DNA of 63,336 nt, filler included, from Reclinomonas americana ATCC 50394 (GCA_048213135.1; 3 parts of 3 records of this genome joined end to end with filler, not necessarily neighbours in it); one strand, 5' to 3'. Positions 1-63,336 are shown, counted from the whole stretch's first letter. Numbers and translations: made by a program. The notes: generated from the letters alone by a model not told the origin.

Positions 1-34
<34 letters not shown>

Positions 35-138
35 GCAAACCTTACCGGTCGAACTACACTTGTCACACCGACGTGTCCTCCCCGTCTCCTCCTCCTCTCT
101 CTCCTCTCTCTCTCTTCCTCCTCTCGTTGTCACACCTA

Positions 139-169
<31 letters not shown>

Positions 170-195
170 CCCTCTCTCTTCCCCTTCCCTCTTAC

Positions 196-306
196 CATGT
201 GCGGAAAGTCCTCCGAGGTGCGCACCAGGCGCTTCAATCGCGTCGTGAGACTCCCGTGGATCTCCAGTGCATCCAGCGAGCGCGGCTGATACTTTTCCGC
301 GTACAT
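196..306 (-). CDS. RFC3: Replication factor C small subunit (human RFC3/yeast Rfc5-like), first exon; gene runs off the window start
   Basis: Minus strand reads MYAEKYQPRSLDALEIHGSLTTRLKRLVRTSEDFPHM followed by a GTAAG donor. This matches the RFC N-terminus (EKYRP..L...H......L..L....DFPHL). Too short to appear in the ORF track. Confidence 0.8.
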
Positions 307-448
307 TTTCTCAATGGCAAACCCAGCTGCTGCAGTGTCAAGCGAAATTTCACGCGTGTGCGGGAAACAACAAACATCACGATGTGATGGACGCCGCCGA
401 CATGTGTCGCCCCATCAACGGCTGTTTGTTTTCTCATCTGCTTTCGCG

Positions 449-2659
449 ATGGCGTCCACGTTTGGCCGCTCGATGCGTGACGGCATGTCGTCGCCCGACA
501 TGCACAAGTTGCCGACGAACATTCGCCAGTCGCAAGCCACCGCCACGCATGTGCCTCCACCGCTGTTTGGCGTTTCGTCTTGTTGTTGCTCTTCAGTCTC
601 TGTCTCTCTCTCTGTGCTGACTGTTTCGCCACAGCCGACAGCCGTGCGTCGCAAGATGAAGGAGGAGGCCAAGGAGGCAGCATTGCAGGCATCGCAACCG
701 CCGCAGCGTCGTGTGAGCATCAAGCGGCCAAGCACAACAGGGTATGTGCGCGCGTTTCGTCGTCCTCTTGCCCCTTGCTCACTCGTTCTCTCGTGGTGGC
801 GTAGCTCGGGGCATGGGAGTCCGGTGCACACGGATACGCTGGATACGACGGGATCGCCACCGAGACGCATGTCGAGCAGCGCGGGGGACGGGTCGCAGCG
901 GCGAGCGTCGACGGCTCACGCGTCGCCCACGTCCGTCAAGGCCGACGTCGACGAGGATGCGTACGCGGAGAGTCGACGCCTTCTCAATCTGCAGCAGGAA
1001 GTGCTGGAGATGGACGTTGAGTGATGATGGATTCTCCGATCCGCTCCGTCATTTCTGTGTGTCANNNNNNNNNNNNNNNNNNNNTGCTGACCTCGTTGAC
1101 GCGCAGCAACAATTCACGTCGGCGAAACACTCGTTCGAGGTCAACGAGCGAACGCTGGATGCGCATGCGGTGTCGATCAAGTCGCAGCAGGACGCGTTGT
1201 ACAGGAAAATGATCGAGAACAACAAGTTTATCATGGCGCTCGAGGCCAAGACGGCGCGTGCGGAGAAGAAGACGCGTGAGGAGGCCAAGTCGAACGACCG
1301 ACTGGAGCGCGAGGTGAAGCAGAAGGAGCGGCAGTTGGAGCGCATTCAGGAGAAGCGCGAGAAGATGTTGTCGACGATCCGCCTCTTCGAAAAGTACAAG
1401 CACTTTATGTTTGCGTATCTGGAGCACGTGCAGGACCAGTCGGGTGGCGACTCGGCCGGTGGTGGCAGTTGCGTCATTCAACCCAGCTGTTGTTGTTGTT
1501 GCTATTCCTCATCCTCTGAGTGTCGCAGCCGATGGCGCGGTGAGCGCCACCCCGGAGGCCATTATCGCGCGCTACCACATGCTGATGAAGCAGTTTTCGG
1601 ATCTGCACGAGCGGCGTGCGGTGCTGGAGACGCGCTTGGAGGCCGCCCGGCGTCTCCTGCAGGAGGAGTCGGTGTCGCTGGTGGTGCGACAGGCGAAGAA
1701 ATCGCACGAGTGCAGCGAGTTGCAGCTGGAGCTGGAGCAGGTGGAGTCGCGGCAGGAGCTGGAGTCGCGTGGTGCACGGCGACGACGTCTGCGTGATCAT
1801 TCGAACGCGGGGAACATTTATCGACTGCGCGGCGCCATCAACAACCTCTACGCTCTGTGCCTCACGCAGTCGGTGCAAATGCAGCGGCAGGCGCAGCGTG
1901 CACCACCACGCACGCTGGCCGATCGTGTGCAGATGATGGGCCGTTTCTTCATCGACCTGCAGGATATCGTGGAGGAGTACAAGCACCAGATGACACTCCC
2001 CGTGGATCCACCGGCCTCGGGTGGCCCGGTGCGTGACGAGATGCTGCGTCATTGCCAGCCGCTGGGTGATATTCGCGAAATGGACCTGCGAGTGATGGAG
2101 GAGAAGGCCAAGCAGGAGGAACAGCATCAGCAGAGACGACGAGCGCTGGCGGCGGCGCGCAAGGGTGGTGCCAGTGCAGCGGCTGCGGCAGCAGCAGCAG
2201 CAGCCGCAGCCGCTGCAGGTGGTTCGAGTCACTCGCCGTCACCGGTGGCCGGCTCCAGTGCAAGCGGTGGCGTGCAGTTCTCGAGTTCGGCACAGGCCGC
2301 CATCCGGGCGCATCTGAGCACGGGGCCCCTGTCGCACATGGTGCAGGCGGCGCGCAACTCATCAAACCACTCCTCGGCGCCCTCGTCACGCCCGCACTCC
2401 AATGCCGGCGGCGATCATTTGGATGTGACGGCCGTAGAATACGGGTTGGCGCGTGGCAAGGCCGAAATCAGGGCCAACTACGATCCGCCGACCTTTGTGC
2501 TGGTCAGTAGCGCCAGTGCAAGCCGGGTACGTCTTTGCTCTTGCGTCCTTGTTTGTGGAGTGCTTGCCACTGACCAAACTGTATGTGCAGTCGCCATCGC
2601 CCGATCCCGAACCGGCCAACTTGCGCGGCCGCGCTCGACCAGGCACCGTCAAAGTGTAG
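449..2659 (+). CDS. Cilia/flagella-associated coiled-coil protein, CFAP73/CCDC42 (DUF4200) family, multi-exon
   Basis: NNKFIMALEAKTARAEKKTREE...FEKYKHF, IIARYHML..DL, RGAINNLYALC and FFIDLQDI follow the CCDC42/CFAP73 pattern. Ala/Ser-rich tail. Start and end are approximate. Confidence 0.7.
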
Positions 2660-3046
2660 TAACAGGGGGCCAGCGACAGCGATGTACCAAAGAAAAATGT
2701 AACAACCCACAGAGCTAAGAGGAACCTCGATTCTCTTTCACACCAACGTGGAATCTTTTCCGCTGTGCATCGCATCGTGTGTTCGGATCCCTTCATTTCT
2801 TCTCCTTCGTTTTTGCACGCGCACACCGACAGGCGACAGGGTGAGAGGTGAGCAATCCACATACCTTCCTCACTCACAAGACACCGACGCACGCGTGTCC
2901 CGGCTGCTTCCCATCGATTGTCGTTCTGTCGCGAGAAGAGAGAGAGAGAGAGAGAGTGCGAGAGAGATACCCGCATCGCCCTCATCCTCTGCTTCTGCTC
3001 AGCTCTCACCCTTCCCCCCCTTCTTTATCTCCACCCAGTCATCATC

Positions 3047-4797
3047 ATGTGGTCCACAAGAGTATCCAGTGCATCGTCACTGCTGCGTCGATCGACTGTC
3101 GCCGCCCGCATGTCATCGCTGTCGCAACCGGGACCGCGTGTGGCCAACGACGTGGTTGTGTTGGACTACGAGGACCTGCGTAGTGGCAAGGACCTCACAC
3201 AGGAGGTGTTTCGCGCGTACGGAAGCGATGGACTCGGCGCGCTGGTGATTGGCAACATTCCCGGGTACGTGTGCCAGGGGGCGGTGAGCTCGAGTGAGAG
3301 ATCTCATGTGGCGTGTGGGTGGCGTTGCAGGTTTGCGGAGCAGCGTCGCAAGTTGATTCCCATGAGCCACCAAGTGGCGCACTTGCCGGATCATGCAAAG
3401 CGGCAGCTGGAGCACGAGGAGTCCATGTGGAACGTCGGCTGGAGTCACGGCAAGGAGAAGGTATTCGTGTGATATGAGAGAAGAGAGGAGGCGGGGGCGT
3501 CTGCGAGTGGCTGATCTGTTGCGCAGTTTGGTGACGAGCCCGATTTCGCCAAGGGCTCGTACTACGGCAATCCGCTGTACGACAACGCTGGCACTCCCGA
3601 GATGCGTCTCAAGTACCCCTTCTTCTACCCGTCCAACATCTGGCCCTCGAAGGATTTGCCGCAGCTGGAGCCGGCCTTCAAGGTGCGCAGTCGATATTTT
3701 CTGCGTGTTTTTCTCCCAAGATCACTCACTGGTGATTCACCAGCAACTCGGACGCACCATGTTCGAGACGGTGACGTTGCTGTGCAAGCAAGTGGATGCA
3801 CTCACCTCGCAGCGGGTGCCGACGTACCAGAAGGGTTTGTTGTACTCGCAGATTTCCAAGACGCAAAAGGTGCAGTGCGCGCCCGACAGATGTCGCAATC
3901 GTTCTACCACTCACCTGCGCCTCAGGTCAAGGGTCGCCTGCTCTACTACTATCCCACCGACAAGACCAACACCGAGGATGCATGGATCGGCTGGCACAAT
4001 GATTCCGGCTTCCTCACGGCACTCTGCGGCGACATGTACTTCAACGACACCACCGGCGAGGTCAGTGACTGGCACCGCGCATTTCCTTCTGTTTTGATTC
4101 TGCGCTGACAAGACGGCGAGAATGCAGCGCATTGAGAACCCGGATCCATTTGGCGGTTTGTGGATCACCAAGCGCACCGGCGGTGCCGTCAAGGTCAACA
4201 TTCCTGAGGATCACCTGGCCGTGCAATGCGGAGAGTGCCTGCAGATTGTGACTGGCGGCCTGCTGGTGGCCACCCCGCACGCCGTGCGTGCGAGTCGCGC
4301 CCCACCCGGCCTGCGCGTCGGTCGTGGCACGGTGTGTGAGGCGTTGGAGAGTCTTTCATGATGATTGTTGACGCTCACCTGCGTGTTTTTCCGTGCCAGT
4401 TCCCGGTGTTCATTGACACGGAGATTGACTTTAGGCTGTCGGCTCCATCGGGCGTGTCGCGTGAGCAGGTGTGTCTGGCACCATTCTTGTGCTGTGTGCG
4501 GTTTCTTCTGTTCCTCATCGCATCCGCTCCTTGCCCAGGTCTTTGATCGCACAATTCAGTCTCGTGTGCCGCCACTGGAATCGCGGTGGACGAAGGATGG
4601 TGTCATCTTTGCCGAGTTGCGTCGGCAATGTCTCCAGTAATCATCCTCCTGTTGCTTACACCATTTTGCTTTCATTGCTCAGCTTCCTTGGCGACACATT
4701 CCGCCAGTGCGTCAGTGTTGTTGTGCGATGAGATGACTATGAGGTGTGCTGACTGTTCGTGTGGCGCAGGTACTACGAGTGGGCCAAGCGCTCGTGA
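3047..4797 (+). CDS. 2-oxoglutarate/Fe(II)-dependent dioxygenase (IPNS/clavaminate-synthase-like), about 10 exons, possible mitochondrial presequence
   Basis: VGWSHGKEK, KGSYYGNP, NIWP, RLLYY, the HxD motif WHNDSGFLTAL, QCGECLQIVTGG and ATPHAVR. Arg/Ser-rich N-terminus. All introns GT-AG. Confidence 0.9.
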
Positions 4798-4954
4798 ACG
4801 ACATAATAATCGACGCAAGCCGTGTGATGGCCCCCGCGCAACCCACCCGCCCCTCTCGCCCCTCAATTCAGCAAGCGAGAGAGAACTCATGCACAACCCG
4901 ATAAGTTTATATGAAGAAACACAAACAATAACAGCAAACATCGCACACGACGCG

Positions 4955-7157
4955 TTACATGCCCTGCGTGGACCAGATCTTGCGCAGCTTGCGCTCCTTA
5001 ATCTTGACATTGTTTCGTCGGCCAGCCTGATGGCGTATTCTCTTTTGCGTGTCGCGGCTGAGAGCAGCACGAACCCGGTGCTTCACAGTCTCCGAATCCA
5101 CCGCACTGGCACCGACTCCCTCCTCGTCATCACTCTCCTCCTCGTCACCAGCACTGTCACTGCCCTCTTCTCCATCCTTGTCAACCACAACCGTGGTGGA
5201 CGACGAGCCTGCATCTGCGGCGTGCGAGCATGAGTGAACACTGGGAGTGGGACGACACTGCCAAGAAGCACTCCACACAAACCTGCGCTGACAGCCACCG
5301 TTGCCTTCTCTTCCTCCACCGTATCCTCCTCTTCCTCCTCCTCGGATGAACTCTCCTCCTCAGTGCCGGACGCAGAATCGCTGACCTCCTCGCCGTCGTC
5401 ACCACCGCGTGATGCCAGCAACTTCTGCAGCCGCTTCTCGTCCTTGGTAGTGAAGCCCGACGCAGCCACCTCCTCGTCCAGGGTGTGCGACGACACAATG
5501 TCTTCGAGGCGTGGCCAGTAATCCAAATGCACGTTGAACCGCCGTGCAAAGAACGTGTGCAAACACTGCACATCACGCTCGAAATACCTGAACGAGTGCT
5601 GTAAGCGCAACAGCAGTGAAAGAGTCCTGAACAGGAAAAAGGCAACGCAACTCGGCCGCATTAAAGTGATGAGTGGAGACCATTTGCGGGAAGTCAATCA
5701 CCACAATCCGTCGCTTGATGTCGGCCGGCAAGTGCTGCGCGCGGCGATTGTGATGGAATTTGGCGGCCTCGGCGAGAGGGTTCTCCGAATCCGCGTCTGC
5801 CTCCCCTTCGTCGCTTCCACTTTCACTGGAATCCTCTGCCCCTGCCGCTGCGGCTGCTCCTGCTGCTGCCGTGGCGATAACATGCGCATCACCAGCCTCG
5901 TCTCCCTCCTCGCTACTGTCATCATCATCATCATCATCATCATCGTCATCGTCGTCCTCTTCCGCATCAACTGTGCCCGCTGGTCTCCTCGACACCTCCT
6001 CCGCGCCCACGACCCCGTCATCATCACCATCGCCCTCCTCTTCATCCTCTTCGTCGCCGGCCTTGTACTCGAGCATCAGGTTGAACTCGTTGAAATCGCA
6101 GTGAATGAGACCGTGCTCCGCCAGATGCACGATGCTGTCCAGCGACTCGCGGAACAACTCCAACGCAATGGAGGGCTTGACTGCCTTCATGTTGGCCCTG
6201 GGGAAAAAGAAGGGACGCTGTCAACACGAGGGAGCGCGACAACATTCTCTCGTTCAAGAGAAACAACGCAACAGAGTGGTGCCAGGCACCAGATCCATGA
6301 CCAGGCAGTGGCGATTGTAATCCACCGGTTCGGGCACCGGGAAGCCCTCCTTGTGCAGCGCAGCCATGAACGCGTGCTCCTTCTGCGCCGACAGACGCGA
6401 CATGTAGAGCCACGAGGCACTCTTGCGTTTCCCGAGATAATCACGCTTCTTCTTCACGGCGCGGAACGAGGTGCGACCGAGTCGGTGCAGCTTGAGCACA
6501 CGATCGTTGCCTTCCGCATCCACCACACGGTACACGTCTGCAAAGCATGTGAGCACACGCACACACACACACTCAAAGGTGAAGGAGGATCACACACCAG
6601 CCTCCTTGCCGACGCCAATCTGACTGCCGACAGCTGCCACGGTGCCGCGCTCCATGAACACGCGCAGCGCCAGGAAGTCGTATCCCAAGTACGTCAGGCA
6701 GTACCCATCGTCTGCACACACACACGAGTCAGCGTTGCCACAGACAGTGAGAGAGCGAGATTCTCACAGGCACGCAACAGTGCTTGCCATCGTGATGAAT
6801 CAACTTGTGCTTCAGCAGATTGGTGATTGTGTGGAACGTGCCGCCACGCTTCAGTCGCGCAATCTGCTCAATCTGCGACGGGGTGCGCGTGTGTGGTGTG
6901 TGAGAGGAAGGCGGTGATGTGAATGTGCACATGGCCAAAAGCAGGCCCACCACCACAACCACACACGCGCGCGCTTACCAGTTGCACAGGCACAAGCTCG
7001 TGGTTCTTCATGCCCACCTCCACCGCCGTGAGGACACGGAAATCCTCCTTCTGTGGAACATACAAACAGACAGTTATATATGAGCAAGGCCACCAGCGCA
7101 GGCACGTAGACGGAGACGCACCGACAAGTAGCGCAGTTGCGTCGCGTCGAGCTTCAT
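4955..7157 (-). CDS. RIO2: Serine/threonine kinase RIO2 (40S maturation), multi-exon
   Basis: [102 protein letters not shown]. Confidence 0.97.
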
Positions 7158-7240
7158 GTTGTGAGTGAGTGAGCGAGTGTGTGGACAGTCGTGTGTCGCG
7201 AGCAATATCCATCACACGCGATCGACGAGAGAAGACGACG

Positions 7241-10050
7241 AGTTGCGTTCTTCCAAGTGTGTACCTCTCTGATCACATACGGCTAACATGTACACACAGT
7301 GGCACATCGTCTGCCAGAGGACGTGCATGAGGCACGTCGGCAAGCGATTGCCGCAGCTGCCTCGTCCCCGACTTCTTCTTCTTCAGCAACTTCGCCAGTG
7401 TCGTCACCACTGGCCAGTCACGACAGAAGGCGACTGCGTGACAATGAAGTTCGCGTGGAGCCGAGTGGGAAGAACGAGGTGTCGTTGGACAATGACGGTG
7501 ATCGTGATGGTGATGATGATGAAGGATGTGATGAGGCTGTGCGTGGGAAGACGCACTGGGCGGCTGTGTGGGCGTTTCTGATTGGTGTGCTCATGACGCA
7601 AGTTGCGTGGCGTGGCGCGGCGATCGTCTGTGGTGATGAAACGTGAAAGTGATTGCGCATTGGCGTTAGATCTGGAACAATGCGAATCAAGTCGTGCAGC
7701 CGCTGATCGTGTTAAAGGATACTGATGATGTGCGTGGCCTTTGTTTCTGTCGTTCCTGAGTTGCGGTCGTCGTGTTCATCCATCGTCGTGTTGGGCAGCC
7801 GTCGATTGTGGCATTCATGTTGGTGAGTTGTCTCTCCAGTCAAGATTGTGGTGAGTGTGCGATGATGTGAACGAGTGCTTGCGCTTGCAGATGGCGTACG
7901 GTGTCTGCAACGCGTTCGGGAGCATGTTTGGCGGCTTTGTATATCCCTTTTTCTCGCCTCGCGTGCTTCTCGTGCTCTTCTGTCTCGCCCGGTGAGTGCT
8001 CGCATCGACGAGGAGGAGAGTGCAACGATTGAAAACACACGTGCTCAACCCATGCACATGCACAGATCGTCGTGTCAGGTCACTGTCGCCATCTGTTGCG
8101 TCACGTGCTTCGTGGTATCCTTGTCTCTCTCTTCCCGTGCTGATTCCCCTTATTTTCGCCTCTCGCTCAGTGTACTTGCTGCACAAGGGACCGCCGTGGG
8201 TCGCGCTCACCGTGTACGCCGTCGACTCGTTCCTCATCGGTTCGTACCGCTGTAGAGGCGACGGTAGCAGTGTGTGACAAGCCACTCATTTCGAAGAACA
8301 GGTTGTTTGGACACGGTGCGCACCTCGTTTCCACGATCGGCGTACGGCTCCGACAAGAAGGCGTTAAACAAGTTGAATGCGGACTATCAACTGGCCTTTG
8401 ACTTGGGAACCACCATTGGTGCTGCATTACTTCCTTTTACACGACACGATTGTGTGCTGTACTGACTCCAATATGCAGGCCCGCTGGCGTGCGGTCTCGT
8501 GATGACGTACACCACCGACTTGTATGTGGCCAGTTTTCTGCCGCCCGCCGGCTTTGTCGTCAGTGCACTGCTCTTTTGGTCAGTCGCTGTCCCCTGATCG
8601 CGCTTATTGGCTGCAATCTTACCCACAACAATGTGCCTGCCACGCAGCTTTGTGCCACCGATTCAGAGCGACGCCGCAGTGGCACGGAAGAAGAGCAAGA
8701 AGACACTGACCACGGGCGATATTATTCGCAAGCAGTCGCCATGGTCGTCCTGTCGCTACCTGTGTGGCAATCTGAAGATGACTGTGGCGTTTGTCGCTTT
8801 CCTCATGCTGCAAGGTGCGGTGATGGTGGGAGCCTCGGGCTCGGTGCTTACTGCTGATCGCTCCACGTGCAGTGTATCGGCTGAAGAGTGTGTACTCGGC
8901 GCTCTTTGCGACTCAAGTGCTGCACGACAAGACGTACACAGCGTGGATGGTACTTGGTCGCTGCGATGGCTCTGTGTACACTCTTTTCCATTTGTGCGTG
9001 GTTGTTCACTGCTTTGTGTGTGCCCAGATGTGTGCGTTTGGTGTTGGCGGCACACTCGGCTCGCTCATCTATCGATTGTGCGAGAAGTGCGGCAAGATCT
9101 CGTCTGTGCGATTCATGCTGCTGGGCGCCACCAGTCTCGCCGTGTTCTCGTTGATCTGGATTCCGGAGCTGTACTTTGGCAAGTGGCCACTGATGGCGCG
9201 CTTCGTCATCACGGAGGCCGCCATTGTGTTCATGCTGATCGGCAGCGTCGGCGCGCGTTTGGCTGTCAATGTTATTTTGCAGCACGAGATCAAACGTTGC
9301 GTGCACGTTGGAGATGAGGATACCATAATGACTGCGGGGCTGACGCTACAAATGCACGATACACAGGATCGCGAAACGGCGGAGTTATGGCATTGGTTGG
9401 TGCAGTATTGCCGGTCTCCCGATCAAGTGTCGTCGTCACTCGCTCACTCACTCACTCACTCACATGCACATGCAACCGTAGCGTGGCTTCTTTGTCAAGG
9501 TGGTGGCGTCGGCGATGCGCGGTGTACTCGGTGTCGCCTTCAAATCGACGCACAACAACGGCATCCTGTCGTTCATCGTCTTCTCCTTCATGACCATGGC
9601 CTTTGCGCTCACTCAGGTGCGTGCGGCACACCCGCCGCCACCGCTCCTCCTGTCGCATCATGTACTGATTCGTCGCATCATTCGCAGTTCGTATTCTCGT
9701 GCATCCTCCGATGCGTCCACGCCGACGACGACGACACCAAGGAAGAAGAACAGCTCCTGCTGCCGTCGTCGCCCTCCTCGGGCGAGAGCGTGACAGTGGG
9801 TCGGCGAACGCCCACTGGCGAGGTCCAGAAGATCTTTGCCTGGAAAGACGAGCCAGACGACGACGACGGAGATGACGCCAAGGTGTGTTGCTCGGAACCG
9901 CTTTCCTATTCCATGCGTGCATATTAGGTGCTTGGCGGCCAGTTTCGGTACTCACTGTGTAGTTGTCCGCGGGAATTGCATGTCTGCAGTCTCCGAACGG
10001 GGGGAAGCGCGCCGCCAGTGGCCACCGTCCACCATCGGTCCCCGCACTAG
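7241..10050 (+). CDS. MFS-type multi-pass transporter, paralog A
   Basis: About 12 hydrophobic segments over many short exons. LDTVRTSFP...KKALNKLNADYQLAFDLGTTIGP is shared with paralog B. The start codon appears split A|intron|TG. The 3' end is approximate. Confidence 0.75.
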
Positions 10051-10155
10051 AACGATTATATGCACAAAAAGTACAGACCGACTCTTGATAGGTTGATCGA
10101 AAAAAAAATCCGTTTTCAATATGTCGGTCGCTTTGTGTTGTTGGATGGGTTGAGA

Positions 10156-11671
10156 ATGGGATGTGCGGCTTCCACGCGGAACACGGTGGCGACCGCGGCC
10201 GTGCCACCCACCAACAAGCACGTGACACGCATCACAGCTGCCTCCTCACGCACCACCACCATCACCTCCTCCACCTCCTCGTCGGCCTCCACCATTAGAA
10301 CAGGGCACACGGGAGCCTCGTCGCCCTCCGCCTCGGCCTCAGCACGCACCGCAACGGCCTTCTCCACAGCAGCAGCAGCACTCAACGGTGCACCACACTC
10401 ACACCAACAACAACAACAGCAACAACAACAACAACACAACGGCGACACTCATCAACCGCTCAATCATCGTGCCTCTGCCTATCAGCAGCCTCGTCGCGGT
10501 GACTACTCTCACACTGCTGTGCACTCGAGAAAGAGACAACAAGAGCAACGTCTGACACATACACACGCGCGCGCACACAGATGAAGAGGACGAGGGTGAT
10601 GAGTTTATGCCTCAGACGACGCTGGCCAACACTGTGGCGTCGCTGATTGTGGGCGACAGTGCGGTGCCGACGACGGTGGCCACGGTGGCGATTGAGGCGC
10701 CACTGACAACGAATCGCACAGTGTTGCAGCAGCCGGCGACGGGCGAGATGAGGGAGAGACCGGCGGATCCCACAGAGGCGCACGCGTGGTTGAACAGGCA
10801 CGTTGTGTGTGTGTAGAGAGGGAAGGGGTGAGGGAGGTGCAAGCTGACTGTGTGTGCTTGTGTGTGTGTTTGTGTGTGAGCAGCACCAAGAATCCAATGG
10901 CGCTTCGATTGGGTTGCGTTGCTTTGTGGTCTCTCTCTCCTCGCGTTGTCCTTGCCGCTCATGCGCTCCCCCCCTTTGCTGTGCAGCGCAATGGACACGC
11001 ACAGCGTACTTTAGCAACGACGCGCTCTCGTTTGAGTATCCAGCAGATGTTGCGCGCGGCGATTTGTGGTGTTATTCTTCTTCTTCTCCTCCATTGGTGT
11101 TGACGCACTTTTTTGCAGTGGGAGTGTGGGATGGACGCGGGTGGAGACACGGTGCTGGTGCAGGTGGCGTTTGGACCGAGTTTGCGCGTGAGCCCCGACA
11201 TATTCCCTGCGGAGAAGGCGCTCAGCACCGACGAGTATGCCGACGTTCGTGTGTTTTTCCCATTCCGGCGTGCCCCCTCCAAATGCGTCTGACGACTTTC
11301 TCTCCCCCAATAACAGCTGGTGAACTCGCAAGTGCATTCGGCGATACCACACGAGACCGTGCTCTCCGATGAACTCGTGGAGATTGGCGATGAGGTGTGG
11401 AGGAAAGTTATCAGACAATACTGGCAACGAAACTCGGTGGACGGCACGACGGTGCGTGGCGGGCGTGCTCTCTCCTCTCCATTGCACTCCTCTGCTCACC
11501 ACCAGCACGCAGATCCCACTCGAAGTGCGTCAATGCACATATTTCCGCACCGAGATCATCGACGACTACTGTGTGGCGTACGCCCACACGTATACATGCG
11601 GGCCGCAGCTCTGGGAGCTGTACTCGCCAATCTTTGAAAAGATCCTCAGAAGCGTAGTGTACAGAAAGTAA
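10156..11671 (+). CDS. N-acylated (MGCAAS) protein with a PsbP/Mog1-like domain, paralog A
   Basis: Spliced: MGCAAS...HAWLNSTKNPMALRL..YFSNDALSFEYPADW..STDEYADLVNSQV..TYTCGPQLWELYSPIFEKILRSVVYR. The FxYPxxW and terminal 'PIFEKIL.S' motifs resemble PsbP/Mog1/DcrB-fold proteins. Confidence 0.6.
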
Positions 11672-11702
11672 TCTCTCTTGTTGTTAACAATGCTATCTAC
11701 AT

Positions 11703-12776
11703 TCATGTGACTCCGTAGGCGGCAGAGCGCGGCACGGGCACGGATACTCCCGCTCCCACACCAACTCCTGCTGCCGCCGCCGCTGCTTCCTCTTGCTCCT
11801 TTTCCTGCTGTCGCTGCTGTAATCTGTGCAAGCGCATCGCCGTATACATGGACAGGGCGCCGGCCATGAACATGGAGAACTGGTCGGCGGCGACGCTACC
11901 CGTACGGCTCGGATCGAGCACCGCCAGCCACTGCGGCAGCAGCTCGTCGAATGGCTGCGGCGCTGCAATGTCTGCTCCTCCCCGCATAAGTTCCCAGAAA
12001 CTAGAGTCGATGGGGGGGAAAGACACGCACCCTTGGCAACCAGCTCCAGCAGCGGACGCATCTCCTCCACCGTCGCCACCAGATCGCGGTCCGTGTCGAC
12101 GAGCGACAGCGTGCGACGAACAAACTCCATAAACTGTGCGCCGCCGACGAACTCCTCCAGCTCTTGTGCGGAGGCTAGCCGCGGCCACTTGACTGTACGA
12201 GTGTGTGAGAGGCAAGAAAAATGTACCTCTTAAAAACAGCCGCCGCAAGACTGACCTCGAAACCGCCGCGGTTTCCCGTCGCCACTGCTGACCTCTGACG
12301 CCAGGCTGTCGAACGTGCTCACCATGTACTCTGTGCTGCTATGCTGCACCGCCGACAGACGACTCCCAGCGCCACTGCTCGCCCGCACCATCTCCGACGC
12401 CACTCGCTGACTCCCCGTCATTGCCGGCGGCGGTGCCAGTGCATGAGACACACCAGCACCGCCACTCGCCGTCCCCGACCGCCGCGGCTGCACCGCACGC
12501 GACTGCGGCTCCTTTAGCCACGTCGTCGACGAGGCCAGACCGGATACTTGGCCGCCCTCCTCAATGTCCGGCCGGCGGCGACCCACTGCGCTAGACAATG
12601 TGCCGTTTCCCGATGTGCGCAGTGGCGACACTGCCACACGTCGCGCAGAGCCGAGTCGCGAGGTTTGCTGCCGTGCGCAACAACTCCTGCACACACATTG
12701 AGCGACAAGACAGACACACACAGAGGGGGAGGCATGGACGCCCACACACACGCACACGCACACACACGAACCCCAT
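11703..12776 (-). CDS. N-acylated (MGSCC) protein with two degenerate EF-hands
   Basis: ATGGG|gttcgt...cag|GAGTTGTTGC gives MGSCCAR. Later VDTDRDLVATVEEM and LDPSRTGSVAADQF are EF-hand-like loops. Confidence 0.55.
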
Positions 12777-13137
12777 CGTGTGTGTGTGTGTGTGCACACG
12801 CGCCCACGCGGAACGGCCGTGAACTGTCGCTTCTCTTGTCTCTGGCTTTTGACGCGGTGTATCGGACAAAACGCCCGCGCGCGCCTCCGTCTCGCAAAAG
12901 TTGTATTGTGTGTACGTATACGTGCGAGCACGCAGCAAAGAAGGCAGACAATACACTCTCCAACAACGCCGTTCATGCTCCTTGTGCCGTCTCCAATGGC
13001 AGAAGCCGGCTGCTGATTGCGGACGCTCGGCGCATTACGTAGTATTATTGCCCGTTTTGCGCCACTGCGAGCGCCCCTCTTCGCCCCGACGTCGATCGTG
13101 TACCGGCGCCGGCTTTTTTTGCAAGTGTCCTTGCGTC

Positions 13138-13787
13138 TCACCTTCCTCGCATGGCTACAGTGTAGTTCGGCACATCATAGTCGGCCGACGACGCCAAGCG
13201 TGGCGGAGGCGGCACAACAAACGTCACTGCAAATGCCAAGTCAGCGAGTCAGTCACGCAGCTGTCAAGCACCTCTCTCGTGCGCGCACACCTGGATGCTT
13301 GGCGCCTCGCAGGTGCACGCTCACTGTCTCCAATCCATCGACCACTGCTCGCTCCAGCGACTGCAACAGTGTCGCCGTCAGCAGCCGCACCGACACCAAT
13401 CGCGCCGGCAGCGTGCGTGGCGAGCAGTCTTCCTCCATGGCCACTGCGAGCGATAGACATGAGCAGAGAGGGAGAGAGAGCAAGAGAGAGACACGGAGTA
13501 AGAGCGCAACAAAGAGAATCGCCCTTGGCCACCAAACGCATGCGCTGGTACGGATTCGGAGGCGGTGGAAGGAGGTAACGCGACTCGATCGAGCGCAGCA
13601 CAGAGAGGCGTCGGAAGGCGTCGATGCAGCGACGTGCGGTGCGGACCTGCAATGAGCGTGAGATGAAGACACACACATTGACAACAACAAGAGCGAGACA
13701 CACAACTGCGTCGAGCAGTAGGTAGGCCAGCGCGGAGCTTGTGGGCACCAGCAGGCCTGTCGACACAATGGCGCTCAGCAGCGCCAT
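13138..13787 (-). CDS. Hypothetical small protein with an N-terminal transmembrane segment
   Basis: MALLSAIVSTGLLVPTSSALAYLLLDAVVCLALVVVNVCVFI... plus further spliceable exons. No recognisable family; end uncertain. Confidence 0.4.
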
Positions 13788-13856
13788 GTGTTTCGAGTGC
13801 CCACTTGGTCGATCGCAGCGGCTCATTCCCGCGCAAATCGTGCTTAGAGAGAGAGA

Positions 13857-15411
13857 ATGGTGCGTCGCCGTGCATGCGTGTGCTCATCTCTGTGTGTGTA
13901 TGTGTCATGACGACGGGCGTTCTCCTTTTCACGCACGCGTGTCTTTGTGTGTTGTCTTGCCCGCGTGCTTCATGTTCGTTCATGTCGCACGCGCGCGCGC
14001 GTGTCGGGAATCGCACATCAGAGTGACTGGATAATGAGAGAGCTTACTTGTGTGTTTTCGTGTGTGTGTTTCGTAGTCTGGCGCTGCAAAGAAGCCATCA
14101 TCGTCGTCATCATCAGGCGCGGCTGCGGCCTCGGCTGCACCCGCTGGCAAGTCGTCGGTGAGTCACACACTCGCACAGAATGACACGTGGCAGCTGTCTG
14201 TCCACGCACGTGTGCGGGCATGTCTATACTCCTTGTCTACGTGTGTGCGTGCGTGTGTGTCGTTGGGAGGGAAGAGCGAGGGGGGCGGTGGCAGAGAGCT
14301 GGTGTGAAATGTGCACTCTTTTTTCTTGTTGTTCGCGCCATGCCCCTGCCCCCGTGCGCTCACCTTTGCTGCACACCAACAGTCGGGCAGCAAGTCGGAT
14401 CGCGTGAGACGGAAGGATGCGCACGACTACTCGAAGGTGCCGCTGGAGGATCGCTTGACTGATTTGAGTTGCGCTTGTCATGCACACATACAGGTGCACA
14501 CACACACGCAAGTGTGGCTCACTCTCTCTTTTGCGGCGCAGTGTACGTGTTGTGGTACCTGGTGATGTTCGCCGTCGTCATGCCGGTCGCTCTCATGTCG
14601 GTGACGGCGCACTACAAGAACGTGCCGCTGGCCAACGTTGGCGAGCACCTGCCGTTCCTCGCCCCGTGCGTGATCGAGGCGGTGGCCAAGTTTGGCGAGA
14701 TCGCCGACCCCATGATGGTGTGCAAACCGAGCCCGTTCTGCTGCCTCATCATCATCGTCATGGTAATAACGAATTTGCTGTGTTGGTAGAACTTGAACCC
14801 GGGCTGGCTGGTGGCCATGCAGGGCTTCAACCTGTTGGTGTGCGGCCCCCTGTACCTGCTGACCGCGTTCGGTTTCCTCTTTGGCTGGAACTGGATCCGC
14901 GTGCCGGCCACCATCAACTCGGTGTGGACCCTCTACCAGATTGCGATGCACGGTTCGGAGACGTTCTTTGGTGGCGTCGCCCCGATCGAGCCCGTCACCT
15001 ACCTGGTGGCCTACGCACCGGCCGTGCTCATCTCCATGGCCACGTACAAGCGCCTGTCGATGGTTGAGCCCTTCTAGTTGCGTCTGCACGCAGGCCTCCC
15101 ATCACACCGATCCTCCTCCTCCTCAACCCCTCTCCATCTGCAGCGCCAACGAGCGTGGTGTGTTCAAGGCCGTGGCGCTGAACGCCGCCTTTGTGGTGGT
15201 GATGGCCGAGGCTTTGGCGGTGGTGGCCTTCATGGCCTTCCGCTTTGCCGTGTTGCACCTCGGCTACGGCGAGGTCTGGCAGCACCCGCACCTGGTCAAG
15301 GCCCGCGACTTTGTGCTCCACGACGCGCGCGGAACGGTGACCGTGGAGGAGCTCCCCCTGACGCACAACGCGCCGGCGGGTGGTGCCTCGATGGTGGCCG
15401 ATGAGAACTAA
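13857..15411 (+). CDS. EXPERA-domain membrane protein (EBP/TMEM97/TM6SF superfamily)
   Basis: PLEDRLTDLMYVLWYL, ADPMM.NPGWL, GPLYLLTAFGFLFGWNWIRVP, E.FFG, R....PF. First exon is ATG only (ATG|gtgcgt). Confidence 0.75.
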
Positions 15412-15606
15412 GTAGAGACAAGGCACGCGCAAGTGCCAGGAGAGCGTGGGAAAGAAAATGAGACCGCACCCACACTCTTTGTCCCCCCCCAAACACAAGT
15501 AAACGAGTAGCACAAGAATTACAACAGGCGGTCGTCAATGCAGCATCGGCGTTTGCTTTCAATGCTGCAAGCGTCGGCGTTCACACTCACGGTGTGCACG
15601 AGTGTT

Positions 15607-17178
15607 TCAACGCAGGTACTTGTTGATGATGTTGTCGATGAACCACTGCTCGGTGAAGCGCAGGTGCTGTGTCGAATGAAGAAAAGCAAGAGTGAGCTAT
15701 GTGTAGAATGGGTGGGGTGACAGTGGGAAGCAGTACGCAACGTCGCCGACCACGGACAAAAAGTCAATCTTTCCGGCCTGATCCAACACCTTCAGACCGA
15801 GCCAGTCCTGCTGGTACACGTCGGTCTGCTGCAGCGGAATTGTCTGCTTGTCTTGTCCCGGGGCGTAGAATCCGAACCACTCCGAGTCGCGTGGTTGCAC
15901 CATGCTGTACACATGGTCAGCGATTCGCACACGAGGCAGCAGAAAGCAGCAAGCGACACACGCAACGAGTCCTCCGTGAACTTGACCAGCACGAACCTGG
16001 TCATGGCAGGAGCTCAACGCGTGTGAGAGAGAAGGAGAGAAAAGACGGAAGCGAGTGCATCGCAACTTGTTCAGCGACTTGAGGTTTACGGCGTATGTGG
16101 AGTTCTTCTGTGCCTTCTGGTTGTTGATGTCGGCAATGAACTGCGACTTGGCAACGTACTCCTGCGACGGCGAGCAACAGGGGGATGAGCAAACGCGATG
16201 GCCGACGCCGCTGCTGCTGTCTTCGCACCTGCTGCTTGAACGGATCGTTCCAGTACTGCGCCTGCACCAGTCGGTTCTGCACAAACTCGACATAGGCACC
16301 CACATCGAGCAGCTCACGCATCCACTCGCACAGCGTGTGATTCGTGGCCTCGCAGCGCGGCAGCCCGAACACGCCTGCCGCCCCCCCAACAACAGAATGA
16401 GCGACAACGAACACACAGTGAGGAACACACACAAGAAGACGTAACCAAAGTGCTGGCCACCGACGGAGATCAAGTTGCGCACTGGCGGATCGTTGCAACG
16501 CTGCACGTACGCACGGAGGAACTGACCGCCCTGGGAGAAACTACCAAACAGACGGAGAGGATGATGAGCGAAAAAAACGCTGATTCCCTATCTCCTCGAC
16601 GCAACCCAATGGCATTGAAGCCGCCCTGCAGCTGCGGATCGGCCTTGAGTGCGGCGCACACCATGGCGATCTGCTCGTTGACCGGCTTGAAGAAGCTGTC
16701 GATCACACAAGTCATGAAAAGAAAGAGAGAAGACGATTTTCTGAAAAAAAGAGAGACGCAACCCATCGTATTGATCCTGCTCATCTGAGCTGCCAATGCG
16801 CACCGAGTGCACATACGATCCCGTCTGCTTGGTGATGAGCTTGCCCAGGTCGGCCATTCCCTGCTCCACACAGTGAGTCACACCAACACATATCACAGAC
16901 AGTGAGCGACACAAGTACCGGCGAGTTCGACCAGTCGCCCATGCCATGCCACAGCACCACCGGCAGTGAGCCGCCACCCAGTGCCTCCTCCAAGTCTATG
17001 AGAGCGCGCGTGAGTGTGAGAGAGAGAGAGAGCAAAGGAGGAGTCAATATATGAATGACAACGCGCGCTCACCCAGAGTCGTCACATCATCAAGTGACAC
17101 CGCGTGACTGGTGCCAAGCAGCATGGCCACCGAAAGCACAGTCAAGCACGCGGCGAGGAGCAGCGCGCGGCACTTCAT
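15607..17178 (-). CDS. PPT1: Palmitoyl-protein thioesterase 1
   Basis: Signal peptide, PVVLWHGMGD, GFNAIGFSQGGQFLRAYVQRC, NLISVGGQHAGVFGLPRC, LVQAQYWNDP, QPRDSEWFGFY, GDHLRF. Confidence 0.97.
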
Positions 17179-17266
17179 TCTCACTCTGAGCACAATGATG
17201 AATTCGACGATTCGTTGGGCGAACTGAGTTGTGTGTGAGTGATTGTGTGTTTGTGAGGCGAGAGAT

Positions 17267-18816
17267 ATGGGTTGCGCGTACAGCCAGACGACACGGTTGG
17301 CCAAGGCCAAGAAGCAGATGACTGACAAGATGCCTGTGGAACCAGAGCAGGCTGTCAGGTGGTTATAAACGTCTTTCTCTTTTCTCTGTCTCTTTCTCTG
17401 CTTTGTGTCACGTGCTGTCTCTCTCTCTCTGCATTATGTGTGTGTCTTGTTGACGTCACATGCGAGTGCGCAGCGTGCGCGCGTGTGTGCGTGTGTGTTT
17501 TTCTGTCGAGTGGCGTGTGTGCCATTTCGACGTGCACTGAGGCCCTCTCTTCTCTCTGTGTGCCTCACTCGCGTGTGTCTGTGTCTGTCTGTGTGTGCTG
17601 CAGGTTCACAAACTCGGAGAAGAACCCGTACGCTGTGGAGCTTGGTGAGTGGGCGTTCACACACACACGCACACGCAAGCAAGTGTGAAAATGAGCGCGC
17701 GTGTGTGCAATGTGCTATCTCTCTCTTTCTCTGTGTGTGTGCACAAGCAGTGAGAGTGTGCATGTGAGTGAGCGCGGGAGAGAGAGAGAGTGGAAGAATT
17801 TGGCGACCATTACTCTGCGCACCGTTGTTGCGTGTGTGTCACTCTCTCTCTCCCTCTTCTCCACGCCACATGATGAGATTTTGCATCAGACATGCACTGA
17901 TGATGATGATGATGATGGTGTGCACACAGCCAAGTGCTGGAGGCCGGGTGCGATTCCCAAGACTTTTGAGAACGACTTTGTCAAGTTCGACTACCCACCA
18001 GGTTGGTGATACGTGTGACTGGCGAGCGCGCGTGTGTGCGTGTGTGTGTGTGAGAGAGTTGGCTGATTTGTGTCGACACGCAGAGGAATGGTCGGCGAAG
18101 AACGAGTCGGCGTTGGAGACCAAGACGGAGACGCACTTGGGCGTCAACATTCGGTTGTCGGTCGAGTTGCTCGAACAGCACATGACGTCGCAGCAGTACT
18201 GCGATGTTGAGTCTGCTGCCTTTGTCGTCGTCGTTGTTGATTGTCGCTCAAAATCGCCTTTGCAGTTTGTCAACGAGCAAGTGGCCACCATTCTGCACGG
18301 CGTCAAGTACACTAATGAGCCCGCCATGCGCAAGTTGACGGGCGGCCAGGAGCTCGCCTGTGTGCGCCGCGAGTGGGAAATGCCCACCGACGTCAAGGGT
18401 GCGTTTTCTTTCCGCTTGCTGATCTCGTCGTTTTTCGCGTGCTCTGACCGATCGTGCGGAACAGGCACGCGCGTGAACATCCCGCTGAAGCAGCTGTCAC
18501 TGCACGGCACCACACACGATCCCGACACGGGCGACTGCGTGGCCTACAACTGCACCATCTCGGCCGGCAGCGGCATCTGGGAGCTCTTCAAGCCGATCTT
18601 TGAAAAGTTCCTCAACAACCTGCAATTCAAGGACCCGAAGCTGGTGGCGGAGCTGTGCAAGAAGGAGGGCTTCTTGTACCCACAGAGCGACACAAACAAG
18701 CCTGACGTGCGTCCATTCCTTCCCTCCTCCCCTTCCCCCCATGTCACGTCACTTGCACTCACTCGCGTGTCGCACTGCAGGATCCGGTGCAACAGAAGAT
18801 TGAAAAGAGCCAGTGA
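17267..18816 (+). CDS. N-acylated (MGCAYS) protein with a PsbP/Mog1-like domain, paralog B
   Basis: MGCAYSQ...VRFTNSEKNPYAVEL..FENDFVKFDYPPEEW..TSQQYCDFVNEQV..CVAYNCTISAGSGIWELFKPIFEKFLNNLQF. Aligns with paralog A and shares intron positions with it. Confidence 0.6.
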
Positions 18817-19156
18817 GATCATCATTTGTTACATGTGTGTGTGTGTCGCCGTGGCTGCCTGTGCGTCCACGCCTTCTGTCTACTATACATCTCTCGCTTG
18901 TGTTGTCTTTTTTTGATGTCTGGCAGTGCACGGATCTTTTGCCTTGCCGTCCTCCTCCGTAAACCTGCACGGTGTGTTGAGTCGTCTCTTTTTTTCACTC
19001 TCTCTCCCGTTTTGTTTCTCCTCCTCTTCTGCTCTCGATTCTCACGCCGCCAGATGATCCCCAACCTTTATACCACGTACCGCGACTGTAAAACTGTGCT
19101 GCATGTTTTTTTCTCTCTCCCCTGCGATACACAGCGGCGCTGTACATTTTGTTCAT

Positions 19157-20602
19157 TCACAGCTCGAATTTGCACACTGGACACGTGGGATGTGAGTTGA
19201 GCCAGCGCGACACGCATTGCTGTAGCCAGCCAGCAAGTGAGTGAGCGAGCAAGCGTGACGAGAAGAGTTGCATCTCGCACCTTGTGGTACTGGTGCAGAC
19301 ACGGCAGCGAAATCACTTCTTCGCCGGCTTGATAGTTTTCGAGGCAAATGGGGCACTCCCGCTGCGGCGTCTTGGTGTCGTCGGCCGCAACAATGAACGA
19401 CGGGAAGCGATTGATCTCGGAGGTCGTCAGACCGCCCCACGCCGGCCCACTTGCGCCCTCGTCGAGTGCCAGCAAGGCCTCGTAATCTGCACACAACCAT
19501 CGTCAGTGACACGTTCCTCCACCCCGTCCATCCTCCACGCTACCTCGTGAATCAAAGTCGCGGTCCACCACGGCCAAGTTGAAGTGCTGCAGATCCATGC
19601 GCCCACCCGCCAGCAGGTGTCGCGCCAGGCGAAGATTACCTCGGCGCATGCGACCTGCCATTTGATCGTCAGACAACTCACTCTGCTGCACTGAGCACAC
19701 ACGTGTACATGCACACCATGCTCCTCATCGAATCGCTCGTCGTCCATCCCACGCAGCCGCCGCAACATCGCCACCTCGTCGCCATCGCCATCGTCGTCTT
19801 CCTCCGCGGCTCGTTGTTGTCTCCGCAGCACAATCAGGCGGAGGATCGCCGACACCACAAACACACCAATCCACAGAAACATCACGCCGCCGACATTGGC
19901 CCACTGGCCGACCACAAAGAACAGCGACAGGAACACCACCGGCAGCATCACATTCACCAGCCAACTGGTGGTGGTCGAGTTCGAAATAGGTGTGCAGGCG
20001 GCACAACACTCGCCGCACCGCATCCGTGACCACAGCACACGCAGTGCCGAACGCCATCGTGACCCGCCACTGCCTGCCACTCCGGCCGCCGACAACTCCG
20101 AGCCAGCAGCGAGCAACTGTGCGCGGATCGCGTCAACTCAAAAGAATCACATACTCACAAAGCAGCACACACACGGCGCAACTCGTTCCGTCTCTCGTCG
20201 TCGCACACCTCGCGCTCCACCTCGCTCCTCATCATCATCATCATCGTCATCATCTTCGTCTTCTTCTTCTTCGCCTTCTGCCACTCGCGGTCGCAGTTGG
20301 CCCAACTCCACCTCCTGATTCACTTCATCCCCTGCACTGCGACTCCCGCTCGCCTGCCCGCCACTCTCCTCGTGGCCCTCATCATCAACATCGGCCTGGA
20401 AGAAGCGCGGATCGCGCAGGCGCTGAAGGTGGCGGTCGTGGAAGAGTGCGTGACGATCTCGTCCGCCACTGCTCCCCGAGCCCGACACTGCTGGGGAGGC
20501 GGTCGCGGTTGGTGCCGATTGTGAGGGTGGAGGGCGAGGAGCGGGGGGCGGTGGTGCCAGCAAGAAGCCACCGCCTAGATCGACAGGCGCGCTTGCCGCC
20601 AT
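19157..20602 (-). CDS. Membrane-anchored RING-H2 E3 ubiquitin ligase (SDIR1-like)
   Basis: Two TM segments, LAVVDRDFD..DYEALLALDE, GLTTSEINRFP, CPICLENYQAGEEVISLPCLHQYHKQCVSRWLNSHPTCPVCK. Confidence 0.88.
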
Positions 20603-20971
20603 TGCCAATGTGCGAAACTGACTTGTCCCACGTGTAACGCGACGTGACCTGTCAGCTTTTTTCTATCTCTCTCTCTCCCTTGTGTTGTGCATCGTAGAGA
20701 TGCATCGTTTCTCGTCATTGCGGTGCTGCGATATGTGGCGCACGATCGGTCTGGAGTTGTCGACGTCGTGATATCGCGATCGACTGTCGATCGATATTGC
20801 GATCGTTGCGAGCGATCGTGGGATCGCACCACACGCGCCGTATATCTCTCAGATGCAGTGAACAAGAATGCTCCGGTTCGCGGTGAAAAGAACGAAGCGA
20901 AAACGTGCGCGCTGCCATTTTGTTTTTTTCGCGATCGATTGAGCGGTGGTCGACTCGCAATTCTCTTGTCC

Positions 20972-23900
20972 ATGAGCTCGGAGAAGAGCACTGCCGGTGC
21001 CGTCGTCGCTGAGTCGGACACTCCCACAGCTGTGGCACCACCACCACCTCCCCCACCCGTCAGTGGCAGCAGCACGCCAGCACCGGCGCCTGCGCCGCCC
21101 GTGTACTTTCCCCACATCAGTGGCGACGATCTGGTTCCCGTGATCGATGGCAATCCGCAGGAGAATCGTGCCGGCGACAGCGAACCGGCTGGTGGTGAGT
21201 GTCGTCTCGTGTGGCGATCGGGTGTGCGATCGCATGTTTGTGCGGTGCGCTCCTCTTCCAATGCGACAATCGCTTCGCGATCGCAGCACTGGAATTTGCA
21301 GTGGACGAGCCGAGTCCGGTGGAAATCGAGCTGCAACCTGTCGACCTCGCCGCTCGCCGTGCCTCTCGCTCTCACCATGTGGTGCTCCCACCGGCGTCAC
21401 CGCAGCGCATGACCGCTGTCCAGGTGCCGCTGTTGGACACGGGAATCGCTTTGCACGTCCCATCGGTAATGGAACCGATGACTGCGGTGATTGTGCCTGG
21501 AACCACCGCCGTGGTCGACGATACAACGCGGCAGCCGTTGCCGCAGCAACAGAGAACGCACCATAATCATCATCATCACCACCACCACCACCCTGCGAAC
21601 GGAGCAGCCGCCTTGAAACAGGAGCAGCAGTCGAAGCAGCCACTTGTGCATCCACGCACCAGTCCACCTCAACAGGATCGTCTGCGATCGGTGGTCGGTC
21701 TCACCGTGGGGGCGGGCCCCGATGTGGACGCCGATCGACAGGCCCTGATTTCTGCAGGCTTCGGGTCGCCGGGCCAGTATTCGGCATCGTCGCTGGATCC
21801 GCTGACCGGCGACGATCGCGAGGACGGCGAACAGTTGCGGAGTGGTATCCTGGAGGTGCCGGGAGCCATCGATCTGCGGCGCGCCGACATGCGATCGGTG
21901 TGGGCCTTCTTGGTTGGCGTTCTCTGCACGCAGGTACTGTGTGTGCACATGAGTGAGCGTGCTTGTGTGAGTCGCATTGCTGAAAAACATGGATGGATGC
22001 GACCACAGGTGTGGAACAACTCGTTGCAAATTGTGCAGCCACTGTTGGTGCTGTGGGTCACGAATGATGTTGCGGCAGTGCTGCTGTCTTTACTTATTGC
22101 TGTACACTCCGCTCACTGATGCCACGCACGCAGCCGTCGATGGTGGCCTTTATCTTGGTGCGCACAACCAACCGGTTTTGACTGTATTCCTTGATTTGTA
22201 TTTTCATCAGTCTGCATCCTCTGCAGATGGGCTATGGCGTGTGCAGTGCGCTCGGCAACACGCTTGGCGGCCTGTGCTACCCATTCTTCTCGCCCAAGAA
22301 GCTGCTCGTCACGTTCTGCGTTGTGCGGTTCGTGCGCGACTGTGAGTCCACGCTCCTTCAAACTCGGAACTCATTCATGTTTCACTCGCAGATCCCTCTC
22401 ACAGTTTGCCACGTGCATTGTGTACTTGTGGGCGTCGAGTCACGGCTGGTACATCCTGGTGTTGTACACGGTGGACTCGCTGGCGATCGGTGTGCTGGAC
22501 ACTGTGCGCACGGCGTTTCCGCGATCGGCTGTCGGACCAGAGGAGGCGGCGCTGAACAAACTGAACGCCGACTTTCAGCTGTCGTTCGATGCCGGCACCA
22601 CTATTGGTTGGTGGCCTCTGCTGTAAATTGAGTGCATGGCTGCTGTTGCTGCAACGTTCTCCCTCACACGAAACACAGGTCCAATCATCACCGGTGTTGT
22701 CATGACGCTGACCACGGATTTGCGCACCGTTGTCTTCCTGTCACCCATCGGGTTCCTGTCGTGTGCCGCCATCTTCCTGTACGTGTGAATGCATAGACAC
22801 ACTTCTCTGCCTGTTGTTGCTCACCGTTGGGGGAGCAGGTGGGTTCCACGACTGAAGAGCGACGCAGAGGTCGCGCGCCAGCGACTGATCGCCAAGGGCA
22901 AGAGTTTGACCACATCACAGATTCTCAGCAAGGCGTCGCCGTGGGCATCGCTCAAGTTCGTCTTTGGCAACGTGAGACTTGTACTGCCGTTCGTCGGCTT
23001 CCTCATGCTGCAAGGTATCTCGTCCGCTAACATCAACATGTTGTGCTGTTCGAATATTAATTAGCTCACTCTCTTCTGCACAGTGTACCGGCTGAAGAAC
23101 ACGTACGCAGCACTGTATGCCACTCAAGTGCTGCACAACGCGACGCTGACTGCCTGGATGGTGAGACGGCACTCGATCCGCAATGCTGTCAATGGTAGCA
23201 CTCACTTCTCTTTCTTTGTTAAGATGGCCGGTTTCGGTATTGGTGGAACGATTGGCTCTCTGCTGTTCCGCTTCATGGACAAGCACAAAAAGTTGTGTGT
23301 GTATCACTGCGCGCGCAGTCGTGCGGTGAGTGGCTGACGAGATGCGTGTACGCAGGATCAATCACGTGCGCAGCATGCTGTTTGCCGGCATCAGCCTGGC
23401 CATCTTCTCGTTCATCTGGCTGCCGGATGTGATTGACAAGAACTCCTCGGTGTGGTTCCACTTCTCCTTCGATGAGCTGACAATCATCATCATGGTCGTC
23501 GGCAACGTGTTTGGCCGACTGTCGATGAACGTGCTGCTGCAGAAGGAGCTGTCGTGTTGCGTGATTCTCTGCATGCTCTGTGTTTCTCATCCGTCACTCA
23601 CTCTGCATCATCGCCTGCGAAGCCTCACGCAACGCTGGTGTCATGGCCCTCCGTGGCTTCTTCGTGAAACTCACTGCCGCGCTCATGCGCGGACTGCTCG
23701 GCCTGGCATTCGTTGTGACTGCCAACAATGGACTGCACGCGTTCCTCGTGTTCTCCGCGTTCACCTTCCTGCTGGCCGCCGCACAGGTACGCAACCGTAT
23801 TGTTGCTGTCGCTGCTACAAGGAAGTGACCTGTCGCTGACTGCACTCCCAGATTGTTTGCAGTCTTGCGTACCGCTCCAATCGAGCAGCCACAACCTCGG

Positions 23901-24336
23901 CTGCCGACGCCACGGCATCCATGGTACTGTTGCAAGCCGACGACATTGACGAGGATGATGTGCACGGTGAGAGAGACACATATTGTCACAAGTGTGTCCC
24001 CGCGCGAGAAACTCATCATCTTGGTGATAAAGGCCGACTGGCGCCATACAGCAAGCTCAACGCACCTCATCCAGGCAAGTACGCCTTCCAGCGTGATGAC
24101 GGCGGAGCGGCGAGTGACGACGAGTCGGCGGCTCTGGCGACCAGGATCAAGACAGGTGCGTGTGAAAATGTCTGTCCAGTGAGTGCCTCCACTGCTACTC
24201 ACAGACACAAAACTCGCACCAGAAATGCGCCCAGAAGCCCCCTCGTCCACCGCATGACACAACAAATAAAAAACCCTCTGACTTCGCTGCTGCAGTTCAA
24301 TTATCGTCGCAACAGTGGGGTGGCACTGGTACCTAA
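20972..24336 (+). CDS. MFS-type multi-pass transporter, paralog B
   Basis: VWAFLVGVLCTQVWNN, YPFFSPKKLL, LDTVRTAFPRS..EEAALNKLNADFQLSFDAGTTIGP, YRLKNTYAALYATQVLH. Long disordered N-terminus. The 3' end is approximate. Confidence 0.75.
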
Positions 24337-24341
24337 ACTAC

Positions 24342-26691
24342 TCACGCCCTGCGTGGAATGTAATCACCGGCGGCCCAACGAGTAAGATCAGCCATCTCCT
24401 TGGTGTTGAACTGCCGTGCGTCGGCAAAGTGACGCGCCGTCTCCGCGATACGGAGACCGGCAGCTGCGATTGATCGTGGCGGTCAACTGACAGGTGAGAG
24501 AAATCATCAATCAAAAACACGCAGTCGACTCACCAGCGCCAAACTTGAAACCGTGACCCGAGCAGCAGCTGACGAGCAGAGTGTTGGCGTGCACTGGCTC
24601 CACCACAAACTTTTCGTCGATTGTCGTGGAGTAGAAGCACGTCATGCCGCGCTCAACCTTGTACTGATTGGCGTCGGTCAGCGCGTACTTGCATGTCTGC
24701 ATCATCGTCACACAACAGAAGTGAGTCGATATCAGTCGGCAAGTGTCAGTCGTGAGCGCCGGTCCAACCTCAAACAGCTTCTCAGCCTCCTCTGCAGACG
24801 AGGTGCGGTCGGAGTCGGGGTGGCCCTGCTGCGTGAAGGTGTGGAATCCCATCTTCAGTCCCGTTCCGGGAATGGGTGGCACCACGTACAGGCCACTCTC
24901 CGTGCCAATGTCGAGCAGCATGGGAGCCTGTACATGCCACAGTGAACAACACAAACACGCACGCAGAGGGAAAGTGAGACATGATCGCGGCGCACCTTGG
25001 ACCACGCCTCGCGGAGGTGTGGAGGAGGCTGGACGTACACCAGCACCTGCCGTGAGGCAGTGATTCGCTTCTTGGTGCTCGGCAGCAGGTCGCCAAGCCA
25101 GGCACCAGCACACACAAAGGTGAGATCGGACTTGAACGAGGCACCGCCGGCGGTCTTGATGAGACCCGATGGCGACATGTCGACAACACGGGCATTCGGC
25201 ACAAACGTCACATTCGGCTACATCGCACGCATAGTGAGTGGCAGCACGATCTCCAGTCTGGAGGGNNNNNNNNNNNNNNNNNNNNNNNNNNNNNNNNNNN
25301 NNNNNNNNNNNNNNNNNNNNNNNNNNNNNNNNNNNNNNNNNNNNNNNNNNNNNNNNNNNNNNNNNNNNNNNNNNNNNNNNNNNNNNNNNNNNNNNNNNNN
25401 NNNNNNNNNNNNNNNNNNNNNNNNNNNNNNNNNNNNNNNNNNNNNNNNNNNNNNNNNNNNNNNNNNNNNNNNNNNNNNNNNNNNNNNNNNNNNNNNNNNN
25501 NNNNNNNNNNNNNNNNNNNNNNNNNNNNNNNNNNNNNNNNNNNNNNNNNNNNNNNNNNNNNNNNNNNNTGCATCTGCGCACTGCATCCACGTCGCATCTC
25601 TGCATGTGTGCATGACGGACGATGTGATGTGTATGTGCAGGTATGGTGCCAGTGAAGGATACACGTGGGCCATCAAGCCGAGGTTTGTGTGGGGTGTGTA
25701 TGTGTGTGGCACGCACCGAACCTCTGTGAGATCTCACTCGCAGCGCAGCTACGAGGCGTGGAATCTGCTGTGGAAGGATCTGGGCAAGACGCTGTACTGC
25801 CCGACGGGAACGCTGGTGGTGGATTCGTGCAAGGCCGACAATTCGTATGCCAACGAGTCGCGACGAACGCTGCGTGCGGCAGACGTGGAGTTCCACGAAC
25901 TCACCGCCGATGAGCTGTTCCAACGATACCCGTACCTGTCGCGCAAGTCCAATATTCTGGGTGGTTTCTATCTGCCATCGGGCGGTGTGTTGCGCGCCGG
26001 ACCGATTGTGGAGGCCATGATCGAGCACCTGAAGACCCAGGTATGTACGCCGCCGCCTNNNNNNNNNNNNNNNNNNNNNNNNNNNNNNNNNNNNNNNNNN
26101 NNNNNNNNNNNNNNNNNNNNNNNNNNNNNNNNNNNNNNNNNNNNNNNNNNNNNNNNNNNNNNNNNNNNNNNNNNNNNNNNNNNNNNNNNNNNNNNNNNNN
26201 NNNNNNNNNNNNNNNNNNNNNNNNNNNNNNNNNNNNNNNNNNNNNNNNNNNNNNNNNNNNNNNNNNNNNNNNNNNNNNNNNNNNNNNNNNNNNNNNNNNN
26301 NNNNNNNNNNNNNNNNNNNNNNNNNNNNNNNNNNNNNNNNNNNNNNNNNNNNNNNNNNNNNNNNNNNNNNNNNNNNNNNNNNNNNNNNNNNNNNNNNNNN
26401 NNNNNNNNNNNNNNNNNNNNNNNNNNNNNNNNNNNNNNNTGCACACCACACATACGCACACACGCATGCATGGAAACACATGGCACGCAACGGATAGCGA
26501 ATGAGGCGGTGCTGGTCCACGGAAGAACCCAGCGGGTTTGGCAGCGTCGGCGACGCCTCCAGCACCGTCACTCGCGTGGAGGCCGCCAGTGCACCGGCAC
26601 GCACGAGTCGAGTCAGACCCCATGCGATGCTGAGACCATACAGACCGGCACCCACAACGTGGATGTTGAGACCTGCGGCGCGGCTTGCCAT
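24342..26691 (-). CDS. FAD-dependent oxidoreductase, monomeric sarcosine oxidase/DAO-like; middle exons lie on the + strand in a gap-flanked contig (25569-26058)
   Basis: Rossmann motif IHVVGAGLYGLSIAW, PNPLGSSVDQHRLIRYPYG, AWNLLWKDLG..LY.PTGTL, FVCAGAWL, CFYS, CSGHGFKFGA, LTRWAAG. Confidence 0.88.
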
Positions 26692-26760
26692 GGCGCTGCC
26701 GAGCTCGGATGAATGAGATGACGAGGACGCGGGACGGGAACAACGGCCCTTTTCTCTTTC

Positions 26761-27931
26761 ATGCTGGAGTCGCCGCTGTTGCGTGCTGTACGTCTCGCAC
26801 TGCAGACGAGGCGACAGCAACTGGAGGCGACGATGTCGAGGCCGACAATGCATGCATTTTCTCCTCGTATCAACACCGACAATGCCGACGGTGGCGGTGA
26901 CGACGATGATGACGACGATGACGACGATGAAGTGGAGGCAGACGAGGAGGGAGGCGACGAGACAGCTGATCGTGAAGAGTGGGATCGTCGGCGTCGACAG
27001 GTTGCCATCCTGTTGGATCGGGCGCAGATGTTGAAACAGCCTGCGATGCGACTGTTTGCCGCACGTTTGCGCGAACTCGGTGGGGCGGTGCGTGAAGCGT
27101 CGTCCATTCAAACATGCCATTGCGTTGTCGTTGTCGATTCTCCTGACGATGAGTGCAGGAAAAGTACGGCTTGTCGTGGCACCCAGGTATGCGACAGCCG
27201 CCCACGTTTCAGCCCCAGCTCGACTGCGATCCGTACGAGGGCGGTGCGTGTGTGTGGATGTTCGTGGAGAGTTGCAGCTCTTGCCAGTCCGCTTGTCGCT
27301 GACACACGAGTAGCCTGTCGTGTTCCATCGTGCACGTGTCAGCACTTTACGCGGTGGCCGTCGTCGTCGGGCCTGTACGTGTACAACCCAAGCCTCGTGC
27401 AGCCGGAGACCGAGTTGTGCCAGACGTGTGCACATCCGCAGGCAGAGCACTCGTTGGCCAACGACGGCTTCGATCGCTCCACGCTGCCCGAGTTCTCGTT
27501 GCGTGCGCCGGCGAAGAAGTCTGTCGCGCGCTTCCTCCTCTCCACTGCCGACAATGAGCAACACTGTGCAGGGCGGAAAACGTGGACAAGTATGGCGTTG
27601 TGCTGCAGCCTGGTCTGCCAGCACAGCACCCGGTGGATGTACCGACGTACCAGCTGATGGTTGGCAGTGTTTTCATCACTCGTTGACTGCACTCTGCTGC
27701 TGACAAGCGCACAGGAGTACTATCGGTTGCATCCCGATGCACCGGGGGCGGCAAGGTAACTTTCCGCATGCGTCGCCTTGCCGTACACACACACACACAC
27801 ACAGCGCCTCACACTGCAGTGCAGACCGTCCCCGTCCACTGACGCTGGCCAGCGACGCCGAGTCAGCGTCCAACAGCGGACTGAGTGCACTGATCGCGGA
27901 CGACAGCACCCCGTCGGGCTCCATGTTCTAA
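26761..27931 (+). CDS. Hypothetical protein with an acidic tract and a Cys/His putative zinc-binding motif
   Basis: CRVPSCTCQHF...CQTCAHPQAEH. Spliceable exons end at ...PSGSMF*. Confidence 0.5.
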
Positions 27932-27943
27932 CTGTGCGTTCAT

Positions 27944-30007
27944 TCACGTGGTGCGCACGTCGACGGAGCTCATGTCGTCCGTCAACTCATCGCCTGACAC
28001 GGCAGACGGTGTGCACTTGCCGGCGATCGCCTCCGTATCGTCGTCTTCGTCGTCGCCCTCCTCGTCCTCGTAGTCATCGTCCGTCTCGCTATCGCTGACA
28101 TTGTCGAGCGATGCTGCGGTGCTGGAGGCGGTGCCCTCGTCACTGCTGCTACTCGTCCCTACTGGCTCATCCAGCGCGCCGCGTAGTGCCTCTAACCAAG
28201 ACGAACACTGCCACGCAACGCTCGTTCGTGAGTGAACACACTCGGCGAAACGCAACACACACACGGTACCTGAGCAGGTGTGGTGGTCGTCAGCTGGATG
28301 GATCGCTTGCCTTGAATGTGTACCACAAATGAATCCGCTGTGCGTCGATCGACACGAGATGGGTTCGTTTTTCCTTTCGCTGCGTCGACAATGAATGGTG
28401 CATCGCTCTCACCCGTGCCCATGACTGACTCCACACGTGGTGGCAAGTAACCGTTGCCGGCTCCACGCAGGGGGATCATGCGTACGCGGTGGCGGCCGAG
28501 CAGACGTGATGTGCGGATCACCAGCGAGTCATTGAAGAGCACCACCAGTGCCTTCTTGCCCTTGCCGGGCGCCGAACCAGGACGCGACTTGCGTAGTTCG
28601 CCCTCCAGCAGCACTCGACGCCACACCTTGCGGTCGGAAAGACCGAGTTCGGTTTGCAGCTCGCGGACTCGTTGAATGTTCTCGTACTCGCTGTGTGCGC
28701 GCACGTGTCAGTGAGGGAACAGAATCAACGCACGAGCGGTGGAACACGTGATACCGTCGTTTGGTGTTGCAGTACTCGGCTGCACACACACATATACGAG
28801 AGTGGAGATCAGGTACACGATACCACACAGTCGCAACGCACACACACACACACATACACACCGATTTCCTTCATGCCACCGAGTGCCTGCTCAACGACAC
28901 CATATGCCGGTTCGTCGGCATCCATGTGCTTCAGGTAATCCTGACCAGTCAACGTTGTCAATCTCACGTGTGGCGGCAAGACAAGGAGGCTGGTGTATGC
29001 AGCGCACCTGCAACAACAGATTGTAGCGTGGCAGTCGTTGAATCGGCTTGACAAGTTGACCCTGCACGCCGAGAAACAAACATTATTCTGACGAGTGGTG
29101 CATGTGCAGAGTGCCCACTGTGCGCCGCACCTCAAGATTGACACCAAACAGACGCGGATCTTGCTCGGCTCGCCGCAGGAACGCGTCCAATGAACGCTGG
29201 CTCTTGCGCTTGCTCGTCAACAGTTCCATCACCGCCTCGTACCTATCATCATCACGAAAATCAGAACTCCCTATTCACCAGTGCGCGTGGAAGCCATTGT
29301 GCGCAACTTGTTAATGTATGCCGTGTACAGTCTGCACAGACAGATAGTGAGTATACGGGGGCAGCAGGCGATGCCGGCATCAGGGGCGACACCGCAACTT
29401 GAACGCTTGCGAGCTCTCGAGGAATAATCGCGACGGATCCAGTGACCGCAAACACTCGTACCACTGCACGGCAGACATGTTGGCACCCTCCTGCTTCACG
29501 AGAGCAAGCGTGCGCTCGACCATGCGCGTGAGGTCCTCCAAGAAGTTGGTGTTGAGTCGGCGGATAACCTCCAAGTCGTCGAACACCTGCGAGAGCACAG
29601 CCGGCGGCAGCAGCTTTGATTCGCGAAGCGGCTCCTCAAAGATCTGCAATGTACGCGTCACACCACCCAGCGTTCGCTACGAAAAAGAAACTGCACGGAA
29701 GAGAACCTCGTGAATCAAGTTGAGCGACTCGACATACTTGCGCTCCGTATCCAGCAACTCTTGCACCACCTGCAACGACGCTGAGTCGGAAGTAACACAC
29801 ACGTGGCAGGCCGTTCACGCCTCATAATGCAACTCTAGCTCGGTGCTTCATCGGCGGCAATCGCTTCGCCAACGCTTCGTCCATGGCGGAAGTTGAATTC
29901 ACCTTTTCGGCGGTTCGCAACACGGCCGCAATGTCACCACCACGGAATGCCGGCGCAGAGACGACGCGCCGGTGAGAAGCGGCACCCGCAGACTCGTCGG
30001 CAATGGC
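27944..30007 (-). CDS. Rho guanine nucleotide exchange factor (DH-PH), 5'-truncated at the scaffold end
   Basis: VVQELLDTERKYVESL, VFDDLEVIRRLNTNFLEDL, LYTAYIN, LVKPIQRLPRYNLLLQDYLKH, then a PH domain (LLEGELRK, VLFNDSLVI). Confidence 0.92.
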
Positions 30008-30107
30008 NNNNNNNNNNNNNNNNNNNNNNNNNNNNNNNNNNNNNNNNNNNNTTAATTAATTAANNNNNNNNNNNNNNNNNNNNNNNNNNNNNNNNNNNNN
30101 NNNNNNN
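30008..30107. other. Artificial scaffold linker N44-TTAATTAATTAA-N44
   Basis: A 12-mer with stops in all six frames, centred in a 100-nt N spacer. Identical to 57393-57492. Confidence 0.95.
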
Positions 30108-30559
30108 TGCAGATTGTGCAGGATCCGCGACCATTCGATGTGGTGTTTGCCGATCGTCGGGACTCGCTGGTGTATCTGACGAGTGAGAGCGAGCGCTGCA
30201 TCACCGAGTGGGCGCCGGAGCACGCGCCGGGTACCCCGTGCCCGGCCCCGCCGCGACCGCCACTACCGCCGGGCGGTGTTCTCACCTATCACGAGCTGCT
30301 GGAGGACGCTGGTCTGCTGGAGGCGGCACTCGAATCCGGTCGGGCCAGAGCTCCCATGACCGACGGCGACCCAGGTGCAGTCGAGCGCGTCGCGTACGTG
30401 CGTGCATTCATGCATGTGGAGTCTCTCACCCAGGATTGTATTTGCGTGTGCAGTGGACCTGCTGTCGCGACACCCGCACAATGGAGAGTGGGCGCTGAAT
30501 CAGTTTGGCGACGCGGCACGCACGCAAGATGCGGCCTTGATCGAGCATCGCTTTGGTGG
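30108..30559 (+). CDS. Downstream exons of TRM10 on an oppositely oriented contig
   Basis: IVQDPRPFDVVFADRRDSLVYLTSES resembles the Trm10 motif 'LVYLTADS' that is expected after the 31377-32117 exons. Confidence 0.6.
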
Positions 30560-31376
30560 NNNNNNNNNNNNNNNNNNNNNNNNNNNNNNNNNNNNNNNNN
30601 NNNNNNNNNNNNNNNNNNNNNNNNNNNNNNNNNNNNNNNNNNNNNNNNNNNNNNNNNNNNNNNNNNNNNNNNNNNNNNNNNNNNNNNNNNNNNNNNNNNN
30701 NNNNNNNNNNNNNNNNNNNNNNNNNNNNNNNNNNNNNNNNNNNNNNNNNNNNNNNNNNNNNNNNNNNNNNNNNNNNNNNNNNNNNNNNNNNNNNNNNNNN
30801 NNNNNNNNNNNNNNNNNNNNNNNNNNNNNNNNNNNNNNNNNNNNNNNNNNNNNNNNNNNNNNNNNNNNNNNNNNNNNNNNNNNNNNNNNNNNNNNNNNNN
30901 NNNNNNNNNNNNNNNNNNNNNNNNNNNNNNNNNNNNNNNNNNNNNNNNNNNNNNNNNNNNNNNNNNNNNNNNNNNNNNNNNNNNNNNNNNNNNNNNNNNN
31001 NNNNNNNNNNNNNNNNNNNNNNNNNNNNNNNNNNNNNNNNNNNNNNNNNNNNNNNNNNNNNNNNNNNNNNNNNNNNNNNNNNNNNNNNNNNNNNNNNNNN
31101 NNNNNNNNNNNNNNNNNNNNNNNNNNNNNNNNNNNNNNNNNNNNNNNNNNNNNNNNNNNNNNNNNNNNNNNNNNNNNNNNNNNNNNNNNNNNNNNNNNNN
31201 NNNNNNNNNNNNNNNNNNNNNNNNNNNNNNNNNNNNNNNNNNNNNNNNNNNNNNNNNNNNNNNNNNNNNNNNNNNNNNNNNNNNNNNNNNNNNNNNNNNN
31301 NNNNNNNNNNNNNNNNNNNNNNNNNNNNNNNNNNNNNNNNNNNNNNNNNNNNNNNNNNNNNNNNNNNNNNNNNNNN

Positions 31377-32117
31377 CGCGCGCACTCGACAGTCAGCACA
31401 CACACGAGCAACGACTGGAAGAAGCGACGCCTCAACATTATGCGAGCACGTGGTCAGCGTGGACAGCCAGTGCTGCATGACGGGCGACACACTGCATGCA
31501 ATCAGCGACAGTGGCCGCGGTCCACGCGCCAGCGTCCCGTACGCCGAGCCCAGCTGCGCCACCAGACTGCGTATCTCCTTCTCCGTCATCATGTCGTCTG
31601 CCGTGCACGCGAGTCACAAAAGACTGTTGCGCAGCACTGCACTCACTCTCACTCACTCACCAAACGAGCAGTCCCACGCGACAATCGGTGCCGCCAGGTT
31701 CTTCATGTACTCCAGTCGATCGAGACGCATAGACTCCGCCTCAATGTTGAGCAAGCGCGTCAGCCGCTGACCAGCATACATGCGTCGCTGGTCCTCTTTG
31801 GTGTGTGTGTGTGTGTGGGCGGTGTCAGTCACCGAAACAAGAGAAAATGCAACACTCGATGCACACACACCCTCACTCATGAGTGCCAATGCCTGTCGTG
31901 AAAGCTCCTTCTCGTGCGCCCTCTTCTCCTTTCGACGATCGCGTTCCTCCTTGCGTTTCACTGCAAATGTCTCGCGTTGACGAGCTGCGCGTGCGGCCTT
32001 CTTCTCGGCCTTGGTCAGACGACGAGCAGTCGCTGGTGGTGCATCCTCTCCACTGACTGCATCTGCATCTGCTGCAGCAGCAGCTGAGGGAGCAGCAGCT
32101 GAGGACTCGTCGCTCAT
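31377..32117 (-). CDS. TRM10: tRNA m1R9 methyltransferase Trm10 family, 5' part
   Basis: Basic N-terminal coil (KRKEERDRRKEKR), then IVAWDCSFDDMMTEKEIRSLVAQLGSAYG..RPLSL. Confidence 0.8.
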
Positions 32118-32234
32118 TGATTGAATGATGTGGGGACGGGACGGAAGTACAACACCGTGAAGTTCTTAGTTTACGCTCCCCCACCACCTCTCTCCAAACT
32201 TAGAGGGAAACCTACACTTCCCCTCGCACTATTA

Positions 32235-35188
32235 TTAGTCAAAGCCGCTACCACCACCGCCGCCGCCGCCACCACCGCAGCTTCCGTGATCGCTGTTGCC
32301 GCAGCTGTCGTCGACAATGCGATGGTGTGATGCGCCACCGCCACTGCCACCAATGGTGTTTGGTGTGCGTGGCGGGCCCGAGACGGCCGCCGCAGCCTTG
32401 CGGTTGGCCTTGCCCAGGATACGCGACGACTTGTGCAGCTGCTCGATGCCTTCCGGATCGCCCGACGACGCCACCGACGAGCACTTGCCGAGCGACGTTG
32501 GTGTGTCGGAACGGTGCGACATTGGTGCCTCGGAGAACACGGCACCACCGCCGCCACCACCAATCGATGCGCCGACTGTCGTTGCAGCTGCGCCACCGTC
32601 GGCGCGTGCGTGTGCCAGTGCGTCTGCGGCGGAGCGGAATCCTGGTGTGACGGCACCACCGCCGGCCTCCTCGCCGTCTTCGTCGCCGTCGCCGACGCCA
32701 CCCAGCACGCTGCCGGGTCTCAGCCACGGATCCTCCTCCTCAATGTCACGGTTGGTGCGCGGCGCAAAGGCCACACTGTATTGCGCCTCCAGCACTCCGT
32801 CGAGCCAATTCTGCACGAGTGAGAGAGAGATGAGTAAAAGCGAGAAAGGATGAGTGTGTGTGAGAGAAAGCAAACGCACCCTGCAGCTGGAGAATCGCAG
32901 TTTCTCGGGCATCACCGAGGCGGGCACAGTCACGCGAACAACAAAGCGACCGGGGTTGACGGCAAACTCTGCTGGCACAATGCTCGCCACGCTGTCCCTT
33001 CTCTTTGATGAACAGTACCGTCCGTGGTCGTCCAACATTAATGAGCGCAGCTGTGTCGTGGCGCAATAGTGAGCAGCCGACAAGAGGAAGACCACCCCAA
33101 AAAACACCCACGCAACACTCACCTGTTTGCTCGACTGCGACGCGTACTCGTCGCCGCACCCGTCCTGCTCCTCGGCCTCCTCGTTGCGTGTGACGCCCTT
33201 CAGACCGTCGCGAAGAATGACCAACGTCTTCCTTCCGTACGACTGCGCACTCCTGCCCGACATGGCAGACGGCGTGTCGGCACCAGTCGATGCTCTGTAC
33301 ATATTGTTTAAGTCGGCGACAACATGCTACTGCTGGCAGTTCACGGCAACGCAACGTGGCAATCTCCTCCGTGTAGGCTCTCCTGTGTCCGCGAATGGGT
33401 GGCAGGCGCTTCTTCGAATCATCGGGAGTGGCGGCCAAGCGGGCACTGCCGCTGGCCGCCAAGAAGAACGGCACGTCGCCGAGTGCCGGTGGCTCACCCC
33501 ACTCAATCGCATCCGGCACCGGCAGCTTGTCGCGGGCCCAGCGATTGCGCGCCGACAGCACCTTCATCAGGTCGCTGCCCTTGCATCGCCACGACGGAAG
33601 TCCGTTAAAGTTGCGCGGCGACGCCGGCGCCGCCACAGCCTCAATCATACTGTGCGACGACGCGCCCGCATCGGCATCGTAGTCGGTCGAGTCGCCGGCA
33701 TCGCAGTCCAGCAGGTCGTCCGACAAGTCGCTCGTCGACTGATCGTCGCGCGACAGCCGCCGAGCATTCTGCGGTGGCGATCCACCAGGTGCCAGAGTCG
33801 CACCTCCACTGGCGCCGACAGCGTTCAGTGGGGGCGCGAAGCGGCTCTTCTGTCGCTCCGCCGCAAACAGGTTTGACGAGTCGCGCCGTGTCAGGTACGA
33901 CAGACCGACACGATGCGCGCGCCCGGCGACCGCATTGGCAATAGATCCGCGGAAGGCTCCGTTGCCGCCAATGGCCACGGTGCCGCCGGCGGGTGCCAAC
34001 TGCGGCTGATTCAACAGCAGCTTTTTCAGCTGATCGTGATCGACGGCGACCGGCACCGGCGCCACCGACGGCATGGTCGGCGGCGACACAACAGCCACCG
34101 TGGCGAGCGTGGCAGCCGCCGTCGGTGGCGATGTCGCGGCCGCCGACGCCAACGCCGGAATCACTCGTGACGGAGGCCGATTGCGTCCACCAGCCGCCGG
34201 CTGCCGCGGCGACTGAGCCACCGATCCGTGACCACCGCCGGTGGAGGGTNNNNNNNNNNNNNNNNNNNNNNNNNNNNNNNNNNNNNNNNNNNNNNNNNNN
34301 NNNNNNNNNNNNNNNNNNNNNNNNNNNNNNNNNNNNNNNNNNNNNNNNNNNNNNNNNNNNNNNNNNNNNNNNNNNNNNNNNNNNNNNNNNNNNNNNNNNN
34401 NNNNNNNNNNNNNNNNNNNNNNNNNNNNNNNNNNNNNNNNNNNNNNNNNNNNNNNNNNNNNNNNNNNNNNNNNNNNNNNNNNNNNNNNNNNNNNNNNNNN
34501 NNNNNNNNNNNNNNNNNNNNNNNNNNNNNNNNNNNNNNNNNNNNNNNNNNNNNNNNNNNNNNNNNNNNNNNNNNNNNNNNNNNNNNNNNNNNNNNNNNNN
34601 NNNNNNNNNNNNNNNNNNNNNNNNNNNNNNNNNNNNNNNNNNNNNNNNNNNNNNNNNNNNNNNNNNNNNNNNNNNNNNNNNNNNNNNNNNNNNNNNNNNN
34701 NNNNGACCCGGTACTGGCACCGCCCAGCGGCGACGTCGAGGCACTGCCAACCACACTGCGCGCCAACGGACGCACCATGGACGCCGTCGACGGTCGAATC
34801 GGTGGCACATGCTGCAACGAAGATGCCGACGACGACGATGCAGGCGGTTGCTGCTGCTGCTGTTGCTGCTGCTGCTGCGACAAGGACGAAGGCGCCGCCA
34901 GTGGCGGCAACGCATCGGATAATGCGCCGCGCGATCCTTTGGGCGACGACGGTGCCGACTGCATGCGCAGCGCCGCCCGTCGTCGCGAATCGCTCGGCAG
35001 TGGCGACACATCGCGACGAATCGACTGCCGTCGCGGAAGCACATTTGTGGCCGATGCTCCCGTCGCTCCTGTTCCCGCACTCATACTGCCCGTGCTACTC
35101 ATGGTGGTGGCGGCGCCTATCGATCCGCGTGATAGCGGNNNNNNNNNNNNNNNNNNNNTCGGGTTATGCGCGGCCGCCGATCGGCCAT
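32235..35188 (-). CDS. Large low-complexity protein with a possible HSP20/alpha-crystallin-like C-terminal domain
   Basis: Long S/A/P/Q-rich ORFs spanning a gap. GRFVVRVTVPASVMPEKLRFSSC|NWLDGVLEAQY resembles ACD strands (G.F.R...LP..V.......DGVL.I). Start approximate. Confidence 0.45.
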
Positions 35189-35669
35189 GGTCCCCAACGA
35201 AAAAGCTACACTGCTCGACAACACATGAACAAACGACGATACTGACACACGGCGTAATAAAAAGAGCGACACCAACCTTTCAACGAGATGCTGACTTGCT
35301 TGTTGATGCTTCTGCTGCGTGTGTGTGTCCAATCAATCAATGTCACACGCCCACCCACTAACACACAAATTAACGACGTGCACTGTGTCTACGCTCTCAC
35401 GTCTGCGATTACTCTGTAACTTTTTTGCGGTTCCTCCAGTGAGAAACCGCAAAAAACTCGAAAACCGCTCATCGAATCACACACACTCTCTCTCTTGTCA
35501 CTGCCATCCCGCACAGCACACTCATTCTCTCTCTCTCTCTCTCTCTCTCTTTCTGAGCGTGCGTGTGCACGGCCTTCGCGACAGGAAAGGCACGCGGCCA
35601 CGAGAATCCACCGTTCCGTCCCGGCCAACGGAGCAAGATACTGGTGATTGATTGTGATTGCAACACAGA

Positions 35670-38222
35670 ATGGCAGACGTTGCTGCCAGCGACAATGTGG
35701 TGGTGATTGCTGTGAGCGTGGTCGTTGGCCTGCTCTTTGGATTGTGGTTCCTCTTTAATCGCTTCCGGTGAGCGCTTTTGTTTTTTCTTTGTTTTTGTGT
35801 GTGCAGATGTGCACATTCACACACACTTCGCTCAAACGCAAAACTCACCTTCTCTCTTTCTCCCGTGGTGTGTGTGTGTGTACAGTGGTGGCAGCTCGTC
35901 GACAGCAGGCGGCTCTGGCACCAAGCAGGCGAGTTCTGCGCACAGCTCGTTGCCAGCAGATGCACCCTCATTGCCCGTGTTGCACGGGACGCAGGTGTGT
36001 TTGCATGCGCAAGCCTCAGTGTGTGAGAGAGAGGGGGGAGATAGAGCGAGAAGATAGAGAAAGAACAGACAGTGCATCTCTGTGAAGAAGATCATCTCCG
36101 CTCTGATGAAATGAGCACCCTCGTTGCCCGTGCTGCACGGGACGCAGGTGTGTTTGCATGCGCAAGCTTCAGTATGCATGAGAAAGAGAGAGAGCCAAGT
36201 AGAGAAAGCGCACATCTGTCTGTGAGAAGATCATCTCCGCTGTGGTGTGAGTCATGACACGTGTTTTGCGCGCGCACAGTTCGGCACTGCGCAGCGATTT
36301 GCCGAGGCGCTTGCTCGCGAGGGCCGCAAGAACATGTTTGCGGCGCAGGCGGTGGATCTGGCCGAGTACCCGACCGGCTCGTTGTGTGACGAGAAGCAAG
36401 TGGTGCTGGTGATGGCGTCGTATGGCGAGGGTGAGCCGACGGACAATGCGCGCGACTTTTACTCGTGGCTCTTTAGCGACCAAGTCGGGTCGCTGGCCGG
36501 TCTCAAGTACACGCTCTTCTCGCTCGGTGACTCCACGTACAAACATTTCCATCAGGTCGGTCGCTTGGTGGATCAGCGCCTGCAGCAGCTCGGCGCGCAG
36601 TGCATGTTTGCGCGTGGCGAAGGCGATGCGCATGTGGGGTGCGTGTGGATTGTCGTCTTGTGCGTCGCGCATCCCCACCTGCTCACTGTCTCTCTCTTCT
36701 GTAGGCTGGAGGACGATTTCGTGGAGTGGTGTGCACGAATGTGGCCTGCACTGTGCCAGCAGTTTGGCACCACATTCACACCTCCCGACGACTTGTTGCG
36801 TCCTCCTGCTTCTTTTTTGCGCTCGTCTTCGAGAACCGACAAAGACTTGTGCAGGAAACCACTGTACACCATTCGTGAGCTGGAGGAGGAGAACGCCAAC
36901 GTGCGCGTCTTCCCCTTCTCCGAGAGCTTCACCTCCAAGTTCCCGTACTGGGGCCGCGTGTTGGCCAACCGCGAGCTGCTGCACACCACCGACGGGCGGT
37001 CGACGGTGCACGTGGAGATTGAGTCGCCCGGCGTCAACATGCGTTATCAGGCCGGCGATCACCTCGGTGTGGTGCCGGCCAACGAGGACGAACTGGTTGA
37101 GCTGTATGCGCGTCGTCTGGGCGTGGCCGACAAGCTCGATCGCATCGTCATGGTGGACCGTGTGGAAGGTGTGTGCGCAGGGAAGGGAAAAAGGGATGCA
37201 CGAGTTGACGCTCACTCCTTTTTTTCTCTTCCGGCAGAGGACCTCAAGAACCTGTTCCCTGTGCGACGCACGACCTACCGCCAGATTCTCAAGTGGTACC
37301 TCGACCTCACTGGTGTCGCCAAGAAGGAGCTGCTGAATGTGTTGGCGCACTACACGATGGACGAGCGAGAGAAGACGACGCTGCAGCTGTGGGGCTCGAC
37401 CACGGAGGAGGGCAAGGTGAGTGTCCCTTCAAAAGTGTTCTCTCCGCATTGGTTGCTGACGCAAGGGCGGGCTCAGGCGGCGTACGATCATCACGTCAAG
37501 CGACAGTACAAGATCCTCCTGGAGATTCTGCACGACTTCCCTCACGTGAAGCCGGACCTGGGTCACCTGTTCCAGGTGATGCCGAAGCAGCTGCCGCGCT
37601 ACTACTCGATCGGTTCCGACTACGCGGTGGACACGTGGTCGAACCGCATCCAGATGACGGTGGCCGTGGTGAAGCATGTGTCGCCGACGGGCCGCGTCGC
37701 CAACGGCGTGACGTCGTCGTTCTTGCAGAGATTGAAGCCGACGATAGACGAGGTGCCGATCTTTGTGAGGAAGAGCACTTTCCACCTGCCCAAGGATCCG
37801 TCGGTGCCGGTGGTGATGATTGGGCCGGGCACGGGTCTGGCGCCGTTTATGGGATTCCTGGCGCGGAGGCAGCATGATGTTAACAAGGGTGAGGGGTAGG
37901 GTAAAAGGGGAAGGGGGTAGAGAGGGGAAGAGAGGGGGAAGGGGGTAAAGGGGGAGGGGGGAGAGAGGGGAGGGGAGAGGGAGGTTGAATTAGGGGGAAG
38001 AGAGGGGAAAGAGGTGAGTGAAAGAGTCCTACAGAGGGGACACACCGAGATGAATGTTGTAGGTGCGCAAAGTCATTTTCCTGCTTTGGTGTCTGTTTGT
38101 CTCCTATTATCGTATTAGTATAGAAGGCATGCATGTGATCGTCGGTAGCTGTTCATTGTTGTGCCTTGTGTCGGAATTTGTTCTCAACATCTACAGCCCT
38201 TGAACAATGTTAGTGCACTTCG

Positions 38223-38312
<90 letters not shown>

Positions 38313-39753
38313 NNNNNNNNNNNNNNNNNNNNNNNNNNNNNNNNNNNNNNNNNNNNNNNNNNNNNNNNNNNNNNNNNNNNNNNNNNNNNNNNNNNNNNNN
38401 NNNNNNNNNNNNNNNNNNNNNNNNNNNNNNNNNNNNNNNNNNNNNNNNNNNNNNNNNNNNNNNNNNNNNNNNNNNNNNNNNNNNNNNNNNNNNNNNNNNN
38501 NNNNNNNNNNNNNNNNNNNNNNNNNNNNNNNNNNNNNNNNNNNNNNNNNNNNNNNNNNNNNNNNNNNNNNNNNNNNNNNNNNNNNNNNNNNNNNNNNNNN
38601 NNNNNNNNNTGTGAGAGTTGTTGTGATCGCTGGTTACTGTTCGTTGTGTGTGACTTAGTTGTGTGTGTCGAGGTTTGTTCTCGACATCGGCAACCGTCTA
38701 ATTATTGTTAGTTTGCACGCGAGTGTTGGTGATCAGTGGTTGCTGTTCATCGTTGTGGACATCCTTTGAACAGTTTGAGTTGAAGAAGAAGAAGAAGGAG
38801 AGCACACGAGACTTGCTGGTGGTTGCCGGTAGCATGTCGTTGTTGTGTAGGAGTCGTTGTGTTCTGTGTAGGGATTTGACAATTCACTAAAACAGTTGGA
38901 GGTGAAGAAGTGCACTTGAGACTTGTTGCTTGGCCTGGTGTCTGTGTCTTGATTTGTGCTTTATTCTCCAACCTTGACAAGCCTTGAACCGTGTTAGGTG
39001 GTAGAGAAATGCACACGAGACTTGTTGGCGATCACTTGTGCCTTGTGTCTTTGTTTCCTGAGTCGGTATTTTTCACGTCGACAGCTCTCTCAACAGATTT
39101 AGTTAAACGTGCACATGAGACTGTTGCACTGGTTGCAGCTCCTTGGTGTGGATGGGTCGTTGTGTTCCGTATAGGGCTTTGTCTCCACATCGACAGCTCT
39201 CTGTGTAGTCCGAGTTGAAGAGAAGAGCACACGAGACTTGTTGGCGCTCACTGGTTGCACCGTTGTTGCGCAGAATCGTTTTCCTCACTCTTTTTTTCTG
39301 GCCCACAGGCGAACCTGTCGGCCCTGGCACCCTCTTCTTTGGCTGCCGCAAATCCGCGGAAGACTACCTGTACCGAGAGGAGATTGAGAACTACAAGCGC
39401 AACGGAGCCATCACCAACCTGTTTGTGGCCTTCTCGCGCGAGCAGCAATCCAAGGTCTACGTGCAGGATCTGATGCTGCAGAACGGCCATGTGATTATGG
39501 AGGCGCTCGACAACAATGGCTACATTTATGTGTGCGGGTGAGTGCATCGTTGGCGTGGTCATTTGGCCTGTTTGTTGTCGCCTGACGCGCTTGGTCGACT
39601 GTTAGTGATGCTCGCCACATGGCCGTGGACGTGGAGAACACACTGATCCGCATTGTTTCCGAGTCACGGCGTGTGTCACCGGCTGAGGCGCAGGAGTTCT
39701 TGGAGGGACTCACCGGCAAGCGGTACTTGCGAGATGTGTGGTCGCCCAGCTGA
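35670..39753 (+). CDS. POR: NADPH-cytochrome P450 reductase
   Basis: N-terminal TM anchor, HGTQFGTAQRFA, SYGEGEPTDNA, GDHLGVVPAN, PRYYSI, MIGPGTGLAPFMGFL, LFFGCR, AFSREQ..KVYVQD, YVCGDA, RYLRDVWS. Confidence 0.96.
35963..36241. repeat. Tandem duplication (~150 bp x2) of a POR exon end, its donor site and the intron start
   Basis: caccctc(a/g)ttgcccgtg(t/c)tgcacgggacgcag|gtgtgtttgcatgcgcaagc occurs at 35963 and 36116. Both copies end in gaagatcatctccgct. Confidence 0.9.
38130..39260. repeat. Degenerate tandem repeat (~100-120 bp units) plus a (GT)n microsatellite in the large POR intron
   Basis: Recurring gcacacgagacttg(c/t)tgg, gtgatc..ggtt(a/g)ctgttc, acatcgacagctctct and gttgaagaagaag. 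(GT)n at 38225-38310. Confidence 0.65.
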
Positions 39754-40047
39754 GAGTTGGGAGAGAGAGAGAGAGAGAGGGATGACGATAGACATTGTTT
39801 TTGTGGAGTGGGGAGAGAGGACGGCAATGTGTATACTTTTGTTGCGGGCTGCGGGATTAAAAGAAGGAGTGCAGCTTTTTATTCGTCACGCTTGGAACGT
39901 CGGCGTCCGCCTACAAAGCTTGTCCCACCACATTTTTCGCGCGAACCCTCTGAGCGAACGTTACTCGACTTTCACCTCCATCTCCACCGCTGACCACCAC
40001 CTACCAACCAACACCCCCAACCCCCAACCCCCAACAACCACCGCATC

Positions 40048-41015
40048 ATGGACACACAGTTGCGTGGCTTGTTTTTTGAATTTCTGTGTGCGGGAGATTC
40101 CCCCGCGCCATGTTCCACTTTTTTATTACTGCTCCGTTATTTTCCATACGTTTCCTGTTGTCTGTCCCCTGTGCTTTTCTTGCTCTCTCTCCCTCTCCCT
40201 TCCTCTCGCCTCTTTTCTCCCCCTCCTCACGTGGAGTATTTATAGCCGACTTCTCGCAATCGCTTTTCACATGTTCTAGAGTTGTCTTTGTGTTTGTTTT
40301 CGCTCTCCTTTCTTTTTCCCTCTGTCTCACTCTCGCGCACCAACACACACACTCTCTGTTCCTTGGGTGTTGGGGGGTCGTTGCATTCGTGTCCCGTTGG
40401 TGCAAGATGGCCATGTCACTCACTCTTTTTGCCTTCCCCTTCCACAGACTGATCAACATCTCTACGGGAGGCGTACATGTGCTGTACATGATCCCAGATG
40501 GTATGCATGTGAAGGCTGATGGCGAGTGCTCGCCGACAGTGTTTGCCAAGTTCGCATTCGTCGGCAACGGCGCCGATCACTGCCTCCTCATCCACGATCG
40601 TACCGAGATCAGCTTGCCTTGCGGATCTTGCCTGCGCCAGTCACCGTACGAGCATTTTGCCTCGGTGCGCCCGTCTCCTGACCTCGATGGAACGTACGAG
40701 ATTTATTCCGTGGAGGCCGACGTGAACGTCAAGTTTTACGTCCTTTGGCTGGACGGCCACTATCACCCGGTGGAGTGCAAGGCCGTTTGCCTGAATATGC
40801 CGCCGACGTGGCAGTCGGCGCCTGAGCCGGCGGATGACCTGCAATTTGTGGTGCCTCAGTTGCAATTTGCGATGCCAATGCCGGCGGCACCGCCCATGGT
40901 TGCGGCTGGTGCGTACATTTACACTGTTGCGCCTCCGCTGAACGACGCCGAGGCCTTCTATGCTCAGGATTTCTACACCTTCTCTGTCGCGGACTACCGG
41001 TTCCCTGAGGCCTGA
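40048..41015 (+). CDS. Hypothetical ~190-aa beta-rich protein with a Pro-rich tail
   Basis: ATG GAC ACA CA|gttgcgt...ccacag|A CTG ATC gives MDTQLINISTGGVHVLYMIPDG... The second exon has strong coding bias. Confidence 0.6.
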
Positions 41016-41644
41016 GAGCCTCCAGGCTCGTTCAAGCGGTCGTCATGCGATAGCGCGACAGACCCTCTTCTCAGAGTGTCTGGCTGTCATTGACGCCGCT
41101 GGTGTTTTTCTGTAATGCGTGACTTGATGTCGCCTCTACTCTGTCTGTATTTCAAGCGTTTTCCCCTCTTCTTCTATCTTACTTGTTTGGCGCTCGTTGC
41201 TCTGCCGGCAATTCCGTCACTGCACTCTCATCTCTCTTCTTCTGGGTCGTTTTGATACGAACTCTCTCTCCACTTTCTCACGTCATTCTCGAGCTTGTCT
41301 GTGGCGCTTTCCAGGACCGATCCTCTTGATTGTGATATGGGTCCCTCCTGGTAGCGTTACAGCAAGTTTTACGAGAAGGTATTATGAGAAGTGGAGGATC
41401 TGTTCTTTGTTGACCCGGTGGTTGGGTGATGGGGGTTGATTTGATTTGGCGTAGCTGTGCAGCGGAACTTGTGATTGTTGGTTTCGTGCGCGCGTGTGTT
41501 CCTCCAATGTATGACTTGAAGAAATCGTTTTCTGCTGAGCCGTGACTGACGGGAAAAAAGGGAGGGCACCTACACTCGCAACACTTTTAAAACCATCCAT
41601 CCATCTATCTAAAATTCCTAAACAAATCGCCGCCCTCCTTCCAC

Positions 41645-42845
41645 TCAATGGTGCCCATTCGTCGCCGCCGCCACCACCGACGAGTCCACCTTGCCGCCCT
41701 TGGTGGCGCGTCTTGCCTCGTCCATGGCGCTGCCGCCGGCCGCCACCCACTCGTGGTACTTCTCGTCGGTGCCAAAGATCCGATCCCAAATCACAAACAC
41801 CGACGAGTAGTTGCCGGCGCAGCGCAGGTGGTGGAAATCGTGGTGCGTCGGGCCGCAGTAGAGCGGGAAGAGGAACTCAAAGTTGATGGGGAACGCGTAG
41901 CCGGTGTGGCAGTGAATGGCCTCCACCTGGCGGAAGATCATCCACACCCAGATGCCGACGAGGTGACCGCCGCCGACAATCACGGGGCCCATGAAGGTGC
42001 CGACGCCGAGAATGACAAACTCGAGCGGGTGCGCGTACGAACTGGCCATGCCGATCGGATGGTCGAACTCGTGGTGCATGTAGTGAATGTTCTTGTACGC
42101 CTGCCACAAGACAAGGGATAAGGGGGATCAGCAACAACATGCAAGATACCGCAAATCTTTCTCGACGAAAAGGTGCGCACCCACTCCGTGTGCAGCCACT
42201 TGTGTGCAAAGTAGAACCAGCAGTCCTCCAGCAAAAAGTAAAACACCACACGCAGCAGCATCTCCGACCACGACGGCAGCGGCATGGCGACCGACACACC
42301 GCGCCATTGGAGAGTCGGATAGGCCAACACCATGAGCGGCGCCGCAATGAACGCATGATTGAAGATCAGCTTCTTCACGCACTTCCACGTCGTCGCCATG
42401 TCGACAATGCGATCCTGCAAAGGCGCAAACGCAAGAAGAGCGCGCGACATGTCAGACACACAGCACGAGATACGAGACGAGATACGAGACGAGATGCAGC
42501 GTGGACGCACTACAGACACGCACGCACGCTCACAAACACACGTACGCTCATGCAGACGGCGAGCAGGGGGCGGCAGCAACACACTCATCACTCCGCCATC
42601 TCTCCGCGCGCTCTCACCTTTTGGATCTTGTACTTCATGGCCCACGCCGGCTGCAGCCAGTCGAGCAGGAAGAACGGCAGCGACGCGAAAAAGTAGACCA
42701 ACACAAGGAAGCAGAGCGACACCGGCACCACCAGCTGGAACTCCGTGAATGTGCTGCTCATCCACATCCACCACCGCTCCATCGGCCCATACTCGGTGGG
42801 CACCATCGACGCATGACCGCCGGTGAAAAGCACGCTCTCGTCCAT
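41645..42845 (-). CDS. ERG25: Sterol C4-methyl oxidase (ERG25/SC4MOL; fatty acid hydroxylase superfamily)
   Basis: KYKIQ, EDCWFYFAHKWLH, YKNIHYMHHEF, YAHPLE, HCHTGYAFP, HHDFHH, NYSSVFVIWDRIFGTD. Confidence 0.9.
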
Positions 42846-43000
42846 GGTGAGGTCGGCGAAAAAAAAACGCAGCGAAAAAATGGCGTGAGAAGTCGGTGGA
42901 TTTTCATCTCGTTTTGTTGATTTGTGGAGAAAAGGTGAGGAGAAGCGCAAGTGTGTGAGTGTGTGTACTTGCTTGTTCTCACTGTGTGTGTGATCAGGAT

Positions 43001-43267
43001 ATGCCCCATTTTGTGTATGTTTTGCAGCCGGCGGCAGTGGAACGGCGTGCGTTGTGCTATGTGGGATACACGGTGAATCCGCTGCGACGACTGCGGCAGC
43101 ACAATGGTGAGGTGAAGTGGGGAGGTGCGCGACGCACGCGGCTGCATCGGCCGTGGCGGCATGTGTGTGTGGTGGGAGGGTTTCCGTCGCAGACGGCGGC
43201 GTTGCAGGTGAGAGGGAGAGGGAGGAGGGAGAGGGAGGAGAAGGGTAAGGGAGCAGGAGACTAGTGG

Positions 43268-43299
<32 letters not shown>

Positions 43300-43424
43300 C
43301 ATGAGAACGGGCGACACAAGGGACAGAGAGTGAAGACGAGTCAGAGAGGGCTTCTCTCTCCCTCCTCTCTCTCCCTCTCACACACGCCAGGCGCACTGAT
43401 CCACACACGCACTTCCTGAATCAC

Positions 43425-43457
<33 letters not shown>

Positions 43458-44677
43458 NNNNNNNNNNNNNNNNNNNNNNNNNNNNNNNNNNNNCTCTCCC
43501 TCTCCCTCTCCCTCTCCGCCCTCTCCGCCCTCTCCGCCCTCTCCTCCCTCTCCCTCTCCCTCTCCCTTTCCCTCTCCCTCCCTCTCCTCTCTCCCTCAAC
43601 TCCCTCCCGACAGGGTGTGGGCGACGCGGTTCGCTGCGTTTCACCCTGCGCCTGCTGCACGAGTTGCTGCACGATGTGCCGTTCACGCAGTACATGCTGA
43701 CTGTGCACTATGCGCTGGGCGAGGAGGAGTGTCCCGACATGAGTGGCTGTCGCGAGGTGCCGGCGCACGTGGAGGTGTCGCGCGGCCTAGTGTCGCAGTT
43801 GTCGGTCAAGTGAGTGTGCCTTCTCTCCTTCTCCTCCCTCTCTCTCTCTCTCGCTCTGACCCCTCCACCAGAAACGACGACGGCGAAGAAGATGATGAGT
43901 TTGGCGACGGCATGGACGGCGACTTTGTGGAGGACGACGCGATCACGCAAGAATCGGCGGCCGGTGACGATGACGACGACTTGCGGCTGCTGGGCAAGCA
44001 CATGCGCGATGCCGAGTGCATGCTGTGCGATGTGCAGGAGGCCTCGCAGGGTGGCGAGCCGTGGGAGTGTGTGGTGTGTGAGCAGTTGCGTGCGTGCGAC
44101 GGGGCGAGGCGAAAGAAAAGTTCCGCGCGACCGTGGGGCTCACGGCGCGCACAGATGCTCGGTCTGTTATCACGCCCTGTGCCTGGGTCGGGCGGCGCTT
44201 GAGCGTGCCCCAGGCTCCATCAGCACGGCACTGATTCCGCGTCGCGTCGAGTGCGTACTGTGCGGGCAGGAGGAGGAGTGGGGTCGGTGGGTGGCCAATC
44301 GGGAGCGTCTGCTCAAGCGCCGACGAATCGGTGGCCGCTCGTCGCGGCCGCCATCGGCGTGCAGTGATTCGGTCGGGCCACTGCGCGCCCTCAGTCAGGA
44401 CAACTCGCAGCCGCGGGTTCGACCGACCCAGGTGAAGGCAACCACGAAGCCGCAGCCACCACCACCACCACCGCCACCTCCGCGGCGTCGATCACCCATG
44501 TCGCTGCTCGACGACGACGACGATGGCGGTGGGGAGGCGGTGGAGGAGCAAAAGAGGCCCGCGGCGACGAGTAGCTCCTTTGCCGCGCTCCTCTCTCTTG
44601 ACGACGACGGCGACGAGGAGGACATGGATGTGCCGCTGGCGGTGCGACTGGCGCGACGTGCGGCTGGCGCTCGGTGA
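43001..44677 (+). CDS. SLX1: Structure-specific endonuclease SLX1 (GIY-YIG plus C-terminal RING-like domain)
   Basis: FVYVL...[43 protein letters not shown]-terminal CMLC...CYHALCL...[12 protein letters not shown]. Confidence 0.93.
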
Positions 44678-44715
44678 AGAAACGAAACAGGGTTTTACAC
44701 GAGCTTTGCGAGATC

Positions 44716-44734
44716 TCATCGGAGGAACTGGCGG

Positions 44735-44768
<34 letters not shown>

Positions 44769-46465
44769 CCAGGTGTGCGTCATTCTGGTCGCCGGAGGCG
44801 CTGCTGCTGCCGTTGCCGAGGCCGTTGACCGACGACGCGGAGGCAAGGGAGGGCGCCGGATGCAGGTTTCGCGGCACGGGCGGCCGCCATTCCAGCCCGC
44901 TGGTGGCGAGCTCGCTCTTGATGGGGCACAGCCAGGACCAGGTGTTCATGCCGAGTGTCTCCTTCAGGTTGGCCTTGACGCCGTTGGAGTAGCCGCCGTG
45001 AAAGTCGGAGCCCGTGAGATCGCCCAAGGTCGATCGGTTGCTCTGGCGGGTTGTGAGTGAAAGAAATAAAGAATGAGAGGTGACGGGCAATGTGCGCGCG
45101 CAACAGCCAGCATCTGGAAGTGGAAAAACGCAAAGGGACCCAGTGCCAGTGCGAACATTGAGACCAGACTGCACAACACGCGCGCACATGAGTGATGGCG
45201 AGGGAGAGAGAGAGCGAGAGCGAAAGAGAGAGCGACGCAACGCAAAGACGACAATAATCTGTACATTGTGCCGCGGCGTGCTGCGGTCATCGGAACCAGA
45301 CTGCAGAAACGGCGATAACAAAGTGAGCAGGAGAGGTCTTGTCCACGCACGCAGAAGAAACGCGACTCACCAGGTATTTGATCACGCCAATCAAGTCGGG
45401 GAACATGGTCGCAAAGACCCACACGGCGGTCAAGGCCGAGTACTGCAACGGGCTGGGGTTGGCGAAGGGAGAGAGGTCACAAGCAGGCAGTGACACAGGC
45501 GAACACACCATGAGAAACAGGAAAAAGAACTTGTGGTTTTGCAGTCCGACACAGTTGACGACCCAGGCTGTGTGTGCGAGGAGGAGTGAGCGAGCCAGGC
45601 CGGCATTCAGCAGTCATATTTTCCCATGCGCAACGACAGTGATGGTCCATCTGCAACACGAGGTGAGAAAGCGACTCGCTCCCCCACGAAAAAAACACAG
45701 CGAGGAGCGCAACTCGGAGCACACATCGATTGCACTCGGAGCAGTGGTGCGCCCGGAACGGTTTCGGCCGGTCACATCGTTTGCACTGCCGCAGGAGCAC
45801 GTAAGGCACCAACATCAGTGGCAACGACAACGCATTCTCGCGCACGCAACCCATGGACCGCGCGCTTCGCCACTGTGAGCACACCGGAGAGATGAGGCGA
45901 AGAAATCATATCGAAAACCACGCACACACGCACATACGCACCCTTCCTCTGCGTCGGCCTCTGGCGCCCACTCGTGAGGCACTGAGACACGAGCGTGGTC
46001 AGTGCAAGAGAGAGACAAGCAAGGCGGACATCAGAGAGAGGGAGAGACAGACCGCCACCAGGATCCGTCCATACAGTCTGCACGTAGCTAAAGAGTCCGA
46101 GGAACGCCAGCACACCGTAGATGGCGATGCGTGCGATCGCCCAGCCCTTGGAAGAGAGATACAAAGAGTAGAGTCAGAATGTGTGTGGAGAGAGAGATAG
46201 AGTGTGTGTGAGCGTGTTCACCGGTGCATCATTCTCCACGTAAGCCGTGTACGCCGACAGGTAGCAGTAGACGTAGGTGGCGTAGCTGCGCGATCAGTGA
46301 GCATTCTCTTTGTGTGTGCGAGTGTGAGTGTTCTCCTCTGTCAGACACCACCAACCCGTAGATGCCCGACACCAGTGGCACCATCACAAACGACCATATG
46401 GGACGGTATCTGAGGCCGCACCACCAGCGCGGACGCACGGTTCGCGGGCCGTCCTCGCGTCGCAT
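44716..46465 (-). CDS. DHHC palmitoyltransferase
   Basis: TDPG, [54 protein letters not shown]...WLCP. Confidence 0.95.
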
Positions 46466-46605
46466 TCCTTCACAACGAAACACACAGGCGACAATCGATC
46501 CGACAATCAATCTGGATCACAATCAATGCTTGACAGGACACGCTCCTTCCTCTCTCCCCCCCTCTCTCTCTCCTCTGATCCAGATCACAGTTTACTCAAA
46601 CACTC

Positions 46606-49600
46606 TCAATCATCCAGCTGCATTTGCCGACTGGCAGCGCTCAACCGCTGCAGCACATACTCGTGGACGCCCTTCGCTTGGTACACAAGGCAGCGACTGA
46701 AACGAGACACGAAAGGACCCAGAAGCCGCTCGACGTACCCCGACGACCGATCCCCGGCCACAGTCGGCGCGCTTCGACTGCCGCGACGGCCCGTGTCATC
46801 GGCATCCCCGGCAGTCGGCGCGCTTCGACTGCCGCGACGGCCCGTGTCATCGGCATCCCCGGCAGCCGCCGTCTCCGCAGCAATAGCGGCGGCCGCAGAG
46901 GCGCGACGGGCACTTACTGGCGCACCACCTCGGTCGCTGTCAGCGTCAACTCGCCACACGCGGACGCAGCTGTCATCGCAACAGCTGACGATCCGCGTAC
47001 CTTCCGCACACACGGCCACTCCCGTCACTCGGCCGTCGTGCCCGACGAGCTGACCGCGTGGCACGAGCTCCACCACGCCATCGAAGTGCTGCTCGTCGGC
47101 GTCGATATCCTGCCACATGCGTACAGCACGGTCGTTGCCGCCGGTGACAATGCAGCGTGTGCCGTCGGCCAAAGTCGCAAATTCCACGCATCGAATGGCT
47201 TCACGATGCACATGATGCGCCAGCCACCGTCGGCGTATCGTCGCTCCCTCTGCGCCAGCCAATGTCCACTCGGACAAGTCGCCATTCGAGTGGCCACACA
47301 GCAGACGCTCCTCATCGTCTCGAGAGAGCACCAAACTCAGCACGCGATCTTCCACTTGCTGCGCCGACACTTGCTCCCTGCGCGCCAACGACCACACTCT
47401 CAACATCAAGTCGTCACCGCTGCTGATTGCCAAGTCGCCACGTTGCGACACACACAGTGCGCGCACCGGTGTGTTACGCCTTCGCGTTACGCCGCCCTCC
47501 TGGACTTGGATGCAGTGGTCTCCGAGCGCTGCAAGCTCAATAGTACCTGCCGCGTCGATGGTGACATCAATACCGCGGCGAACCCGGCCGTCTGGAATCT
47601 CGCCAACAGATAGTTTGCCGTCCAGGCTGCCGCACACCACCAGTCGTCGTCCATCTGCGGCTTGGACGGCATGCGCACAAATGACAGCGTCAGTGGGACC
47701 GACAAAGCGGCAGCGCTCAGTACCGTCCTCCACCAACCACACTCGCACTGTCCGATCACTGCTGCCGGAGACCACGAGTGCACCGTCGAAAGCGAAAGAC
47801 AACGAGTTGATTTCGCCCGTGTGACCGGTCAACTGACGGAGCAGGTCACCGTCATGTAGTGTCCAAATGGCCACCGTATTGCTGTTGACGACACCGGCCA
47901 CATGCTGCAACGGTCCTTCGCCAGACATCGTCAGCGCGACGGGTACGGCATTGGTGTCCAGACGACGGCGACGGCGGCGAAGGTGTTCTGCTGTCGACCA
48001 CCGGCGCACACTGTTATCTGTACTGCCGCCACTCACAATGAACTCGCCATCGTCGGTGGTGGTCAGTGAGGTGACTGGTCCTTGGTGCCCGTCAAGAGTA
48101 CACAGCAAATCCCAGTTCTCGGTCCACACGCGAATCTTGTTGTCGACGCAACCGCCACTGAGGAGGAGGCCACCATCTCGAGTATAGGTCAGTGCCCGCA
48201 CCGGACCTTGCGCGTCGTCGAAGCTGGATACCACGCCTCTTGCTGCCAGGCTGATGCGCAGTATCTCACCGTTCTGGAATCCGACGGCAAATACATCTGG
48301 ATCTGGTCCCGGCGACAGGGCGATGCAATGCGCCGAACTTCGACGCTCGACAGGCGGCGGCAAGCAGAGCACTTCCATGCCATCGCTGACTTGCCACACG
48401 CGAACATAGCCGTTCTCGTAACCCGCGGCAACATACCGACCCCTCGGCCACATGGCCACACACAGTACCCAACCAGCGGAGTGCGGATCCTGTGATCTAC
48501 GCATCTCTCTCGATTCGCACGGCAGCTTGTCAAGCGCCCAGATTCGCACCGACCCGTCGTCGCTGCCACTCACGAGAGTTGTGTCGTTCGCCGATAGCGC
48601 GATGCATCGCACTGCGCCTGTATGTCCCCTCAACGAGAACCATTCAGCGTGCGTTCCGATTGCTGCAGAGGTGCCACCTCGTTCGGATGTCGTGCATCGA
48701 TAGCCACGGATCGTCTTATCTTCGCAACCGACAATTACTCGCTGACTGTCGCCACTGATGGCGATGGCATGAACGGCTCCTCCACCGGAAATAACGTGAA
48801 GCACAGCAGCATCCGCGGCCAGCCACAGTCGGGCGGTGTGATCAAAGCCACCCGCCGCGACAATCCGACCATCGAAAGACGCGGCAACTGATGTCACTCC
48901 TCGCAGGTGACCCTCGATCGGCATCGGCTGCAACTGTGCTCCACTGAAGTCACAGTAGTTCAGGTCGCTCTCGTCAATGTACGCATGGCCAATGTTGACG
49001 CGCGCAAGGTCGCCCCGCTGCAGCCGAGTGCGATGCATGACGACATGACTGAGATCGGCGCCACGGAGCCGCACTTCTTCCAGATTGCGCGCGCTGAATG
49101 AAACGCCGGCCGCACACAAAACGCCAGCAGCGCTGGCCGCCGCGCAGACTATCGGTTCGGCATCACTCAACCTGGAGAGCTCGACAATCCGCCACACTTT
49201 CTCCTGCACGGACACATCGCGACGAATGCGATCGGCGATGAACATGACTATGGAGTCGAGAGACTGTCCAGTACACATGTGAGCGACCGCATAAAACAAA
49301 GGAACATTGATGCGTGCGGCAAGCAGCTGTTCACCTCGTCAGAGCGCGTCAGCAACTTCCCACTGAGGATGCGTCTCGGCGACATGTACCGAATTACACG
49401 GTCCAGTTTTGTCGACTGGGACATCATGTCGACCACCGCGTCAACCTCCTGGAGCCACATGTCGGCAGCAAAGTACTCCAGAAAGCTCTTGTGTGTGAAT
49501 TCGACCACGCACGAGTCTCGAGTGTACCGAGACACCCACTTGAGGAGCGCCTAATATGTTTGTTTGTCAGCAGGTGCACATAGAGACGTATGCTGCAATC

Positions 49601-52000
49601 GAGAAGGTCTCACCGCGCGGATGACAACGTCATTGCGAGCATCCCTTACCGCGAACCGATCTCTCCACACCGCGTAATCTTTCCCAGCCATACCGTGCTC
49701 CACCGACTACACATGCATGCATACGAAAAGGCATAAGAGAGCAGGCGGCACATGGAAACAACATTGCGACGCAACGTATGGTTCCACTGTCGTGACACCG
49801 CGACACACGAGCTCACCAGCGAGCGTACGGCAAAATTCGCGAACTCGCATGTCAAATTCCCCAGCACCGCCTTTGGCAAATTGCTGCAAACAAGAGACAT
49901 GAGCCGCAGAAGAGATGACACAATACGACTATTGCAGGCACTCACCGCTGCAATGTCCGTCTCAAAGTGCTCGACTTCGTGAATAATACGCCGATCCATG
50001 AAGACACGATACAGATCGGCGCGAGTGACTCTTCGCCGCCAGTCCTCACGCGCCAGATCATCGCTGACGCGCACAATCATTTGAAGCATGATAGGCTGCG
50101 GACCGGCAGTAATCGAGTGATTATGAAGGCAGTAACAGAGCCACCACCAATTAAGGGATTTCCATACCGATTTCGCCAGATCAGCCAAGCCGGGAATGCG
50201 ATTGATCTGCTGCTGACGACGATCGTGCATCAGCCGGTCTTCGTGGTGCTGCTCGCAATACCTGGTCCAATACGACTACTATTGGCCACCACTTCCTTTC
50301 AACAAGAAGTCGACAGCACAGCAACAACGCAACTCGAGCAAAAACCGCCCCACGTCTGTAAAAGAGAATGGCCGAAGAGCACAAGTGAGCAGTGTCATTT
50401 CTCGGGCCGCGGCGTCAATCTCTGTTGCTCGAGTCAACGCCACATCCAAAGGATCAAACCGGCTTGTCCACTGCCGACCAAGACGATTGATGAATTCACG
50501 GCGGACAGAGACGATGAGCCGCAAATTTGGGAAGTTCTGGATCGCACCGCACAGATGAGTAAGAATGCTGCGCCGGCAGGTCAGAATGTCGGCGTCGCTC
50601 TGTACGCACCGCCAAATTGTGGAAACGATAAAGGTTGTCCGGCACCGGGCACTCGTCAAAGCCGTCCAGAATCAGCACAATCTTCTGACACTCGGACAAC
50701 TGCGCTCGGACACAGCCGTGAGCAAAAACAAAAGGATTCTCGCTCACTTGCATAGAGATGCGCAAGCACGCACATCTTCGCACTCGAGCCTCAGTCGCCG
50801 ATCCACATCGCGAGTCGCGCACTCCAGCATATGCGGCACCAAGCGACCTCGTGTGTGAAGCACATCTTGCGGAAGGACACACAGTCGCTCTCGCAGGACC
50901 AACATGTTGGTGTTCTTTTCCGGATCGGCAAAGCGCTTGTACATCTTGCTCAAGAGCGTGGATTTGCCAGCACCCGACCAGCCCACCACCACAGCCACCT
51001 GTGTGTCGAAATGCTCATCATGAGTAACACCACACACAAGAACGCATTTGAACTTTGCGGAGTACGCACGCGATCAGTTGGCCGCTGACCACTGTCTTCG
51101 ACAAATCGCGAGAGGAGCTCGTCGGCAAGTGTGTTGCGGCCGTCGAGATCGTCAGACTCGTGAACTGAGTCGTTGGCGAATACGTCGATCTGCGGCACAC
51201 ACGACGATACAAGCATCATGGTTCAGCACAAACGCGCAGCATGCCTCCGCGCACACACCGATACGTGTACACCGAACCAGTGTTTCCTGCTCTTGCTGCA
51301 TTCTGGCCACTTCCTGTTCGGCATTCACGAGAAGGCGGACTTGCACTGCGCGAATGGCAGCAAGTTTCTCTGCCAAAGACACCACCGAGGCCACAAGCCA
51401 CACATTGCCGGCAGCCTGCACAGCATGACCACGGCAGGTGAGAAGAAGATGCTTGCCCAATGCTGCTGCACAACGTGCGCGTGTCACGCACCAACAGGTC
51501 TTGAATCTCAAACAGCTGCTCCGGCTTCATGTCAGCATCAAAGCCGTCCACGATCAGCACAATGCATCGAGTGAAGCGCGCATTTCCCCGCACTCCCGCC
51601 AGAGTTGGACACAGTTCTTGCTTGAGCAGCTTCCGCCCTCGCGGCAACAGACTGTTGATGCAATCTAACATGTACAACAGCAGTTGGTGTCGCTCTCCGA
51701 GGTTTCTGATGTGTGACAGTCGCTCTCGAAAGACAATTGTGTCAACGCTCTCGAATGGCGGCTTCCATCCTTGGCGTCGTAGTTCCTTGAAGTTGCCAGT
51801 GGACTGCGCAAATTCATAGCTTTCCGTCACAAGCTTGAAGTACAAGTGGTCCAGCAAGAGAGATTCGCCACCATCAGGCCAGGGCTCGGACACAATCAGC
51901 TGTGGCGCACACACACAGCCATGCAACAATGAGTGATATGCACGGACAAACATTCACGCACACACACACACACACAAACACAGACACAAACACACCTCCA

Positions 52001-52040
<40 letters not shown>

Positions 52041-52281
52041 CTCTACGTACGTCCGTACCGTACGTTACCTACGGTACGGTACGGTACGGTACGGTACGTA
52101 CGTACGTACGGTTACCGTNNNNNNNNNNNNNNNNNNNNTACTACGTCTTCGGTCCGGTACCGTACGTACGACCAACACACGACCACACGTACAACAACTA
52201 ACGTAGTAGTAGTATACGACGACGAACAACACTACTACCACACACACACACACACAACACACACACAACAACACCACCACA

Positions 52282-52325
<44 letters not shown>

Positions 52326-52706
52326 CACACACACACACACACACAAGCACTCTCCCGCTCTCTCTCTCTCTCTCACACACAAACACACCCTGTCGGTTAT
52401 CGTTGCGTCGGCAGCAGGGACCGTGCTGGCTTGTACCAGGCGAGCGCGAAGAGCATCTACTGCGGCAGCAAGAGGAGTGCCCGGATCCTACACGAGAAAA
52501 AAAGAAGTGAGTCACTAAATGCATGCAATTTCACGAGGCTGGAATGCCAGGACGACAGACGACAGACGTACCAGGGGTTGTCGCTGCTCTGGCGTTAGAA
52601 GCGTATGTTGCTCTTTGCGCAGTGTGGTAAGCTTCCTGGATAGCGAATTCCCACCACCGCAAAGGCGTACGTGTGTTCGAAAGTGTGAGCGAGTTGACAT
52701 GCACAT
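46606..52706 (-). CDS. NLR-like STAND protein: RLCGG|G leader, helical N-domain, NACHT NTPase, pentapeptide repeats, ~12-14 WD40 repeats
   Basis: Walker A VVVGWSGAGKST, Walker B IVLILDGFDE, LIVSVRREF, LRPFS, LAKSPIMLQM, TRADLYRVF, FTHKSFLEYFAA, AASAAGVLCAAGVSFSARNLEEVRLRGADLS, and GH...D..VR.W repeats in a 2.7-kb exon. Start provisional. Confidence 0.88.
46761..46862. repeat. Perfect 51-bp tandem duplication encoding AGDADDTGRRGSRSAPT x2
   Basis: Identical copies at 46761-46811 and 46812-46862. Confidence 0.95.
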
Positions 52707-52936
52707 CTCCCTTTTCGGCTGCTGCGCGTGTTGCAGCGCGTAAGTGGCAGGCACAGAGTGCACAAGAAAATCTAGAAACAGCACCTTAAAGAAATGTGCA
52801 CTGTAGGTGCGCTCACGACGATGCAACAAAAAAGTGGTGAGCGGACAAGATCGAATTCGGTTCCGCACTGTCGTGTTTGTCGCGTCTGACAACGGCGTGT
52901 ACCCTTCACTAATGTCAGGCTCGTTGCAGAGGGCCC

Positions 52937-54467
52937 TCAGTCCAAAACAATGTCCCGAGAGTCAGGCGCGGCGACGCCAATCACGCGAAGAAGAGTTCCC
53001 GACGCCACACACCACACGCGGATCGTCGAGTCGTCACCAGCGGAGACCAGTCGCTGTTGCCCAGCGCTGTCTTCGACAAAAGCAAGACCGCAGAGGGTCG
53101 CCGCATGACCGCGGACAGCTGTTGATGCTCCACTCTCCACATCGATGAGGCGGACAACGCCGAAGCCGGCGGCAACGGCAAGCACCGCTCGTCCTTCCGC
53201 GGACGAAAAGGTGGCAGCCAGCGACGTGACCCCGATCCCGGCACACGCGTTCAGATCCACAAGTGGCCCAACTTGCCGTAAAAGTGCACCGCCCTCACGA
53301 CTCCAAACACACACCATACCGTCGTGGCCTCCGCTAATGACAAGGGTCGAGTCCGGGGAAAAGGCCACGGCACTGACTGGTAATGAGTGACAGCTGTGTT
53401 CAGCCTCCAGCGAGACGCTGGTACCAGTAGAGTTACTCGCGAGGGACCACACCATCACACGCTTGTCGGCGCCTCCACTGACAACAGCAAAACCATCAAC
53501 TGAAATGGCAACGGCTGTCACGGGAAGCATGTGGCTGCCGAGTACTTGAGACTCGGCGGTACGTGAGGTGACGTTCCACAATCGAACCGTGCAGTCGTCG
53601 GAACCGCTTACAAGCCGGCTCCCGTCAGCAGTAAATGCCAACGCACGCACAGAGCGGTCGTGACCAACAAGAACACACTTTTCATCCACCACCGGATAGA
53701 CATGCAACTCGATCCGCGAATCTCGAGCCACAGCAAGAAAAGTGTGGGATGACGTCGACACACAGCAGGCGATGGCATGCGCAAGTGGGAAAGGCGAACA
53801 ACGGTCGATGGGCAACAAGTACCGTCGAATGCGCCCATCCGCCAGCGACCACAAGCACACACCGTTTTGAGAATCGGTGCTGCAGACGAGATCGGCGGCT
53901 CCATCGTCAAGATTTTACCGAGTCTTGGCTGCGATCTGCGCATGCCCGGCGTCCTTCGTGCAGAACTCGGGAAGTCGCTGTTGCAGGCGGCTGGCAAGGG
54001 CTTCAGTGGCAATTTCCATGGCCACAAGAAGCCGCTGATAATGCAGTCGCCTGCGAAACACGACATTTTCAGCATCAAGCGCAGAAGTGATACACCGGCA
54101 CATGTGCGCGTACGTACCCTCCTCCATGCAAGTCCAACAAGTCCACCGTCAACACCAACTCATCCGGGCCCACAGGAACCAACTGCATCTGCTTGAGAGT
54201 CTGATCCCTTGCAGTGGCAAACACAAAGGCTTGCTTCTCGCTTTGCACTCGCATCCGGTCAGGAGCAATAGGCAACAACAGCTCAGCCTCGAGCAAGTGC
54301 GCTGCCTTCTCCAGCAACTCGCTGACCAGCATTTCTCGCGTGGCATTCTCCACTGTCACGCTGACACCCTCGTCAGAGTCCTCCAGTTCGAACCGAATAG
54401 GAAACTGGCGCGAGAAGTGAGAAACACGTGCACACACACAAAGGCGGACACCACACGCACGCACCAT
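52937..54467 (-). CDS. Ubiquitin-like domain (ending LDLHGG) fused to WD40 repeats; may be the 5' part of the NACHT gene
   Basis: M|FPIRFELE..VSVTVE..LVSELLEKAAHLL..IAPDRMRV..DQTLKQMQL..LVLTVDLLDLHGG parallels ubiquitin (IPPDQQRL, RTLSDYNI, LHLVLRLRGG). Followed by GHDRSVRALAF..SGSDDCTVRLWNV and similar repeats. Confidence 0.75.
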
Positions 54468-54645
54468 GTTCCTCTTGTCAGGGTTGTTGTCGTGATCTAT
54501 CGTTGTGCGATGGGACAGGACCTTGACAGGACCTTGTTGCTCACGCGCTGTGAGCTCCTTCCTCTCCCTCCTCTCTCTCTCTCTCTTTCTCCCTCCCTCT
54601 CTCTTTCTCCCTCTCTCTCCCTCTCTCTGTGGATCCACCAAAAGA

Positions 54646-55329
54646 ATGACGACAATGCGCGGGCAGTCGTGGATTGTCGCTCTGCTGCTGGTGCTTGTGC
54701 TGCTGCTGTCACTCGCACAACTGCAGGGATGCACAGGTGGCGCAGTGTCATCGGTGCGTGAGCTTGTGAAGAACGAAAAAAGTGAGAGTGTGCGGAGGAG
54801 GGCGGCAATTGCGGTTTGCGCGCACGTACACCCCGCCCTGCTGTCTCCTCTCTCTCTCTCTGTGCGTGAACACCATCACCTCGGGGAGTCTCTTTGTCTC
54901 TCTCTGTGTATGTGCATGGCGGCAGTTGTCTGACACTCTTCTGTGCGCACTCGCACACGTGTACTCGTCTCTCTCAGTCCGACGACAACAATGACGACGA
55001 CAACAGCAGTCACCACGCACACCACAGCGACAACAATGACAATGCTCACAGTCATCATCATCATCACCATCACCAGCATCATCATCAGTCATCGGTTTGC
55101 CTTCTCTACGTACACGTGTATATATGACTTGTCCTCAGTTGGGTGGGTCTGTCTCTCTCCAGCAGCAGCAGCAGCGAGTGGCCACGCAGTCGGACTCGTA
55201 CTATGTGGTGGACTATGAAGATGTTGCGCTGTGCAGTGACTTGTCGGAAAAATGCGATATGGCTCTCATCACTCTCTCCTCTCCGTCTCCCTCTCCCTCT
55301 CTCTCCATCCCTCTCCCTCCTCCTCCTCT

Positions 55330-55361
<32 letters not shown>

Positions 55362-55516
55362 GTCTTCTTCTACTTCTTCGTCTTCTTCTACTTCATCTTC
55401 TTCTTCTTCTTCTTCTTCTTCTTGTTGTTGTTGTTGTTGTTGTTGTTGTTCTTNNNNNNNNNNNNNNNNNNNNNNNNNNNNNNNNNNNNNNNNNNNNNNN
55501 NNNNNNNNNNNNNNNN

Positions 55517-55548
<32 letters not shown>

Positions 55549-57392
55549 GGCGGATGTGCTGATGTCTTCCAGATTGAGGATTGCGCGCAATAGTTTGTGT
55601 TGAAGAGGGCGAGAGTGAGAGAGAGGCGGCACGACAGAGACTGGAAGTGAACGAGAGTGAGAGACAAAGGGAGACAGGGAGATCTGGAGCATGGATGTGT
55701 GTATAGAAGAGAGGGACAGAGAGAGAGAGAGAGAGAGAGGAAGAGAGAGCGTTGCGTGAGGGAGAGAAGAGGATGGTGTGCTGATGTCTTCTTGATTGGG
55801 AATACGATATTTGTGCGTTTGGAAGAGTGCAAGTGAGAGTGAGAGAGAGAAAGGGAGAGAGACATGGGGAGTTCTGATGGTGTGCGGGGTTGAGAAGTGT
55901 TTGCAAGTATCTGTGCGTTGAGGAATCAGAGTGTGTGAGAGCGATGGAAGATAAGGAGAGCGTGTGTTGATTGTGTTCGGGGGACAGGGGAAAGAGAGAA
56001 ATGTTTGTTTGAACGTTGATGTGAGAGAAGAGCAGAATCCGAGAGATGGGAGTGCAACCTCCATTTCTCTCACACCAGCTGGATATATCTCTCTGTCTCT
56101 CTCTCTCTCTCACACACACACTCTAAACACGCATGTATATGATCGTGCACGCACGACCTCCTTTCTCTACTGATGTGTGGTGTGGGCGATGTGGTTAGCA
56201 ATGGAGGCCTGGGGGAAGAAAGAAACACCGAGAAAAAGCATGCTTCGAACACTCATTATCTCTCTCTTTCTTTCTCACTTCTAAACACGCACATAATCGA
56301 TCATGCACACGCAACCTCCACGTCTCTCCCACACACATGCTGACTGCAAGAGAGAAGGAAGGCAGCATTCTCTCTCTCTCGCCCTCTCTAAACACGCTCA
56401 AATTTGACCATCCACATCTCTCCCACACATGCTTTGCACATACTCACCCTTCCCCCTTTCTCCCTTNNNNNNNNNNNNNNNNNNNNNNNNNNNNNNNNNN
56501 NNNNNNNNNNNNNNNNNNNNNNNNNNNNNNNNNNNNNNNNNNNNNNNNNNNNNNNNNNNNNNNNNNNNNNNNNNNNNNNNNNNNNNNNNNNNNNNNNNNN
56601 NNNNNNNNNNNNNNNNNNNNNNNNNNNNNNNNNNNNNNNNNNNNNNNNNNNNNNNNNNNNNNNNNNNNNNNNNNNNNNNNNNNNNNNNNNNNNNNNNNNN
56701 NNNNNNNNNNNNNNNNNNNNNNNNNNNNNNNNNNNNNNNNNNNNNNNNNNNNNNNNNNNNNNNNNNNNNNNNNNNNNNNNNNNNNNNNNNNNNNNNNNNN
56801 NNNNNNNNNNNNNNNNNNNNNNNNNNNNNNNNNNNNNNNNNNNNNNNNNNNNNNNNNNNNNNNNNNNNNNNNNNNNNNNNNNNNNNNNNNNNNNNNNNNN
56901 NNNNNNNNNNNNNNNNNNNNNNNNNNNNNNNNNNNNNNNNNNNNNNNNNNNNNNNNCCCCCCTTTCTCCCCCCTTCCCTCTATTCCCCCTTTTCTCCCTT
57001 CCCCCCCTTCTCCTCACCACAGTGGACGGCGCCGCCAAGGTCAAGCGCGAAGTGCAAATGTACCAGTGGCAAGAAACCATCAAGGAGGCTGGCCGCGGTC
57101 CCGCCGACGCGAGTGGCAAGCAGGCGGTGCGGCGTGAGGTCACCTACGCGCCAGTGTGGTCCGAGAGTTGAGTGTGCTGGAATCCTCTCTTTTCGCAGCC
57201 TTCTCATTCGTGCGCGCACACACAGAGCCAATTGCGCACAGCACCTTCCGCATCCCCGACGGACACGTGAACCCGCAGTTCCCCTTCGAGTCCACCGTGA
57301 TGAACGCACCGTCGCTGTCGGTCGGTCAGCGTATTCTGTCGCCCACCCTCACGGCGCAGCTGCGCTGCAGCACACCGGTGCCGGTGTCTGAT
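54646..57392 (+). CDS. TMEM43 (DUF1625)-family membrane protein, partial
   Basis: VKREVQMYQWQE, YAPVWSE.PI.HSTF..PDGHVNPQFPFES...A..LSVG...LS. Signal-peptide-like first exon; its link to the later exons across gaps is inferred. Confidence 0.7.
55320..55452. repeat. (CTT)n/(GTT)n compound microsatellite
   Basis: Seen directly in the sequence; source of the spurious poly-L/F/E ORFs. Confidence 0.9.
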
Positions 57393-57492
57393 NNNNNNNN
57401 NNNNNNNNNNNNNNNNNNNNNNNNNNNNNNNNNNNNTTAATTAATTAANNNNNNNNNNNNNNNNNNNNNNNNNNNNNNNNNNNNNNNNNNNN
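57393..57492. other. Artificial scaffold linker N44-TTAATTAATTAA-N44
   Basis: Same structure as 30008-30107. Confidence 0.95.
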
Positions 57493-59599
57493 CAGCAGCA
57501 GAGGCGGCGGCGGGAGCAGATGAGACTTCCATAGCCGTCACCTCGGTTGCCGCTGCCGCACTCTCCTCCCCACCGCTCTTCTTGCTCGACGCATCCGGCG
57601 ACGACGACTTCTGCTGCGCCTGCTTCTTGCCCTTGGTCGAAGCTGTGGTGGAAGAAGACGCCGCCGGCGCCGACGCAGTGGTGCGTCCGCCAGACTTGGA
57701 CGACTTGGTCACCGGTTCCTCCACGACCTCCTGCGCGTCGCCACCATGAATCTCACACACACAGGCAGAAGAAAGAGTCAGCTGTGTGCGTGTGCGTGCG
57801 TGCGTGCGTACGCAACCAGTGTATCGGTCTCCCGCTGTCGCTTGCGCGACTGCTTCTTGGCGAGTGCCGTCGACAGTTCGGCCGAGTTATCCTCCGAGAT
57901 GCGGCACCGGCTGCAGTACCATTCACCCTCCGGCACCTCGTCGAGCTTCGGTGTGTCGCAGTAGGTGTGGCACGCACGATCACAGTACGAACAAATGATC
58001 AGATTGCTCTCATCAGTGCCCCACCGACATCTGTGTGCGCGCGTGATGAGCAAAATACAAAAGAAGGAGGCGGAACGAGTGCACACGCACGCAACTTGTT
58101 GCAGTAGTCGTTGCGACGGAAGCGAATGAGCTGATTGCGAATGTGTCGACCGAGCTTGACGCCCTCCCAGAACGCCTTCTCCAGTGGCTTGGACGAGCGC
58201 ATGCGCGCCTTCAACTTTGGGTACTCCTCCGAGAACTTTTTCAGATGCTTTTGCCGCACCCACGCGTGCTCAAAGGGCCTGCGACAGCGAGTGAGTGCGA
58301 GTGAGGACATGGCCATGTCCAGCACAAACAGGCACCCGCGCGCACACTCAGCAAAGAGCGCGTCCACGCAAACTGACGAGTGCGCAGGAGGNNNNNNNNN
58401 NNNNNNNNNNNNNNNNNNNNNNNNNNNNNNNNNNNNNNNNNNNNNNNNNNNNNNNNNNNNNNNNNNNNNNNNNNNNNNNNNNNNNNNNNNNNNNNNNNNN
58501 NNNNNNNNNNNNNNNNNNNNNNNNNNNNNNNNNNNNNNNNNNNNNNNNNNNNNNNNNNNNNNNNNNNNNNNNNNNNNNNNNNNNNNNNNNNNNNNNNNNN
58601 NNNNNNNNNNNNNNNNNNNNNNNNNNNNNNNNNNNNNNNNNNNNNNNNNNNNNNNNNNNNNNNNNNNNNNNNNNNNNNNNNNNNNNNNNNNNNNNNNNNN
58701 NNNNNNNNNNNNNNNNNNNNNNNNNNNNNNNNNNNNAGACGGGGGGAGAGAGACGCAACTGCGTGAGGAAAATGACCAGCGTGTCATCCTCGGCGCGCTT
58801 GTGCTTGTTCTGCGCCTTGCCACTGAAAAACGCGGCAGTGTTGCGCACGACCTACACAAACGAGCGACAATCAGATGGAAGCAAACAGAGAGAGAGAGAG
58901 AGTGCAAGCGCGCGCGCGCGTGCGTGTGTGTAATGCAAAGGGGATCGAAGTAGAAGAAGAAGGAAAAAGGGGAAAAATTCAAGTGTGCATCTTGCGCATC
59001 CCATTTCTCGCCGCAGACAGTGTCGATGCGTGCGTGGGCGCCGCCTGTGCGCCTGGCGGCAATGACCAAGGAAGAACGACACCAAATTCACAAAAAAACT
59101 GCTCGTTTGCCTTCTCCCCCTCCGTACACGAGTGATGTGCACAGGTGACCGTGTGTGTGCATGTGTGTGTGCGCGTTTTATCGTGGAAGAAAAGATGACA
59201 CACACACAAACCATTGCAGGCCACAGCTTGTTCTGCCATTTGCTGCAACAACGACACCCCGCAATGAGCATCACACTCGCACTCTTACTCATCTCACAGA
59301 CACATACACACACACCAGAACACAATGTCATCCTTGGAGGTGACGTTCGGATCGACCTCCAACACCGACATTCCCCCAACGCTGTGCACTGGTGACAACG
59401 ACGACGACTGCTTGATAGGTGCGCTGACGGGACGCGATGCGAGCGTGTCACAAGTTGGATGTCGACTGCTGAGTGTGCGCGCGCACGAAGTGAATGTCGA
59501 AGTGTTTGCCGGGACAGAGCGAGCCTTGCCGCGATCTGTCCGTGGCGGGAAAAATCAAGTGTGTGTGTGAGAGAGAGAGAGAGTGTGAGTGTGAGTGTG

Positions 59600-59655
<56 letters not shown>

Positions 59656-60130
59656 TGACACTCCAGCGATCTGCAACGGTTTCTGATGGAGAGATTAGGT
59701 GAGAAAAGTGTGACAAAAGTGTGACAAAGTGAGAGTGCGTGAGAGTTCAGCTCTCTCTCTCTCTCACACACACACACGCACACACGCACATACACACACT
59801 CTCTCATTCTGTTTCTTCTCACTCTTTCTCACTCTCTTTTCCTCGTTCTCACTCTCAGGCGACTCAATGCCGCACTTGCCACGCGTTGATGATGATGAAG
59901 AGGTGGATGAGAGCGACGAGGAGGAGGAGAATGGAGAGCGATCGGCGATGAGTTTGGAGGCGATTTTCGAGGCCGAGTTTCGTCTGATTTCCTGTGTCTC
60001 TCGCTCTCTCGCTTTGCTTGCTGATGGTGGTGTTGTGATAGGGATGTGCTTAGTCGCGCGCAGTTGAGGCGGCAGCTGCCGTCGTCGCGTCTGCATGCGA
60101 ATACGATTGCGTCTACTACTCCCAGTGATC
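57493..60130 (-). CDS. PWWP + PHD finger chromatin reader, partial
   Basis: DDIVFWCKWQNKLWPAMVV..LVIFL..HAWV..LKKF (PWWP-like) and CNKC...LIICSYCDRACHTYCDTPKLDEVPEGEWYCSRC (PHD). 5' end uncertain. Confidence 0.8.
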
Positions 60131-60159
60131 CGGTGAGTTGGCGAAGGGAGGGAAAGGAG

Positions 60160-60505
60160 TGTGCGGGAGGAGAGAGGTGGAAGAAGTGATCGTGAGAAGA
60201 GACAGAGAGGAGTGCGAGAGGAGAGTGTGAGAGGAGAGAAGAGAACGGAGCATGAGAGAGATCGGGGCGATGAAGGAGAGCAAGTGATCGTGAGAAGCGA
60301 GACAGAGCAGATAGAGATGGAGAAAAAGCGAGAAGCAGAGAACAGAGCATGAGAGAGATCGGTGGTAAGGAAGGGATGTTGAAGGAGAGCGAGTGATCGT
60401 GAGAAGAGACAGAACAGAAGTAGAGAGTTCGTCAGCGAGAAGCAGAGAATAGAGCATGAGAGATCGATGGAACGGAAGGGTTGACGAAGGAGAGCAGATC
60501 GATCG
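60160..60505. repeat. Purine-rich degenerate ~100-bp tandem repeat (x3-4)
   Basis: gtgatcgtgagaag at ~60187, ~60283 and ~60393; gagcatgagag(ag)atcg at ~60248, ~60345 and ~60451. Confidence 0.75.
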
Positions 60506-60579
60506 CACTGAGACATCAAGTGTTCTTGCTGGACCGTCTCCCCCATGCTCACCCTTCCCCGCCACAGCAATTCCACACC

Positions 60580-63336
60580 ATGATGCTGGCGCAGCGTCGT
60601 GAAAAGCAGCGGCGCGAGGCCGAGTTGCGCAAGCGCGAACTGCGCATTCGTGAGCAGACCAAGAAGCAACTGCGGTTCGTTGCCTCTTCGGTGTGCTTCT
60701 TTGTGATGATGCCGGTGCTGATGTGTGTGTTTGTGTGTGTGAGCAGGAAAATCGAAGAACACCATCAGTCGCTCCTCAACAAGAAAGTGCGCCTGCTGGA
60801 GAAACTCAAGCAGATTGAGAGTTGTGTGCGATCCCCAACCGATCACCAATGCCCGTTATTCACCCCCTGCTCCCGATCCATGCAGCGAAAGAAACGCTGC
60901 GTGACACACCGGCGCCGTCATTACGACAGGCGGGGTACATTGCATCGCTCGGCTCCGACTCGCCGGCATTTGATTTCCTGCAGGTGTGTTTGTTCCACCG
61001 TGTCAGTCGCTTTATCCATGCGTGCCTCATCCCGCACCAGCGAAACACGACGCGCTTGAGTGCCGAGGACCGGGGCAGAATACAGCAGCGCGCACGTGAG
61101 CGAGTGGGGCGGCGAGTGGCGTCGCTGGCCGAGCAGCTCAAGGACCGCGTGGAGGACGCCACCGTGAAANNNNNNNNNNNNNNNNNNNNNNNNNNNNNNN
61201 NNNNNNNNNNNNNNNNNNNNNNNNNNNNNNNNNNNNNNNNNNNNNNNNNNNNNNNNNNNNNNNNNNNNNNNNNNNNNNNNNNNNNNNNNNNNNNNNNNNN
61301 NNNNNNNNNNNNNNNNNNNNNNNNNNNNNNNNNNNNNNNNNNNNNNNNNNNNNNCGGTACGTATTGTGCTGGAGCAAGCTACGACGCCGACATCAAAGCT
61401 GCTGCTGCTCAACTCAATCCACGCACAGACTGCAGCAATTTTCGTCGGCACCACTGGAGGAGCTGGCGCGCAAGGCCACGGAGGTGGTCAGCAGTGTGGT
61501 GGAACCGGCATTGGAGGAACGACTGCGCGCCAATGATCGCGCCGCTCGACGGGAGAACGATATCATTGCACGCACCGTCAAGGTCATTTTGGCTGAGCGA
61601 TTGCAGGAGGCGGCCGTCCAGGACCAGGATCGATTGTCGACCAAGGTCGGTGCTTTTATTCTGTTTCTCGCATCCGCTCCCTCACCACGGCATTCACCAC
61701 GCGTCGCCGTCTCCAGGAAAACCTGCGCAACGCGTTGCGCTCACGTCACGTCAAGCATGTGCTGGATGCCACACCGCTGGACCAGGCCATGGTCGCCGAG
61801 CTGGCCGAAGCACAAGTGGTGCGTGCAAAGTCCATCTTCCCCGCTCGCCCTCTTCCTCACTCTTTCTGACTCGTGCCTGGCAGCACGACTGCCGCGATGA
61901 CGCACGAGCGGTGGCACGTGATTTTGATCCGCACGTGCGAGCCGAGCGCTCACTCACGCAAGTGGTGGTGGAGAATGCATTCTTGCGTGAATTTGGTGAG
62001 TGTTTCACGTGTCGCGATCGACTCGAGCGCGCCTCACCGTATGTGTCGTCGCCCCGCAGAGCACATTGATCCGCTGGAGGAGATTGGGAACATGCAGCGT
62101 GCACTGGCCGAGTTTGCGCGCAGCGATGCCGCCCTGGAGACCGAGATTGCGCAGCTCGAGACCGAGTTCGAAGGTTCCTGCCGCGCGCCCCTCTGTTTGC
62201 ACCCCCTCCCTTTTTTTTCGCACTCAACGCAACACGTGCTACTCCAGAGCGCCGACGGCAATTGGACCATCTCGTTCCGCTGCTGGAGGACCTGTCACAG
62301 ACACGCGCACGCACCGGCTCGCTGCCACCGGGTCCACCACCCGCGGCCTTCTCGTCGGCGGCCATGGCGGCGGCTGCGGCGGCCGCTGCTCCTGCTGCCG
62401 CTGCTGCCGCCATGTCGGCATTCGTTGTCGGGGTCCGACGTTGCGTCTGCGTGCCGATTCCGTCCACCACGGCCTCAGTCGTGAGTCTCATTCGTGTCTG
62501 TGCGCGCGTTGCAGCGAAATCCAAGTCCGTGTATGGCGCCGGAGCAGCCAACGCTGCCGTGGGTCAGCCGGCGCCACCCGTGTCGAACCGCGCGCAGCAA
62601 ATGCAGAAACTCGATCGCCGACTCAAGGTGAGTGTTTTTTTGTGGTTGTGAACCACCGGCGACGGCTGCACCATCCAACTGTCTCCACGCAGGAGAAACG
62701 CATGACAGCGCGACGCCTGGAGGCGCAAGCGGAGGAGCTGCGGCAGGAAAAGAACGAGTTGTTGCGCGAGTTTCACCAGACTGTGCGCGGCAATGGCGAT
62801 GCTGACGAACTGGAGCGGTTACGCATGGCCATTGAGGACGAGTTGGTCATGTTGCGTGTTCCCTCTCTCTCTCTCTCTCTCTCTCCGCAGCTAGTCACTT
62901 TGCTTACACGCGCACACTCGTTCGCAGGTCGGCCATGGCACACGAAAAGCACCTGCTGATGCAGCGCGAGGACTCCGAGGCCATGAGTGTGGTGCGGCAA
63001 ATCGAACGGCTCACCCGCGAACACCAGGAGGCCGTGCAAGACCGCGTTGACACCATCTTGCACCGGGAGCGCGAGCTGGAGCATCTGCGCGTGATTGCCG
63101 ATTATGTGCCGCGCATCCTCAACGTCTCACAGGAGCAACTGCGTCGACAGAGCATGCAACAGGTGCGTTCGCTCCGCTACTGCTTGGCCTGAATGCGTGC
63201 ATTCTCACCGCCGACTGACGACAGGTGGCCGACATTGAGGCGATCCACGAGCCGCGTGTGAAGGAGTGGCAGCGATTGTCGAGCAACATGCAGCGTCTCA
63301 ACGAGCAGATGCAGCAGCAGGTGCAGGAGAAGCTCA
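60580..63336 (+). CDS. Long coiled-coil protein, multi-exon, runs off the window end
   Basis: MMLAQRREKQRREAELRKRELRIREQ..., then many E/Q/R-rich heptad exons with GT-AG introns. No family recognised. Confidence 0.6.

Follow-up and report, generated by a model that had tools for sequence, protein, structure and literature searches.

GTT-type 5' splice sites in a Reclinomonas americana sequence: a donor class probably recognized in a one-base-shifted register

Shifted and bulged registers of pairing between U1 snRNA and the 5' splice site have both been experimentally established in human cells (PMC4856993). In the shifted (+1) register, described in that article from the work of Roca and Krainer (2009) on atypical human 5' splice sites, all U1 pairs move by one position and the intron +1 G replaces the exonic -1 G, while cleavage at the GU is kept. 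In the bulged registers designated +2/+3 and +3, an extra nucleotide, often U, lies between the GU and the downstream consensus; these are predicted for 68 (+2/+3) and 51 (+3) of 201,541 human sites (Roca et al. 2012, in Table 3 of PMC4856993), and the validated noncanonical registers combined are put at 1.5% of the same 201,541 sites (PMC4856993). Human variant U1 snRNAs would supply a dedicated snRNA for non-consensus donors, but as described they are minor species and do not serve a quarter of introns (PMC3561869, PMC10870369). In the tunicate Fritillaria borealis, non-canonical splice sites occur genome-wide, breaking the usual donor rule, and the possibility of a shifted U1 register is raised there (PMC13326754).

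The window considered here, meaning the whole stretch of 63,336 nt from Reclinomonas americana that was analyzed, is intron-rich and contains introns whose donors read GTTGCG(T). Compared with the ordinary GTGCGT, GTGAGT and GTACGT introns of the window, with which they share length, branch motif (CTSAC), CAG acceptor and genes, these introns carry an extra T at +3. Their exon-side preferences are moved by one base, as the human shifted register would have them; the difference from the human case, read from sequence alone, is that a single motif, GUUGCGU, with a tight consensus, supplies the commonest donor hexamer and begins 17-24% of the window's introns. Fritillaria borealis loses the GT and AG dinucleotides (PMC13326754), whereas the GTT class keeps GT-AG, the sole change being in the register of the consensus around it. 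A mode of donor recognition found only exceptionally in humans thus appears to be routine in this window.

GTT donors and the introns they begin

The original prediction listed 35 intron starts. All were found on the strands given for them, 33 beginning GTTGCG (25 of these GTTGCGT) and two, at 18206 and 57167, beginning GTTGAGT. Counting both strands, the window holds 94 copies of GTTGCG and 45 of GTTGCGT, against an expectation of 7.8 for a 7-mer of equal base composition. Introns were modeled with a spliced-ORF dynamic-programming gene finder. When it was run fully donor-naive, with the donor model absent at every iteration, the top donor 7-mer was GTTGCGT (11 of 116), with two more donors reading GTTGCGC. 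A second donor-blind run added acceptor, branch-point and length terms, still with no donor term, although its coding, intron, acceptor and branch-point parameters had been trained on an earlier donor-aware iteration; here GTTGCG made up 28 of 162 donors (17%), compared with 1.15% of all GT sites, so that the excess over background GT sites holds in donor-blind models. As a control, the same predictor applied to the reversed, uncomplemented window returned two genes and four introns, with GTTGCG donors at 0 of 52 sites.

The donor-blind model recovers 24 of the 35 listed sites, the first donor-aware model 27 and the final model 30. One model or more contains 30 of them; three appear in none and two are cut by N gaps. 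About ten further GTT-type sites were added. The label of a "second" class is too modest: GTTGCG ranks first, not second, as the most frequent single donor hexamer in the gene models of the window. GTT-type introns come to roughly 17-27% of those predicted, proportions that are approximate because the "other" donor class surely contains false positives; the predictor was self-trained on no more than 63 kb, in which codon bias is weak.

Homology covers nine of about 40 GTT junctions, the remainder coming from gene models only. These nine, eight GTTGCG and one GTTACGT, lie in RIO2 and PPT1, genes whose motifs had been proposed to anchor the reading frames, and all align without indels to 12 homologs of each protein. 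Both genes mix GTT and ordinary donors. The RIO2 introns, all on the minus strand with GTTGCGT donors and all in the original list, are 5588..5651 (64 nt; junction NAAE|YF, no indel against 12 RIO2 homologs, and present in the models), 6198..6272 (75 nt; homologs and models) and 6712..6778 (67 nt; junction KHY|DGY, the Y conserved among homologs). Following the PL motif at 6198..6272, ORF fragments of other organisms likewise end or diverge. The PPT1 introns, also on the minus strand, are 15667..15741 (GTTGCGT, 75 nt; junction VVGD|HLRF, 12 homologs), 15905..15966 (GTTGCGT, 62 nt) and 15997..16066 (GTTGCGA, 70 nt), both placed by homolog alignment, 16375..16445 (GTTACGT, 71 nt; junction GGQHF|GVFG against homologs), 16541..16605 (GTTGCGT, 65 nt, TAG acceptor; junction NAIG|FSQGG) and 16696..16762 (GTTGCGT, 67 nt; homolog alignment). 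Only 16375..16445 among them is an addition to the list, and its GTTACGT is GTACGT with an inserted T. A Logan ORF 78% identical to PPT1 has VVGD followed by V-A-F at the 15667..15741 junction.

In general features the two classes of intron agree. Median length is 67 nt and acceptors are CAG in GTT and ordinary introns alike, and the 31 GTT introns of the donor-blind set end in CAG (26), TAG (3), AAG (1) and GAG (1). All listed introns of the GTT class begin with GT, as U2-type GT-AG introns do. With both classes pooled (102 introns), expectation-maximization yields a branch motif summarized as CTSAC (CTCAC 34, CTGAC 15, CTCAT 14), whose A lies 21 nt (median) from the intron 3' end. Phase differs: phase 0 predominates among ordinary donors (24/7/10), and GTT donors are even (9/9/13). 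No sequence similarity was found between GTT introns past their first 7 nt. An introner or repeat-derived family was rejected after an all-against-all blastn comparison of 166 predicted introns, in which the first 20 of 41 matches were overlapping alternative models of one intron and low-complexity sequence. U12-type (minor) introns have a long conserved donor box; the sequence that follows GTTGCGT in these donors is variable, and a U12-type assignment was rejected. We found no snRNA gene in the window. The gene models and homolog alignments show, at the level of sequence comparison, that GTT donors (GTTGCG(T) and, less often, GTTGAGT or GTTACGT) truly begin ordinary short U2-type introns.

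Exon-side context and the register of recognition

GTT donors had been described as never following an exonic AG, and none of the 35 sites does. The dependence persists in the donor-blind set, where AG precedes 0 of 31 GTT donors and 25 of 101 others (Fisher p=0.001). G at -1 is similarly reduced, from 31 of 41 ordinary donors to 5 of 31 GTT donors in the donor-blind set (Fisher p=9e-7), and it ranges over 76-81% for ordinary and 15-16% for GTT donors. Where the exon ends in a base other than G, GTTGCG is the donor 24 times and the next most frequent, GTGCGT, four times. Relative to coding sequence, the -1 position of GTT donors (A14 C8 G6 T11, n=39) is enriched in A (14/39 vs 19%, p=0.013) and depleted in G (6/39 vs 33%, p=0.025). 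Its composition is similar to that of ordinary -2 (A14 C5 G12 T10; p=0.47) and different from that of ordinary -1 (p=1.5e-6).

The intron side is displaced in the same way. In position tables of 25 GTT and 35 ordinary donors, GTT positions +3 to +7 match the ordinary local consensus at +2 to +6, some columns being preset by the class definitions, and +4 to +8 mirror ordinary +3 to +7, including a preference for C and a G as the most frequent base following GCGT. GTT donors are the most tightly conserved donor, with G in 24 of 25 at +4 and C in 21 of 25 at +5. The expected pairing of exonic AG with weaker intron motifs was borne out in part: only 3 of the 25 AG|GT donors are GTGCGT or GTGAGT, but the others are varied, and the class probably includes false predictions. 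Taken together, donor and exon counts support routine use of a donor with the usual +5 G at +6, complementary to exonic AG or G.

We consider it probable, from the sequence patterns, that these short-intron starts are recognized with a one-base shift of register. The element first bound by the spliceosome would be a heptamer, G-N-U-G-C-G-U. At ordinary sites (G|GUGCGU) its first G would be the last base of the exon. GTT donors would have U as the second letter, leaving a single GU, one base farther upstream, so that cleavage would precede the first G (|GUUGCGU). The intron +1 G would then stand in for the exonic -1 G, making the class independent of exonic G or AG and the usual donor after A, C or T. 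The point of cleavage would be set by the catalytic core (U6/U5/Prp8) through its need for GU, the extra U being accommodated between GU and GCGU, and the shifted pairing might be made either by a standard U1 tolerating one mismatch or by a U1 with a changed 5' end. Calculated with a human-type U1 5' end, duplexes at GTT sites lacking -1G are very weak (-0.3 to -2.1 kcal/mol), and the predicted stability of GUGCGU without -1G always equals or exceeds that of GUUGCGU. U1 pairing energy alone therefore leaves the preference for GTT after exon ends other than G unexplained.

A less probable reading, which we regard as a minority candidate, is that U1 (or U6) has changed, or has a second form, and pairs perfectly with GUUGCGU, for instance with an A opposite the +2 U; GTT would then be the primary, fully paired consensus and not a mismatched use of standard U1. 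It would suit GTTGCGT being the commonest and tightest donor, by the +4 and +5 counts given above, and the merely -0.3 to -2 kcal/mol with which a human-type U1 5' end pairs GTT sites. It would also suit the preference for C over A opposite U1 position 5, seen in both donor classes (23 vs 7 and 21 vs 2), which standard U1 does not explain, and human variant U1 genes are described (PMC3561869, PMC10870369). The exon-side statistics it predicts are the same as those of the shifted register, so they do not specifically favor it. Against it stands background knowledge: the U1 5' end is highly conserved among eukaryotes.

The original prediction named a bulge first, with a dedicated variant U1/U6 as its alternative; the bulge we judge improbable. 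The +1 G and +2 U would pair canonically, the additional U, at +3 (or +2), would bulge out, and GCGU would pair normally. Adding one U to the local consensus gives exactly this motif, and a +3 (or +2) bulge is among the arrangements established in human cells (PMC4856993). The exon -1 base would, however, still face U1 C9 with G expected, as in the -1G preference predicted for the human bulge registers, and it is just this preference that GTT donors have lost (31/41 to 5/31). Calculated against a human-type U1 5' end, bulged pairing also comes to +2.2 kcal/mol, compared with +0.1 for the shifted pairing. A shifted register, G[G/U]UGCGU, fits better than a bulge because GTT -1 resembles ordinary -2.

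Very unlikely is a reading in which no GT-start introns exist at these sites, which would be GC-AG introns after an exonic GTT (GTT|GCGT; a GC donor three bases downstream preserves the frame), model artefacts or another motif, as five of the 35 sites, lacking model support or meeting N gaps, might allow: it is contradicted at the nine RIO2/PPT1 junctions, which show no extra residue against homologs (e.g., NAIG|FSQGG, FTED|SMVQP), a shift of one base at both ends would change the conserved Y of KYDGY, the donor-naive model picks the GTs of GTTGCG and the reversed control picks none, and the introns lack repeat-family similarity.

Other GTT-type sites in the window

Donors outside RIO2 and PPT1 read GTTGCGT, and belong to the original list, unless stated otherwise. 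On the plus strand, all three models contain 4616..4682 (67 nt), 10913..10986 (74 nt), 11049..11118 (GTTGCGC, 70 nt), 14468..14541 (GTTGCGC, 74 nt), 18206..18265 (GTTGAGT, 60 nt), 22069..22133 (GTTGCGG, 65 nt), 23556..23622 (67 nt, AAG acceptor), 57167..57225 (GTTGAGT, 59 nt) and 62851..62927 (77 nt). Donor-blind and final models contain 1468..1528 (61 nt, CAG acceptor) and the additional 8095..8170 (76 nt) and 62440..62514 (75 nt). Two weak additions appear in the final donor-aware model only, 27498..27571 (74 nt) and 44085..44154 (70 nt). The listed site at 40059..40447 has a doubtful acceptor, being modeled only as a 389-nt intron. Three plus-strand sites are present in none of the three models: 7242..7248, unsupported as a coding-region intron and with weak coding signal on both flanks, 7602..7608 and 9296..9302.

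On the minus strand, all models contain 20117..20182 (GTTGCGC, 66 nt), 29243..29307 (GTTGCGC, 65 nt, TAG acceptor), 33295..33355 (61 nt), 57752..57816 (65 nt, GAG acceptor) and 58031..58095 (65 nt), together with the additional 13444..13510 (GTTGCGC, 67 nt) and 45169..45241 (73 nt). Donor-blind and final models share 49707..49775 (69 nt, TAG acceptor) and the additional 45043..45104 (GTTGCGC, 62 nt). Donor-aware models contain 29332..29398 (GTTGCGG, 67 nt), with strong acceptor and branch scores, 45651..45713 (GTTGCGC, 63 nt), likewise backed by acceptor and branch scores, and 45786..45850 (65 nt). Weak sites found by the final model only are 50276..50333 (58 nt, TAG acceptor) and the additional 45568..45634 (GTTGCGC, 67 nt). 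The introns that begin at 26485..26491 and 58753..58759 run into the N gaps at 26059-26439 and 58392-58736, respectively.

Two further plus-strand introns, both present in models, lie near recognizable protein sequence. The additional 36795..36854 (GTTGCGT, 60 nt) is in frame in a cytochrome P450 reductase gene and, by comparison with homologs, falls within a variable linker. The listed 15077..15143 (67 nt) follows an exon with a weak EXPERA/EBP match.

Donor counts and gene models

All 35 of the GTT-class donors in the original prediction, that is, 5' splice sites carrying an extra T relative to the ordinary GTGCGT, GTGAGT and GTACGT kinds, so that G falls at +6 rather than +5, occur at their coordinates and on the strand claimed, 33 of them reading GTTGCG (25 as GTTGCGT) and two GTTGAGT. 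Both strands of the window together hold 45 copies of GTTGCGT, against 7.8 expected for a 7-mer of equal base make-up. The gene finder written for this analysis uses spliced-ORF dynamic programming and a 3-periodic Markov coding score, is self-trained on the window, and allows introns of 35-400 nt that begin with GT or GC and end with AG. Run without a donor model at every stage of its training, it returned GTTGCGT as the commonest donor 7-mer, with 11 occurrences, plus two of GTTGCGC, among 116 donors. A second donor-blind run, again lacking any donor term, scored acceptors with a matrix, used a length prior, and learned the branch-point motif by EM. That motif took the forms CTCAC, CTGAC and CTCAT, its A lying at a median distance of 21 nt from the 3' end; introns had a median length of 69 nt. 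In this second run, whose non-donor parameters came from an earlier donor-aware iteration (the 116-donor run being the only fully donor-naive one), GTTGCG made up 28 of 162 predicted donors (17%) as compared with 1.15% of all GT sites, and GTGCGT and GTGAGT were found 15 and nine times. Applied to the reversed, uncomplemented window as a control, the same predictor returned two genes and four introns, and not one of 52 GTTGCG sites served as a donor.

The final, donor-aware model has 29 genes with 143 introns, each 45-130 nt long. Its donors comprise 39 of the GTT class (35 GTTGCG), 52 ordinary ones (GTRNGT or GTGCG), and 52 others, a group that probably contains false predictions. In a weakly discriminating test of 3' signals, which summed acceptor and branch scores 50-95 nt downstream, 33% of GTTGCGT sites exceeded the 90th percentile for GT sites as a whole, versus 3-12% for GTTGCT, GTTGCA and GTTGCC. 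As introns, 30 of the 35 originally predicted sites are borne out by at least one model; those at +7242, +7602 and +9296 (the sign giving the strand) appear in no model, and at -26491 and -58759 the intron runs into an N gap. The site at +40059 is modelled solely with a 389-nt intron. Beyond the original set, the gene models supply about ten more GTTGCG introns and one GTTACGT intron. This GTTACGT donor, checked by homology, belongs to a PPT1 intron at 16375-16445 (minus strand), and four GTTGTGT donors, found by model only, begin introns at 10362-10440 and 13647-13706 on the minus strand and at 23292-23373 and 60821-60885 on the plus strand. The set suggests that every variant of the local donor also exists with an inserted T, the extra T not being confined to GCGT.

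Junctions checked against homologs

The DNA of the window is eukaryotic, gene-dense and intron-rich, at about 58% G+C with 17 runs of N in 63,336 bases. Genes backed by Pfam encode a RIO2 kinase, a palmitoyl-protein thioesterase (PPT1), an NADPH-cytochrome P450 reductase, WD40 proteins and a fatty-acid hydroxylase; most long exons matched no family in the Pfam search of the window. Aligned with 12 homologs, the spliced RIO2 protein shows no indels at its three GTTGCGT junctions, KHY|DGY, PGTTL|ANM and NAAE|YF. The spliced PPT1 protein, also compared with 12 homologs, likewise shows none at five GTTGCG junctions and one GTTACGT junction, examples being NAIG|FSQGG, GGQHF|GVFG, LN|KFVLVKFTED|SMVQP and VVGD|HLRF. 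Because these junctions are free of indels, GC-AG introns starting three bases later, a frame-neutral alternative, are excluded, and at KHY|DGY in RIO2 a shift of both boundaries by one base is ruled out. Nor are the introns introners or other mobile-element copies, since members of the class share nothing past their first seven bases, judging from the first 20 of 41 matches in an all-against-all blastn of predicted introns. The GTT-donor observation is confirmed and extended, and its original interpretation partly supported, on the strength of self-trained gene models for a single 63-kb window and of nine junctions checked against homologs.

In the reductase gene, an ordinary in-frame GTGCGT intron corresponds to an exact gap in the homologs, and a predicted GTTGCGT intron sits in a linker that is variable in the homolog alignment. 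Four predicted introns of this gene are stop-free multiples of three in length, leaving an ORF open throughout 36226-37899. All lie on the plus strand, at 36639-36704 (an exact gap in homologs), 36795-36854 (gene model), 37169-37237 (a gap of matching size nearby in homologs) and 37417-37476 (gene model).

Exon ends and the register of U1 pairing

Exons in the donor-blind set end in G before five of 31 GTT donors, as against 31 of 41 for ordinary ones (Fisher p=9e-7). The assertion that GTT donors never follow an exonic AG stands: none of the 35 originally predicted exon ends is AG, and in the donor-blind set AG stands before none of 31 GTT donors and before 25 of the 101 others (p=0.001). Where the exon ends in a base other than G, GTTGCG leads by a wide margin with 24 donors, and GTGCGT is second with four. 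For 39 supported GTT sites, the make-up of position -1 (A14 C8 G6 T11) resembles that of position -2 at ordinary donors (A14 C5 G12 T10; p=0.47) and is sharply unlike that of ordinary -1 (p=1.5e-6); position -1 of the GTT sites also has more A (p=0.013) and less G (p=0.025) than coding composition would give. On the intron side, positions +4 to +8 of GTT donors mirror +3 to +7 of ordinary ones. Intron phases in the donor-blind set are even for the GTT class (9/9/13) and biased toward phase 0 for ordinary donors (24/7/10). In the final model, G is the last exon base at 42 of the 52 ordinary donors and at 43 of the 52 others; if the +1 G of the GTT class is counted, a G stands two bases ahead of the conserved U in 124 of 143 donors (about 87%), a figure that is partly self-reinforcing because the donor-aware model scores exon positions.

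Such shifts by one base, on the exon side and downstream, are what a U1 register shifted by one base predicts. Both classes would then represent one heptamer, G-N-U-G-C-G-U, differing in its second letter (G|GUGCGU versus |GUUGCGU), with cleavage occurring before the first available GU. The intron +1 G would pair at the usual place of the exonic -1 G, and the exon preferences would slide by one accordingly.

Pairing energy alone is insufficient to explain the preference for GTT donors after exon ends other than G. In predicted duplex energy, GTT sites pair very weakly with a human-type U1 5' end, and U1 duplex energies fail to account for the preference because ordinary GUGCGU lacking the -1 G is at least as stable as GUUGCGU, whether a human-type or a hypothetical GCGU-matched U1 end is used. 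In both classes, moreover, C is strongly preferred opposite U1 position 5, which hints that the U1 of this organism, or a later step with U6 or U5, is not of the textbook kind. Because of the energy shortfall and this C preference, a variant snRNA dedicated to GTT donors is retained as an explanation, though an unlikely one. In specific form, and slightly more doubtful still, the U1 5' end, possibly together with the U6 ACAGAGA region, would have changed such that GUUGCGU is fully complementary and forms the primary 5' splice site. Were that so, the spacing between U1 duplex and cleaved bond would have shifted by one nucleotide in a large proportion of introns, and the whole recognition element would be intronic, with no exonic constraint; introns could be placed or gained at any codon position, in agreement with the even phases. 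A search of the window with Rfam at gathering thresholds found no snRNA genes (zero matches), and at E<=0.1 it returned only two sub-threshold, low-complexity matches, both to RF02400.

The original prediction had proposed routine use of a bulged register. Routine use of a noncanonical register agrees with our results; the bulge does not. With a U looped out at +2/+3, position -1 would face U1 as usual and should keep its preference for G, yet no such preference is seen, and its loss argues, with moderate confidence, for the shifted register instead.

The place where U1 binds is normally fixed relative to the spliceosomal cut. An organism with a one-base-shifted donor as its commonest motif, strictly complementary in use to exonic G, would be a natural system for studying the handover from U1 to U6 and U5 and the choice of cleaved bond, and would let one ask if exon-independent donors ease the coding constraint on intron position. 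In such a genome, gene finders trained on GTRNGT logos or single weight matrices would put about one donor in four in the wrong place or overlook it.

Precedents, relatives and minor matches

The mechanism itself has human precedents. According to passages of PMC4856993, shifted and bulged registers are both experimentally established in human cells, where they are rare: among 201,541 human sites, 68 are predicted to have a bulge at +2/+3 and 51 a bulge at +3, and all validated noncanonical registers combined make up 1.5% of sites. Small as their share is, the human shifted and bulged registers matter for the reading of splice mutations. What appears to be undescribed before is use as the commonest donor motif, strictly complementing exonic G. 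A full-text literature search, joining the motif with splice terms and covering shifted and bulged registers, found no report of a GTTGCG(T)-type donor class in any organism, and the intron passages of the Andalucia (PMC7050145) and Diplonema (PMC10161547) genome papers name only GT-AG.

In a single-gene tree, the window forms a long branch adjoining the jakobid Andalucia godoyi inside a Discoba clade, with moderate support (88/90); the closest matches to its reductase reach at most 39% identity, and the protein atlas gave no clue to lineage. The sole sign from any relative, read as protein, is Logan ORF P0242 (64 aa, on a 1376-bp contig), which is 78% identical to the PPT1 exon at 15742-15903 and has V-A-F straight after the exon end; these residues fit GTNGCNTTY and are compatible with an intron at the matching position in that relative whose donor resembles GTTGCGTT. 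A metagenome scan with the PPT1 exon found 15 loci at 40-68% identity, and the 12 that match the exon end continue into the sequence of the next exon. Neither the metagenome loci nor an exon-sized RIO2 protein search yielded a close relative. The GTTGCGT intron at 6198-6272 (minus strand) follows a PL motif, and directly past that motif several RIO2 ORF fragments of exon size, from other organisms, stop or diverge; some of them continue with Y-V, the reading that a GTATGT donor in the same phase would give. Judging from these fragments, the intron may occupy an old, shared position rather than represent a recent gain.

The most over-represented 7-mers of the window are (TC)n and (GT)n tracts. 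Their abundance most likely produces the matches to RF02400, the Hsp83 3' UTR family, at 43207-43529 (plus strand) and 59600-59799 (minus strand), which score 28.9 and 20.4 bits where the gathering score is 90. DAO (PF01266) is matched in two places, with profile positions 69-160 at 25569-26058 on the plus strand, in a piece between two N gaps, and positions 293-343 at 24535-24927 on the minus strand of the neighbouring piece; the scaffold may carry the middle piece inverted, or there may be two genes.
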